A stretch of 40,000 bases of DNA from Thalassomonas actiniarum (GTDB lineage Bacteria > Pseudomonadota > Gammaproteobacteria > Enterobacterales > Alteromonadaceae), in assembly GCF_000948975.2 (NCBI RefSeq), contig NZ_CP059735.1, forward strand, positions 4,422,603 to 4,462,602, read 5' to 3'. The notes under the pieces were generated by a model. It was not told the origin of the DNA, searched no databases, and was given only the letters and a program-made list of their open reading frames with translations. Of this stretch, positions 1-40,000 are shown in pieces. A program made the position numbers and the translations under genes. Positions within the stretch are counted from its first letter, which is position 1, and every line of letters starts with the position of its first letter.

Positions 1-1695
1 TATCCCTGTTCCCTGGGTGGTCCGGGTTAATTCATCGCCACCACGATAGAAGAGTTCAAAAATCTTACTTTCCTGCTCCGGGGTTATTCCTTGACCATAG
101 TCCCGTATTTCCATTTGAATCAGCTGCTTAGACTTAGCATGCTGACGAAAGATAAAATCAATTTTTTGCCGGCCGGCATCATTGATCTGCTCCTGGTCAA
201 AAAACTTAACGGCATTGTCGGTAATATTAATGATCACCTGGGAAAAGGCGTCCTTATCAACAAAAACCAACATCTCCGCGGCGTTAGCTATTTCAACCAT
301 CATATTTTGCTGAAAGCCATGCTTGTCAATTAGCGACGATGTTTTAGAGCGAATTATATCCAGTAAAACCGTCAGCGGCGTATGTTCCGGCTGTACGGCC
401 TGTTGCTGATGGCTCAGTTTAGAAAGCTGCAGAATATTATTGATCAAGCGCGTAAGGCGCTCACTTTCAGCATAGATAAACTCATAATACTCTTTCTGAT
501 ATTCTTCGGATATTACCGTGCCCTCTTTCAGCATTTGCGAATACATTTGAATGGAGGTAAGCGGCGTTTTTAACTCATGGCTGACCGAAGAGACAAAGTT
601 AAGCCTCTGCTCCCCTAATGCCAGTTGCTTGACACTCAAACGATAAAAGCCATAACAGGCGGACAAAATGGCCGCAATCAGCACAATAATAAAAACGCTG
701 CTATAGACCATAGCCGGTGTCATAGGGAGCGAGTTGGTCGACAGGGACAGGGAATAGCCATCATAAGGCCAGCGAAGCCTGTTACTGTATATCACTTGTT
801 GCTGAAAACGCGGCTCGGCTTGTTGCTCCCGGCTCACTTTTACCTGACCGTCAGGCAAGTTTTGATAGAAAAAATACTCGGGCTCGGTGGAGTACTTTAC
901 ATCCTCTAGCTTAATCATTATCGGGCTGTCAAAACGTCTCTGTTCCAGCACTTCGGTCAATAATTGAAACAGGTAAGGTTCGCGCTCCACCAAATAACCT
1001 TGCAATCGGCTTTGCTCTGCCACCGAAACAACCCGGTAGAAAATAAAATAACCGGGAATATCAAAAGCCATAGTAAATAAATACTGCTTTTCACCTAAAC
1101 CATCGTGGAGTCGTTGCTGTATTGTTTTGGACTGAGACAGGAGCTGGTAGATGTTAACTGCCGTTTCTTTGCGTACCAGCAATTCCGGACCTAACGCCGG
1201 ATTTAACGGCTGAGCTAACGCCTGTTGCCCGGCTTTATCCGTATCCTCTTTGGACAGGCTGCTGTCAGATAAAACATAGGGCCAGATTGGACTGTTAAAA
1301 TCTCCCTGGCTGTTATATTGAAAAAAGCCAACTAACCCGTCTAATTGTTGCGAAATTTTGGGCTGGGCAAAGTCTAATTGCGCCAGAGGCGACAGCACCT
1401 GCTGCGACTGCCGGGTAACCGGATTATATACCTGCTGATAATACTCAAATGCGTCCGCAGGTAAGGCGTTGGTGAGCATTCTTCTTTTCGCCAAGGTTCT
1501 TTCTGTTACCTGAACCAGGCTGCTTGCTTCACGCTGATACTGTTCGAGTAAATTTTTCTCGATTTGCAAAAAGCCGAAATACAGCAAGATCCCCAGGGGA
1601 ATCAATAAACACAGCAAAAACCCTATGGCTAAATAACGTAACCGGCGCAAACGCTGAGCATAATTAAGCAAATGATTATTTGGAAAAATCCGCAC
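1..1695 (-). CDS. Sensor histidine kinase, partial (C-terminal end lies beyond the window start)
   Basis: Absent from the ORF track because it has no in-window stop. Hand translation of the minus strand starts at GTG 1695, preceded in frame by TGA at 1707-1705. It reads VRIFPNNHLLNYAQRLRRLRYLAIGFLLCLLIPLG (TM1), SSVFIIVLIAAILSACYGF (TM2), the H-box NFVSSVSHELKTPLTSI, and at bases 126-1 QLIQMEIRDYGQGITPEQESKIFELFYRGGDELTRTTQGTGI (HATPase G1/G2 boxes). The frame is open to base 1. Confidence 0.85.
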   Translation of the reverse strand, partial: MRIFPNNHLLNYAQRLRRLRYLAIGFLLCLLIPLGILLYFGFLQIEKNLLEQYQREASSLVQVTERTLAKRRMLTNALPADAFEYYQQVYNPVTRQSQQVLSPLAQLDFAQPKISQQLDGLVGFFQYNSQGDFNSPIWPYVLSDSSLSKEDTDKAGQQALAQPLNPALGPELLVRKETAVNIYQLLSQSKTIQQRLHDGLGEKQYLFTMAFDIPGYFIFYRVVSVAEQSRLQGYLVEREPYLFQLLTEVLEQRRFDSPIMIKLEDVKYSTEPEYFFYQNLPDGQVKVSREQQAEPRFQQQVIYSNRLRWPYDGYSLSLSTNSLPMTPAMVYSSVFIIVLIAAILSACYGFYRLSVKQLALGEQRLNFVSSVSHELKTPLTSIQMYSQMLKEGTVISEEYQKEYYEFIYAESERLTRLINNILQLSKLSHQQQAVQPEHTPLTVLLDIIRSKTSSLIDKHGFQQNMMVEIANAAEMLVFVDKDAFSQVIINITDNAVKFFDQEQINDAGRQKIDFIFRQHAKSKQLIQMEIRDYGQGITPEQESKIFELFYRGGDELTRTTQGTGI

Positions 1696-1727
1696 TTTAG
1701 CTACTCACCCTTTTCAAAAACATCAAG

Positions 1728-2423
1728 TTAAACAACATGTAGTTGATACCCTTCGCCGCGGTGGGTCACTAAATGCCGGGGAGATTTGGGATCTGTCTCT
1801 ATTTTCTTACGGATTTTGGCGATATGGATATCAACCGTGCGCGTATCGATATCACAGGTGGTTTTATAACCCCATACCTGCCTGAGCAACTCATCACGGG
1901 AAACGGGTTTATGCTGACGCTGCAGATAATCTAAAATTTCCACTTCGCGGCGGGTATATTTTATTTCCTGCTGATAAGAACTACCGGTGAGTGTTTGCGT
2001 GCAAATAAATACGCCATCACTGAGTACCAACTTATTATCAGTGCCGGTCCAGCCCGAACGCCTGATCAGGGCATTGACACGCAACACCAGTTCGGAGGTA
2101 GAAAACGGCTTGGCAACATAATCGTCAGCGCCAAGCGTCAAACCGTTAATGATATCTTCTTCGGAATTCTTTGCCGTCAACATCATAATGGGCTGGGTGC
2201 GGGAGTGCTGCCTCAGCTTATTACAAATTTCAAAACCATTGATAGACGGCAACATCACATCCAGGATAATACAGGCATACTGACTGGCCAATGCCCGGGT
2301 TAAGCCTTTTTGGCCATCGCTCTCGCTTTCAACCTGATAACCGTGAAAGACAAATAAATCTGTCAGGCCTCTTAAGATATGGGGTTCATCTTCTACGATC
2401 AGAAGTTTAGGTTTGATGCTCAA
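1728..2423 (-). CDS. OmpR/PhoB-family response regulator (receiver plus winged-helix output domain)
   Basis: 231-aa ORF. Receiver motifs are LLIVEDE, ILDVMLP (acceptor Asp) and MLTAK. The C-terminal output domain reads TRREVEILDYL...VWG...TRTVDIHIAKIRKKIE...GEGY. Its stop is 32 nt upstream of the kinase start on the same strand. Confidence 0.92.
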   Translation of the reverse strand: MSIKPKLLIVEDEPHILRGLTDLFVFHGYQVESESDGQKGLTRALASQYACIILDVMLPSINGFEICNKLRQHSRTQPIMMLTAKNSEEDIINGLTLGADDYVAKPFSTSELVLRVNALIRRSGWTGTDNKLVLSDGVFICTQTLTGSSYQQEIKYTRREVEILDYLQRQHKPVSRDELLRQVWGYKTTCDIDTRTVDIHIAKIRKKIETDPKSPRHLVTHRGEGYQLHVV

Positions 2424-2653
2424 ATTATTACCTTATTATTGTTATTGATACTGCCGGGTGAAGCTTCCGGAACAATTAGATCCTAAGTGTTCAAGATACA
2501 GGGGTTGGACAAAATCACGTGTAAACTTTTGTAAAATTTACCCCGTAGAATTTTTACTTTTCCTGCCTGTTTTAACGTTAAGCGCCTTTCTATAGTAGCC
2601 CTATCAGCTCACCTGTTGATAACAGGCATGAACATTAATACATCGAGTAGATT

Positions 2654-3910
2654 ATGGATATAGTTAGGCCGAATAAAAAAAATAAATTAAGTAAAAAAAT
2701 ACTGCTGATAATCAGCCTGTTAATCACGTTAACCCTGATTTTATTCTTGCTGTTTAACAAAAGCCGAGCCTCATACCTGGCAGATAAAGACAGCTTGTTA
2801 ATCGCTACCGTGCAGCGGGGAGAGCTTAACATTTCGGTGCGTGGCACCGGGGTACTGGCGCCGAAAGATATTCGCTGGATAGCCACCAATGTACCGGCCC
2901 GGGTTGAACGGGTGCTAAAAAAAGCAGGCGCCAAAGTAAAAAAAGGTGATCTGCTGCTGGAACTGAGTAACCCGCAATTGCAGCAACAATTAACGCAGGC
3001 CCGATGGCAGCTCCAGGCATTGGAGGCAGAAACACGGGCACGGCAAGTTGCCTTAGAATCTGATTTGTTGGATCAGGAAATTGCGGTGATCAATGAAAAA
3101 CTGAATTTTAATAAAAGTCAGTTAACGCTGGACGCCCAAAAAGAGCTTCTGGACCAGGGCATAGTCGCCATCTCCAAAATCGACTATGAAGAAGTGAAAA
3201 TTAACGTCGCACAATATAAGCAGCGCTGGGATCTTGAACAAAGACGCTTAGATAAAAGACGGGAAAACCTCAAGGCACAGGTAGAGGCAAATGAAGCCAG
3301 GCTAAGCAGTATGCGTAAAAGCGTAGAGCGCATTGAGCAGCAAGTCGCCGGTTTACAAGTAACAGCGACTATGGACAGCATAGTGCAGGACATGCCGATG
3401 GAACTGGGCCAGCAAGTCAATGCCGGCACCAACCTGGCGATGCTTGCCAGAACCGATCGCTTTATTGCCGAACTTCGCATTCCGGAAAAGCAAATTAAAG
3501 ACGTCGTCATCGGCCAGAAAGTCACCCTGGATACCCGCAGCAGTAAAATTCCGGGCAGAGTGCAACGCATTGATCCCGCCGTGCTTAACAGCTCAGTGCA
3601 AATTGATGTTGAACTGCTTGGCCCCCTGCCCAAAGAAGTCCGCCCTGAGCTCACCGTAGATGGCGTCATTGAAATCACCACCATCGCCGACACCCTGTTT
3701 GTTAAACGTCCTATGTTTGCCACCAGCTTCAGTCAGTCCAGTGTTTACCTGATAGACAAACAAGGCGGCTACGCCAATAAACACGGGGTGACCTTTGGCA
3801 ATATGTCCAGCCAATACATCCAAATCGAGCAGGGATTAAAAGAAGGTGAAAGCATCATAGTGTCAGACAGTTCGAGCTGGCAACAACATCAACAAATTCA
3901 TATCAATTAG
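2654..3910 (+). CDS. HlyD/MacA-type periplasmic adaptor (membrane fusion protein)
   Basis: 418 aa. It has an N-terminal membrane anchor (ILLIISLLITLTLILFLLF), a long coiled-coil (QLQQQLTQARWQLQALEAETRA...) and a beta-barrel-like C-terminal part. It is divergent from the two-component genes and sits immediately upstream of the ABC ATPase. Confidence 0.85.
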   Translation: MDIVRPNKKNKLSKKILLIISLLITLTLILFLLFNKSRASYLADKDSLLIATVQRGELNISVRGTGVLAPKDIRWIATNVPARVERVLKKAGAKVKKGDLLLELSNPQLQQQLTQARWQLQALEAETRARQVALESDLLDQEIAVINEKLNFNKSQLTLDAQKELLDQGIVAISKIDYEEVKINVAQYKQRWDLEQRRLDKRRENLKAQVEANEARLSSMRKSVERIEQQVAGLQVTATMDSIVQDMPMELGQQVNAGTNLAMLARTDRFIAELRIPEKQIKDVVIGQKVTLDTRSSKIPGRVQRIDPAVLNSSVQIDVELLGPLPKEVRPELTVDGVIEITTIADTLFVKRPMFATSFSQSSVYLIDKQGGYANKHGVTFGNMSSQYIQIEQGLKEGESIIVSDSSSWQQHQQIHIN

Positions 3911-3919
3911 GAGCATCGC

Positions 3920-4690
3920 ATGGCACAAACAACCAATAACAACAGCGCCATTCATCCGGCTAAGCCGCCGGTATTAGTCGAGCTAAAAGGACTCAATAAA
4001 GTATTTGTCAGCGACGAAGTCGAAACCAGGGCACTGGATAACATCAACTTAACCATAGTTAAAGGAGAATACCTGGCCATTACCGGGCCGTCCGGGTGTG
4101 GTAAGTCGACCCTGCTGTCTTTACTGGGGCTGCTGGACACCCCCAGCGCAGGTATCTATCAACTTGCCGGGCATAATGCCTCGAACATTAACGCCGATGA
4201 ACGCGCCAGGATCCGCAATAAAGAAATTGGTTTTGTCTTTCAGTCATTTAATTTGATCAGTGACTTAACGGTGGCAGAAAATATTGAACTGCCTCTGACC
4301 TACCGAACGGACCTCAGTCACAAGCAACGCCAGGACATGATGTATGCATCCCTGATAAAAGTCGATTTGGTTCACCGCGCCAACCACTACCCTTCCCAGC
4401 TTTCCGGCGGACAGCAACAAAGGGTTGCCGTTGCCCGGGCCATTGCCGGCAAACCGGCGATTATTCTTGCCGATGAACCCACCGGGAACCTGGATTCTAA
4501 AAATGCCCAATCGGTGATGGCCCTGCTTGATGAATTGCATCAAGACGGCGCCACCATCTGCATGGTTACCCATGATCCTGCTTCGGCGGCTCGCAGCCAG
4601 CGTATTATTGAAGTATTTGATGGTCAGATCATATCGGATAAACCCGCCACAGCCCCGGCCACCATAACATCGTCAGCCGTTGCGGTATAA
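3920..4690 (+). CDS. ABC transporter ATP-binding protein (MacB/LolD-type)
   Basis: Walker [10 protein letters not shown], signature [14 protein letters not shown], Walker [13 protein letters not shown], and an H-loop in VTHD. It starts 9 nt after the adaptor stop. Confidence 0.93.
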
Positions 4691-4709
4691 GTAAAGTGAA
4701 GGAAAACCT

Positions 4710-7220
4710 ATGTCTTTTTGGATTGATATAAAATACGCAATCAGGTTATTGCTGAAAAAACCTGTTTTTACTACAACCTCAATACTGATTGTTGCTATCG
4801 GCTTAGCCCTGACCCTATATACCTTTTCTTTACTTAACCAGCTTATTTTTAAGCCCCTTACCTTCAATGGCGACAGTCAGCTGATCGCCATTGAAGGTGA
4901 GTTTGCACACACTCATGGCAGAGGACAAAGCGCAGATCCCTACCATCTGAACCAGATAAGTGCCGAAAGCGAACTGCTGCAAGGCATGAGCCTGTACCAT
5001 ACCGGAGTCAGAACCATAGCCGGTTTGGACAAAGCATCAGGGTCAAGAAAAGTTCACCTCAGTTATAGCCAGTGGAACCTGTTTGAAGTGGCCGGTGTCC
5101 AGCCGATATTAGGCCGGGGATTTACCCCGCAAGATCAGGACATAGGGGCAGAATCTGTCATCATACTCAGTTACGGGGTATGGCAAAACCAGTTTGCCGG
5201 CAACAAGGATATTATCGGCACCACAGTAGAAATTGAAGCCATGCCTAAGCGGGTGATCGGCGTAATGCCCGAAGGTTTTGCCTTTCCTGCCATTACCCAA
5301 GTCTGGCAAATCATGAGGGTATCAAGGTTCAGCCCTACCCAGCCTTCAAACAGCCTTGGTCTAAAGGCTGTAGCACGTTTAAAACAGGGAATCTCATTGA
5401 CCCGGTTCCAGCAAGAAATGCGGGACATATTACAAAGGCACTTTCAAACCTTACCCCAGGATTTTGCCTGGCGCCTCTCCTCTCCCGGCGGGTATATAAG
5501 AGCTTTTCCCTTTAAATTAACCAATGACGCGGTATTTCATCATTACCCGGTTTTTGTTGCCATGTTGATTGTGGTGCTGCTGATCTTGCTGCTGACCTGC
5601 ATTAATCTGGGTAATTTACTCTTGGTTCGGGTCAACGAGCGCATTAAGGAAGTGGCAATCCGCATCTCCCTGGGTATCCCCAGAAAACGCCTGGTGTTGC
5701 AAATGCTCTGGGAAAGCATCTTTATTTGCTCTCTCGGCGGCCTGACGGCATTTTTTCTCGCCAGCTGGGGTGTACATATCACCAATAACGCCTTTGACCA
5801 GATTTTTACCGTCAATGGCGAGCGGCCTTTTTGGTGGCAGCTTAGTTTAGACATGGATGCGATAATAGTGCTGCTAGTTGCCGTCGTCTTAATGATTGTT
5901 GTTACCGGGTTTATTCCTGCCTGGCGCGCCCTGTCGGGTGACTTAAATGCGGTATTAAGAGACGGTACCCGGGGCGCCCTGGGGAAAAAGGCTGGCCGGG
6001 CAAACAAATTACTTGTGGTAACGGAAATTTCCCTATCCTGTGTGGTCTTAGTGGTTGCCACTATGCTGCTCAGCACCGGCTACTCGGCACAAAATGCCGA
6101 TTATGGTGTCGATACCGACAACAGAATAACAGCAGCAGTACATTTAGCCTGGGGCAGCTATCCCTGGAGCGGTGGCTCGCCTGAGGCAAGAAAGAAACGG
6201 AATGACACTTATTACCGGTTAAAGGACGAATTGGAGCAACTGCCAAATATCCATAGCGTTGCCTATTTCAGCAGCTTGCCCGGCACGGGCGGAGGCAGCT
6301 CTCACGTTGAAATTCAGGGCAAAGCGGCTGAGGTCTTTAACGAAAATCCGCTGTGGAACTTTAACGTTGTCAGCCGGGATGCCTGGGGTGCGGTAGGCAT
6401 GAAAATAATCGAAGGCCGGAATTTTGACCTGAGAGATCTGGCGAGCGACAGCAGGGCTCTTGCCGACACCGAATCCCCGGTCATTATCAATGCCGCCATG
6501 GCCAGGGATCTTTTCCCCAATGGCGACGCCATTGGCCAGCGTCTGCGCACGGTTGATGGCGAAGGCTGGCAAACAGAGTGGCGCACCGTCATAGGTATTG
6601 TCTCTGACAGTATTCACGGCGCTACCATGCAGTCCACCAGCACGCAGCATAGCGGTTATGGCCTGATGGACAGGCGAAACTGGCGCATGAATATCGTGAT
6701 GCACTATTCTGGCCCACAGTCCCAGGCGGAAATTGCATTACAACAAACCATCAACAAGCTAGGCGCGGACGTCACTGTCTATCATATGCAAAGCTATGAC
6801 AACTTAATTGAGCAGCCGGTGATGCTGGTAAATGCCGTTAACAAAATCTTTTTATGGTGTGGCCTGGTAGCCTTATTTCTTGCTGCCAGTGGTATTTATG
6901 CAGTTGCCGCCAACAGCATTACCTTGAGGAATCAGGAAATCGCTACCCGGCGTGCCCTGGGCGCCCGTAACAGCCAGGTAATTAAATTGTTTTTGAATCA
7001 GGCGGGTATACAACTACTGTTTGGCCTTGCCCTGGGCATATCGCTATCGCTCTGGATTGTCAGCCAGATCAGCCAATCAATTATCATCAATGGCAACAGC
7101 TATGTGATTGGTTTGCTGGGGATCCCGATATTCATTACTGCTATGGTATTAACAGCAACCTATATCCCAAGCAGTAAAATAATAAAGCAGGAGCCTAGTG
7201 AAGGGTTACGCCAAAGTTAG
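4710..7220 (+). CDS. ABC transporter permease with duplicated MacB-PCD/FtsX-like modules
   Basis: 836 aa. An N-terminal TM and a large periplasmic region are followed by a 3-TM bundle, and this pattern occurs twice (second copy about aa 440-836). The architecture is typical of double-FtsX permeases. It completes an adaptor-ATPase-permease operon. Confidence 0.85.
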   Translation: MSFWIDIKYAIRLLLKKPVFTTTSILIVAIGLALTLYTFSLLNQLIFKPLTFNGDSQLIAIEGEFAHTHGRGQSADPYHLNQISAESELLQGMSLYHTGVRTIAGLDKASGSRKVHLSYSQWNLFEVAGVQPILGRGFTPQDQDIGAESVIILSYGVWQNQFAGNKDIIGTTVEIEAMPKRVIGVMPEGFAFPAITQVWQIMRVSRFSPTQPSNSLGLKAVARLKQGISLTRFQQEMRDILQRHFQTLPQDFAWRLSSPGGYIRAFPFKLTNDAVFHHYPVFVAMLIVVLLILLLTCINLGNLLLVRVNERIKEVAIRISLGIPRKRLVLQMLWESIFICSLGGLTAFFLASWGVHITNNAFDQIFTVNGERPFWWQLSLDMDAIIVLLVAVVLMIVVTGFIPAWRALSGDLNAVLRDGTRGALGKKAGRANKLLVVTEISLSCVVLVVATMLLSTGYSAQNADYGVDTDNRITAAVHLAWGSYPWSGGSPEARKKRNDTYYRLKDELEQLPNIHSVAYFSSLPGTGGGSSHVEIQGKAAEVFNENPLWNFNVVSRDAWGAVGMKIIEGRNFDLRDLASDSRALADTESPVIINAAMARDLFPNGDAIGQRLRTVDGEGWQTEWRTVIGIVSDSIHGATMQSTSTQHSGYGLMDRRNWRMNIVMHYSGPQSQAEIALQQTINKLGADVTVYHMQSYDNLIEQPVMLVNAVNKIFLWCGLVALFLAASGIYAVAANSITLRNQEIATRRALGARNSQVIKLFLNQAGIQLLFGLALGISLSLWIVSQISQSIIINGNSYVIGLLGIPIFITAMVLTATYIPSSKIIKQEPSEGLRQS

Positions 7221-7364
7221 GACATCACTATGCAAATAACTAAGCGAATAGTTAAGCAAATAACCAAAAAGTAATTAAAACTTGGACAGGCCAAGTTATA
7301 TTGATGACTAAGCCAGGCTGGTGGCAGTGGTTAACTGCAGCCGCCCGGCTTATTGCTTATCAAT

Positions 7365-7389
7365 AAAAAAACACCACGCTTTCAGCGTG
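7365..7389 (-). terminator. Candidate intrinsic terminator downstream of the symE-like gene
   Basis: On the minus strand, a CACGCT-gaa-AGCGTG hairpin (6-bp stem, 3-nt loop) is followed after 3 nt by TTTTTTT. It lies about 17 nt after the stop at 7407. The stem is short, so this is tentative. Confidence 0.4.
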
Positions 7390-7406
7390 TCCGGCTCTAC
7401 ATAAGC

Positions 7407-7676
7407 CTATTCAGGCGTGACATTCTTAGGTGTGATAATAATTTCTTCCTGATTTATCACAACACTGACTTTATGGCCAACAGGAAAACCGGCTTGTCGC
7501 AGCCACTTGCCCCTGAGTACAATACAAGGTTCAAGATGAACGGGCACATAGTTAATGCCGAGGCCGCGGGTTTTCCCTGCTGACTCGCAGGTGGTCTCCA
7601 ACACGGTAAGTTGTCGATAAATAGGATATTTTACTTTTGCCGAGTCTGGCTCTGACGTATGATGACATTCAGCCAT
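7407..7676 (-). CDS. symE: SymE-family type I toxin-like protein (AbrB/SpoVT-fold)
   Basis: 89 aa. The segment LRGKWLRQAGFPVGHKVSVVINQEEIIITP matches my recollection of the E. coli SymE core [29 protein letters not shown], and YRQLTVL matches NRQLTVS. An SD GGAG lies 7 nt before the ATG. Confidence 0.75.
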   Translation of the reverse strand: MAECHHTSEPDSAKVKYPIYRQLTVLETTCESAGKTRGLGINYVPVHLEPCIVLRGKWLRQAGFPVGHKVSVVINQEEIIITPKNVTPE

Positions 7677-7745
7677 GACGTACTCCTATGAAGTTCGTTG
7701 TGGTTAGCGACCTCTGGGTGTTGGCGCACTCAGGGGTTGCGACTT
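7670..7745 (+). ncRNA. Hypothetical SymR-like antisense RNA over the symE start and RBS
   Basis: A plus-strand promoter-like TTGCCG (7637-7642), 15 nt, TATGAT (7658-7663) is embedded in the symE coding sequence. The predicted start at about 7670 is antisense to the symE ATG (7676-7674) and SD. An RNA hairpin at 7711-7736 (CCUCUGGGUG / CACUCAGGGG; 10 bp including 2 G:U pairs; 6-nt loop) is followed by a U-rich tract. This is purely a prediction. Confidence 0.3.
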
Positions 7746-8432
7746 TGATTGTTGCTGTTACCGCTTCACTTGTATGGTAACAGCGGTGCTTGAATAGAAA
7801 ATATTGAGGTAAGTGCTCTCCTTTGTTGAATGGATAGCACTATAAATAAAGACCATTAAACTGGCTAAATCAACAGGAAAATGGTCTTTATTTATGATTA
7901 ATTTGAGATGAATTTCTAATGAGATATCATTGCTTGAACAAGCTAACGCAAGAAACCTAAATTTACTTATTTATCATAAGCATAAGAACAAAATACAGCT
8001 GACAAAAATATCATTGCTATTAAAATTTTAATTGCATTTTTCTTAAAAACTAACGCAACACTCACCGGCTATTTCTACCATATTTATTTTCTATGTCTTG
8101 CTGCGCTAGCCTGACAATTTTACCGGGCACGAAACTGTTTATTTTCATAACCATAGAGCCTCAAGATTTACTAACAATTTTGGATTCCTAAAAATTTATA
8201 TGCTGCTGACAAACCATATGCAACATATGCAATAAGGAAGTCACCTTTGCTTTTTAGTTTTCTGCTGAAATGGGCATACTAAGCACATAAAAAATGCAAA
8301 ATGAATCGCAATAACTCCTGATAATCATAACAACTCAGCAATTTAAATTTCATTTAAATAAAAGTAAAAGCTATGTTAACATATTTTCGCAATCAAAATT
8401 GCATACAATATAAAATATAAGGAAATGTAATA

Positions 8433-8639
8433 ATGAAATCTAAATTAAAGCTTTTAGCACTTGTTTCTACTATGACTTCAGCTTTCGTTTTTAGCACAGC
8501 GTCTCAGGCTAATTATAACTGCTGGGTAGATGCCTGGTATGCTAGCTGTATCGAAGGTGGCACACCTGAGAGCTTTTGCAAAAGAATTGCTGATGACCTG
8601 AGAGAAGAAGAGTGTCGCGGTACTGGCGGCCGTAATTAA
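8433..8639 (+). CDS. Small secreted Cys-rich peptide (68-aa precursor, about 42-aa mature form)
   Basis: Sec-type signal MKSKLKLLALVSTMTSAFVFSTASQA followed by NYNCWVDAWYASCIEGGTPESFCKRIADDLREEECRGTGGRN (4 Cys). An SD-like AAGGAA lies upstream and a strong terminator lies downstream. Confidence 0.6.
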   Translation: MKSKLKLLALVSTMTSAFVFSTASQANYNCWVDAWYASCIEGGTPESFCKRIADDLREEECRGTGGRN

Positions 8640-8660
8640 TTGAGCGGCAATATTTGATTT

Positions 8661-8698
8661 CTGCCAAAGTCCCCTTAAAGGTTCTTTGGCAGTTTTTG
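8661..8698 (+). terminator. Rho-independent terminator
   Basis: A perfect 9-bp stem, CTGCCAAAG (8661-8669) / CTTTGGCAG (8684-8692), is followed by TTTTTG. Confidence 0.8.
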
Positions 8699-8843
8699 TA
8701 GGTCAAACCACCATATCAAGTGCTGAGAAAAGCTGTGAAAACGGCGGACAGCCAAAAACCTATTTATAGCGATTAAATATATATTCCAGCTCTGTCGCAC
8801 AGCGGCTTGGCCATTCTTCGGACGGGTTTTGTTAAGTATAAAT

Positions 8844-8990
8844 CTACTCAACTACATCTTTTAAATAAAGAGATCTTTCAATTATAAGTGCTTCATCTTC
8901 CGTAAAGTCAGTTTTTGTGAATAGCCTTTTGAGGCTTAATAGTAGAAAAGTTATTGCCAATAGTGAAAAGAAAAAAGACTCTAAATCCAT
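8844..8990 (-). CDS. Possible 48-aa single-TM peptide just beyond the last attC (below the ORF-track size cutoff)
   Basis: Hand translation: MDLESFFFSLLAITFLLLSLKRLFTKTDFTEDEALIIERSLYLKDVVE. The SD is weak and nothing is recognisable. Confidence 0.25.
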   Translation of the reverse strand: MDLESFFFSLLAITFLLLSLKRLFTKTDFTEDEALIIERSLYLKDVVE

Positions 8991-9115
8991 AGCCTATAGA
9001 TTTGTACAATAAGGCCCCCCTCTACAGTAAGAACTTCCCAAAAAAGAGATAGCAGACAAGATAATGGCCGCCAATAAATAAATTAACGTTAATATCGGTT
9101 TGAATACACCTTGTA

Positions 9116-9196
9116 CCTACGCCTGTGTATGAAGGTTTTAATAAAAGTGACGCGCAGCAGCATTTATCGAAACTCCTGCATGACACACTTATTATG
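9116..9196 (-). repeat. attC of cassette 14, degenerate (array terminus)
   Basis: A paralog of the attC at 17450-17537; shared blocks are tgtgtatga, ttttaataaaag and tcctgcatgacacactt. Both core boxes are decayed: cctacgcc instead of cctaacgc, and cttattat instead of cttgttac. Confidence 0.6.
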
Positions 9197-9404
9197 TTTC
9201 GATAATAGATTCCAGTTCTTTACCACAACGCTCAACCATTTTATTAAATTGTCCTTCAGTAACAAATAGCCTATGCACAGCAGGGTTAGTTTGACGACCC
9301 TTATCCAAATTTTCTTTTTGATCATAACCACATCTAGTCACTTTTAAAGTGGCTAGGTTTATCTCAATAAAGTATCGCGTGTCTTTATCCTGAATCTTAC
9401 TCAT
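9192..9404 (-). CDS. Cassette 14 hypothetical protein (70 aa)
   Basis: A single ORF fills the cassette. Its stop TAA lies in the degenerate R'' box. No motif recognised. Confidence 0.55.
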   Translation of the reverse strand: MSKIQDKDTRYFIEINLATLKVTRCGYDQKENLDKGRQTNPAVHRLFVTEGQFNKMVERCGKELESIIET

Positions 9405-9411
9405 TAAGCCG

Positions 9412-9500
9412 CCCTAACTTGCACAGTGTTGATGAAATTGAATAATGCCTGAAGCAGCGGTAAGTTAACGAATCCGCTGGCCTTACTTTACTTGTTAACA
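9412..9500 (-). repeat. attC of cassette 13
   Basis: The plus strand reads ccctaac...cttgttaaca. R'' is TGTTAAC, against the cassette's own 5' end GTTAACT (6/7 complementary). Confidence 0.75.
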
Positions 9501-9947
9501 GCCTTCCCCAGGCCAAATTATGTTATTACCACTTTCATCGTACTCAGGAAAAACGGTTACATTAACGACAAAACCATCACTTACCCAAAATGATAATTCG
9601 AATTCTTGTAGAACGTAGTCCTGACCATTTTCTTCAAAATCGTCATCTAACACAATATTTGGATAGACAGCCTTCAATTCTGCTATTGTCTTCCCGACTA
9701 TGCAATTATTATTAAGCTCTGCCTTATCTGAATGAGATGTAATGCAAGAAGCTAAAAAATTATCTTCGCTGCTAAAGTCGATTTCCATACCATTAGTATA
9801 TTCCCAGATAACAGATCTATCTTCTGGTCTATCTTTTAGGGCTGTGAAGTACCTTATTGATTCGGGTTGACCCCATAAGCTACGAACTTCATCCATTGTC
9901 ATCCCAAACTGAATACAATCGATGCCAATTTTTGGTTTAATTTCCAT
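9495..9947 (-). CDS. Cassette 13 hypothetical protein (150 aa)
   Basis: A single ORF fills the cassette. Its stop is the TAA of the R'' box. It is acidic and cytoplasmic-looking; no motif recognised. Confidence 0.6.
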   Translation of the reverse strand: MEIKPKIGIDCIQFGMTMDEVRSLWGQPESIRYFTALKDRPEDRSVIWEYTNGMEIDFSSEDNFLASCITSHSDKAELNNNCIVGKTIAELKAVYPNIVLDDDFEENGQDYVLQEFELSFWVSDGFVVNVTVFPEYDESGNNIIWPGEGC

Positions 9948-9951
9948 AAGC

Positions 9952-10056
9952 AGTTAACGCTGCCAACAACGGTGGAGTATGCTAGCGTGATTTTTTGCGT
10001 ATTTTTGCAAAAAGCACGACAGTATACGGAATCCGTTTTGATTGACCTTGTTATAA
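9952..10056 (-). repeat. attC of cassette 12
   Basis: The plus strand reads agttaacgc...ccttgttataa. R'' TTATAAC is the exact complement of the cassette's own 5' GTTATAA (10359-10353). Confidence 0.8.
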
Positions 10057-10061
10057 GTGAT

Positions 10062-10349
10062 TTAATTAATACCTGCATCTAATACGAATTGTTGATTATC
10101 AACCAGAATATTACCTTGCTGAAAATCTCGATTTATAAGCGGTAGATTTTTAAATAGTTTAATCAGTACAACTGTTAAATTAAATAGCGAAAAGAGAATT
10201 AATAATATTTGTTCAGGGCTAGTATTTATTGAGGTTACTGTATGGGTGAAGTGACATACAGTATTTGCACTAGCAGCCAATGCTGCTAGTGCAAAAATCA
10301 AGCTCAAGAAAAAATATACTGTAATTGCTTTCAACTCATAAGCCTCCAT
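10062..10349 (-). CDS. Cassette 12 small membrane protein (95 aa)
   Basis: Two hydrophobic helices (ITVYFFLSLIFALAALAASA; ILLILFSLFNLTVVLI). It is the only ORF in the cassette. Confidence 0.5.
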   Translation of the reverse strand: MEAYELKAITVYFFLSLIFALAALAASANTVCHFTHTVTSINTSPEQILLILFSLFNLTVVLIKLFKNLPLINRDFQQGNILVDNQQFVLDAGIN

Positions 10350-10352
10350 GAC

Positions 10353-10430
10353 TTATAACGCCCGAAACACCGGGCAATTTGTAGTTGCGAAGCAACGGAA
10401 AATTGCTCCGAGTGATTTTGCTTGTTATAC
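10353..10430 (-). repeat. attC of cassette 11
   Basis: The plus strand reads ttataacgcccgaaacaccgggcaattt ... aaaattgctccgagtgattttgcttgttatac. R'' GTATAAC is the exact complement of GTTA+TAC, which is reconstituted across the intron insertion. Confidence 0.8.
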
Positions 10431-10775
10431 ACGGTATGACTCATACTCCCAAGCATATAATTTTGCAATACGCGAAAATACCCCTTCCCAACTAACGTCA
10501 CTGCAGTCTATTAATTTATAATTGATTTCACGTAATACTTGGGTAAAGCCTTCATAATACGGAAGAATCAAAAGGTGGCTTTTGCTTTTAATTTGGGACA
10601 AAACCCCTTGTGTTACCACATGTACTTGATAATTATTAGAACCAATTTCGCCCTTAACACCAACAGAAATATTTAACCAATAATCTACCATTGATGGGTC
10701 TTCTGGCACCCATTCATCTATTGGGTCGTGGTCACAACAATCATACGACTGTATCTCAGGAGTCAATAATTTCAT
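10425..10775 (-). CDS. Cassette 11 hypothetical protein, possibly an Imm8-like immunity protein
   Basis: 116 aa. The pattern (N-terminal acidic stretch, NISVGVKGEIGSNNYQVHVVT, LLILPYY, C-terminal SWEGVFSRIAKLYAWEYESY) resembles what I recall of polymorphic-toxin immunity family Imm8. This is from memory only. Confidence 0.4.
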   Translation of the reverse strand: MKLLTPEIQSYDCCDHDPIDEWVPEDPSMVDYWLNISVGVKGEIGSNNYQVHVVTQGVLSQIKSKSHLLILPYYEGFTQVLREINYKLIDCSDVSWEGVFSRIAKLYAWEYESYRV

Positions 10776-10784
10776 CTAAGTGTA

Positions 10785-12713
10785 ATCGTGGTAGAGCGAC
10801 CTGTTACCAGGCCGACCCCACACAGATCCGGACGTGCGGAACTACCGCATCCGGCTCTTCAGTTATATATTCACTCGTGTAAAACACGACCCTAGTACCA
10901 ATCGACAATAACATTTCGACTACTGACTTTTGGTGACTCAATTTGAAAATATTCTAACATCTTCTTGAAACTGCTCCAATTATAACTTCTTCTGCCGCTA
11001 CGCCTGTTTAGCCATTTATATAAGCTATGCAGCACATAATTATATAAGCGTGACAAGCTACGACTGTTATCCGGTAAACCAAAGTAATTTCTAAACCCCG
11101 TTAATTTACGTTTTAGTTGCGGTAGCCATTCCCTCAATTTGATTGAACGTTTGGCTTTGATCCATTGGTAATATTCGCTCATCATCGCTTTCTGCTTCTT
11201 CGGAGCCGTGCGCCTTCTGAGCCTTCGTTTACCCTTGACATCAATCCCCCAATAAAATTCAAACCCAAGAAAAACAAAGTGGCGACTCTTACCAGGTTTA
11301 AATCGACTGAATGTCATCAGTGAGGTTTTCTCCGGTGCGATATCTAGATTGAATTTCTTTAGTCGTTTCGCAAGCACCCCATAAAAGCGCTCAGCATCAT
11401 GAGCAAATTGGAAGGCACAGACAAAATCATCCGCATAACGGATCATCATGGCTCTTCCCCGCATCCTCGGTTTTACTTTCTTCTCAAACCACAAATCCAA
11501 AGCATAATGCAGATAAATGTTCGCCAGTACAGGGCTGATAATACCTCCCTGCGGGCTACCGCTTGCAGGCTTTTCAAAGACCCCTTCCGGTGATTTTATC
11601 CGGGCTTTTAACCATTGGCTGATTAGCTTCAGTAAGGCTTTATCATCAATCCGTTGTTTGAGCATACGCAGCAACCAACCATGATCGAGATTGTCGAAGA
11701 AGCCTTTAATGTCCGCCTCGACAACATAACCATAACCTTTGAATTGAAGATTCAACGACAGGCTATGTACTGCCTGATGTGCACTTTTATTTGGTCGATA
11801 ACCATAACTGTTCACCAGGAAGTCTTGCTCCCAAATACTTTGCAGTATTTGGCTGACACTCTGTTGCACCAGTTTATCATCTACCGTTGGCAGGCCTAAT
11901 GGCCGTTGTTTGCCGTTAGACTTGGGAATAAAGATACGCTTAATGTCATTGGCTCGATAACATTTCTGCTTGAGCTGCTCACTTAAGCGCTTAATATTTT
12001 CTGGCAAGCTTTGCTGATAGTCATTAATGGTTACCCCATCAATACCTGGCGCAGCTTGTTTGTTGAGCTGACCCCAGCTTTGATACAGGCGGTCGCTACT
12101 TAGTAATCCGTATAAGTTTTGAAACCTGTGCTTGGGGTGGGTATATGCTTTAAATGCGATGATATTAAGTTCGGTTGTCATAGTGATCCCGGCCCTACTT
12201 TGTCCGGCCTATGTTTCTGCTTAATACCTGGTATAACTGTCAGCTCCTTCGCCATGTACAAGGCTTTCCCTTGCTCAGACTACTACGGGCTGATCTGACT
12301 TCCAAAGGGTCATCGTTCGTCTGACGGTTAGCTAGACTTTCCTACCACATCCTTATGGAACACCTTTGGATCTCTCAAGTTCCTGATACATCTCTTCATA
12401 CATGCCATGGCTTGATAACCCCGCTGACTCGCCGTAGCCTCACCTTTCGTTTGCTATGAATAACGGCTACTTTGCATGGACTTCGGTGGCGTTACAAACC
12501 TCGTCAGTCAGATGGTAATTCTCGGAGCGATACCAGCACTTCAGGGCCACGATAGCCCCTATGGCCTATATGATTCTCTGTGTACGCTTCACCTGTATTG
12601 TTCGTTTCAGTGAAACTCCGCCACAGGCGCAACACTCGATACTGGTGGCTGGTTAAGCCTTACCAGACAGGGACTTACACCCTGCAAGATGCATCAAGCT
12701 TTGCTTGACGCAC
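10785..12713 (-). mobile_element. Group II intron (class C-like, no endonuclease domain) inserted in the attC of cassette 10
   Basis: The 5' end is GTGCG at 12713-12709. Domain V is GAGCCGGATGCGGTAGTTCCGCACGTCCGGATCT (minus strand, 10857-10824; 34 nt; AGC triad). A domain VI-like helix has an A 8 nt from the 3' end ...CTACCACGAT (ends at 10785). The RT/maturase ORF sits in domain IV. Length 1929 nt. Confidence 0.88.
10892..12181 (-). CDS. Group II intron reverse transcriptase/maturase
   Basis: 429 aa. It contains APGIDGVT, the RT palm motif RYADDFV, and a C-terminal maturase (X) region rich in R/K/W/Y. I saw no HNH endonuclease tail. Confidence 0.92.
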   Translation of the reverse strand: MTTELNIIAFKAYTHPKHRFQNLYGLLSSDRLYQSWGQLNKQAAPGIDGVTINDYQQSLPENIKRLSEQLKQKCYRANDIKRIFIPKSNGKQRPLGLPTVDDKLVQQSVSQILQSIWEQDFLVNSYGYRPNKSAHQAVHSLSLNLQFKGYGYVVEADIKGFFDNLDHGWLLRMLKQRIDDKALLKLISQWLKARIKSPEGVFEKPASGSPQGGIISPVLANIYLHYALDLWFEKKVKPRMRGRAMMIRYADDFVCAFQFAHDAERFYGVLAKRLKKFNLDIAPEKTSLMTFSRFKPGKSRHFVFLGFEFYWGIDVKGKRRLRRRTAPKKQKAMMSEYYQWIKAKRSIKLREWLPQLKRKLTGFRNYFGLPDNSRSLSRLYNYVLHSLYKWLNRRSGRRSYNWSSFKKMLEYFQIESPKVSSRNVIVDWY

Positions 12714-12799
12714 TAACGCCTTACATAATAGGAAAATAATAACTGTTTAGGAGCGAAGCGACTAGTTATTATTTTTCCTTATTTATGAACTTGTTAGCT
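12714..12799 (-). repeat. attC of cassette 10 (its R' core is split by the intron)
   Basis: A near-twin of the attC at 16163-16251. R'' AGCTAAC is the exact complement of the cassette's own 5' GTTAGCT (13128-13122). The minus strand ends ...GGCGTTA, then the intron, and resumes TACAC at 10784. Confidence 0.85.
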
Positions 12800-13080
12800 G
12801 AGAAACTAAATACATCCTCAGCTTTACACTGAGGTAGAGTGTTTTTATTTATTCCATCAAAAGCAACAACATTACACCCTATACCATTATTCATTTTTTG
12901 AGTTTGTCCTTCGGCAGCAGCAAACCAACATGTACAGATTGATTTATTAGGTTCATATAATGGTGTCCAACAGGAGATAGTGCCATCATCTTCAATTTTT
13001 AATGATACTAATCCAGCCATTAGAGCAAAAGTGAAGAAAGTAGCTAAAGCCCCAAAAACTAATATGATAATAAATTTCAT
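12769..13080 (-). CDS. Cassette 10 small exported or membrane-anchored Cys-rich protein (103 aa from ATG 13080)
   Basis: The track starts at TTG 13101; ATG 13080 gives MKFIIILVFGALATFFTFALMAGL (signal or anchor). There are 5 Cys in the mature part. The ORF runs 29 nt past R'' into its attC. Confidence 0.5.
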   Translation of the reverse strand: MKFIIILVFGALATFFTFALMAGLVSLKIEDDGTISCWTPLYEPNKSICTCWFAAAEGQTQKMNNGIGCNVVAFDGINKNTLPQCKAEDVFSFSANKFINKEK

Positions 13081-13121
13081 GTATATTCTTTTAATAAACA
13101 AGGAGGAATGCGAGCTATTAC

Positions 13122-13202
13122 AGCTAACGCTAGCCTAAACGGCGAGCAACTTGTTGCGAGTCCAGCGCACGTAGTGCGCGATGTTTGAGGCCCTTGTTAG
13201 CT
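13122..13202 (-). repeat. attC of cassette 9
   Basis: The plus strand reads agctaacgctagcctaaacggcgagcaacttg ... gatgtttgaggcccttgttagct. R'' AGCTAAC is the exact complement of the cassette's own 5' GTTAGCT (13893-13887). Confidence 0.85.
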
Positions 13203-13862
13203 TTGATATTCAAAGTGACCTTCATGAACACCTCTACATAGGACTTTCAACCAAATAAAAAATTCATCCATACTGGGATCTAGCTCTAACTCTTCATCTG
13301 GTTTTTCCAAATAAGTAGTAAGCAATAACCTCCCCGTATTTGGAAGAAGTTTAATAGTATCTATTTCAAACTGAACTGTATCATCAGTAACCCCTGGTAA
13401 CCATTCCATCATTGTTGGAAATTGATAAATAAACTTATCGGTTGCAGCCAAAAATAACTCAACAACGTCAATAAAATCTTCAGTTTCAGATTCACTAGGA
13501 ATGTAATATTCATGCTCTACAGCATTACGTACAGTGTTTAATTTCTTTAGAATTCTTGGTGTAACTATTCCACACTTTTGACAAAAACCTAAGTATTGAT
13601 GGAAGTTGGGAAAGCCTTTTTTGTTGGATGTAAACCCAAAGGCCTTTGCAATAGTTTCCACTTGTAAGTGTAAAGATCTTTTGGCATTTGATAAGGCATT
13701 GACAAGGATTCTACTTGTTTTTAGAGAGTGACCGATTTCAAGGTCTTCAATTGCAAATTCCAAATAACGTCTAGGGGTAGTTTCTACTGGATATGAAATC
13801 TTATCCCAACTTGTTGCAAAATGAGGATCTAAATCACCATAATTTGATGGTAATGGAATCAA
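13197..13862 (-). CDS. Cassette 9 protein with a HEPN-type Rx4H motif (candidate RNase toxin or defence effector)
   Basis: 221 aa with a TTG start and SD GGAG 7 nt upstream. The motif is KLNTVRNAVEHEY (R-N-x-x-x-H), preceded by helix-like segments (NALSNAKRSLHLQVETIAKAF). Confidence 0.45.
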   Translation of the reverse strand: MIPLPSNYGDLDPHFATSWDKISYPVETTPRRYLEFAIEDLEIGHSLKTSRILVNALSNAKRSLHLQVETIAKAFGFTSNKKGFPNFHQYLGFCQKCGIVTPRILKKLNTVRNAVEHEYYIPSESETEDFIDVVELFLAATDKFIYQFPTMMEWLPGVTDDTVQFEIDTIKLLPNTGRLLLTTYLEKPDEELELDPSMDEFFIWLKVLCRGVHEGHFEYQS

Positions 13863-13886
13863 TTATACTCTCCGAATATTGATAGA

Positions 13887-13956
13887 AGCTAACGCTGCAA
13901 TAACCGGCGCGAGGTATGAGCGTCCGGCGCCGCAGGCGCGTAGTTAATTGCCTTGT
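13887..13956 (-). repeat. attC of cassette 8, main body (the R'' end continues at 15163-15172 on the other side of the IS)
   Basis: The plus strand reads agctaacgctgcaataaccggcgcg...cgcgtagttaattgcCTTGT, then the IS, then CTTGTtagtt. The restored R'' AACTAAC is the exact complement of the cassette's own 5' GTTAGTT (15486-15480). Confidence 0.85.
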
Positions 13957-14183
13957 ATGGATAATATCCCCCATATCTTAATATTCTTTTTAAACCTTTT
14001 CGGGTAGTGTGAGGCCCAAGCTTTGGCTGCAACCAAAGCCTTCTTATACAGCAGTTCGATGATTGCGTGGCTCCTCTGTTGAGAGACCGATAACAAGTGA
14101 GAACGCTGTATAGGACTCCAAGCATTAAACTCGGATAGTCAACTGGGCCTCGAGCCCGAATAGCAAGGCAGAGTCAGCTTATT
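13957..14183 (+). ncRNA. Candidate bridge/seek-type guide RNA region in the IS left arm
   Basis: A long non-coding arm upstream of the transposase gene. It contains a stem-loop GCTTTGG-ctgcaa-CCAAAGC (14020-14039). TAACAAGTGA at 14091-14100 is the exact reverse complement of the right-end/attC junction TCACTTGTTA (15160-15169). CAAGGCA at 14164-14170 complements TGCCTTG at the left junction. Confidence 0.4.
13960..13965 (+). promoter_or_regulatory. -10 half (GATAAT) of a promoter that forms only at the circle junction
   Basis: GATAAT lies 3 nt inside the left end. See the -35 entry at 15148-15153. Confidence 0.6.
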
Positions 14184-15137
14184 ATGAATAACAACAATAA
14201 TCAAAATGAAATTAACATCGGCGTTGATACTGGTAAAACACAACTCGATATTTACATACGCCCTTTAGACATCTATTTCACTGTTTCAAATGATGAGAAA
14301 GGTATCAATAAAGCCGTTAAAGAAATCAAAAAATACAATCCTACTCGCATCATCATTGAAGCAACGGGGCGACTGGAACAAGCATTTTGCATCGCCTGTG
14401 CGACAGAAAAATTACCTTTTGTTATCGCAAATCCAGCACACATTAAAAAATTTGCAGGAGCGATTGGTCGTCATGCTAAAACAGACAAACTCGATGCCCA
14501 ACTTATAGCTCATTATGGTGAAGCAATTAAGCCCAAATTGTCAGCATTAAAGCCGGAGACCATGCAATTAATGAGTGATTTACTTTCTAGGAGAAGACAG
14601 TTAATGACGATGCAAACTATGGAAAAAAATCGGCTTCAGATAATGCCAAAAAACATATCCAGCATCATCAAACCAATTTTAACAGCTATTAAAAACCAGC
14701 TCGATAAAATCGACCAAAAACTACTAAAACTGATGGATAGATGCGCTGAATATAAAGCTAAAAATGACATTATTCAAAGCATACCTGGCATAGGTAATGT
14801 GGTTGCATTTAACTTATTAAGCGACATGCCTGAATTGGGATATTTAACGAATAAACAAGCTTCATCCCTCATTGGTGTTGCGCCATTTAATAGAGAAAGT
14901 GGTATTTACCAGGGACAAAGAAATATACGCGGTGGTCGCCATAAAATCAGAACGGTTATGTACATGGCTATGATGTCCGCAATTCAGTGCAATCCTGTTT
15001 TTAAAGATACGTATCAGCGATTATTGGCCGCTGGAAAACCTAAAAAAACAGCAATAATTGCCTGCGTCAGAAAGATGATTGTTATCTTAAATTCGATGGT
15101 TAGAGATGGTGTCATGTGGGATCCTAAAATGAGTTAA
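14184..15137 (+). CDS. IS110-family (DEDD) transposase/recombinase
   Basis: 317 aa. Motifs: IGVDTGKTQLDIY, IIIEATGRLE, AKTDKLDAQLIA, and the C-terminal IPGIGNVVAFNLL. Confidence 0.92.
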   Translation: MNNNNNQNEINIGVDTGKTQLDIYIRPLDIYFTVSNDEKGINKAVKEIKKYNPTRIIIEATGRLEQAFCIACATEKLPFVIANPAHIKKFAGAIGRHAKTDKLDAQLIAHYGEAIKPKLSALKPETMQLMSDLLSRRRQLMTMQTMEKNRLQIMPKNISSIIKPILTAIKNQLDKIDQKLLKLMDRCAEYKAKNDIIQSIPGIGNVVAFNLLSDMPELGYLTNKQASSLIGVAPFNRESGIYQGQRNIRGGRHKIRTVMYMAMMSAIQCNPVFKDTYQRLLAAGKPKKTAIIACVRKMIVILNSMVRDGVMWDPKMS

Positions 15138-15147
15138 AAATTAGGAG

Positions 15148-15153
15148 TTGACA
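15148..15153 (+). promoter_or_regulatory. -35 half (TTGACA) of the circle-junction promoter
   Basis: Joining the right end to the left end gives TTGACA-ccatagtcacttgtatg (17 nt)-GATAAT, pointing into the left arm and the transposase gene. Confidence 0.6.
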
Positions 15154-15176
15154 CCATAGTCACTTGTTAGTTTACT

Positions 15177-15476
15177 TTACCTAAATTTGGCACCACATTT
15201 TTGACATGATTTAGGTCTGATTTCAACGCCTTCGCCACCTAACGCAAATGGAACTGTATTACACTTTGGGCATCTATAAAATAACCAAACACCAATATTA
15301 AAGACCAAAACGCCAAAAAGTGCGCCATAGAAAGGGTTAAACAATTCTAGATTAAAAGACTTAAGAATAAATCCACTTGCGAAGAGTGATACAGTTAAAA
15401 GCAATACAGTATAAAAGCGCTTTTGGACAGTTTTAAACTGCTCTGATACATCATCCATAATTGAGTAATACTCCAA
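15177..15476 (-). CDS. Cassette 8 small membrane protein with a C-terminal zinc-ribbon-like CxxC...CxxC
   Basis: 99 aa from TTG 15476 (alternative ATG at 15458). It has two TM helices and then YRCPKCNTV...CQKCGAKF. Confidence 0.5.
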   Translation of the reverse strand: MEYYSIMDDVSEQFKTVQKRFYTVLLLTVSLFASGFILKSFNLELFNPFYGALFGVLVFNIGVWLFYRCPKCNTVPFALGGEGVEIRPKSCQKCGAKFR

Positions 15477-15479
15477 GTA

Positions 15480-15536
15480 AACTAACGCCGCGCTCAGACG
15501 CCGCTTTCTGCGGTCGTCTGCAGCGCCTTGTTAGGC
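15480..15536 (-). repeat. attC of cassette 7 (short, 57 bp)
   Basis: The plus strand reads aactaacgccgcgctcagacgccgctttctgcggtcgtctgcagcgccttgttaggc. R'' GCCTAAC is the exact complement of the cassette's own 5' GTTAGGC (16169-16163). Confidence 0.85.
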
Positions 15537-16141
15537 ATTTCACTGCTCACTACTTTAGATAATTTCAAAAGGGCCTTTTTAACATTATCCCATTCAATGT
15601 CGTCATCTCCTATTGGGGCCTCATGAGCGTCCAGCAGAGACTGGCGAAAGTTGACCATTGCATCCTCCATAGCCATACTTTCATTAGCTAATGGTAATTC
15701 AGACCAATAAAGCTGTTCAAATCGCGTCCATAGCTCCTCATTAAGAGGCTCTCTTCTAGAAAGTTTTTTAGCTATGTCAGCTGCTTCTAGATAAAGAGAT
15801 TCTTTTGGAGGTAATTTGCTTAGGGTCGTAAGCTGCTCTTCTGCCCAAGATAAAACCCTCTCATCTTTTGCAAAGGATTTTATGAAACGCAGCTTACGTT
15901 TCCATATTTCAGGCTTTGAAGAATCCATTGCCTTAAGATAGGATTTTAGAAGCTCTCTATCATGCATCGATTCTTCTTTTGTTCGCTCTAAAGTCAGCTT
16001 CCCATAATCGATGAGAAAGAATGAAATTACAGCTGCGATTGCTACAACAACCCACTTTCTAAGCTCTAGGCTTAATTTTTGTCGTTCGAGAGCAAGTTTC
16101 TCTTTTTCTATCTCAAGCTTTTTGAGTTCAATTTCATCCAT
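15494..16141 (-). CDS. Cassette 7 hypothetical membrane-anchored coiled-coil protein (215 aa)
   Basis: An N-terminal coiled-coil (LKKLEIEKEKLALERQKLSLEL) is followed by a TM helix (VVVAIAAVISFFLI). The ORF reads through R'' and stops inside its attC. Confidence 0.6.
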   Translation of the reverse strand: MDEIELKKLEIEKEKLALERQKLSLELRKWVVVAIAAVISFFLIDYGKLTLERTKEESMHDRELLKSYLKAMDSSKPEIWKRKLRFIKSFAKDERVLSWAEEQLTTLSKLPPKESLYLEAADIAKKLSRREPLNEELWTRFEQLYWSELPLANESMAMEDAMVNFRQSLLDAHEAPIGDDDIEWDNVKKALLKLSKVVSSEMPNKALQTTAESGV

Positions 16142-16162
16142 TTAATTCACCGAAATAGTAGT

Positions 16163-16251
16163 GCCTAACGCCTTACATAATAGGAGAATAATAGCTGTTT
16201 AGGAGCAAAGCGACTAGCTATTATTTTTCCTTATTTATGAATTTGTTAGGA
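16163..16251 (-). repeat. attC of cassette 6 (uninterrupted twin of the intron-bearing attC)
   Basis: It has 5 internal differences from 12714-12799 plus a different base in the R'' box (the twin reads ...gttagct). The differences include a compensatory pair that preserves the stem. The plus strand reads gcctaacgccttacataataggagaataatagct...agctattatttttccttatttatgaatttgttagga. Confidence 0.85.
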
Positions 16252-16827
16252 TTTCTTTATCTTGATAATCCATACAACAGACATATTCTTCGGACGAATT
16301 TCTGACGAATCAAATTTAACCTTTATTAAACCACCAGGCGCGCTCCAGTGCCCTCCAAACGGAAAAGAAGTGTTAATTCCACTTTTCGGTATAGTTACCG
16401 GTTCATGAGTATAAGCACCAGGCCCAGTATTTTGAATTGAAAACGACTTCCAATCATGATCTTGCATTATGCCAGAGCTATTACTACCTCGTAAAAAGCG
16501 TGCCTCACCATTCAAGTTAGGTACTTTCTTTTTATAAAAAGGCGACTCTTCATCAAAAACGGTTTGTCCGTCGCATTCAAGCCATTGTTCGCCTAACTCA
16601 AGAGAGTTTTCCATTCCTTTATGCCAAGCTATGATTGCTCCAATAGGTAAGCCATTTGAAACTACTTGCACTTCGGCTATTTCTTCTTTTATAAATCCTA
16701 GCTTGCCGTCACCATAATTAAATGAAACGTTACCAACGTATAAAAGAGCTAGGAATATAGACAAAAGTAAAAAAGATAATGCTATTAGCCATTTTGGGGT
16801 TTGCTCTATAAGTTTATTCCAATCCAC
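16246..16827 (-). CDS. Cassette 6 membrane-anchored protein with a phage tail-collar-like domain
   Basis: 193 aa with a GTG start and SD AGGAG 6 nt upstream. It has an N-terminal TM helix. LPIGAIIAW...QWLECDGQTV...VPNLNGEARFLRGS...IRPKNMSVVWIIKI resembles the tail-collar pattern (G-x-I-x-W, W-x-x-CDG, P-[DN]-L-x-G-x-F-x-RG, RP-x-N...I-I-K). Confidence 0.45.
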   Translation of the reverse strand: MDWNKLIEQTPKWLIALSFLLLSIFLALLYVGNVSFNYGDGKLGFIKEEIAEVQVVSNGLPIGAIIAWHKGMENSLELGEQWLECDGQTVFDEESPFYKKKVPNLNGEARFLRGSNSSGIMQDHDWKSFSIQNTGPGAYTHEPVTIPKSGINTSFPFGGHWSAPGGLIKVKFDSSEIRPKNMSVVWIIKIKKS

Positions 16828-16850
16828 ATTACTCTCCTTTTACCCTAAAG

Positions 16851-16934
16851 GCACAACGACTTAACCAACTGATCTCATTGCATTTTGTGCGGAACACCCA
16901 GTAATAAAACTCCGATAACATTAACTTGTTAGGC
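16851..16934 (-). repeat. attC of cassette 5
   Basis: The plus strand reads gcacaacgacttaac...ataacattaacttgttaggc. R'' GCCTAAC is the exact complement of the cassette's own 5' GTTAGGC (17456-17450). The left (R') box GTTGTGC is atypical. Confidence 0.7.
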
Positions 16935-17444
16935 ATTTTGGTCCCGCAAATATAATAGAGCAAACCGCCAATCTTCTAAAACTTTACATAAACCACCAAA
17001 ATCAGTTGATTCACCGATAATCACTTTAATTCCAGTGTATAAAGGAAACTCAGTATCTTCATTAATTCCGAAGTACCGAAGCGTCTTAGTTGTTCCGTTA
17101 ACCGGCCACGAAATCCACTCTTCATTGTGTTTGAAGAAGTTGGCAAGAGCATTAATTAACTCTACATGGGTGTAATCGTGGTAATTAGTTTCTTTATACT
17201 TATAAAGTTCAATTTTGCTATAGTTAGATTTTTGTATTTTATTTATATCGCTAACCGTGCCAACTGCATAAGCTTGACATGCGACCAATAATGCTCCGTG
17301 GAAAGATTCAGCGTACTCCATTGCTGTTAACCCATCCATAATACCTTCTGTGGAAAAACTTATTAACTCAGCAACTGCATTTGTTGATGCTGTACTAAGA
17401 ACTCTTAGTGGAGCTGACCGGTAATCCATTTCTTTATAATGCAT
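16929..17444 (-). CDS. Cassette 5 hypothetical protein (171 aa from ATG 17444)
   Basis: The track start at 17528 would read through the upstream attC. ATG 17444 is the first start inside the cassette, 6 nt after the GTTAGGC core. No confident motif. Confidence 0.6.
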   Translation of the reverse strand: MHYKEMDYRSAPLRVLSTASTNAVAELISFSTEGIMDGLTAMEYAESFHGALLVACQAYAVGTVSDINKIQKSNYSKIELYKYKETNYHDYTHVELINALANFFKHNEEWISWPVNGTTKTLRYFGINEDTEFPLYTGIKVIIGESTDFGGLCKVLEDWRFALLYLRDQNA

Positions 17445-17449
17445 ATGTA

Positions 17450-17537
17450 GCCTAACGCTTGTGTATGAGGATTTTAATAAAAGCTTTGGCGCGTAGCGAC
17501 ATTTTATTAAAATTCCTGCATGACACACTTGTTACAT
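17450..17537 (-). repeat. attC of cassette 4
   Basis: The plus strand reads gcctaacgcttgtgtatgaggattttaataaaag...attttattaaaattcctgcatgacacacttgttacat. R'' ATGTAAC is the exact complement of the cassette's own 5' GTTACAT (18085-18079). Confidence 0.85.
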
Positions 17538-17539
17538 AC

Positions 17540-18049
17540 TTATAACTTGGTTGAAAGCCAAATAGCAAATTTTGTCGAGTATTTTACGACCCAGTGTATT
17601 GGTAAATATATGAAAGAGTTAGAGCCATGAAGTTGTCCGTATCTTTGGTGCTCCTCTTCATCTGATTTAATACTTAAGACAGCCTCGTAAGCGGTAGTGC
17701 TGTTTAATTTTAAGTAATTTAATTGTTCATCTAAATGGTGAAGGACAGTGCTTTCAATTGCGTTTGTACACACCCAAATTGATTTTCGGCCTAATAGGGC
17801 TGTAATTATCCCTAAAACAAAGCCGCCAAACGCCCAGAACCAGAGAGCATAACAATGGCGCACTTCATTGTTTTGTAACCATAGATCAAAACGTTGAAAG
17901 TGCTCTTTTTCATGTTCAAGCATTTCTGCTAATTTAGGTTTGATATCTTTATAAAGGAGGTTGGCTATTAACATCTGGGATCTGTAAATATTAATAGCTC
18001 CAAACTCACCAGCATGGTCAACTCTAATGATTCTCTCAACTTCTTTCAT
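17540..18049 (-). CDS. Cassette 4 COQ7-like (demethoxyubiquinone hydroxylase family) di-iron carboxylate protein
   Basis: 169 aa. RVDHAGEFGAINIY, EHEKEH and SDEEEHQ are E-x-x-H-type di-iron ligand motifs typical of COQ7. Confidence 0.75.
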   Translation of the reverse strand: MKEVERIIRVDHAGEFGAINIYRSQMLIANLLYKDIKPKLAEMLEHEKEHFQRFDLWLQNNEVRHCYALWFWAFGGFVLGIITALLGRKSIWVCTNAIESTVLHHLDEQLNYLKLNSTTAYEAVLSIKSDEEEHQRYGQLHGSNSFIYLPIHWVVKYSTKFAIWLSTKL

Positions 18050-18078
18050 ATTAGATGGTGCCGGATAATTTCAGGAGT

Positions 18079-18136
18079 ATGTAACGCTGCAAACACCGGA
18101 GCAGCTTGCTGCGTCCGGCGTTTTGCCTTGTTATTG
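18079..18136 (-). repeat. attC of cassette 3
   Basis: The plus strand reads atgtaacgctgcaaacaccggagcagcttgctgcgtccggcgttttgccttgttattg. R'' is CAATAAC, against the cassette's own 5' GTTATTC (6/7). Confidence 0.8.
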
Positions 18137-18427
18137 GCTGCCAGCTGTAACCACAAACCTGGCAACGTTGAAAATAGCTTGAAGCGTAAACGGAAGATGC
18201 TAAAGACACCCACCACCGCTACGCACCAAGCCGTGAATTTTGAGCCCGACACTACAGCCAGAACAAGCTAATGACTTTACCACCTTTAGTGCTTTTGAAA
18301 AAGAAAGAGGAAAGTCTATTAGCGGGAACATCTAACCGTTCCGGCGAAAACCCACCGGAATCACGCACTAAAGCCAGCTAGGAAATACCGCTATTTCCAA
18401 AATATTTAGCATGAACTAGCGGTGGCC
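18137..18427 (-). other. Cassette 3: ORF-less cassette (about 290 bp between two attC sites)
   Basis: No ORF of 60 aa or more is confined to the cassette. The best internal minus-strand ORF is 43 aa (ATG 18331, MFPLIDFPLSF...) with a poor SD. It contains the hairpins GGAAATA-ccgc-TATTTCC (18381-18398) and TTCCGG-cgaaaaccca-CCGGAA (18339-18360). Confidence 0.6.
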
Positions 18428-18541
18428 GAATAACGCCCGCAACACCGGTGGCAAAAGCGGAGCGGCTTTGTGCTAAAATTTGCGAAGCAAATGCACAATG
18501 GCGCGTAGCTTTTGACATCCGTGTGCTTGCGCTTGTTATGC
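18428..18541 (-). repeat. attC of cassette 2 (long, 114 bp)
   Basis: The plus strand reads gaataacgcccgcaacaccggtggc...gtgtgcttgcgcttgttatgc. R'' GCATAAC is the exact complement of the cassette's own 5' GTTATGC (19049-19043). Confidence 0.8.
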
Positions 18542-19024
18542 CTGAACATTGAGCGACATTAGCTTGGCATTCATGCCGTAGCTTGAACAAATAGATGCAT
18601 TATGAACCTCTCGGAAGCCGAACTTGAACCAATAACCCCCTGATCCTTGAACGGCGACAAGAAGTACACGATTAAATTGCCTCAATTTAGCTACTTGTAT
18701 GAGCTTACTTGACAGTTGCTTCCCTATACCTGACTCCCTTGCATTATTACTTACCGCCAAATCGTGAAGATATAAGGTATCACCAGCAGACTTGCGAGGA
18801 AGCTCTTCAAATAATTTAGGTGGCTCATCGGAATTCCAAGGGTGAGCGAGCAAGTACCCTAAAATCTCATTGCTGCTGGATTGAAACACAAAGCAGGTTT
18901 CAGGCGATGCTTTCCATTTGCTTTTAAGTACATCGACTTCCTCTGGTGGAACTCCTGTATATGCTTCCTCTTGCACCTTAAGGATTCCTTGCCATGACTT
19001 TTCTGATATTTCGACTATAGACAT
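18536..19024 (-). CDS. Cassette 2 GNAT-family N-acetyltransferase (162 aa from ATG 19024)
   Basis: The acetyl-CoA pocket motif is HDLAVSNNARESGIGKQLSSKLIQ (R/Q-x-x-G-x-G/A). The track start at 19102 lies inside the upstream attC, so I moved it to MSIVEISEKSW. Confidence 0.8.
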   Translation of the reverse strand: MSIVEISEKSWQGILKVQEEAYTGVPPEEVDVLKSKWKASPETCFVFQSSSNEILGYLLAHPWNSDEPPKLFEELPRKSAGDTLYLHDLAVSNNARESGIGKQLSSKLIQVAKLRQFNRVLLVAVQGSGGYWFKFGFREVHNASICSSYGMNAKLMSLNVQA

Positions 19025-19042
19025 TACTTGATTCCAAGGATG

Positions 19043-19111
19043 GCATAACGCATGCATTTGCGGAAAATTGGAGCGCAGCGGAAATTTTTCCGTAACATGC
19101 ACTTGTTATGT
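19043..19111 (-). repeat. attC of cassette 1
   Basis: The plus strand reads gcataacgcatgcatttgcggaaaatt...aatttttccgtaacatgcacttgttatgt. R'' ACATAAC is the exact complement of GTTATGT at the attI junction (19367-19361). Confidence 0.85.
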
Positions 19112-19354
19112 TTATTTTGCACTCTTTTTCCATAATATGAACTTACCTTTAAAAGCACAAACGATAAAATAAACAGCAATTACAGATAAAACAATGGGAT
19201 ACAAGATCCAGTACTCATTATGCGATTCAGGGAAATAGTGTTCACTAATTTGAACAAAGATATATCGGTCAATTGCAAATGCGAATAACGAAAATGAAAT
19301 AAGAATAGAAATTATGCACTTAGCATTTTTAGTCACAATTGTTCCTTCGGCCAT
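19112..19354 (-). CDS. Cassette 1 small membrane protein (80 aa from ATG 19354)
   Basis: Two TM helices (IISILISFSLFAFAI; ILYPIVLSVIAVYFIVCAF). The track's TTG start at 19384 lies upstream of the attI/cassette junction. Confidence 0.5.
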   Translation of the reverse strand: MAEGTIVTKNAKCIISILISFSLFAFAIDRYIFVQISEHYFPESHNEYWILYPIVLSVIAVYFIVCAFKGKFILWKKSAK

Positions 19355-19360
19355 CGATAA

Positions 19361-19388
19361 ACATAACAGCTTAGCAGTCGGCAAAAAA
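19361..19388 (-). other. attI recombination site (core GTTATGT plus an adjacent inverted half-site)
   Basis: The minus strand reads gccgactGCTAAGCtGTTATGTtt. GTTATGT matches the R'' of cassette 1, which places the crossover at G(19367)/TT. The extent of attI towards intI is uncertain. Confidence 0.55.
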
Positions 19389-19404
19389 CCGTATTTAAAT
19401 ACAG
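19389..19404. promoter_or_regulatory. LexA-box-like palindrome between attI and intI
   Basis: CCGTATTTAAATACAG differs from the gammaproteobacterial SOS box CTGT-N8-ACAG at one position. It sits within a 28-bp near-palindrome, aaaaaaccgtatttaaatacagtttttt. A possible plus-strand promoter, TTAGCA (19371-19376)-18 nt-TTAAAT (19395-19400), overlaps it. Confidence 0.4.
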
Positions 19405-19558
19405 TTTTTTCCCGTCTTTAAATAATTTAATAAAATGTAAAATATACATTCCCCTTATCATATCAAGCCATTAGTATTATTTCGAGAATTGAAGAAATAA
19501 TAAAAATACCTTTTTTTGCCGTCTAATAAGGCTATCAATTAAAGAACGTCTAAACTGT

Positions 19559-20560
19559 ATGAATATACAGCAATCATTAAGGGCAATATCAATGTCCCAA
19601 TCTCCATTCTTAGCCTATATCAACGAATTTATGATCACCCGCAGATATGCCAAAAGAACCATAGAAACATACCTCTACTGGGTGAAGAAATATATCCTTT
19701 TTCATAACAAAAAGCATCCTTCAACTTTAGGCGAGCATGATGTTGAGTATTTTTTAACTTACCTGTCAGCACAAAACAATGTTGCCCCCGGCACTCAAGC
19801 AATAGCCCTGAATGCCCTGGTATTTCTTTATAAAGAAATCATTCAAGCCCCGCTATCCTTAAACCTGGATTTCAATAAATCGTCACGTCAGGCAAAACTG
19901 CCTACGGTACTCACCCCGGAAGAAGTAAGCACCTTATTGAATGCGGTATCCGCACAATATTCTTTACCGGCTCAACTCATGTATGGCAATGGTTTACGGT
20001 TAATGGAAACCATAAGAATGCGAATTCAAGATATAGATTTTGATTATCTATGCCTGTTGATATGGCGTGGTAAAGGCAATAAACACCGCAGGGTGACCTT
20101 AGCTAAAGAACTGGTTGAACCGCTCAAGCATCAAATAGCCAGCTGCAAAAAATATTACGGCATAGATATGAAAAATAAAGATTACCTTGGGGTGTGGTTA
20201 CCTCATGCACTGGCAAAAAAGTATCCCGCAGCACCGAAAGAGTTAGGTTGGCATTATTTATTTCCCTCTGCCCGCTTGAGTCGGGATCCTCATGCCAATA
20301 ACGCACTCAGGCGTCATCATATTGATGAAAGCTGTTTACAAAAAGCCGTGAAGCATGCAGCAAAACAAGCAAGAATAACGAAAAATGTCAGTTGTCATAC
20401 GTTACGTCATAGCTTTGCAACCCATTTATTACAACGTGGTTGTGACATTCGCACCGTACAAGAACAATTGGGACATATCGATGTCCGCACCACTCAAATT
20501 TATACCCATGTCATTCAGGCCGGAGCCGATGGGGTGCGTAGCCCGTTAAGTGATTTATAA
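19559..20560 (+). CDS. intI: Integron integrase IntI (tyrosine recombinase)
   Basis: 333 aa, similar along its length to my recollection of Vibrio cholerae IntIA. Shared segments include RYAKRTIETYLYWVKKYILFHNKKHPS, GLRLMETIRMRIQDIDFDY, the IntI-specific insertion LPHALAKKYPAAPKELGWHYLFPS, HTLRHSFATHLL and GHIDVRTTQIYTHV (catalytic Tyr). The R-K-H-R-H-Y residues are all present. A later start (MSQSPF, 19592) is possible. Confidence 0.94.
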   Translation: MNIQQSLRAISMSQSPFLAYINEFMITRRYAKRTIETYLYWVKKYILFHNKKHPSTLGEHDVEYFLTYLSAQNNVAPGTQAIALNALVFLYKEIIQAPLSLNLDFNKSSRQAKLPTVLTPEEVSTLLNAVSAQYSLPAQLMYGNGLRLMETIRMRIQDIDFDYLCLLIWRGKGNKHRRVTLAKELVEPLKHQIASCKKYYGIDMKNKDYLGVWLPHALAKKYPAAPKELGWHYLFPSARLSRDPHANNALRRHHIDESCLQKAVKHAAKQARITKNVSCHTLRHSFATHLLQRGCDIRTVQEQLGHIDVRTTQIYTHVIQAGADGVRSPLSDL

Positions 20561-20581
20561 TCCCAAAAAATCCGTCAAGAT

Positions 20582-20610
20582 AGCGCCAGTCAGCTTGACT
20601 GACTGGCGCT
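20582..20610. terminator. Hairpin between the convergent intI and peptidase genes
   Basis: A perfect 12-bp stem, AGCGCCAGTCAG-cttga-CTGACTGGCGCT. The flanking A/T runs are weak. Confidence 0.55.
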
Positions 20611-20649
20611 AAACAAATACCGGCTTAACCAAAAAGAAACCTTAGCGAT

Positions 20650-23115
20650 TTACAGCTTGGTCTCAAACAACTTGTATATACGGCGATACTCATCCAACCA
20701 AGAACTTGGCTGAACGAAACCATGAGGCTCCACCGGGTAAATCGCGGTTTCAAAGTCTTGTTTTTCCAACTCAATTAACCTTTGCACCAAACGCACCGTA
20801 TCCTGGAAGAATACATTGTCATCTACCATAGGAGCGTTGATCAGCAATGGCTTGGTCAAGCCTTCGGCGAAATAAATCGGTGAGCTGCGCTCATAGGCAA
20901 TGGCATCATCTTCCGGGGTATTCAAAATATTGGAGGTATAACCATGGTTGTAATGGGCCCAATCAGACACTAAGCGAATGGCCGCACCTGTCTGGAATAA
21001 CTCAGGATCGGTAAAGAGCGACATCAAGGTCAGGAAACCGCCATAAGAGCCGCCGTACGTCCCTACCCTGTCTTTATCAACATTGGCATTTTCTACCACC
21101 CAGTTCACCGCATCACGCATATCCTGCACTTCCGGTTTACCCATGTGGCGGTAAATGGCGGTACGCCAGTCCCGGCCATAACCTTCCGATGCCCGGTAAT
21201 CAGGATCCATCACCACGTAGCCTTGCTGGGCCAGCATGCTGTTAAACATAAATTCGCGGAAATAAACCGACCAGCCCAAATGGGCATTTTGCAGATAACC
21301 GGCGCCATGGGTGAACATAACCGCGCGGCGTTTTTCTGCGCTTTTATCGAAATTCTTCGGCAGATACACTTTGGTATATATCGGCTGTTCCTGATGGCTT
21401 GAAGGAATGGCTACCACGGAAGGTGCCGTCCACGGCAGACTCAGGAATTTCTCAGAAACGGTATGAGTTAAACGCACCGCTGTTGCCCCGGCAACGGCAT
21501 CTTGCACATATAACTCCGGCGGCATGGTAATTTCAGAGTGTTCTATTAACAGCTTAGATTCATCATTGCTCAGCTGGTAATCGTTTTTTCCGCCCAGGTC
21601 AGTCAGCGCGGTAACTTCACCTTTACCAATATCTAAAGAATAGATTTCATAAATGCCCGGGTGCTTTTTATTGCCTTTAAAGTACAGGGTTTGCTCGTCT
21701 CTTGATAAGGTCAAATCACGTACTTCATACTTACCGCTTGTCAGCTGGGTCGCTTTTTCGCCTAAGGCTTTCACATAAACATGGGAGTAGCCGCTTTCTT
21801 CTGACAGGTAATAAAGCTTATCGCTGTTGTTTAACCAGCCAAATTCGTTAAACGACCAGTTGATCCAGGCATCGTCGTGCAACCTGTGCTGAGAAACCAG
21901 GCTATTTTCTTTAAAGTCTACCGTGGCAATCCAGCGGTCTTTGTTATCCCAGGCTTCAAGCATTACCGCTAATTGCTGGCCATTTTTATGCCATTGGATC
22001 GGGAAACTGGCGCGAATAACATGAATATCGCGCGGCTGTTTTTCCGAGCTGTATTCTTTGCCCTGGCGCTGATAATTTTCTTCGCGCACCTTGGCCAATA
22101 CATCCTGGTCAAAACCGGGTAAGCTCTCATAGCTCAGCTCGGCTTTTTCCATGCTGTTTAAATCCAAGATCAGCAGCGTTTCGCTGTATTTGCGGTTATC
22201 GGATACCCGCGAGCGCACCTGCTGTGCCTTTATCTGGGCGTCACCGGCAATATAGTTGGGCATAATATCGTTCGGATAACGATCCGCCACGTCCTCGGCA
22301 ATACTGACAAATAATTTATCCCCGGCAGGCGATAAGCTGGCGTGAACAATTTTATTGCCCTCGCCCAGGTAAAAATCTGTTTTGGTAATGGCCTTGTTGC
22401 CTTTTTTCAGCGCATCTTTTTGCTGCTTGGCTAATTTGGCATTTCTGTGTTGCAGGGCAACATAGTCAATTAACTTATGCTGCTCTTTGCCGATATAGGT
22501 ATCCGGCTCCTTGATGCCTTCCGGCTCATCGGCAATCAATAAATTGGCCAGTTCGGTTACCTGGTTGGTTTCAAGATCATGGCGATAAAAGGTATTGCCC
22601 GCCCGATAGGCAACATTGCCATCGGCAAGAAACATCACAGAATATTCATAAGCCGAGGTAAAGGTTAACTGACGAACTTTCTTGCTGGCAAGGTCTTTAA
22701 CAAAAACATTACCTTCAAATTCATAGGCTTCCAAGGTGCCGTTATTATTGGTAACCGCGTACATATCAGAAGCGGCGTGCATGTTGGCTAATGTCACCTG
22801 CTTGCCATTGCCTTCAGTGCCGGTCGTTTTACGGTATAAGTCCCTTATCGGAGAACCTTCGCGTTTTTGTTTGAAAAATACCGTCTGGTTGTCATCTCCC
22901 CAATACCAGGACTCGGGCGCACGCCCTAACCAGTCGGGATCTGCCATTATCTGCTTCAGGGTAATAATATCGCTGTTATCCATACCGGCTGCAGGCGCGG
23001 CTTTAACCACTTCGGCAGCTTTTTCCGGTTTGCTAACAGATGACGGTGTATTTTGATTAGCGGCACAGGCAACCAAAGAAAAACTGATTGCGGCGGCGAG
23101 TAATTGTAATTTCAT
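20650..23115 (-). CDS. S9-family serine peptidase (prolyl oligopeptidase / DPP IV-like), lipoprotein
   Basis: Catalytic GGSYGGF, plus C-terminal Asp and His regions (PMVDDNV; EPHGF). The N-terminal part is beta-propeller-like. I prefer ATG 23115 (MKLQLLAAAISFSLVAC, lipobox) over the track start at 23214. Confidence 0.85.
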   Translation of the reverse strand: MKLQLLAAAISFSLVACAANQNTPSSVSKPEKAAEVVKAAPAAGMDNSDIITLKQIMADPDWLGRAPESWYWGDDNQTVFFKQKREGSPIRDLYRKTTGTEGNGKQVTLANMHAASDMYAVTNNNGTLEAYEFEGNVFVKDLASKKVRQLTFTSAYEYSVMFLADGNVAYRAGNTFYRHDLETNQVTELANLLIADEPEGIKEPDTYIGKEQHKLIDYVALQHRNAKLAKQQKDALKKGNKAITKTDFYLGEGNKIVHASLSPAGDKLFVSIAEDVADRYPNDIMPNYIAGDAQIKAQQVRSRVSDNRKYSETLLILDLNSMEKAELSYESLPGFDQDVLAKVREENYQRQGKEYSSEKQPRDIHVIRASFPIQWHKNGQQLAVMLEAWDNKDRWIATVDFKENSLVSQHRLHDDAWINWSFNEFGWLNNSDKLYYLSEESGYSHVYVKALGEKATQLTSGKYEVRDLTLSRDEQTLYFKGNKKHPGIYEIYSLDIGKGEVTALTDLGGKNDYQLSNDESKLLIEHSEITMPPELYVQDAVAGATAVRLTHTVSEKFLSLPWTAPSVVAIPSSHQEQPIYTKVYLPKNFDKSAEKRRAVMFTHGAGYLQNAHLGWSVYFREFMFNSMLAQQGYVVMDPDYRASEGYGRDWRTAIYRHMGKPEVQDMRDAVNWVVENANVDKDRVGTYGGSYGGFLTLMSLFTDPELFQTGAAIRLVSDWAHYNHGYTSNILNTPEDDAIAYERSSPIYFAEGLTKPLLINAPMVDDNVFFQDTVRLVQRLIELEKQDFETAIYPVEPHGFVQPSSWLDEYRRIYKLFETKL

Positions 23116-23483
23116 AAGATGTCGATGCTTATTGTTATTAAAATAACGTCCGGTGTTTGGGAAAAATTGAATGCGCTCAATAATAAAAGTATTCGCCGCC
23201 AATGTATACGGCAATTACCGCCGTATTTCCCCCGCTTATCGCAAACATAAGGTAAAGAGAGCCCGTACCTGTAAGCATAACTGTACGCTTAAAATTAACA
23301 TGCCAATGCCGGTGAATTTTGCTATAATCGCGCGCCCGTTTCGCTGTGAACTTTCCTAAAATAAGTGCTGCGAGCCGGGGCAGTCGGTTTTTATCGGTGT
23401 TTTATGGTCCAGATCATAAAACCCTTAAATTTTATTAAAATCCAGACAGGTGAAAACTTGTCGGCAGAGCCAGAGCAAAAGTT

Positions 23484-25805
23484 ATGATCCCATTACCGCA
23501 AGTAAAGTTATTCGAATACCCCAAATACTGGGCGGAATGTTATGGCTCTGCGCCATTTTTACCTATGTCGCGCCAGGAAATGGACCAATTGGGCTGGGAC
23601 AGCTGCGATATTATCCTGGTTACCGGTGACGCCTATGTCGACCACCCAAGTTTTGGCATGGCAATTATCGGCCGTATGCTCGAAGCCCAGGGCTTTCGGG
23701 TCGGCATTATTGCCCAGCCCGACTGGCACAGTAAAGACGCCTTTATGGGGCTTGGCAAACCCAATTTATTTTATGGCGTTACTGCGGGCAACATGGACTC
23801 GATGATCAACCGCTATACCGCCGAACGCCGCCTGCGCCATGACGATGCCTATACCCCGAACAACGAAGGCGGCAAACGTCCCGACCGCGCGGTACTGGTG
23901 TACAGCCAGCGCTGTAAAGAAGCCTACAAAGATGTGCCCGTAGTTATTGGCGGCATAGAAGCGAGCTTACGCCGCATTGCCCATTACGATTACTGGTCCG
24001 ATAAAGTACGCCGCTCGATTTTATTCGATGCCAAGGCCGACCTGCTTATTTATGGCAACGCCGAACGCCCGCTGGTGGAAATTGCCCACCGCATCGCCAA
24101 AGGCGAAGATGTTAAAACCATTACCGATGTCCGCGGCAGCGCATTTCTGGCCAAACAGCCCCTGCCCGGCTGGAAAGGCATAGACTCGCGCAATATCGAC
24201 AAACCCGGCAAGATAGACCCTATTCCCAGCCCTTATCAGGACATGAGTGCATCAAGCTGCGACAGCAATAAAGAACAAAGCGCCACAGATGAGATAGCAA
24301 AAGATGTTTCCCAAACCCCTCAGGTCGTGGAAATTTCCGAGCATATCAGTGCCAAATACCAGAATAAAAACTGGGATAACAAAGCCAAACCCTGGCTGAC
24401 CACCTATATTAATTTACCCACCTATGATCAGGTAAAAAGTAACAAGGTGCTTTACGCCCATGCCTCGCGTATTTTCCATCAGGAAGTAAACCCCGGCTCA
24501 GCCAAACCTTTAGTACAAAGCCACGGCGACCGTATTATCTGGTTAAATCCGCCGGCTTACCCGCTAAGCACCCAGGAAATGGATGATGTCTTCGGCCTGC
24601 CTTATCAAAGGGTGCCGCACCCGGTCTACGGCTCGGCCAAAATACCCGCCTATGATATGATCAAAACCTCCATCAATATCATGCGCGGCTGTTTCGGCGG
24701 CTGTACCTTCTGCTCCATTACCGAGCACGAAGGCCGTATTATCCAGAGCCGCTCGCAGGAATCTATCATAGAGGAAATAGAAGACATCAAGGAAAAAGTG
24801 CCCGGCTTTACCGGCGTGATTTCCGATCTCGGCGGCCCTACCGCCAACATGTACAAGTTAAACTGTAAAAGCCCCAAGGCCGAGGCCACCTGCCGTAAGC
24901 CTTCTTGTGTCTGGCCCACTATTTGTGGCCATTTAGATACCGATCATACCCCGACCATAGAGTTGTACCGTAAGGCCCGTAAGGTCAAGGGCATTAAAAA
25001 AATCCTGATCGCCTCAGGGGTGCGCTACGATCTCGCAGTAGAAGATCCCAATTATGTCAAAGAGCTGGCCCGCCACCATGTCGGCGGTTATTTAAAAATT
25101 GCCCCCGAGCACACCGAAGAAGGCCCGCTGAGCAAGATGATGAAACCCGGTATGGGCAGCTATGACAAGTTCAAGGAAATGTTCGACTTCTATTCCAGGG
25201 AAGCCGGTAAAAAACAGTACCTGATCCCCTACTTTATCTCCGCCCATCCCGGCACCACAGATATGGATATGATCAATATGGCGCTGTGGTTAAAGGAAAA
25301 TAACTTCAAGCTGGATCAGGTGCAGAACTTTTATCCGTCGCCGCTGGCCAATGCCACCACCTTGTACCATACCGAGATTAACTCGCTGAAAAACGTGAAG
25401 AAGAACAGCGACGCCGTCACCGTACCTAAAGGCGGACGCCAGCGCCGCTTGCACAAGGCGATATTACGCTACCATGATCCCGCCAACTGGCCGATTATCC
25501 GTGAAGCCATCAGCAAAATGGGACTGGCGCGTAAACTCATTGGCTCAAAAGAAGGTTGTCTGGTGCCGGCAGAAAGCCGCGCAGAAAAAACCATGCAATA
25601 CACCAAAGGGAAAAATAACGCCAAGGGTAATAAAACGTCTCCGGGTCAACACAGGCCGGGACAAAACACACCCGGGCGCACTAACCGGAGTAATGGTAAA
25701 GGTAAAGCCAATCCGGGGCTGACCCGTTTTAGCAGCAACCAGTTTAATGACCGCAAAGGTCCGGGGTCGAAACCGGGCCGGAAAAAGGGACAAAAACCCG
25801 GGTAA
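23484..25805 (+). CDS. ygiQ: YgiQ-family radical SAM protein (UPF0313)
   Basis: The N-terminus [57 protein letters not shown] is nearly identical to my recollection of E. coli YgiQ. The radical-SAM cluster motif is [10 protein letters not shown]. It has a basic, Gly/Pro/Lys-rich C-terminal tail. Confidence 0.9.
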
Positions 25806-25876
25806 CGGATTAACACCAACGAATTTTTAATTAACTCACACCTTGTTCGGCACGACTTTATATCGGCCTGTTCAAG

Positions 25877-27496
25877 GTGAATCAAATACAAAAGGATAAA
25901 CCTTTGTTACAAGCAAATAATATTACCCAGCAGTTTGGCGCCAAGCCGCTGTTTGAAAACATTTCCCAGAAATTTGGCGGCGGTAACCGTTACGGCCTGA
26001 TCGGCGCCAACGGTTGTGGTAAATCCACCCTGATGAAAATCTTAGGGGGCGACCTTGAGCAAACGTCCGGTAATGTCAGCCTGGACCCGAACGAGCGTTT
26101 AGGTAAGCTGCGCCAGGACCAGTTCGGCTTTGAAGAATATTCTGTGGTCGATACCGTGATCATGGGCCATACCGAGCTGTGGGCAGTAAAAGAAGAGCGT
26201 GACCGCATCTATGCCCTGCCGGAGATGAGCGAAGAAGACGGCATGAAAGTCGGTGATTTAGAGTCTGAATATGCGGAAATGGACGGTTACAGCGCCGAAA
26301 GCCGCGCCGGTGAACTCTTGATGGGCGTCGGTATTCCGGTTGAGCAGCACTATGGCAAAATGAGCGAAGTCGCTCCCGGCTGGAAGCTAAGGGTATTACT
26401 GGCCCAGGCCTTGTTTGCCGATCCGGATATCTTATTGCTCGACGAACCGACCAATAACCTGGACATTCACACCATTCAATGGCTGGAAGAAACCTTAAAC
26501 GAACGTGACTCCACCATGATCATTATTTCCCATGACAGGCACTTCCTCAACAGTGTTTGTACCCATATGGCGGATCTTGATTACGGTGAACTTCGGGTTT
26601 ATCCGGGCAACTATGATCAATACATGCTGGCAGCCACCCAGGCCCGCGCCCAATTAATGGCGGATAACGCCAAGAAAAAAGCACAAATCAGCGAATTAAA
26701 AGAGTTCGTTGCCCGCTTCTCTGCCAATGCGTCTAAAGCCAAACAGGCGACCTCACGCGCCAAACAAATCGATAAAATCCAGCTTGATGAAGTGAAAGCT
26801 TCCAGCCGGGTTAATCCCTTTATCCGTTTTGAGCAAGAGAAAAAGTTATTCCGTAACGCCCTGGTGATGGAAAACATCAACAAGAGCTTTGACGATAACC
26901 ATGTACTCAAAGATATCTCTTTGATGGCGGAAGTCGGTGAGCGTATCGCGGTGATCGGGGAAAACGGTATCGGTAAAACCACCTTCTTACGTTTGTTGAT
27001 GGGTGAGCCCGGTTATCAAACGGATACCGGTGAATTTAACTGGTCCGAAAATCATAATATCGGTTATTACGCACAAGATCATGCCCATGAATTTGAAAAT
27101 GACATGACCTTGTTTGACTGGATGAGCCAGTGGCGTCAGGAAGGCGACGACGAGCAGGTTGTTCGCGGTTACCTGGGGCGTTTATTGTTCTCTGCCGACG
27201 ACATCAAAAAGTCCGTCAAAGTCTTATCCGGTGGTGAGCAGGGCCGGATGTTATTCGGCAAGCTGATGATGCAAAAGCCCAATATCCTGGTGATGGATGA
27301 ACCCACCAACCACATGGATATGGAGTCTATCGAGTCGTTGAATATGGCGCTGGAAAAATACGAAGGCACCCTGGTTTTCGTCAGCCACGACCGGGAATTT
27401 GTTTCCAGCCTGGCAACCCGCATTATCGAGCTTAAAGAAGACGGTTATGTTGACTTTGCCGGTACCTATGAAGAATACCTGGCTTCACAGGCTTAA
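25877..27496 (+). CDS. ybiT: ABC-F family ATPase (YbiT-like)
   Basis: 539 aa with a GTG start. It has two ABC cassettes (GANGCGKST / GENGIGKTT; LSGGE) and no TM domain. Long identical runs match my recollection of E. coli YbiT ([64 protein letters not shown]). Confidence 0.88.
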
Positions 27497-27606
27497 TTAA
27501 TCAGCCTGATCATTTCACTCTGCCCCGGCTTTAAAAGTCCGGAGGCAGAGGGAAAATTTCAACTTTAACCAACTCCTGCTCCTTCAACACATTAAAGAGG
27601 TGACCC

Positions 27607-28470
27607 TTGCTTAGTTATCGCCATGCCTTTCACGCCGGCAACTTCGCCGATGTCTTAAAACACTCGGTATTGACCCTGGTGCTCGATTATATGACCCGCA
27701 AGGAAAAAGGCTTTAGCTATATCGACAGCCATTCCGGCGCCGGCATGTATCAGCTCAGTGACAGTTATGCCCAGAAAACCGGCGAATATAAAGAAGGTAT
27801 CGCCAGGCTGTTATCCGCCGATGCACAACAAGCAATACCCGAGGCCCTGCTGCCCTACCTGGAGCTGATCCGGGATATGAACCAGGCCAGCGCCGATGAT
27901 GAGATCAGCCTTTATCCCGGCTCTCCCGGCATTGCCAAAGCGATATTAAGACGCCAGGACAGCGCCCATTTATTTGAATTACACCCAACGGATATCGACT
28001 ACCTCAACGACTTTTGCCAGCGCTGGCGCAAAGCCCATGTCAAACAGTCTGACGGATACCAGGGAGTGTTATCTTTATTGCCGCCACCCAGCAGGCGCGG
28101 CGTGGTGTTGATCGATCCGCCCTATGAGCTAAAAGAAGATTATCCGAAAGCGGTAAAAACCATTATCAAAGCCTATGACAAATTTGCCACCGGTACTTAT
28201 ATTCTCTGGTACCCCGTGGTAAAGCGGACTTTGGTAGACGAGATGGAGAAAACCTTCACCGACAGCCAGGTGAAAAACCTGCTTCAGGTAGAGTTTTGCC
28301 AGCGTCCGGATACCGAAGAATACGGCATGACAGGTACAGGTTTGTTTATTGTCAATCCCCCGTGGCAGCTTAAAGAGCAGCTGACAGCAATATTGCCTTA
28401 CCTGCAAACCCAGCTGAAAAAAGGACAGGATAACGCCAGCTATAAACTTGAACAGTTGGTGGCAGAATAA
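27607..28470 (+). CDS. rlmJ: 23S rRNA (adenine2030-N6)-methyltransferase RlmJ
   Basis: TTG start. MLSYRHAFHAGNFADVLKH is the characteristic RlmJ N-terminus, and VLIDPPYE is the N6-adenine methyltransferase DPPY motif. Confidence 0.88.
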   Translation: MLSYRHAFHAGNFADVLKHSVLTLVLDYMTRKEKGFSYIDSHSGAGMYQLSDSYAQKTGEYKEGIARLLSADAQQAIPEALLPYLELIRDMNQASADDEISLYPGSPGIAKAILRRQDSAHLFELHPTDIDYLNDFCQRWRKAHVKQSDGYQGVLSLLPPPSRRGVVLIDPPYELKEDYPKAVKTIIKAYDKFATGTYILWYPVVKRTLVDEMEKTFTDSQVKNLLQVEFCQRPDTEEYGMTGTGLFIVNPPWQLKEQLTAILPYLQTQLKKGQDNASYKLEQLVAE

Positions 28471-28558
28471 AGAAACCGGTTTTGCTATTATCACCAATAA
28501 CCGCGGCGCACTATTGGCCGCGGCACATCCCGGCTAAGTCCCTTGCCACAGGCTGCAG

Positions 28559-29374
28559 TTAAAATTCCACCCGGGCAACAACCGAACTTTCACACGGCGG
28601 CGGCGCCATAGAGCTGGCACACAAATTAATGCGCCAGGGAGAGAATTTTTCCAACTCAGGCAATTGCGTTAGCGACTGCTCGGAGTCCAGCTCATTATAA
28701 GGGCCGACCACGACACGGAACCTGGTCTTGTCATTATGTAAATTGCTGACCACTTCGGCATTTAACGCCAGGTGGGATATTTGCCGCTCCCGGGCAAAAG
28801 TCAGTTCATTAAAGCTGCCGATCACGACAAAGGTTTGCGGGTTTTCAATATAATGATTGTGCTCGGCTGAGCTATGCACGGGTGTCATATTTTTGGCGAT
28901 TTCACTGGCTACGCTGACTTCTTGCGGCAAAACTTGTCGGGTTGTAGCTTCCTGGGCTTGCTCCCTATTCCCCCTGGTATCTGCAACAGGCAATAATTGC
29001 TTGAATTGTTCACTGCGATCCAGCGCCCGGGCAATGACTGTGTTGCTGCCTGATTGATAAACCTCAGGTTGTTCTGCAATGACAACTTCTTTCCGGGACT
29101 GTTCAGGCAAGGTATTCGCAGCTATCCGGGTTTCTCCATCATGAGCCAAGATATCGGCAGGTTGATTGGTGGGTACGCAAACATCTTTATTTAACAATAA
29201 CCTATGGGCAGCACAATCTTCATCAATCACAGCAGAGACAATATTATCGGAAATGGATTTACCACTGACCAGGTAACTGATCCCTGTGGCACTCACCATC
29301 AGCACATCCAGGGTGGCACAGCCGCTGAGCAGCACAATAAGACAAATTGAAGTAAGTAATCGATGTAAGTTCAT
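28559..29374 (-). CDS. Lipoprotein with a C-terminal SPOR (peptidoglycan-binding) domain
   Basis: Lipobox LLSGC. The C-terminus FVVIGSFNELTFARERQ...TRFRVVVGPYNELDSEQSL fits the SPOR repeat pattern. Confidence 0.6.
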   Translation of the reverse strand: MNLHRLLTSICLIVLLSGCATLDVLMVSATGISYLVSGKSISDNIVSAVIDEDCAAHRLLLNKDVCVPTNQPADILAHDGETRIAANTLPEQSRKEVVIAEQPEVYQSGSNTVIARALDRSEQFKQLLPVADTRGNREQAQEATTRQVLPQEVSVASEIAKNMTPVHSSAEHNHYIENPQTFVVIGSFNELTFARERQISHLALNAEVVSNLHNDKTRFRVVVGPYNELDSEQSLTQLPELEKFSPWRINLCASSMAPPPCESSVVARVEF

Positions 29375-29915
29375 AATACAGCACTTTTGATTGATTCTTT
29401 ACTTTGACTATTCAAGTTTCACGCCAGATTATTCGTCAAACCTTTACGTCAATCATTTCCATAAACCATGGAGTTAACTTCAAAACAACAAGCTATTTTC
29501 TCCATTAAAAGTGCTTATTCTTCTAAAAACTTTATCTTTACTAACCTAATCAATAACCTGTACTGAAAATCAGGCCGGATTATTTACGTATAGGCGAATT
29601 CCAAGCTGTTTAAGACTTAACCACTATACGATAACCCAACGGCAATGACTAGCCATGACACCATGGCAGCGGGCTAAAAATGATAATGACTTGCTTAGCC
29701 TTTTGATTCACTTCACTTTAATGCTTGCTATTTTTTTGTTCGATAAACGCACAAAACAGCAGGTTTTACAGATTTCTCTGGTAACAAAATGACTTTGATA
29801 GTAAATTTTAATTTTCAAGGTATATATCTTGTGTGCAAATAACCGGATCCCTTAGCCGTTAACAAAGGTAAAGGAAAGATTATTGATGCTGGCGCCGTAG
29901 TGAAAGGATGTAGTC

Positions 29916-32294
29916 TTGCCTGACTTAACATTATTTAAAAATGAAACTCAAAGACTGCTGGCATTGCAGGCGCTGAATATTTTAGATACCCCGCCCGAAG
30001 AACGTTTTGACCGTATTACCCGCATTGCCATGCAGGTCTTTGATGTGCCCTTTGCCATGGTGAGCTTGGTTGATGCCAAACGCCTGTGGTTTAAATCATC
30101 CCCCGGATTTTATTTAACGGAAACTTCCCGGGCACAAAGTCTTTGTGGTTATACCATTTTAACCGATGAAGTATTAGTCGTTGAAGATACCTTACTTGAC
30201 TCCCGCTCAGCCAATAAACCTTGGGTAACAGAGGAACCTCATTTGCGTTTCTATGCCGGTATCGCCATCAAAGACAGCCAGGGCTTTAATATCGGCACCT
30301 TGAGCATTTTAGATCACCAGCCAAGAACCTTAACACCGGGGCAAATCAGTATCTTAACCGAACTGGCAAAAGTGGCGGAGTCTGAGGTCAATGCCGCCGA
30401 CTTAAGCCAGGTCACGGCAAAACTCATCCAGTCAAGAAAACAGTTGCACCAGGCCGTCAGCCAGTTACGGCACAATGAACAACTCAACCGGCTGCGCAAC
30501 CAGGTACTGGAATTAATCGCCCGCTCAGAGCCGTTGACAGAAATACTGACCGCGATAGTAACCGGAGTAGAGCTGGAATATCCCGACATGATGTGCAGCA
30601 TTTTATTAATGGACGACACCGGCACTAAACTCACCCTGAAGGCAGCCCCGAGCATGCCCGACTTTTATAACCAAGCGGTGGATGGCCTGATCATAGGCGA
30701 GAATGTCGGCTCCTGCGGCACCAGTGCCTATACCGGGAAAAGAGTGGTAGTGGAAGATATTGCCAGCCATCCTCTTTGGACCTCTTATACCGAACTTGCC
30801 GCCAGGGCACAACTGGGCAGCTGCTGGTCTGAGCCCATTATCGACCCCGAAGGCAAAGTGCTCGGCACCTTTGCGATATACCATAAAGAAAAGTCAGCTC
30901 CCTCTGCCAGGGATTTTCACCTGATTGAACAATCGGCGGCATTAGCTAGCATTTCCATAGAAAGAGCCCAGGCCAACAAGCTGATCTGGCAGCAGGCAAA
31001 TTTTGACGGCCTCACCGGCTTGACCAATCGCAACCTGATGCGCGAACTGCTAAAAACCGCACTGAAAAACAGCCGGCGAAACCAACAGAAACTGGCGTTA
31101 ATCTGCCTGGACTTAGATCATTTTAAAGCGGTTAATGACTCCCTCGGCCATAATATCGGCGATGAATTACTGATAGAATGTGCCAAGCGCCTCCTTAACT
31201 GTACCCGGGAAAGCGATACCGTTGCCCGTCTCGGCGGCGATGAGTTTTTGATCTTAATACCCGAGCTCAAGAATGAAGCACTGATTGAGGACATTGCCGG
31301 TAAAATTCTTTCCTCCCTGTCGCAACCGTTTCAACTGCAACAAGAGCTGGTTTATGTTTCCGCCAGCCTTGGCATCGCCATCTTTCCCGATGACGCCGCA
31401 GATCTTGATGACCTGCTAAAAAATGCCGATCAGGCCATGTATGGCGCCAAATCTTCCGGACGTGGCTGTTTTCATTACTTTACCTCGGGTATGCGCGCCT
31501 CGATACAAAACCGCCTCACCTTGATCAACGACTTAAGAAAGGCAATCGACAACCGGGAATTACACCTGCTTTATCAGCCTATTTTTGAAATCGCCAGTCA
31601 AAAAATATATAAGGCCGAAGCCTTGCTACGCTGGCACCACCCGAGCCGCGGTATGATAAGCCCGGCAGATTTTATCCCCTTGGCGGAAGAATCCGGGCTC
31701 ATCATTGACATTGGTAACTGGGTATTTGAGCAGGCCTGCTTGCAGGTGGCCAAGTGGCGTAAGCAGTATGCTGAGAATTTTCAAATCAGCATTAATACTT
31801 CCCCGCTACAATATCGAAACAACACCGACAGCCCGTCTGACTGGCTTGCCTGGCTGGCAAACTACCAGCTTGATGCCGATGCACTCACCTTGGAAATTAC
31901 CGAAAACCTGTTAATGAATGACTATGATCAGGTCAATCAACGTTTGGCCCAGCTGCGAGACTCGGGTATGGAAATTTCCATCGACGATTTCGGCACCGGC
32001 TATTCTTCGCTGTCTTACCTGAAGAAATTCCATATCGACTATTTAAAAATCGATAAAAGCTTTATCCAGAAAATGTCGCAGGGCAGTGATGATCTGATCA
32101 TCTGCGAAGCCATGGTGGTGATGGCCAAAAAACTCGGCATTAAGGTCATTGCCGAAGGCATAGAAAGCACAGAACAAATGCAGTTATTAAAAGACATGGG
32201 CTGTCAGTATGGCCAGGGATACTGGCTGGCAAAACCGTTAACGGTTGAGCAATTTGAAACCTTGCTGCGCTCAAATACCAGATATAAAGTCTGA
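29916..32294 (+). CDS. GAF-GAF-GGDEF-EAL cyclic-di-GMP signalling protein
   Basis: 792 aa with a TTG start. Two GAF-like regions are followed by a GGDEF domain (RLGGDEFLIL) and an EAL domain (KAEALLRW, DDFGTGYSSLSYL, KIDKSFI, EGIE). It is preceded by a 540-bp AT-rich leader. Confidence 0.9.
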   Translation: MPDLTLFKNETQRLLALQALNILDTPPEERFDRITRIAMQVFDVPFAMVSLVDAKRLWFKSSPGFYLTETSRAQSLCGYTILTDEVLVVEDTLLDSRSANKPWVTEEPHLRFYAGIAIKDSQGFNIGTLSILDHQPRTLTPGQISILTELAKVAESEVNAADLSQVTAKLIQSRKQLHQAVSQLRHNEQLNRLRNQVLELIARSEPLTEILTAIVTGVELEYPDMMCSILLMDDTGTKLTLKAAPSMPDFYNQAVDGLIIGENVGSCGTSAYTGKRVVVEDIASHPLWTSYTELAARAQLGSCWSEPIIDPEGKVLGTFAIYHKEKSAPSARDFHLIEQSAALASISIERAQANKLIWQQANFDGLTGLTNRNLMRELLKTALKNSRRNQQKLALICLDLDHFKAVNDSLGHNIGDELLIECAKRLLNCTRESDTVARLGGDEFLILIPELKNEALIEDIAGKILSSLSQPFQLQQELVYVSASLGIAIFPDDAADLDDLLKNADQAMYGAKSSGRGCFHYFTSGMRASIQNRLTLINDLRKAIDNRELHLLYQPIFEIASQKIYKAEALLRWHHPSRGMISPADFIPLAEESGLIIDIGNWVFEQACLQVAKWRKQYAENFQISINTSPLQYRNNTDSPSDWLAWLANYQLDADALTLEITENLLMNDYDQVNQRLAQLRDSGMEISIDDFGTGYSSLSYLKKFHIDYLKIDKSFIQKMSQGSDDLIICEAMVVMAKKLGIKVIAEGIESTEQMQLLKDMGCQYGQGYWLAKPLTVEQFETLLRSNTRYKV

Positions 32295-32697
32295 GCTATT
32301 TTACTCCGATTAAGGACAATGGCTCCTGCCTTTCATCCCTTTTTTAAGTTTTTTGTAAATTAAAAATGTAATCCCCTCAGATATCAGGACAGGTTTAAAA
32401 AGCAATAATATCAACAACTAAAGATATGCTCTGCCTATTCTCCCCGGTTACAATCCTGACCTTTTTTGACTTTTCTTTACTTTTCTTTACATTCGGTGTC
32501 AACCTAAGCACAACTTATGCGTTCTAGGGTAAAGGAAGACCTAAATAACGAAAAGTGACCCGGCGTGTACAACAAGAGTCTCCTTAAAAGACCGAAGCAT
32601 AAATAACACGCCATTACATAGTCATCAGCCCCCGTTTCATTATTTAGCCTGTTTGTTTTCTGTTAAACACAATAGATAGATGTCAGAGGTAATTACA

Positions 32698-34419
32698 ATG
32701 AATAAAGCCGTTTGTATAAGCATGCTAGTGCTAAGTAGTTTGATGATACTCCCATCCCAGGCACAGGAAGCCCCGCCGCGCGGCGGACCCGGCGCGGATG
32801 GCCAAAGAGGAGCGCCCGCCAATGACGGCCAGGCCAGAAACGGTGACGGTCAAGGCCGTGGTGATGGTCAGGGACGCGGTAACGGCCAGGGCCGTGGCGG
32901 CAGAGGTGCTATCGATGCCGATGCCAATTTAGTCAACGCTGAAGAAAACCTGCAGGCACTGATCGCCGAGCGTGATCTCTCCCCGATAGATGTTGATGAT
33001 CTGGACCTGCCGGACATCACAGACGAAAGAGCCCAGTTAGGCAAACAGTTATTCTTTGCCAAGAACCTCGGCGGTGAAAACAGCTCCGCCTGCGTTTCCT
33101 GCCATCACCCCACTTTAGGGGGCGGCGACAACCTCTCTTTATCTGTCGGGGTTGATGCCGTTAATGAACTCGACATCAGCAGCCATGATCTATTGGGCCT
33201 GGGCCGGTTTAACGATCTTGATGCCAATAACCTGCCCGCCGTACCCCGTAATGCCCCGACCGTCTTTAACTTAGGCTTAAACAACCGCCGCATGTTCTGG
33301 GACAGCCGGGTAGAACGCCGCCGCAACCAGGGCATAGTGACCCCGGACTCCCCGCTTGATGAAGACGGTAACCGCCTGGCAGATCCTAACTTACCCGCAG
33401 GCACAACCTTAGCCGCGGCGCAGGCAAGATTCCCGGTTACCTCGGCAGAAGAAATGCGCGGCGAGTTTGCCGCAGAGGACGACAACCAGGCGTTAAGAGC
33501 CCTGCTGACCACAAGATTTGACAACAGCGACGGCGACTATGTCAGCAACTGGCCGGCATTATTTTCCCAGGCCTATGGCGACAACGAGGTCACCTTTGAC
33601 CGCATCGCCGATGCCTTAGGGGAATATGAGCGCTCTATGGTGTTTGTCAATAACCCGTGGCAGGCCTACCTAAACGGCGACAGCGATGCCCTGACCGACC
33701 AGCAAAAAGCCGGCGCCCTGGTATTTTTCCGCTCAAGACGTGACGGCGGCGCAGGCTGTGCCGGCTGTCACCGCAATGATACCTTCTCCGGCGGCGGACA
33801 CCGCCTGGTGGCTTTCCCGCAATTCGGACCGGGTAAAGGCAATGCCAGCACCACAGACACCCCTCATGATTTTGGCCGGGAAAATGTTACCGGCGACGTT
33901 GAAGACAGAATGCATTTCAGACCGCCGACACTGCTTAACATCGCCGTTACCAGTCCTTATGGCCATACCGGTGCTTTCCAGACCCTGGAAGAAGTTGTCG
34001 CTCATTACGGCAACCCGCGCGAGTCTATCGACACCCTGTTTGCCGCCCAGGGCAATGAAGCCTTTGCCGGCGGTGAGGCCCCCTTTTGTCAGCTGCCGCA
34101 GATTGCCGATTTGATGCAGAAAAACAACCAAACCTGCGAAAGCCTGTACCCGGATGCCTATACCAATTCCATCGCCGCGGTTGAACATTTGGAAGCGGCG
34201 AGAAATGATGAGGTAGCAGCGAGCGGCCCGCTGCGCGGCTCGCCAAACTTATCCGATGAGGTGGTTGCCCAGGTGGTGGCCTTCCTCAATGCCCTGACCG
34301 ACCCTTGTGTCGAAGACCGTACTTGCCTGGCTCCGTGGATAGTGGATGAAACCAACCAAGCCGAGTTCCCGGACGACAGCCCGGTCATCGCCCACGACAG
34401 GGATAATAATGTGCTTTAG
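32698..34419 (+). CDS. Di-haem cytochrome c peroxidase family protein (CCP/MauG-like), secreted
   Basis: Two haem motifs, CVSCHHP and CAGCHRN. I prefer ATG 32698 (GAGG 8 nt upstream; signal MNKAVCISMLVLSSLMILPSQAQE) over 32680. The N-terminus has a G/Q/R/D repeat region. Confidence 0.85.
   Translation: MNKAVCISMLVLSSLMILPSQAQEAPPRGGPGADGQRGAPANDGQARNGDGQGRGDGQGRGNGQGRGGRGAIDADANLVNAEENLQALIAERDLSPIDVDDLDLPDITDERAQLGKQLFFAKNLGGENSSACVSCHHPTLGGGDNLSLSVGVDAVNELDISSHDLLGLGRFNDLDANNLPAVPRNAPTVFNLGLNNRRMFWDSRVERRRNQGIVTPDSPLDEDGNRLADPNLPAGTTLAAAQARFPVTSAEEMRGEFAAEDDNQALRALLTTRFDNSDGDYVSNWPALFSQAYGDNEVTFDRIADALGEYERSMVFVNNPWQAYLNGDSDALTDQQKAGALVFFRSRRDGGAGCAGCHRNDTFSGGGHRLVAFPQFGPGKGNASTTDTPHDFGRENVTGDVEDRMHFRPPTLLNIAVTSPYGHTGAFQTLEEVVAHYGNPRESIDTLFAAQGNEAFAGGEAPFCQLPQIADLMQKNNQTCESLYPDAYTNSIAAVEHLEAARNDEVAASGPLRGSPNLSDEVVAQVVAFLNALTDPCVEDRTCLAPWIVDETNQAEFPDDSPVIAHDRDNNVL
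32842..32895 (+). repeat. 18-bp in-frame tandem repeat, 3 copies, encoding G-[DN]-G-Q-G-R
   Basis: Units are ggtgacggtcaaggccgt, ggtgatggtcagggacgc and ggtaacggccagggccgt. A diverged unit lies at 32821-32838. Confidence 0.8.
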
Positions 34420-34600
34420 CCTGCTGATCGAGGTAAGTCGCTTATCTGGCGGCTTTATCCTCGGTTTGAGCTGAACCGTTAAAGCGATGATATAAAGCCC
34501 TATCATTTGTCCGGCACAAAGAAAAGCCAGATCAATCGCTGTCAGGCACCGGCTGCCCCTGAGCTCCCATCCTCAGGGGCGGCCTCAGGCCATGACAGCT

Positions 34601-36592
34601 TTATTGGATGGAATTGACAATAAAATCCAGTACCGGATCGCCGGAGGAAGCATAAGCTAAATCGAATAAAGGCTCAGGTTTGCTGATCATGCCACGCTCG
34701 ACAATCTCAGATATGACAGTAAAGTCCAACAAACCTGTTTTACCGACAAGTAAATTATCAATAGCCCCGGTTTTGGCAAGACTCAGTACATCGCGAAAAC
34801 CTTTCAAATACAGGTAATCCTTGGTAAATCCTCCCCCCCGATATACCCGGGTGGTCAAAGTGAAAGCGGAAAGTTTATCAAGGGCAAATTCATTCATCAG
34901 ACTATGATAAGTTTTGACAAAATCGCCATGCTCCAGCATATATTGCACCGCGATCACCCTTAAGGCGATGGTTTTTAACCGCTTAATGGTCAAACTGCCG
35001 GAGCAGTACTCGCTGTAGAGGGCCAGGCCTTCCTGGGTATGGGTATTGCCGGTTAACCCTAAGCCAAAAATCTTTAACGGATGCCGCCTGGCATTGATCG
35101 TAGTCAGCATATGAATACCCAGCTCATGGTATGCAAACGCCTGTAACTCTTTCTCGGTAAAAACCGCTTCCTTGTTGATCAAGAGCAGGGCTTTTTCATT
35201 ATTCACCATGGCTTTCGCTACGATTTTTCCCGACTTTTCTACTTTACAGTTTAATCCCCATGCCTGCGCCCGAGCTCTGAAAAAAACAACCGCGTCATCA
35301 GCCCCGAGCACTTTTTCCTGCTGCTCTGATTCAATATCCTTTAAATGCAGAATAAACCTGGCGTTGGCAATATCGGTATGACCGGGTTCGCCGTAATATT
35401 TTAACGAGTTATAAATAAAATCTTCCGTGCCTATGGTGGTGAGCAAATCGATTTTACTCGCCAGGTTGTCGATAACATGGCGATACAGCTGCTGGATATC
35501 GGCATCATTGACCTCATCGACCGGCAACTTGTATAAATCTTCCCTGAATTTATAGGGATTGATATTAAGCTGCTTGTAATTAAAGCTCGGGGCAATATAA
35601 CTGTTTTTCTTTAAGAACTTATTTCGTTGCGCCGCTAAATTGATCGGGTTGATAAAGTTTAAGGTTTCAATATTTTTACAAAGAGCAAAAAATTGCTTAT
35701 CTAAGGCCAAAACCTCGGGGCTGATATTAGAAGATAAAATATCGGCCTTTTGCGTTCTTTTCTTTTTCCCGTAGCGGCGGACAAAAAATGCCGCCGTTTC
35801 ACTGATAGCATTTTTAAAACCCGCTTTAAGCTCTTCCAACACCAAGGGGTAGACTTCACCAGTTACCTCATCCATAAAGACTTTTTTGACTTCCGTGGGG
35901 ATCACCAAAGTATTATCAAAACGGGCATTGATATGGGTGATCAAGTAACCCCGGCCATGAAAAACTTCGTCGCTGGCCGCCCGCACCTCCAGGTTAGGCA
36001 ATTCAATCTTATTCAGTTGCTTTTCAAAACGGTTTACCACATTTCCCCAGCGCTCAACGTCGATTTGGCCCGAGCCGATGTTAAAAGTGGGGGTGGCTTT
36101 CTCTATGCGCCTGTAGTTATAGGAATGGATATCAAAGACAATCGCATTGCTGAACTGTTTCTCTATGACGTTAACAATCGCTTCCAGGACATTGTAAAAC
36201 GCCTGATGTTTGCTATGACTTTTCGCACGTTGCTTCTGACTCAGGGGTTTCTCCCACACCTGCTTATTCCAGGCGGTTTTAAAATAAGTCGATAAGGTTT
36301 TTGCCCGGTTCAGATCATACTCGAACCGGGAGTCGTTGCCGATAAGCTGGATCGGGAACGAAGAGATCAACTCATCGGTATAGGGATCTTCTTCATAAAA
36401 ACGCTCTTCCCGGGTCAGCAGGAAAGCTTTTTGCAGATCATTTCTCAGCCGGTGACCATTATGAATAGCTGCGCAGATAATGGGCGTGTATTCATCTATT
36501 TTGACAATAAAGGCGCCGCCATCCACTTCAGCATGAAAACATTCCCCTTTATTGATCCGGGTGATACATTCTTGTTCAGACAGCGTTAGCAT
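34601..36592 (-). CDS. Fusion protein: N-formylglutamate amidohydrolase-like domain plus a QEGLA-motif (DUF1704-type, HExxxH) putative metallo-carboxypeptidase domain
   Basis: 663 aa. The N-terminal half has IICAAIHNGH...VFDIHSYN (FGase-like). The C-terminal half has AYHELGIHMLT (HExxxH) and NTHTQEGLALYSEY (QEGLA motif). Confidence 0.7.
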   Translation of the reverse strand: MLTLSEQECITRINKGECFHAEVDGGAFIVKIDEYTPIICAAIHNGHRLRNDLQKAFLLTREERFYEEDPYTDELISSFPIQLIGNDSRFEYDLNRAKTLSTYFKTAWNKQVWEKPLSQKQRAKSHSKHQAFYNVLEAIVNVIEKQFSNAIVFDIHSYNYRRIEKATPTFNIGSGQIDVERWGNVVNRFEKQLNKIELPNLEVRAASDEVFHGRGYLITHINARFDNTLVIPTEVKKVFMDEVTGEVYPLVLEELKAGFKNAISETAAFFVRRYGKKKRTQKADILSSNISPEVLALDKQFFALCKNIETLNFINPINLAAQRNKFLKKNSYIAPSFNYKQLNINPYKFREDLYKLPVDEVNDADIQQLYRHVIDNLASKIDLLTTIGTEDFIYNSLKYYGEPGHTDIANARFILHLKDIESEQQEKVLGADDAVVFFRARAQAWGLNCKVEKSGKIVAKAMVNNEKALLLINKEAVFTEKELQAFAYHELGIHMLTTINARRHPLKIFGLGLTGNTHTQEGLALYSEYCSGSLTIKRLKTIALRVIAVQYMLEHGDFVKTYHSLMNEFALDKLSAFTLTTRVYRGGGFTKDYLYLKGFRDVLSLAKTGAIDNLLVGKTGLLDFTVISEIVERGMISKPEPLFDLAYASSGDPVLDFIVNSIQ

Positions 36593-37622
36593 CTTCTATC
36601 ACCTGTCTGAATTCATTTTTTCTGCTCATAACCAATTCTTTCGCGTGGACAACACTTTCCACAAAATCAATCACCTGAGATTGCAATTTAGTGCGGTTCA
36701 ATTTATTGATACGCACTATGCCTCCCGGACTTAACACATTCACTTCAATTAATTTGCCGCCAATGACATCGATGCCGGTAAAATATAACCCGTCTCTGAC
36801 CAGCTTAGGGCCGATATATTTACAAAGCTTTTTCTCTTGCGCGGTCAGTTTATGTTTAACCACTATGCCCCCGGCATGCACATTTGCGCGTACATCATTC
36901 GACGCCGGCACCCGCTTCATTGCCCCGATAGGTTCGCCGTTGAGCATCAGGATCCTGACATCCCCTTCTTCAGCGCCATGGACATAATCTTGCAAGATCA
37001 CATAATTGCTGCCCTTGCCGGTTTCATCGCCGCCGATATAAAAGTCCAGCAGTGATCGAAAACTTTGCCGCGCGCTTTTTTCAAGTACGATGACACCGCG
37101 GCCGCCAAAACCATCCAGGGGTTTTAATATCATACGGTTGCTTTGTGACTCTTCAAAAATACGCTCCAGGTAATCCCGGTTTTTCGAAACATGGGTGGCA
37201 GGAATAAACTCACTTTCGGTATCCTGAAATGAAGCGGTATAAACTTTATTATTTGCCACCCGCAAGCCATCCAAATCATTCATGATAAAGGTATCGCCGC
37301 GCACCGAATCCAGAAAATTTAATGCCAGGGCATCCAGCGGCGGATTTGCCCGCATGATAATGGCATCAAAGCCGGCTAAAGGTAACTGCGCCCGCTTGAA
37401 TTTGGCATGTTTATAGAAACTGGGAATATTATCCGAACACTTGGTTTGCTTGGTGAACACATCGCAAAAGGCGCTGGCAACGCTATCACGGATAGTTAAA
37501 TTATTCACGGTGGATAAGGCGACCGTATGGCCGCGCTTAACGCATTCATGAATTAACCGCAATGTAGAGTCTGTTTCCGCTTCAACACGGTCCCAAGGAT
37601 ACATAATAAAACAAATTTTCAT
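36576..37622 (-). CDS. ATP-grasp ligase, glutathione synthetase (GshB)-like
   Basis: 348 aa. Motifs: ILKPLDGFGGRGV, GDVRILMLNGEPIGAMKRVPASNDVRANVHAGG and GIDVIGGKLIEVNVLSPGG. Its 3' end overlaps the downstream QEGLA gene start by 17 nt. Confidence 0.8.
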   Translation of the reverse strand: MKICFIMYPWDRVEAETDSTLRLIHECVKRGHTVALSTVNNLTIRDSVASAFCDVFTKQTKCSDNIPSFYKHAKFKRAQLPLAGFDAIIMRANPPLDALALNFLDSVRGDTFIMNDLDGLRVANNKVYTASFQDTESEFIPATHVSKNRDYLERIFEESQSNRMILKPLDGFGGRGVIVLEKSARQSFRSLLDFYIGGDETGKGSNYVILQDYVHGAEEGDVRILMLNGEPIGAMKRVPASNDVRANVHAGGIVVKHKLTAQEKKLCKYIGPKLVRDGLYFTGIDVIGGKLIEVNVLSPGGIVRINKLNRTKLQSQVIDFVESVVHAKELVMSRKNEFRQVIEDANAV

Positions 37623-37759
37623 TGGCTCGGCCTTTACAGGTTATACCCTAAATCAGGTAGAGAAATTTTTTGCGGAGCATACTGAAAACTTATGATCTTA
37701 GCAGCTCAATAATATTTATCGTTAGGATAAAAATTATTTATGCCACATCAGCTCCGGCA

Positions 37760-38110
37760 CTAGATAAAAGATCCGAAGCCGTCGGTATTTTCAGGTGTCC
37801 GGCCCTGACTTTTGGAAAACCCATGACGCACCCGGCTTTTTTCAACAGCATCGAGATATTTCTTCCATAATCTCACCGGATACAGGGAGCTTTCGTCACT
37901 GGTTTGCATATCACCGACAAACCTGATTTCTTCATCATTTTCAGGTGTCAGTGTCCCTTGAGAAAGCCCGGCAAAGGTTTTTCCGTATAACATCAATTCG
38001 TCAGACTCCCGTTTATTAAAATAACCACTGCGGGAAATGCCATGGGAAAAGCTTTGGTCGCCATAAAAAGGCGAGCTGCCTTTACGGATTGAGGTCTTCA
38101 TTTCACTCAT
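37760..38110 (-). CDS. maoP: DUF413 / MaoP (YifE)-like protein
   Basis: 116 aa. FSHGISRSGYFNKRESDELMLYGKTF...TPENDEEIRFV...RLWKKY parallels my recollection of E. coli YifE ([26 protein letters not shown]...EEEKLFV...RVWSKY). It is divergent from a LysR gene, as in E. coli maoP-hdfR. Confidence 0.7.
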   Translation of the reverse strand: MSEMKTSIRKGSSPFYGDQSFSHGISRSGYFNKRESDELMLYGKTFAGLSQGTLTPENDEEIRFVGDMQTSDESSLYPVRLWKKYLDAVEKSRVRHGFSKSQGRTPENTDGFGSFI

Positions 38111-38378
38111 CTCTCTCTGATTTGATAAATAACTTTAACTCGTCAACAGAGGTGAACAATCGATAGGCAGAGGCCTGCAAATCGGCATTCACACAGTTAA
38201 AAAGATACTTTTCTCTATTCGGCTCTTCATGCTCAGAATGCTGTTCAACACAAAAGTTATGGATATTGACAACCGTATCGATGTCGGGTTGGGAAAGCGT
38301 GCTTTGTGTAACCGGCTCTTGGGCCAGTAGTCCGCCGCTAAAGCAAACGGTTACCAAGGCATATGCGAGAGATTTCAT
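38103..38378 (-). CDS. Small secreted hypothetical protein (91 aa)
   Basis: Signal peptide MKSLAYALVTVCFSGGLLAQ. It overlaps the maoP-like start by 8 nt. Confidence 0.55.
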   Translation of the reverse strand: MKSLAYALVTVCFSGGLLAQEPVTQSTLSQPDIDTVVNIHNFCVEQHSEHEEPNREKYLFNCVNADLQASAYRLFTSVDELKLFIKSERDE

Positions 38379-38505
38379 AAATGCTCCTTTAATTGTTCAT
38401 CCAGATGAATGTATGAGATTTATTTTGCTTTGAAAAACAAAATATATTTGTCGCCACGATAAGATTTATTTACATTAGCCGTCTGACAAAAATAGGATTG
38501 AATCA

Positions 38506-39336
38506 ATGGATATTCGTGTTTTTAAAACATTTATCGCTGTTGCTGAATATAAGCACTTCTCACGGGCGGCAGAAACCCTGTACATTACTCAGGCCGCGGT
38601 GAGTGCCCGTATTAAACAACTGGAAGAGTTTTATGGCATGCAGCTCTTCATCAGAGAGAAGAATAATTTAAGGTTGACCCCCGCCGGTGATGCGCTCTTG
38701 CCCCACGCCCACTTAATGGTGAGCCAAATGGAGCAGTCAAAAATCTCGCTGTCGATTGCCAGCGAGCAAAAAAGCGCTGTCCATATTGCCGCCACTCCCA
38801 ATGTCTGGGATGCCTTTTTTAGCTCAAGAATCCTTGATGCCATCGCCTTGTTCGAAAATTTAACCTTAGGCACAGAAATCTCGGTGCGCGAGGCCATCCA
38901 AAGAAAATTAGACGACAGAAGCCTGGATATCGGGCTGTTGACAGACCCCATCAAAGATGATGACTTTGTCAATGATCTGATAGGGCACTTCGATTTATCC
39001 CTGGTCGGCAGCAGACCGGCATTCGACGCCGGGGTAGAAGATTATATTTTAATTGACTGGGGCATAACCTTTCAAAAAGAACATGCCCTGCACCATAAAG
39101 TTATTCCCAGCTTTAAAACCTCTACCGCCATGATAGCGTTAGAAGTCATCCTTTCTAAGGGGGGATTTGCCTATCTTCCTTCAGAACTTGTTACCGACCT
39201 GGTCAGGGCACAGGACTTATATCGTATTGAGACCCCTTTGCAAATCAAGCGTCCCATTTTTATGGTCTATAGAAAAAATAACAGCAACGGCCAATTGATC
39301 GACCAATTTAAAAGCTTACTGTCTAAGATTCAGTAA
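38506..39336 (+). CDS. LysR-family transcriptional regulator (HdfR-like by position and N-terminal similarity)
   Basis: The HTH region FSRAAETLYITQAAVSARIKQLE is followed by a LysR substrate-binding fold. It is divergent from the maoP-like gene. Confidence 0.8.
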   Translation: MDIRVFKTFIAVAEYKHFSRAAETLYITQAAVSARIKQLEEFYGMQLFIREKNNLRLTPAGDALLPHAHLMVSQMEQSKISLSIASEQKSAVHIAATPNVWDAFFSSRILDAIALFENLTLGTEISVREAIQRKLDDRSLDIGLLTDPIKDDDFVNDLIGHFDLSLVGSRPAFDAGVEDYILIDWGITFQKEHALHHKVIPSFKTSTAMIALEVILSKGGFAYLPSELVTDLVRAQDLYRIETPLQIKRPIFMVYRKNNSNGQLIDQFKSLLSKIQ

Positions 39337-39655
39337 TCCGCCACCGGGCCAAGCCCTGCTAAAGCCAGTTGGAGAAGATGGTTTTCGGTTAACTTTTGTT
39401 CATGAGCCAATATGGGGCAATAAAGCCTTTGTTGGCAAGATAGCTCCAACACCTGCGACACCTCCCCCGCGCCAAGTAAACATTTAGCTGCGCTAAGAAA
39501 TGATGAAGTGACAGCCGCCATCGCGCCCTGCTTACCGGGTGTAAGTCCCTCACTTATGCCTGCAGCCCTCTTTGGCTGCAGGGCAAGCTGAAATACTCCG
39601 TGAATCCCCTTGCTCTTTGCCTTCCTGGCGCCGTAGGATAAATACATTCGTGTAT

Positions 39656-39686
39656 AAAAAAGCAATGGCATTGCCATCGCTTTTTA
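39656..39686. terminator. Bidirectional hairpin terminator downstream of the YbaK-like gene
   Basis: AAAAAAGCAATGGCATTGCCATCGCTTTTT: an imperfect palindrome flanked by an A-run and a T-run, 23 nt after the minus-strand stop at 39709. Confidence 0.55.
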
Positions 39687-39708
39687 TTAATTAACAGCCC
39701 GAAAAAGC

Positions 39709-40000
39709 TTAGTGGATCACTTCCCTGCTAAAACGGATATGTTTGCCTTTGCTCATCATTTGCTCAAAAGCATCATGATCCAGGCGCAACAGGGTCTGAT
39801 GATCGCCCGCTTCAATATAGACCTGATCCAAGGAGTCTAACTGCTGATCGCACACCACAGGCATATTATAAGCATCACCGATTGGCGGTACCGCACCATG
39901 GTCGCAATCGCTGAACATCTGATAGATATCGCTTTCCTTCACCAGTTGATAGCTGCCGCGCAGTTCATCATTTAAGGCCGATAAACTGACCTTATTGTTA
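39709..40000 (-). CDS. YbaK/EbsC-type aminoacyl-tRNA deacylase domain protein, partial (N-terminus beyond the window end)
   Basis: The frame stays open upstream of the track's GTG to base 39999 (NNKVSLSALNDELRGSYQLVKESDIY...). GAVPPIG and YIEAGDH fit the YbaK-domain C-terminal half. Confidence 0.6.
   Translation of the reverse strand, partial: NNKVSLSALNDELRGSYQLVKESDIYQMFSDCDHGAVPPIGDAYNMPVVCDQQLDSLDQVYIEAGDHQTLLRLDHDAFEQMMSKGKHIRFSREVIH

What the first reader, a model, noticed from the sequence alone, without database searches (positions are those of the whole stretch)
9116..20560. Complete chromosomal integron with 14 cassettes, validated by each cassette's R''/R' complementarity
intI (19559-20560) has the IntI-specific insertion (LPHALAKKYPAAPKELGWHYLFPS) and all catalytic residues. 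Fourteen short units on the opposite strand each end in an imperfect palindrome of 57-114 bp, bounded on the plus strand by yTAACGC...CTTGTTAr.

A cassette's own R' core is its 3' G plus the TTRRRY at its own 5' end. I therefore tested whether each cassette's 5' end complements its own R''. The results:
- Exact 7/7 for cassettes 1, 2, 4, 5, 7, 8, 9, 10, 11 and 12.
- 6/7 for cassettes 3 and 13.
- Failure only for cassette 6 and the decayed terminal cassette 14.

This pattern is hard to obtain unless these are real IntI-mobilised cassettes with the boundaries given. Almost all cargo is of unknown function. Chromosomal integron arrays are known reservoirs of toxin, immunity and anti-phage genes, so this is the most likely place in the window for undescribed functions.
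Basis: partly seen in the sequence, partly recalled or inferred. Interest (0 to 1): 0.7.

Follow-up and report, generated by a model that had tools for sequence, protein, structure and literature searches.

The report
Chromosomal integron invaded by two parasites
This is a genuine, intact-looking chromosomal integron of the marine bacterium Thalassomonas actiniarum carrying about 14 gene cassettes; that is an ordinary kind of element, but two of its recombination sites have been invaded by mobile elements (a group II intron and an IS110-type insertion sequence) that appear to target integron sites in poorly described ways.

Summary

**Integrase.** intI (19559-20560, probable true start 19592) is a full-length integron integrase. 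It scores 453 bits on TIGR02249 (cutoff 265) and E 2e-128 against VchIntIA. The only LexA box in the window lies just upstream.

**Cassettes.** Fourteen cassettes lie divergently on the minus strand.
- The "own R'/R''" test reproduces exactly: 10 at 7/7, 2 at 6/7, 2 failures. None of 200,000 permutations reached 10 exact matches.
- A covariance model trained on this array's palindromes finds 77 sites in 56 foreign intI loci. All 77 are upstream of intI on the opposite strand.
- attC5, attC13 and attC14 are degenerate.

**Context.** The locus is syntenic with Thalassomonas sp. RHCl1. That species has a broken intI and entirely different cassettes.

- attC8 is split by a 1,211-bp IS110-type element.
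- The R' core of attC10 is split (GTTA|TAC) by a 1,929-nt group II intron in cassette orientation. Cassette 11's 7/7 score holds only after removing the intron.
- Relatives of both elements also sit in attC sites.
- The intron lineage targets the top strand, the opposite of known IIC-attC introns.

**Verdict.** The integron is a new member of a known kind. The intron lineage is the more novel lead.

The parts
19559..20560 (+). intI, integron integrase (longest ORF 333 aa; probable true start M12 at 19592, giving 322 aa)
   Evidence: TIGR02249 scores 453.2 bits against a cutoff of 265, covering profile positions 1-315 of 315. Pfam finds Phage_integrase plus Phage_int_SAM_4. It aligns with VchIntIA 2A3V at E 2e-128, with catalytic R/K/HxxR/H/Y and the IntI-specific insertion conserved.
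19555..19570 (.). LexA-box-like palindrome CTGTATGAATATACAG, just upstream of the probable intI start
   Evidence: It is the only CTGTN8ACAG match in the 40-kb window, where 0.34 are expected. Its role as an SOS operator is inferred from established knowledge of integrons.
19367..19554 (-). attI region and probable Pc region; crossover G at 19367 (GTTATGT)
   Evidence: The window, L049 and L016 stay conserved up to AAGCTGTTA and diverge immediately after. GTTATGT is the exact complement of cassette 1's R'' ACATAAC. Promoter-like hexamers are not above chance.
19049..19366 (-). Cassette 1: 80-aa hydrophobic (probably membrane) protein (19354-19112) plus attC1 (19111-19043, 69 nt)
   Evidence: Own-R' test 7/7. 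Canonical bottom-strand fold at -13.6 kcal/mol. No family hits.
18434..19048 (-). Cassette 2: GNAT acetyltransferase (19024-18536) plus attC2 (18541-18428, 114 nt)
   Evidence: Pfam Acetyltransf_1 at E 5.6e-11. Own-R' test 7/7. Fold at -34.9 kcal/mol.
18085..18433 (-). Cassette 3: no conserved ORF, probably non-coding, plus attC3 (18136-18079, 58 nt)
   Evidence: Own-R' test 6/7. The body is about 88% identical to L016 4473-4781 in a second integron of another species. Substitutions are not codon-like and the stop codon is not conserved.
17456..18084 (-). Cassette 4: COQ7-family di-iron protein (18049-17540) plus attC4 (17537-17450, 88 nt)
   Evidence: Pfam COQ7 at E 6.6e-46. It falls below the NCBIfam equivalog cutoff (55 bits against 180). 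Own-R' test 7/7.
16857..17455 (-). Cassette 5: unknown protein of about 171 aa, plus degenerate attC5 (16934-16851) with R' mutated to GTTGTGC
   Evidence: Own-R' test 7/7. attC5 folds weakly (-4.6 kcal/mol) and scores at noise level (12.6 bits). A homologue in L016 2241-2324 keeps the canonical GTTAGGC.
16169..16856 (-). Cassette 6: 193-aa protein with a hydrophobic N-terminal segment and a tail-collar-like C-terminal domain, plus attC6 (16251-16163, 89 nt)
   Evidence: phrog_1800 tail collar fibre at E 6.2e-8. One homologue carries PF07484. Own-R' test 4/7, explained by decay of the attC5 R'.
15486..16168 (-). Cassette 7: 215-aa unknown protein, with its stop codon inside attC7 (15536-15480, 57 nt)
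   Evidence: Own-R' test 7/7. Fold at -20.3 kcal/mol with two bulges on the R''-L'' arm.
13893..15485 (-). Cassette 8: 99-aa hydrophobic protein with a weak zinc-ribbon match; its attC8 is split into 15172-15163 and 13951-13887 by the IS
   Evidence: Own-R' test 7/7. An uninterrupted homologous attC in L016 4055-4129 defines the insertion point after R''+AAG.
13952..15162 (+). IS110-group insertion sequence (1,211 bp, with a 5-nt CTTGT overlap at both junctions). It has a 232-nt left end encoding a probable bridge RNA, the transposase at 14184-15137 and a 25-nt right end.
   Evidence: NF033542 scores 196.9 bits against a cutoff of 140. Pfam finds DEDD_Tnp_IS110 plus Transposase_20. The left-end fold is conserved, with 7 compensatory pairs and guide-like loops. 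Relatives in L137-L139 occupy the same attC position.
13128..13892 (-). Cassette 9: 221-aa protein with a weak HEPN-like match (RNAVEH motif), plus attC9 (13202-13122, 81 nt)
   Evidence: PF18735 HEPN_RiboL-PSP at E 0.0094, below cutoff. 74 homologues occur in Vibrio, Shewanella and Photobacterium, and one of them carries PF18735. Own-R' test 7/7.
12717..13127 (-). Cassette 10: small Cys-rich protein of about 103 aa with a hydrophobic N-terminus, plus attC10 (12799-12714, plus TAC at 10784-10782)
   Evidence: Own-R' test 7/7. attC10 is about 93% identical to attC6. Its R' is interrupted after GTTA by the intron.
10785..12713 (-). Group II intron (1,929 nt; GUGCG...GAU) with RT/maturase ORF 12181-10892. 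It is inserted in the top strand of the attC10 R' core, in the same orientation as the cassettes.
   Evidence: Rfam RF02005 matches 12409-12677 at 86.7 bits. RF00029 (DV-DVI) matches 10785-10859 at 36.5 bits and ends at the predicted 3' end. TIGR04416 scores 374 bits against a cutoff of 300. EBS1 TAACGCC pairs with the 5' exon GGCGTTA, and this pairing covaries in relatives.
10359..12716 (-). Cassette 11 (429 bp without the intron): Imm8 immunity protein (10775-10425) plus attC11 (10430-10353, 78 nt)
   Evidence: Pfam Imm8 at E 9e-18. Own-R' test 7/7 only after intron removal, GTTA|TAC. attC11 is 98.6% identical to L016 2599-2670.
9958..10358 (-). Cassette 12: 95-aa hydrophobic protein plus attC12 (10056-9952, 105 nt)
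   Evidence: Own-R' test 7/7. The model scores it at 49.7 bits, but it was a training member.
9418..9957 (-). Cassette 13: 150-aa unknown protein plus atypical attC13 (9500-9440 by the model; alternative R' GTTAGGG at 9418)
   Evidence: Own-R' test 6/7. The model scores it at 16.4 bits, E 0.042. It folds poorly.
9116..9417 (-). Cassette 14: 70-aa unknown ORF plus decayed terminal attC14 (9197-9115), a homologue of attC4
   Evidence: Own-R' test 4/7. The model scores it at 17.7 bits, E 0.019. Sequence conserved with the sister species begins at 9193, so this attC marks the fixed end of the array.

Best explanation
**What it is.** This is a sedentary chromosomal integron of Thalassomonas actiniarum.

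**How it works.**
- intI encodes a tyrosine recombinase of the IntI clade.
- By analogy with VchIntIA, IntI recognises the folded bottom strand of attC hairpins through their extrahelical bases.
- It cuts between the G and TT of the R' core.
- It exchanges circular cassettes between attC sites and the attI site next to intI.
- intI is probably repressed by LexA and induced by the SOS response.

**Layout.**
- Fourteen cassettes, mostly one short promoterless-looking gene each, are stacked on the strand opposite intI.
- They are presumably read from a promoter in the attI/intI region.
- By GC skew the cassette-coding (top) strand is the leading strand. The recombinogenic bottom strands therefore lie on the leading-strand template.

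**State of the sites.**
- About ten attC sites look competent.
- attC5, attC13 and attC14 have decayed.
- attC8 is disabled by an IS110-group element inserted after R''+AAG.
- The attC10 R' core is split 3 nt after the crossover by a group II intron lying in cassette orientation. That intron could be co-transcribed and spliced out.

**Shown versus inferred.**
- Shown: the identity of the parts, their boundaries, the past IntI-type insertion of most cassettes, and cassette turnover between species.
- Inferred: present-day activity, SOS control, the cassette promoter (Pc) and intron splicing.
For: **Integrase**
- TIGR02249 scores 453 bits against a cutoff of 265.
- It aligns full length with the 2A3V structure, with catalytic residues and the IntI insertion conserved.
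- The single LexA-box match in 40 kb lies at 19555-19570.

**attI**
- Three-way conservation ends at the predicted crossover.

**attC sites**
- Folds are canonical, with bulges on the R''-L'' arm.
- The own-R' rule gives 10/14 exact matches, and none of 200,000 permutations reached that.
- The model trained here hits only the array within the window.
- In 56 foreign intI loci it gives 77 hits, all upstream of intI on the opposite strand.

**Chromosomal and sedentary**
- The flanks are 92% identical to a 467-kb contig of Thalassomonas sp. RHCl1.
- In between, that contig has different cassettes and a fragmented intI.
- The cassette 9 and cassette 6 proteins are 100% identical to T. actiniarum proteins on a 6.56-Mb contig.

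**Cassette mobility**
- Cassette 3 and several attCs recur at 88-98% identity in a second integron (L016) of RHCl1.
- The array has 35-39% GC against 44-51% in the flanks.

**Intron and IS boundaries**
- These rest.
Against: - No experiment shows recombination.
- IntegronFinder's own attC model was not available. My model was trained on the same array, so only its behaviour on foreign loci is independent.
- No cassette promoter stands out above chance.
- Three attCs are at or near noise level.
- The attC sites are heterogeneous (mean column identity 40%). This differs from the uniform repeats of classic Vibrio superintegrons.
- The closest relative's syntenic intI is a pseudogene, so loss of function occurs in this lineage.
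Confidence: 0.92

Rival explanations
1. It is a fossil integron. The platform and array record past IntI activity, but the system is now inactive because of silent expression, decayed sites or parasite load. The cassettes would then behave as ordinary chromosomal genes.
For: - attC5, attC13 and attC14 are degenerate.
- attC8 and attC10 are interrupted.
- The sister species has a broken intI at the same locus.
- No promoter signal rises above chance.
Against: - intI is full length, with every catalytic and IntI-specific residue, and it keeps a LexA box.
- Ten junctions still show perfect 7/7 R''/R' complementarity, which drift would erode.
- Cassette content differs completely from the sister species, implying recent turnover.
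Confidence: 0.15
2. It is a mobile integron carried on a transposon, genomic island or ICE, not a sedentary chromosomal one.
For: - The attC sites are heterogeneous in length and sequence, as in mobile integrons.
- The array is short compared with Vibrio superintegrons.
- Low-GC DNA continues to about 7900, beyond the array.
Against: - Both flanks, the attI-intI platform and the terminal attC are syntenic at about 92% identity in another species.
- No transposition or conjugation genes flank the element.
- The only transposase present is an IS inside an attC.
Confidence: 0.04
3. The palindromes are a different repeat family (REP/BIME-like or terminator hairpins) that happens to lie beside a Xer-like recombinase.
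For: No positive evidence. The only gap is that no curated attC model could be run here.
Against: - The repeats occur only between intI and 9116, all on one strand.
- The same model finds arrays next to intI in about 25 other taxa and nowhere else in 785 kb.
- The cross-junction complementarity rule is specific to G|TT exchange.
- The recombinase passes the integron-integrase model, not the XerC or XerD models.
Confidence: 0.01

Closest known systems
Vibrio cholerae superintegron and its integrase VchIntIA (PDB 2A3V)
   Same: - The integrase family is the same, with a full-length alignment at E 2e-128.
- intI and the array are divergent.
- A LexA box lies at intI.
- The cargo is mostly unknown small proteins.
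- By GC skew, the bottom strands lie on the leading-strand template.
- The cassette 9 family also occurs in V. cholerae.
   Different: - It has 14 cassettes in 10 kb, where (from my own knowledge) the Vibrio superintegron has well over 100.
- The attC sites are heterogeneous (57-114 nt, mean column identity 40%), unlike the uniform ~120-nt VCRs.
- The host belongs to the Colwelliaceae.
Integrons of Thalassomonas sp. RHCl1 (loci L049 and L016)
   Same: - L049 is the orthologous locus, with the same flanks, attI and terminal attC.
- L016 shares cassette 3 and near-identical attCs (97-98%) with this array.
   Different: - In L049, intI is broken into 117-aa and 90-aa fragments. Only two strong attCs remain and the genes are different.
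- The L016 intI gives 83% amino-acid identity over the best aligned segment and sits at another locus.
- Neither locus holds this IS or this intron within the stretch fetched.
Group IIC-attC introns (S.ma.I2 type); a comparator is present in the Psychromonas arctica integron, L053
   Same: - Both are En-minus group II introns that use an attC hairpin plus a short IBS1 in the conserved core as their target.
- Both insert a few nucleotides from the IntI crossover.
   Different: - The known lineage inserts in the bottom strand after TTGT/T of R'', opposite to the cassettes (PMC3001079, PMC7923331; seen in L053).
- This intron and its relatives insert in the top strand after CGTTA of R', in the same orientation as the cassettes.
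- They use a 5-7 bp EBS1 pairing.
- They match a different Rfam ribozyme family: RF02005, where the L053 intron matches RF02001 and RF01998.
- The RT is only 30% identical.
IS1111-attC insertion sequences (ISKpn4, ISPst6) and the IS621 bridge-RNA system
   Same: - Both encode a DEDD transposase.
- Both show orientation-specific insertion at one end of attC (PMC11187229).
- The left-end RNA has an internal loop. Its 5' side copies the left target flank and its 3' side is antisense to the right flank, as in the IS621 bridge RNA (PMC11208160).
   Different: - The long non-coding end lies upstream of the transposase (232 nt against 25 nt). That is the IS110-group layout, not the IS1111 layout.
- I could not check whether this family is already named in ISfinder.

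Membership tests
Integron (IntI + attI + attC cassette array) | Tyrosine recombinase of the IntI clade with the IntI-specific additional domain | tested here: met
   TIGR02249 scores 453.2 bits against a cutoff of 265, while the XerC and XerD models fall far below their cutoffs. The insertion aligns with VchIntIA residues ~189-232.
Integron (IntI + attI + attC cassette array) | Catalytic R-K-H-R-H-Y residues intact | tested here: met
   All six are conserved in the alignment to 2A3V: LRLME, GKG, HTLRHSFATH, LGH and IYTH.
Integron (IntI + attI + attC cassette array) | attC sites with R''/R' cores, L boxes, extrahelical bases and a variable loop | tested here: met
   Nine sites give canonical DNA folds with bulges on the R''-L'' arm. 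Eleven sites score at least 29 bits in my model, ten of them being its training sequences. The model generalises to 77 sites in foreign arrays. Three sites are degenerate. IntegronFinder's model was not run.
Integron (IntI + attI + attC cassette array) | Cassette junctions produced by exchange at G|TT, so that each cassette's 5' hexamer complements its own R'' | tested here: met
   Of 14 junctions, 10 are exact and 2 are 6/7. None of 200,000 permutations reached 10 exact matches.
Integron (IntI + attI + attC cassette array) | attI adjacent to intI, with the array divergent from intI | tested here: met
   Conservation among three platforms stops at the crossover. All attCs and cassette ORFs lie on the strand opposite intI.
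Integron (IntI + attI + attC cassette array) | Cassette promoter Pc | tested here: inconclusive
   Six promoter-like sites were found against 3.4 +/- 2.1 expected.
Integron (IntI + attI + attC cassette array) | Demonstrated site-specific recombination | not testable with these tools
   This needs excision or integration assays.
Sedentary chromosomal integron (superintegron type) | Fixed chromosomal location shared by related species | tested here: met
   The flanks, platform and terminal attC are syntenic with Thalassomonas sp. RHCl1 contig 4 at about 92% identity.
Sedentary chromosomal integron (superintegron type) | Large array of highly similar, species-specific attC repeats | tested here: not met
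   There are only 14 cassettes. attC lengths range from 57 to 114 nt and mean column identity is 40%. Only small sub-families exist: attC6/attC10 and attC4/attC14.
Group II intron | Ribozyme domains plus RT/maturase, GUGYG...AY ends and EBS1-IBS1 pairing | tested here: met
   RF02005 scores 86.7 bits. RF00029 scores 36.5 bits, just under its threshold of 40. TIGR04416 scores 374 bits against a cutoff of 300. The ends are GTGCG...GAT. A 7-bp EBS1 pairing covaries in relatives.
Group IIC-attC intron lineage | Insertion in the attC bottom strand at TTGT/T, opposite to the cassettes | tested here: not met
   It is inserted in the top strand at GGCGTTA/T, in cassette orientation. The comparator in L053 does meet this feature.
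Group IIC-attC intron lineage | Class C ribozyme and IEP | tested here: inconclusive
   Its Rfam family differs from that of the L053 comparator. The RT is equidistant from IIA, IIB and IIC structures. No phylogeny against the Zimmerly reference set was possible.
IS110 group (bridge-RNA-guided) | DEDD/Tnp transposase, long left end and short right end, no long inverted repeats | tested here: met
   NF033542 scores 196.9 bits against a cutoff of 140. The left end is 232 nt and the right end 25 nt. This layout is the one given in PMC11208160.
IS110 group (bridge-RNA-guided) | Left-end RNA with loops complementary to target and donor | tested here: inconclusive
   The fold is conserved, with 7 compensatory pairs in 4 sequences. 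TAACAAG is antisense to the right flank. Copies of the left flank (ATTGC, TTAAATG, TTGAAC) sit on the other side of the loop. ATAGTC(A/T) covaries with the right end of the IS. There are only four sequences and no RNA data.
IS1111-attC group | Long non-coding region downstream of the transposase, with subterminal inverted repeats | tested here: not met
   The long non-coding region lies upstream. Inverted repeats were not searched for systematically.

The most novel reading that the evidence does not exclude
**Claim.** The intron in attC10 represents an undescribed lineage of attC-specific group II introns that is not class C.

**How it would work.**
- These introns reverse-splice into the top strand of attC hairpins, right after ...CGTTA of the R' core.
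- They therefore sit in cassette orientation, can be co-transcribed with the array, and can splice out.
- This mirrors the known IIC-attC introns, which use the bottom strand, insert at R'', and lie antisense.

**Why it fits chromosomal integrons.** In chromosomal integrons the top strand is the lagging-strand template. That is the substrate that En-minus introns prefer.

**Evidence.**
- 7 of 11 relatives with enough upstream sequence (49-86% RT identity) show an R''-like TAAC(A/G)A motif 50-105 nt upstream of the junction, on the same strand.
- EBS1 covaries with the exon.

**Related observation.** An IS110-group element, distinct from the IS1111 group, carries a bridge-RNA-like guide to the conserved R''+AAG of attC.
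Probability: 0.45. Interest if true: 0.6.

Novelty: new member of a known kind. Interest (0 to 1): 0.4.

Why it matters
**The integron itself.**
- It adds a well-delimited example from Colwelliaceae with single-nucleotide cassette boundaries.
- It comes with a natural comparison: the sister species has a dead intI and a collapsed array.
- The cargo is mostly unknown small, often hydrophobic proteins. The recognisable items are an orphan Imm8 immunity gene, a weak HEPN-like protein and a tail-collar-like protein.
- That is useful for cassette-function screens, but it is not surprising.

**The two parasites matter more.**
- Three unrelated kinds of mobile element now appear to home on the few conserved bases of attC: IIC-attC introns, IS110/IS1111 elements, and this top-strand intron lineage.
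- If the top-strand lineage is real, it would change how intron insertion affects cassette expression. A spliceable sense insertion replaces a polar antisense block.
- It would also make testable whether attC top-strand hairpins form in vivo.

Tried and rejected
**Searches that failed or were too strict**
- A strict RYYYAAC...GTTRRRY regular expression found only one real site, attC5. The first R'' base here is often not a purine.
- An ungapped 25-nt arm comparison found only attC1, because of the extrahelical bases. I switched to manual sites plus folding.
- Exact-sequence look-ups of IntI and the transposase found nothing, probably because the annotated start codons differ.

**Cargo**
- PADLOC gave no credible defence-system hit for the cargo.
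- PHROGs hit only cassette 6.

**Region beyond the array**
- I looked for extra attCs in the low-GC stretch 7900-9115 and none scored.
- That stretch is conserved in the sister species, so it is not part of the variable array.

**Rejected alternative for cassette 11**
- I considered that the GTTATAC at 12237 is cassette 11's true start.
- I rejected it because it lies inside the intron between D1-D4 and the RT ORF.
- The EBS1 pairing and the DV-DVI boundary support the GTTA|TAC junction instead.

**Things I could not settle**
- The E. cloacae top-strand intron paper and the Tetu & Holmes IS1111-attC paper could not be retrieved.
- I could not assign the intron to a Zimmerly class. PDB RT comparisons were uninformative.
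- No structure prediction was run; the remaining cargo stays unannotated.

Full report
**1. What is in the sequence.**
- The ORF at 19559-20560 (+) encodes a 333-aa tyrosine recombinase.
- It scores 453 bits on NCBIfam TIGR02249 "integron integrase" (cutoff 265), covering the whole profile. It fails the XerC, XerD and XerA equivalog cutoffs by wide margins.
- It aligns from residue 15 to 332 with the crystallised VchIntIA (PDB 2A3V) at E 2e-128.
- The only match to the LexA consensus CTGTN8ACAG in the 40-kb window lies at 19555-19570 (0.34 expected in the whole window).
- That box overlaps the first ATG. The orthologue in the sister species starts at MSQSPF. The true start is therefore probably M12 at 19592, with the box acting as an SOS operator. 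The operator role is inferred from what is known of other integrons.

**2. The recombination sites.**
- Reading the minus strand, I located an attI crossover (GTTATGT, G at 19367) and 14 attC-like sites.
- With DNA parameters, attC1, 2, 3, 4, 6, 7, 9, 11 and 12 fold as a 5-7 bp R box, a 2-3 nt unpaired spacer, and an L stem. Single-base bulges lie almost only on the R''-L'' arm, and the terminal loop is variable. That is the canonical attC shape.
- attC5, attC13 and attC14 fold weakly.

**3.
- Exchange occurs at G|TT, so the six bases after each crossover belong to the next cassette and should complement that cassette's own R''.
- Permuting the pairing gives on average 1.0 exact match. The maximum was 8, and none of 200,000 permutations reached 10.
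- The failure of cassette 6 is explained. A homologue of attC5 in another integron keeps R' GTTAGGC, whereas this copy reads GTTGTGC.

**4. An independent-as-possible attC test.**
- IntegronFinder was not available. I built a covariance model from ten of the window's sites.
- Within the window it hits only the array. The best hit elsewhere scores 12.7 bits.
- attC14 (17.7 bits) and attC13 (16.4 bits, ending at 9440) are marginal. attC5 (12.6 bits) is at noise level.
- The informative test is on foreign DNA. In 56 loci that encode IntI relatives (785 kb, about 25 taxa from Vibrio to Cellvibrionaceae), the model gives 77 hits at E <= 0.01.
- Every one of those hits lies upstream of intI on the opposite strand.
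- The palindromes therefore belong to the attC family.

**5. attI and chromosomal context.**
- Two cassette proteins are 100% identical to Thalassomonas actiniarum proteins on a 6.56-Mb contig.
- Locus L049 of Thalassomonas sp. RHCl1 is syntenic. Window 1-2814, 7185-9193 and 20427-30573 match it at about 92% identity.
- Between those flanks RHCl1 has a fragmented intI (117-aa and 90-aa ORFs), only two strong attCs, and unrelated genes.
- Conserved sequence resumes at 9193, inside the decayed attC14. That site marks the fixed distal end of the array.
- A three-way alignment of the attI regions (window, L049 and a second RHCl1 integron, L016) stays conserved up to ...AAGCTGTTA and diverges immediately after, at the predicted crossover.
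- Cassette 3 and several attCs recur in L016 at 88-98% identity next to different genes.
- The array has 35-39% GC, against 44-51% in the flanks.

**6. Cargo.**
- Recognisable items:
  - a GNAT acetyltransferase (cassette 2);
  - a COQ7-family di-iron protein (cassette 4), below the equivalog cutoff;
  - Imm8, an immunity protein of polymorphic toxin systems (cassette 11);
  - a weak HEPN-like protein with an RNAVEH motif (cassette 9), whose 74 homologues are mainly in Vibrio, Shewanella and Photobacterium;
  - a protein with a hydrophobic N-terminal segment and a phage tail-collar-like domain (cassette 6).
- Cassette 3 has no conserved ORF. Its substitutions against the L016 copy are not codon-like and the stop codon is not conserved.
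- The remaining seven cassettes encode small, often hydrophobic proteins with no hits in Pfam, NCBIfam, PADLOC or PHROGs.

**7. An insertion sequence in attC8.**
- An uninterrupted homologue of attC8 in L016 shows that a 1,211-bp element (15162-13952) sits right after R''+AAG. The pentamer CTTGT occurs at both junctions.
- Its transposase passes the IS110 equivalog (196.9 bits, cutoff 140).
- The long non-coding end (232 nt) lies upstream of the gene and only 25 nt lie downstream. That is the IS110-group layout, not the IS1111 layout (PMC11187229, PMC11208160). The described attC-targeting ISs (ISKpn4, ISPst6) belong to IS1111.
- Relatives at 65-73% identity in Pseudoalteromonas and Vibrio replicons sit in cassette arrays in the same position and orientation. 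Their right flank is CTTGTTA(G/T).
- The four left ends share a fold with 7 compensatory pairs.
- In the first internal loop, the 3' side is TAACAAG, antisense to the right flank. The 5' side copies each element's own left flank: ATTGC, TTAAATG or TTGAAC.
- ATAGTC(A/T) in the left end covaries with the right end of the IS.
- This is the arrangement described for the IS621 bridge RNA. It rests on four sequences only.

**8. A group II intron in attC10.**
- Rfam finds D1-D4 (RF02005, 86.7 bits). It also finds DV-DVI (RF00029, 36.5 bits) ending exactly at 10785.
- The RT/maturase passes TIGR04416.
- The intron runs from 12713 (GTGCG) to 10785 (...CACGAT).
- It splits the R' core as GTTA|TAC. Only after its removal does cassette 11 score 7/7.
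- EBS1 (TAACGCC, intron nt 220-226) pairs with the 5' exon GGCGTTA.
- The intron lies on the same strand as the cassettes, that is, in the attC top strand.
- Published attC-specific introns (IIC-attC) insert in the bottom strand at TTGT/T of R'', antisense to the cassettes (PMC3001079, PMC7923331, PMC4424553).
- Same-orientation cases are reported only as isolated oddities (PMC7923331, PMC9229058).
- A canonical comparator is present in my data. In the Psychromonas arctica integron (L053), an intron lies antisense after CCTTGT| with 3' exon TATAAGC. It matches other Rfam families (RF02001, RF01998), and its RT is 30% identical to this one.

**9. The intron's relatives.**
- Metagenomic relatives with 49-86% RT identity all match RF02005 where tested.
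- They end their 5' exon in ...CGTTA, with a few variants.
- In 7 of 11 relatives with enough upstream sequence, an R''-like TAAC(A/G)A motif lies 50-105 nt upstream on the same strand.
- Four of the sites (the window, L057, L060 and L063) are supported by my model as attCs ending at the junction. Several others fold as attC-like hairpins.
- EBS1 covaries with the exon: L058 G with C; L063 and L069 GAC with GTC; L066 CACTA with TAGTG.
- GC skew is negative on the plus strand almost throughout the window. The top strand is therefore the lagging-strand template.
- From my own knowledge of RmInt1-type introns, the lagging-strand template is the preferred substrate of En-minus introns.
- I could not assign the intron to a formal class.

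**10. Verdict.**
- This is a chromosomal integron with an intact-looking, probably SOS-controlled integrase and about ten competent attC sites.
- Activity is inferred, not shown.
- As an integron it is a new member of a known kind.
- The unreported intron and IS, and especially the top-strand attC-targeting intron lineage, are the parts a specialist would find worth following.

Noticed in passing
window 10785-12713 (-); relatives L057, L060, L062, L063, L069, L074: A group II intron splits the attC10 R' core (GTTA|TAC) in the top strand, in cassette orientation. Its relatives (49-86% RT identity) sit in the same position after attC-like hairpins, and EBS1 covaries with the 5' exon. Known IIC-attC introns do the opposite, inserting in the bottom strand at R''.
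   Followed up: partly
window 13952-15162 (+); relatives L137, L138, L139: An IS110-group element (long left end, short right end) is inserted after R''+AAG of attC8. Relatives in Vibrio and Pseudoalteromonas arrays occupy the same position. The left-end RNA fold has loops matching the target flanks and the right end of the IS, like an IS621 bridge RNA.
   Followed up: partly
window 19555-19570: A perfect LexA-box consensus, CTGTATGAATATACAG, is the only one in 40 kb. It overlaps the first ATG of the longest intI ORF, so the real start is probably M12 at 19592.
   Followed up: partly
window 18085-18433 (-); L016 4473-4781: Cassette 3 has no ORF, yet its body is about 88% identical to a cassette in a second integron of another species. 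Its attC diverges strongly right after R''. It contains a very conserved hairpin, TTCCGGTGGGTTTTCGCCGGAA. It could be a small RNA or a regulatory cassette.
   Followed up: partly
window attC9 (13122-13202) and attC11 (10353-10430) vs L016 5547-5627 and 2596-2673: These attC sites are 97-98% identical between two species, but no similarity was detected in the adjacent genes. The pattern is same attC, different gene, and I have no explanation for it.
   Followed up: no
window 7407-7676 (-): A SymE-family type I toxin gene (Pfam SymE_toxin, E 1.5e-10) lies just beyond the distal end of the array. It is conserved in the sister species.
   Followed up: no
window 7900-9115: This low-GC (35%) stretch beyond the last attC holds small ORFs, including a 68-aa Cys-rich protein with a hydrophobic N-terminus (8433-8639, +). 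It is 91.5% conserved in the sister species. It might be fossilised former cassettes, but no attC remnant scored.
   Followed up: partly
window 2814-7185: A MacAB-like efflux operon (HlyD-family adaptor, ABC ATPase, FtsX/MacB permease) is present here. It is precisely absent from the syntenic locus of Thalassomonas sp. RHCl1.
   Followed up: partly
L053 7400-9360 and 5759-5828 (+): The Psychromonas arctica integron array carries a canonical antisense intron at CTTGT|T of an attC R''. A second DV-DVI fragment lies further along the same array.
   Followed up: partly
window 12231-12237 (-): The heptamer GTTATAC, identical to the restored R' of attC10 and cassette 11, occurs inside the intron upstream of the RT ORF. 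It is probably chance (about a 12% chance in 1.9 kb), but it could mislead boundary calling.
   Followed up: no

What the first reader, a model, noticed from the sequence alone, without database searches (positions are those of the whole stretch)
13887..15175. IS110-family element inside an attC: the ends would form a consensus promoter on circularisation, and the 5' arm holds a guide-like copy of the attC junction
**Insertion site**
- A DEDD/IS110-type transposase gene (14184-15137, + strand) runs opposite to the cassettes.
- The attC of cassette 8 is cut. Its body ends ...aattgcCTTGT (13956) and resumes CTTGTtagtt at 15163.
- Deleting 13957-15162 plus one CTTGT restores ccttgttagtt. That R'' (AACTAAC) is the exact complement of cassette 8's own 5' end.
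- So the insertion lies within or adjacent to the R'' box.

**Circle-junction promoter**
- Joining the right end to the left end gives TTGACA (15148-15153), 17 nt, GATAAT (13960-13965).
- This is a near-ideal sigma70 promoter that exists only in a circle, and it points into the left arm and the transposase gene.

**Guide-like sequences**
- The non-coding arms are very asymmetric: 227 nt upstream and 25 nt downstream.
- TAACAAGTGA at 14091-14100 is the exact reverse complement of TCACTTGTTA at 15160-15169. That target is 3 nt of right end, then CTTGT, then 2 nt of attC.
- CACTTGTTA also ends two other attCs in this array (17526-17534 and 19100-19108).
- A weaker 7-mer, CAAGGCA (14164-14170), complements TGCCTTG at the left junction.

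**Interpretation**
- IS110/IS1111 elements are known to use circle-junction promoters and an IS-encoded bridge/seek RNA with target and donor guides.
- An attC-targeting IS1111 subgroup is also known.
- Here the sequence suggests an RNA-programmed recombinase whose guide is set to the conserved integron R'' box. That would let it hop between cassettes.
- The 10-mer could instead be the classical subterminal inverted repeat of this family.
Basis: partly seen in the sequence, partly recalled or inferred. Interest (0 to 1): 0.85.

Follow-up and report, generated by a model that had tools for sequence, protein, structure and literature searches.

The report
IS492-like bridge-RNA insertion sequence in attC
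This is an intact IS110-family (IS492-like) insertion sequence sitting in an integron attC site, and the "guide-like" repeats are the expected target and donor guides of its bridge RNA, so it is a clean new example of a known mechanism rather than a new one.

Summary
Every sequence fact in the finding checks out. The element (13957-15162 plus one CTTGT) is an intact IS110-family insertion sequence. Its recombinase is 69% identical to the IS492 transposase and keeps the catalytic residues of IS621. It splits a 67-nt attC in a 13-cassette integron array; the protein is 100% identical to a Thalassomonas actiniarum entry.

The 227-nt left arm has the published bridge-RNA fold. In 47 relatives, 99.1% of cells are paired and 18 pairs show compensatory changes.

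It reads as right-target guide (TAACAAG) plus handshake guide (TGA).
- The 7-mer sits in the second loop. It reads as donor-guide core plus handshake guide.
The left-target guide (14060-14068) copies the attC left flank and varies with each relative's flank. The left-donor guide (14135-14144) copies the right end.
- The circle-junction promoter is conserved in 52 of 53 relatives.

Corrections: this is the IS110/IS492 type, not IS1111-attC. Only the occupied attC fits the left guide well, so free hopping between cassettes is unlikely.

Most testable relatives also sit in attC sites. That clade-level habit appears undescribed and is the only modestly new point. No transcript or circle was tested.

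The parts
13891..13956 (-). Left (R'-proximal) part of the interrupted attC. It includes the target-derived CTTGT copy at 13952-13956. The left target, TAATTGC, lies at 13945-13951.
   Evidence: With the IS removed, the 67-nt site folds with TAAC paired to GTTA, like the other 12 attCs of the array. The sequence was read.
13957..15162 (+). IS110-family (IS492-like) insertion sequence, 1,206 bp plus one copy of CTTGT. It is oriented opposite to the cassettes.
   Evidence: The recombinase is 69% identical to the IS492 transposase. Relatives are collinear end to end.
13960..13965 (+). -10 hexamer GATAAT of the circle-junction promoter.
   Evidence: GATAAT is present in 51 of 53 relatives, with a 17-nt spacer in 52 of 53.
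14003..14039 (+). 5' stem-loops of the bridge RNA: SL1 at 14003-14016 and SL2 at 14020-14039.
   Evidence: RNAalifold consensus of 47 relatives. SL2 has 5 pairs with compensatory changes.
14043..14114 (+). Target-binding loop module. It has an outer stem (14043-14057 with 14101-14114), an inner stem-loop (14069-14088) and an internal loop on both sides.
   Evidence: 10 of the 13 outer-stem pairs show compensatory changes. Overall 99.1% of cells are paired, against at most 41% when the partners are slid.
14060..14068 (+). Left-target guide TGATTGC(GT). It has the same sense as the attC left flank TAATTGC(CT) at 13945-13953, with one rG-dT wobble.
   Evidence: This block is hypervariable in relatives and copies each locus's own left flank. 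The mean longest shared string is 5.76 nt, against 3.57 +/- 0.15 nt in 2,000 permutations. The excess matches fall on a diagonal.
14091..14097 (+). Right-target guide plus core guide, TAACAAG. It is the reverse complement of CTTGTTA (core CT plus right target TGTTA).
   Evidence: It matches the right junction in every relative that has a CTTGTTA-type junction. Four variants covary: ACAAA with TTTGT, ACCAG with CTGGT, ATAAG with CTTAT, and AGAAG with CTTCT. It aligns with the IS621 right-target guide GUAG.
14098..14100 (+). Handshake guide of the target-binding loop, TGA. It is complementary to the donor right end TCA at 15160-15162.
   Evidence: It aligns with the IS621 handshake guide AU at positions 81-82. 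Its first base pairs with the donor's last base in 32 of 45 relatives, and with the cognate target base in only 6 of 45.
14129..14174 (+). Donor-binding loop module. It has an outer stem ACTC/GAGT, an inner stem 14145-14157 and an internal loop on both sides.
   Evidence: It aligns with the IS621 donor-binding loop, sharing the motif CCGTATTTGCAAGG with relatives.
14135..14144 (+). Left-donor guide ATAGTCA-A-CT. It has the same sense as the right end ATAGTCA (15156-15162) plus the core CT.
   Evidence: It covaries with the right end. ATAGTCA goes with ..AGTCA ends and ATAGTCT with ..AGTCT ends.
14158..14170 (+). Right-donor guide, in which GCAAG (14163-14167) pairs with CTTGT. It is followed by the handshake guide GCA (14168-14170), which is complementary to the target left flank TGC.
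   Evidence: GCAAA goes with TTTGT in L058, and GCAAT goes with a left junction ATTGT in L062. The first handshake base pairs with the target's last base in 23 of 45 relatives, and with the cognate donor base in 1 of 45.
14184..15137 (+). Bridge recombinase (DEDD RuvC-like domain plus Tnp domain), 317 aa.
   Evidence: It matches the solved IS621 and ISCro4 transposases at E = 2e-22. D15, E59, D101, D104 and S239 align with IS621 D11, E60, D102, D105 and S241.
15148..15153 (+). -35 hexamer TTGACA of the circle-junction promoter.
   Evidence: TTGAC[AG] is present in 51 of 53 relatives.
15163..15172 (-). Right copy of CTTGT plus TAGTT. This is the R'' box of the interrupted attC, AACTAAC on the cassette strand.

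Best explanation
This is an intact IS110-family insertion sequence of the IS492 lineage. It inserted by bridge-RNA-guided site-specific recombination into the R''/L'' junction of an integron attC.

**Inferred cycle, by homology with IS621**
1. Excision joins the right end to the left end. This builds the promoter TTGACA-17 nt-GATAAT.
2. The promoter transcribes a bridge RNA of about 200 nt from the left arm, and probably the recombinase mRNA as well.
3. The RNA folds into two stem-loops, each with an internal loop.
4. The first loop reads the target. [quoted passage not shown] 5. The second loop reads the circle junction. ATAGTCA..CT pairs with the right end, and GCAAG pairs with CTTGT at the start of the left end.
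6. After top-strand exchange at the CT core, the handshake guides TGA and GCA pair with the partner DNA and drive the reaction towards insertion.

**Shown here:** the protein family and catalytic residues, the RNA fold with covariation, guide-to-flank and guide-to-end covariation across relatives, and conservation of the promoter.

**Inferred:** transcription, circle formation, the exact cleavage positions and present-day activity.
For: **Protein**
- The recombinase is homologous to the solved IS621 and ISCro4 bridge recombinases, and all five catalytic residues align.
- It is 69% identical to the IS492 transposase listed in Durrant et al. 2024, Supplementary Table 5.

**RNA**
- The consensus fold of 47 relatives has 99.1% of cells paired.
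- 18 pairs show compensatory changes, and 0 of 500 shuffles reach the observed values.
- Slid controls reach at most 41% paired.

**Guides**
- The left-target guide tracks each locus's own left flank, 5.76 nt against 3.57 +/- 0.15 nt. The excess matches form a diagonal.
- The right-target guide covaries with four core variants.
- The left-donor guide covaries with the right end.
- The handshake bases pair with the non-cognate partner far more often than with the cognate one: 32 against 6, and 23 against 1, of 45. This is the published IS621 pattern.
- The IS621 donor ACAGTAT-CT-TGTAT shares CTTGTAT with this element's ATAGTCA-CT-TGTAT. The two RNAs align at the guide and handshake positions.

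**Promoter and literature**
- The promoter halves and the 17-nt spacing are conserved in 52 of 53 relatives.
- Members of this clade, with (C/T)TTGTTA targets, are already in the published covariation data set.
Against: - Nothing was tested experimentally: no transcript, no circle junction and no transposition.
- Only one cluster member and one contig carry this exact protein, so current activity is unknown.
- The left-target guide has a G where the core has C (14067).
- The register of the left-target guide slips by one position among relatives.
- Donor-loop handshake complementarity is not significant per insertion in a permutation test, because the guide is nearly constant within a lineage.
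- No Rfam family matched the left arm at E up to 10, so the fold is supported only by my own alignment and by comparison with the IS621 sequence.
- The right-donor guide pairs only discontiguously, and I could not define it base by base.
Confidence: 0.9

Rival explanations
1. The 10-mer is a protein-binding subterminal inverted repeat, as in IS1111-group elements. On this reading it is not an RNA guide.
For: It seeds the longest inverted repeat that involves the right terminus (I1). IS1111-group elements do carry subterminal inverted repeats.
Against: - The left copy lies 135 nt inside the element, not near the end.
- It lies in the 3' side of an internal loop of a covarying RNA fold.
- Its first 7 nt complement the target rather than the element. 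They covary with core variants of the junction.
- The non-coding region is upstream of the gene, which is the IS110 type said to lack such repeats.
Confidence: 0.03
2. The element recognises the folded attC hairpin as a structure, as integron integrases and group IIC-attC introns do. On this reading the sequence matches are secondary.
For: Most relatives sit in attC hairpins. IS621 and other family members also favour palindromic REP targets.
Against: - Several relatives sit at CTTGTTA sites with no attC-like hairpin, for example L003, L034 and L053.
- The guide blocks covary with the linear sequence of flank and core.
- The solved IS621 complexes bind duplex DNA through RNA-DNA pairing.
- A contribution of structure to efficiency is not excluded.
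Confidence: 0.05
3. The copy is a stranded, effectively immobile element. Full handshake complementarity to both integrated junctions, and an orientation against cassette transcription, keep it locked in place.
For: - Both handshake guides pair perfectly with the integrated junctions. For IS621 that configuration favours insertion and lowers excision.
- No promoter above chance level feeds the left arm in the linear state.
- Only one cluster member and one contig carry this protein.
Against: The ORF, the catalytic residues, the guides and both promoter halves are intact. IS621 still excises at a low rate in the same configuration. This is a statement about rate, not a different identity.
Confidence: 0.3

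Closest known systems
IS492 of Pseudoalteromonas atlantica (IS110 family, MooV transposase)
   Same: - The recombinase is 69% identical over 306 aligned residues.
- The long non-coding region lies in the left end; the supplement labels IS492 'LE' and group IS110.
- IS492 is recorded with an adjacent duplication.
- From my own knowledge (Higgins et al. 2009, J Bacteriol 191:6408, and Perkins-Balding et al. 1999, neither held in the library): a 7-bp target 5'-CTTGTTA-3', a 5-bp CTTGT repeat, a length of about 1.2 kb, and a circle junction that forms a strong promoter.
   Different: It is a different IS by sequence. The best database relatives are 86% (same genome) and 85% identical. It sits in an integron attC, whereas, from memory, the classical IS492 site is in the eps locus. 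Its left-target guide is specific to this attC.
IS621 of E. coli, the reference bridge-RNA recombinase
   Same: - It has the same protein fold family and the same catalytic residues.
- It has the same RNA plan: 5' stem-loop, then a target loop, then a donor loop.
- Both donors contain CTTGTAT around a CT core.
- The handshake logic is the same.
- It has the same kind of circle-junction promoter.
- Both show an rG-dT wobble in the left-target guide.
   Different: - Protein similarity is only distant (E = 2e-22).
- The right-target guide is longer, with 7 contiguous nt pairing with CTTGTTA.
- The handshake complement is 3 nt rather than 2.
- Because the right donor and right target both begin with TGT, the apparent duplication is 5 bp rather than 2 bp.
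- The target is an attC rather than a REP sequence.
IS1111-attC group (ISPa21, ISPst6, ISKpn4, ISPa25)
   Same: It targets integron attC sites near their 5' (R''/L'') end and is oriented against cassette transcription. It is an RNA-guided DEDD recombinase.
   Different: - In that group the non-coding region and seekRNA lie downstream of the gene, and the ends carry subterminal inverted repeats. Here the non-coding region lies upstream, and no such repeats exist.
- When the shared TTGTTAG is aligned, their marked insertion points (AA*CG / AG*CG) lie about 10 nt upstream of ours by my reading. This element inserts within CTTGT|TAG.
Group IIC-attC introns
   Same: They are another mobile element class specialised on attC sites and oriented against the cassettes.
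   Different: They are retroelements with a ribozyme and a reverse transcriptase, so the mechanism is unrelated. The window holds one group II intron, but it lies in the cassette orientation.

Membership tests
IS110 family, IS110 group (bridge-RNA elements such as IS621 and IS492) | DEDD RuvC-like domain plus a Tnp domain with a catalytic serine | tested here: met
   Pfam PF01548 and PF02371 match. NCBIfam NF033542 scores 197 bits against a cut-off of 140. D15, E59, D101, D104 and S239 align with IS621 D11, E60, D102, D105 and S241.
IS110 family, IS110 group (bridge-RNA elements such as IS621 and IS492) | Long non-coding region upstream of the recombinase gene and a short right end | tested here: met
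   227 nt lie upstream and 25 nt downstream.
IS110 family, IS110 group (bridge-RNA elements such as IS621 and IS492) | [quoted passage not shown] | tested here: met
   The consensus of 47 relatives has 99.1% of cells paired and 18 compensatory pairs. 0 of 500 shuffles reach the observed values, and slid controls reach at most 41%.
IS110 family, IS110 group (bridge-RNA elements such as IS621 and IS492) | The first loop covaries with the target flanks and the second loop with the element ends | tested here: met
   Left-target guide against left flank. Right-target guide against core variants. Left-donor guide against right end.
IS110 family, IS110 group (bridge-RNA elements such as IS621 and IS492) | Handshake guides complementary to the non-cognate DNA | tested here: met
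   32 of 45 against 6 of 45 for the target loop, and 23 of 45 against 1 of 45 for the donor loop. In the window copy all 3 nt pair in each loop.
IS110 family, IS110 group (bridge-RNA elements such as IS621 and IS492) | A promoter is reconstituted across the RE-LE junction of the circle | tested here: met
   The sequence TTGACA-17-GATAAT is present and conserved in 52 of 53 relatives. Promoter activity itself cannot be tested with these tools.
IS110 family, IS110 group (bridge-RNA elements such as IS621 and IS492) | The RNA is transcribed, binds the recombinase and is required for recombination | not testable with these tools
   This needs RNA-seq, pull-down and recombination assays.
IS492 lineage | Target 5'-CTTGTTA-3' with a CTTGT repeat at both junctions | tested here: met
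   CTTGT is present on both sides and is followed by TA. The same holds in nearly all of the 80 relatives. That this is the IS492 target is from my own memory of Higgins et al. 2009. One search confirms only that IS492 is recorded with an adjacent duplication.
IS492 lineage | Close similarity to the IS492 transposase | tested here: met
   69% identity and 85% positives over 306 aligned residues, E = 1e-160. The IS492 sequence was taken from an alignment row in a supplement, so a few residues may be missing.
IS1111-attC group | Non-coding region and seekRNA downstream of the transposase gene | tested here: not met
   Only 25 nt lie downstream.
IS1111-attC group | Subterminal inverted repeats | tested here: not met
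   No inverted repeat joins the first and last 30 nt of the element.
IS1111-attC group | Insertion at the AA*CG / AG*CG point marked in the tabulated targets, inside the L'' arm of attC | tested here: not met
   The insertion here falls within CTTGT|TAG, at the R'' box. When the shared TTGTTAG is aligned, the marked ISKpn4, ISPst6 and ISPa25 points lie about 10 nt upstream by my reading.

The most novel reading that the evidence does not exclude
The IS492 clade of IS110-type bridge-RNA elements would be a second, independent lineage of attC specialists in marine Gammaproteobacteria, convergent with IS1111-attC elements and group IIC-attC introns.

The division of labour would be:
- an invariant right-target guide anchored on the conserved R''/L'' junction, (C/T)TTGTTA;
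- a fast-evolving left-target guide that tracks the attC sequences of each host's integron.

Target pairs from this clade are already in published data sets. I found no paper in the held library that describes IS110-type elements as attC-targeting. One Shewanella survey saw IS110 elements in integrons but reported none interrupting attC sites.
Probability: 0.45. Interest if true: 0.45.

Novelty: new member of a known kind. Interest (0 to 1): 0.3.

Why it matters
The copy is a fully readable natural example of the bridge-RNA mechanism. All four guides and both handshake guides can be assigned from sequence alone, and both integrated junctions are intact. It could serve as a test case for annotation pipelines.

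Splitting R'' from the rest of the attC should disable that recombination site. That would fuse two cassettes into one unit and affect how the array can be reshuffled.

If the clade-level preference for attC holds, it adds a third class of mobile element that parasitises integron recombination sites. It would also give a natural series of left-target guides, each tuned to a different attC family. That series would be useful for studying how bridge-RNA specificity evolves.

None of this changes the known mechanism.

Tried and rejected
- **Rfam.** No family matched the left arm, at gathering thresholds or at E up to 10. There appears to be no bridge-RNA model in the copy searched, so this says nothing against the fold.
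- **Exact-protein look-ups.** Look-ups for the window protein, P0001 and P0002 found no contig on record. I could not examine other copies in the source genome.
- **Papers not held.** The primary IS492 papers and Tetu & Holmes 2008 are not in the library. Searches for CTTGTTA or CTTGT together with IS492 gave nothing relevant. The IS492 target is therefore cited from memory.
- **Donor-loop handshake test.** A permutation test against the left flank was not significant, 2.38 against 2.35 matches of 4. The guide is almost constant within a lineage. The comparison of cognate and non-cognate pairing was more informative.
- **Repeat search in L081.** A direct-repeat search for an attC array in Vibrio sp. 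THAF190c found only a second IS copy. The attCs there are too diverse for exact seeds.
- **attC covariance model.** I considered building one to score the relatives' flanks. I dropped the idea because the hairpin tests already answered the question.
- **Rejected ideas.**
  - The two other CACTTGTTA attCs are not preferred targets.
  - The 10-mer is not a subterminal inverted repeat.
  - The whole CTTGT is not the core. Comparison with IS621 points to a CT core, with TGT shared by the right donor and the right target.
Full report
**1. The observation**

- The ORF 14184-15137 (+) encodes a 317-aa protein with the two Pfam domains of IS110-family transposases.
- The protein passes the NCBIfam model 'IS110 family RNA-guided transposase' at 197 bits, against a cut-off of 140.
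- CTTGT flanks the element on both sides.
- Removing 13957-15162 and one CTTGT restores a 67-nt imperfect palindrome bounded by TAAC and GTTA. It folds like the other attCs of the array.
- The R'' side, GTTAGTTTACTT, is the reverse complement of the cassette's own 5' end at 15475-15486.
- The junction TTGACA-17 nt-GATAAT exists only in a circle. In the integrated copy the -35 position reads CGCGTA.
- Promoter-like hits inside the linear element are no more frequent than chance.

**2. Context**

The window holds a chromosomal integron.
- The integrase gene lies at 19559-20560 (+) and matches TIGR02249 at 453 bits.
- Thirteen attCs lie between about 9,420 and 19,110. On the + strand, most begin with TAACG and all end with (C/T)TTGTTA.
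- The cassette ORFs run on the - strand, so the IS is antisense to them.
- The recombinase is 100% identical to a protein of Thalassomonas actiniarum (Colwelliaceae), found on a 6.56-Mb contig. A second type, 86% identical, occurs in the same genome.

**3. What the element is**

- The protein is homologous to the solved bridge recombinases IS621 and ISCro4 (E = 2e-22).
- D15, E59, D101, D104 and S239 align with the IS621 catalytic residues D11, E60, D102, D105 and S241.
- It is 69% identical to the IS492 transposase given in Durrant et al. 2024, Supplementary Table 5. That table labels IS492 as IS110 group with its non-coding RNA in the left end.
- The long non-coding region lies upstream, which marks the IS110 type. 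In IS1111 elements it lies downstream.
- No terminal or subterminal inverted repeats join the ends.

**4. The RNA**

I collected 80 relatives, 66-84% identical in protein, from marine Gammaproteobacteria and a few other genomes. I aligned 47 distinct left arms.
- The consensus fold has two 5' stem-loops followed by two stem-loops with large internal loops. This is the architecture described for IS110 bridge RNAs.
- On this alignment 99.1% of cells are paired and 18 pairs show compensatory changes.
- No shuffle out of 500 reaches the observed values for four of the five measures, and 1 of 500 does for the fifth. Sliding the partners drops pairing to 41% or less.
- Rfam has no matching family.

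**5. The guides**

The published rules are as follows.
- The left guides have the same sense as the top strand of the left target or left donor plus the core.
- The right guides are the reverse complement of the core plus the right target or right donor.
- Two handshake bases lie 3' of each right guide. They pair with the other DNA after top-strand exchange.

Mapped onto window coordinates, the guides are:

| Guide | Coordinates | Sequence | Pairs with |
|---|---|---|---|
| Left-target guide | 14060-14068 | TGATTGCGT | attC flank TAATTGC+CT (one rG-dT wobble, one core mismatch) |
| Right-target guide | 14091-14097 | TAACAAG | CTTGTTA |
| Target-loop handshake | 14098-14100 | TGA | right end TCA |
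| Left-donor guide | 14135-14144 | ATAGTCA-A-CT | right end ATAGTCA+CT |
| Right-donor guide core | 14163-14167 | GCAAG | CTTGT |
| Donor-loop handshake | 14168-14170 | GCA | target flank TGC |

The 7-mer is donor-guide core plus handshake guide.

The IS621 wild-type RNA and its donor ACAGTAT-CT-TGTAT align with these positions. GUAG+AU falls on CAAG+TG, and GCAAG+GU falls on GCAAG+GC. This suggests that the true core is CT. The 5-bp 'duplication' would then arise because the right donor (TGTATGG) and the right target (TGTTA) both start with TGT.

**6. Covariation with DNA**

- **Left-target guide.** This block is the most variable part of the RNA, and it copies each locus's own left flank. 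Examples are L018 TTAATTGC, L026 ACGAGCGC, L052 TTAAATGCT and L006 ACATTGCTT. The mean longest shared string is 5.76 nt, against 3.57 +/- 0.15 nt when flanks are permuted. The excess matches form a diagonal.
- **Right-target guide.** It is nearly invariant, and it changes together with the junction in four variants.
- **Left-donor guide.** It follows the last base of the right end, A or T.
- **Handshake bases.** They pair with the non-cognate partner in 32 of 45 and 23 of 45 relatives. They pair with the cognate partner in only 6 and 1. This is the configuration that favours insertion in IS621.
- **Extension of the 10-mer.** The full 3-nt extension seen in the window occurs in only eight elements in all: the window copy and seven relatives. 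Only the first 7-8 nt are a general feature.
- **Core position 1.** In 10 loci the left copy of the 5-mer starts with A or T while the right copy starts with C. The right-target guide follows the right copy in 45 of 45 loci and the right-donor guide in 44 of 45. The first position therefore tolerates target mismatches.

**7. Promoter**

TTGAC[AG] in the right end, a 17-nt spacer and GATAAT in the left end are conserved in 51-52 of 53 relatives. This fits the promoter reconstituted on circles in this family.

**8. Target choice**

- All 13 attCs of the array carry the right-target sequence.
- The occupied one fits the left-target guide at 7 of 9 positions. The others fit at 5 or fewer.
- The two attCs ending CACTTGTTA fit the left guide poorly. 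Their CA would pair with the handshake guide before exchange, which inhibits IS621.

The element is tuned to attCs, but not to any attC.

**9. Relatives are mostly in attCs too**

- When the empty sites of relatives are restored, 23 of 51 fold with GTTA paired to a TAAC 41-128 nt upstream, without any constraint.
- Constrained hairpin energies have a median of -30.5 kcal/mol, against -18.8 in controls.
- TAACG lies 40-140 nt upstream in 32 of 54 relatives, against 34 of 378 control windows.
- 23 sites are textbook 61-101-nt attCs.
- The Pseudoalteromonas copy on pPBSW1 sits in such a site among small antisense ORFs.
- Some copies are not in attC-like hairpins, for example L003, L034 and L053.
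- Pairs from this clade with (C/T)TTGTTA targets, several with Vibrio attC-like left flanks, are already in the published covariation input. The paper's text mentions attC only in its reference list.
- I found no paper in the held library that describes IS110-type elements as attC-targeting.
- A Shewanella survey saw IS110 elements in integrons but reported none interrupting attC.

**10. Comparison with known attC-targeting elements**

- IS1111-attC elements share the orientation and the preference for the 5' end of attC.
- They differ in RNA position and in having subterminal repeats.
- When the shared TTGTTAG is aligned, their marked insertion points lie about 10 nt upstream of this element's by my reading.

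**11. Verdict**

The element is an ordinary, well-preserved member of the IS110/IS492 bridge-RNA family, so the mechanism is already known. The modestly new point is that much of this clade sits in integron attC sites, with a variable left-target guide matched to local attC sequences. No experiment was possible, so transcription, circle formation and current activity remain inferred.

Noticed in passing
window 10892-12677 (- strand), next to the attC at 12715-12797: A group II intron: Rfam RF02005 at 12409-12677 with 86.7 bits, and a reverse transcriptase/maturase ORF at 10892-12181 matching TIGR04416 at 374 bits. It lies just downstream of an intact attC and in the same orientation as the cassettes. 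Published group IIC-attC introns sit in the bottom strand, opposite to the cassettes.
   Followed up: partly
window 12715-12797 and 16167-16249: Two 81-nt attC sites are nearly identical, while the other attCs of the array differ widely. This may mark related or duplicated cassettes.
   Followed up: no
L030:1277-1310 (Methylococcales MAG): The start of the left end is partly duplicated in tandem, ATGGATAATAAACCATTGT|ATGGATAATAAA. This copy also has a CTGGTTA right junction that mismatches its own guide.
   Followed up: no
L011 (Marinomonas MAG) and L041 (Vibrio), right junctions: In both loci the right end is followed by the same non-attC sequence, CTTAT GTGGACTCCC, although the hosts belong to different genera. 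L011 also has a divergent donor-loop region.
   Followed up: no
L064 and L080, right junctions: The right end is followed by CTTGC ATGG..., which resembles the start of a left end rather than a CTTGTTA target. This could be a remnant of a tandem or nested insertion.
   Followed up: no
L082:12228-17974 (Pseudoalteromonas sp. Bsw20308 plasmid pPBSW1): Three different IS110-family transposase genes, spanning 957, 1,155 and 1,269 nt, lie within 6 kb among small ORFs on the opposite strand. The region looks like a cassette array.
   Followed up: no
L018 and L019 (Pseudocolwellia sp. HL-MZ7 chromosome), and L081:4087-4386 with 11968-12267: Two copies of the same IS lie 5.8 kb apart, each in its own attC. 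In Vibrio sp. THAF190c two copies lie 7.9 kb apart.
   Followed up: partly
L002:2106-2684 (Psychromonas MAG): A stretch 33% identical to the window's integron integrase lies about 900 nt to the right of the IS and on the same strand. This is the same relative arrangement as in the window.
   Followed up: no
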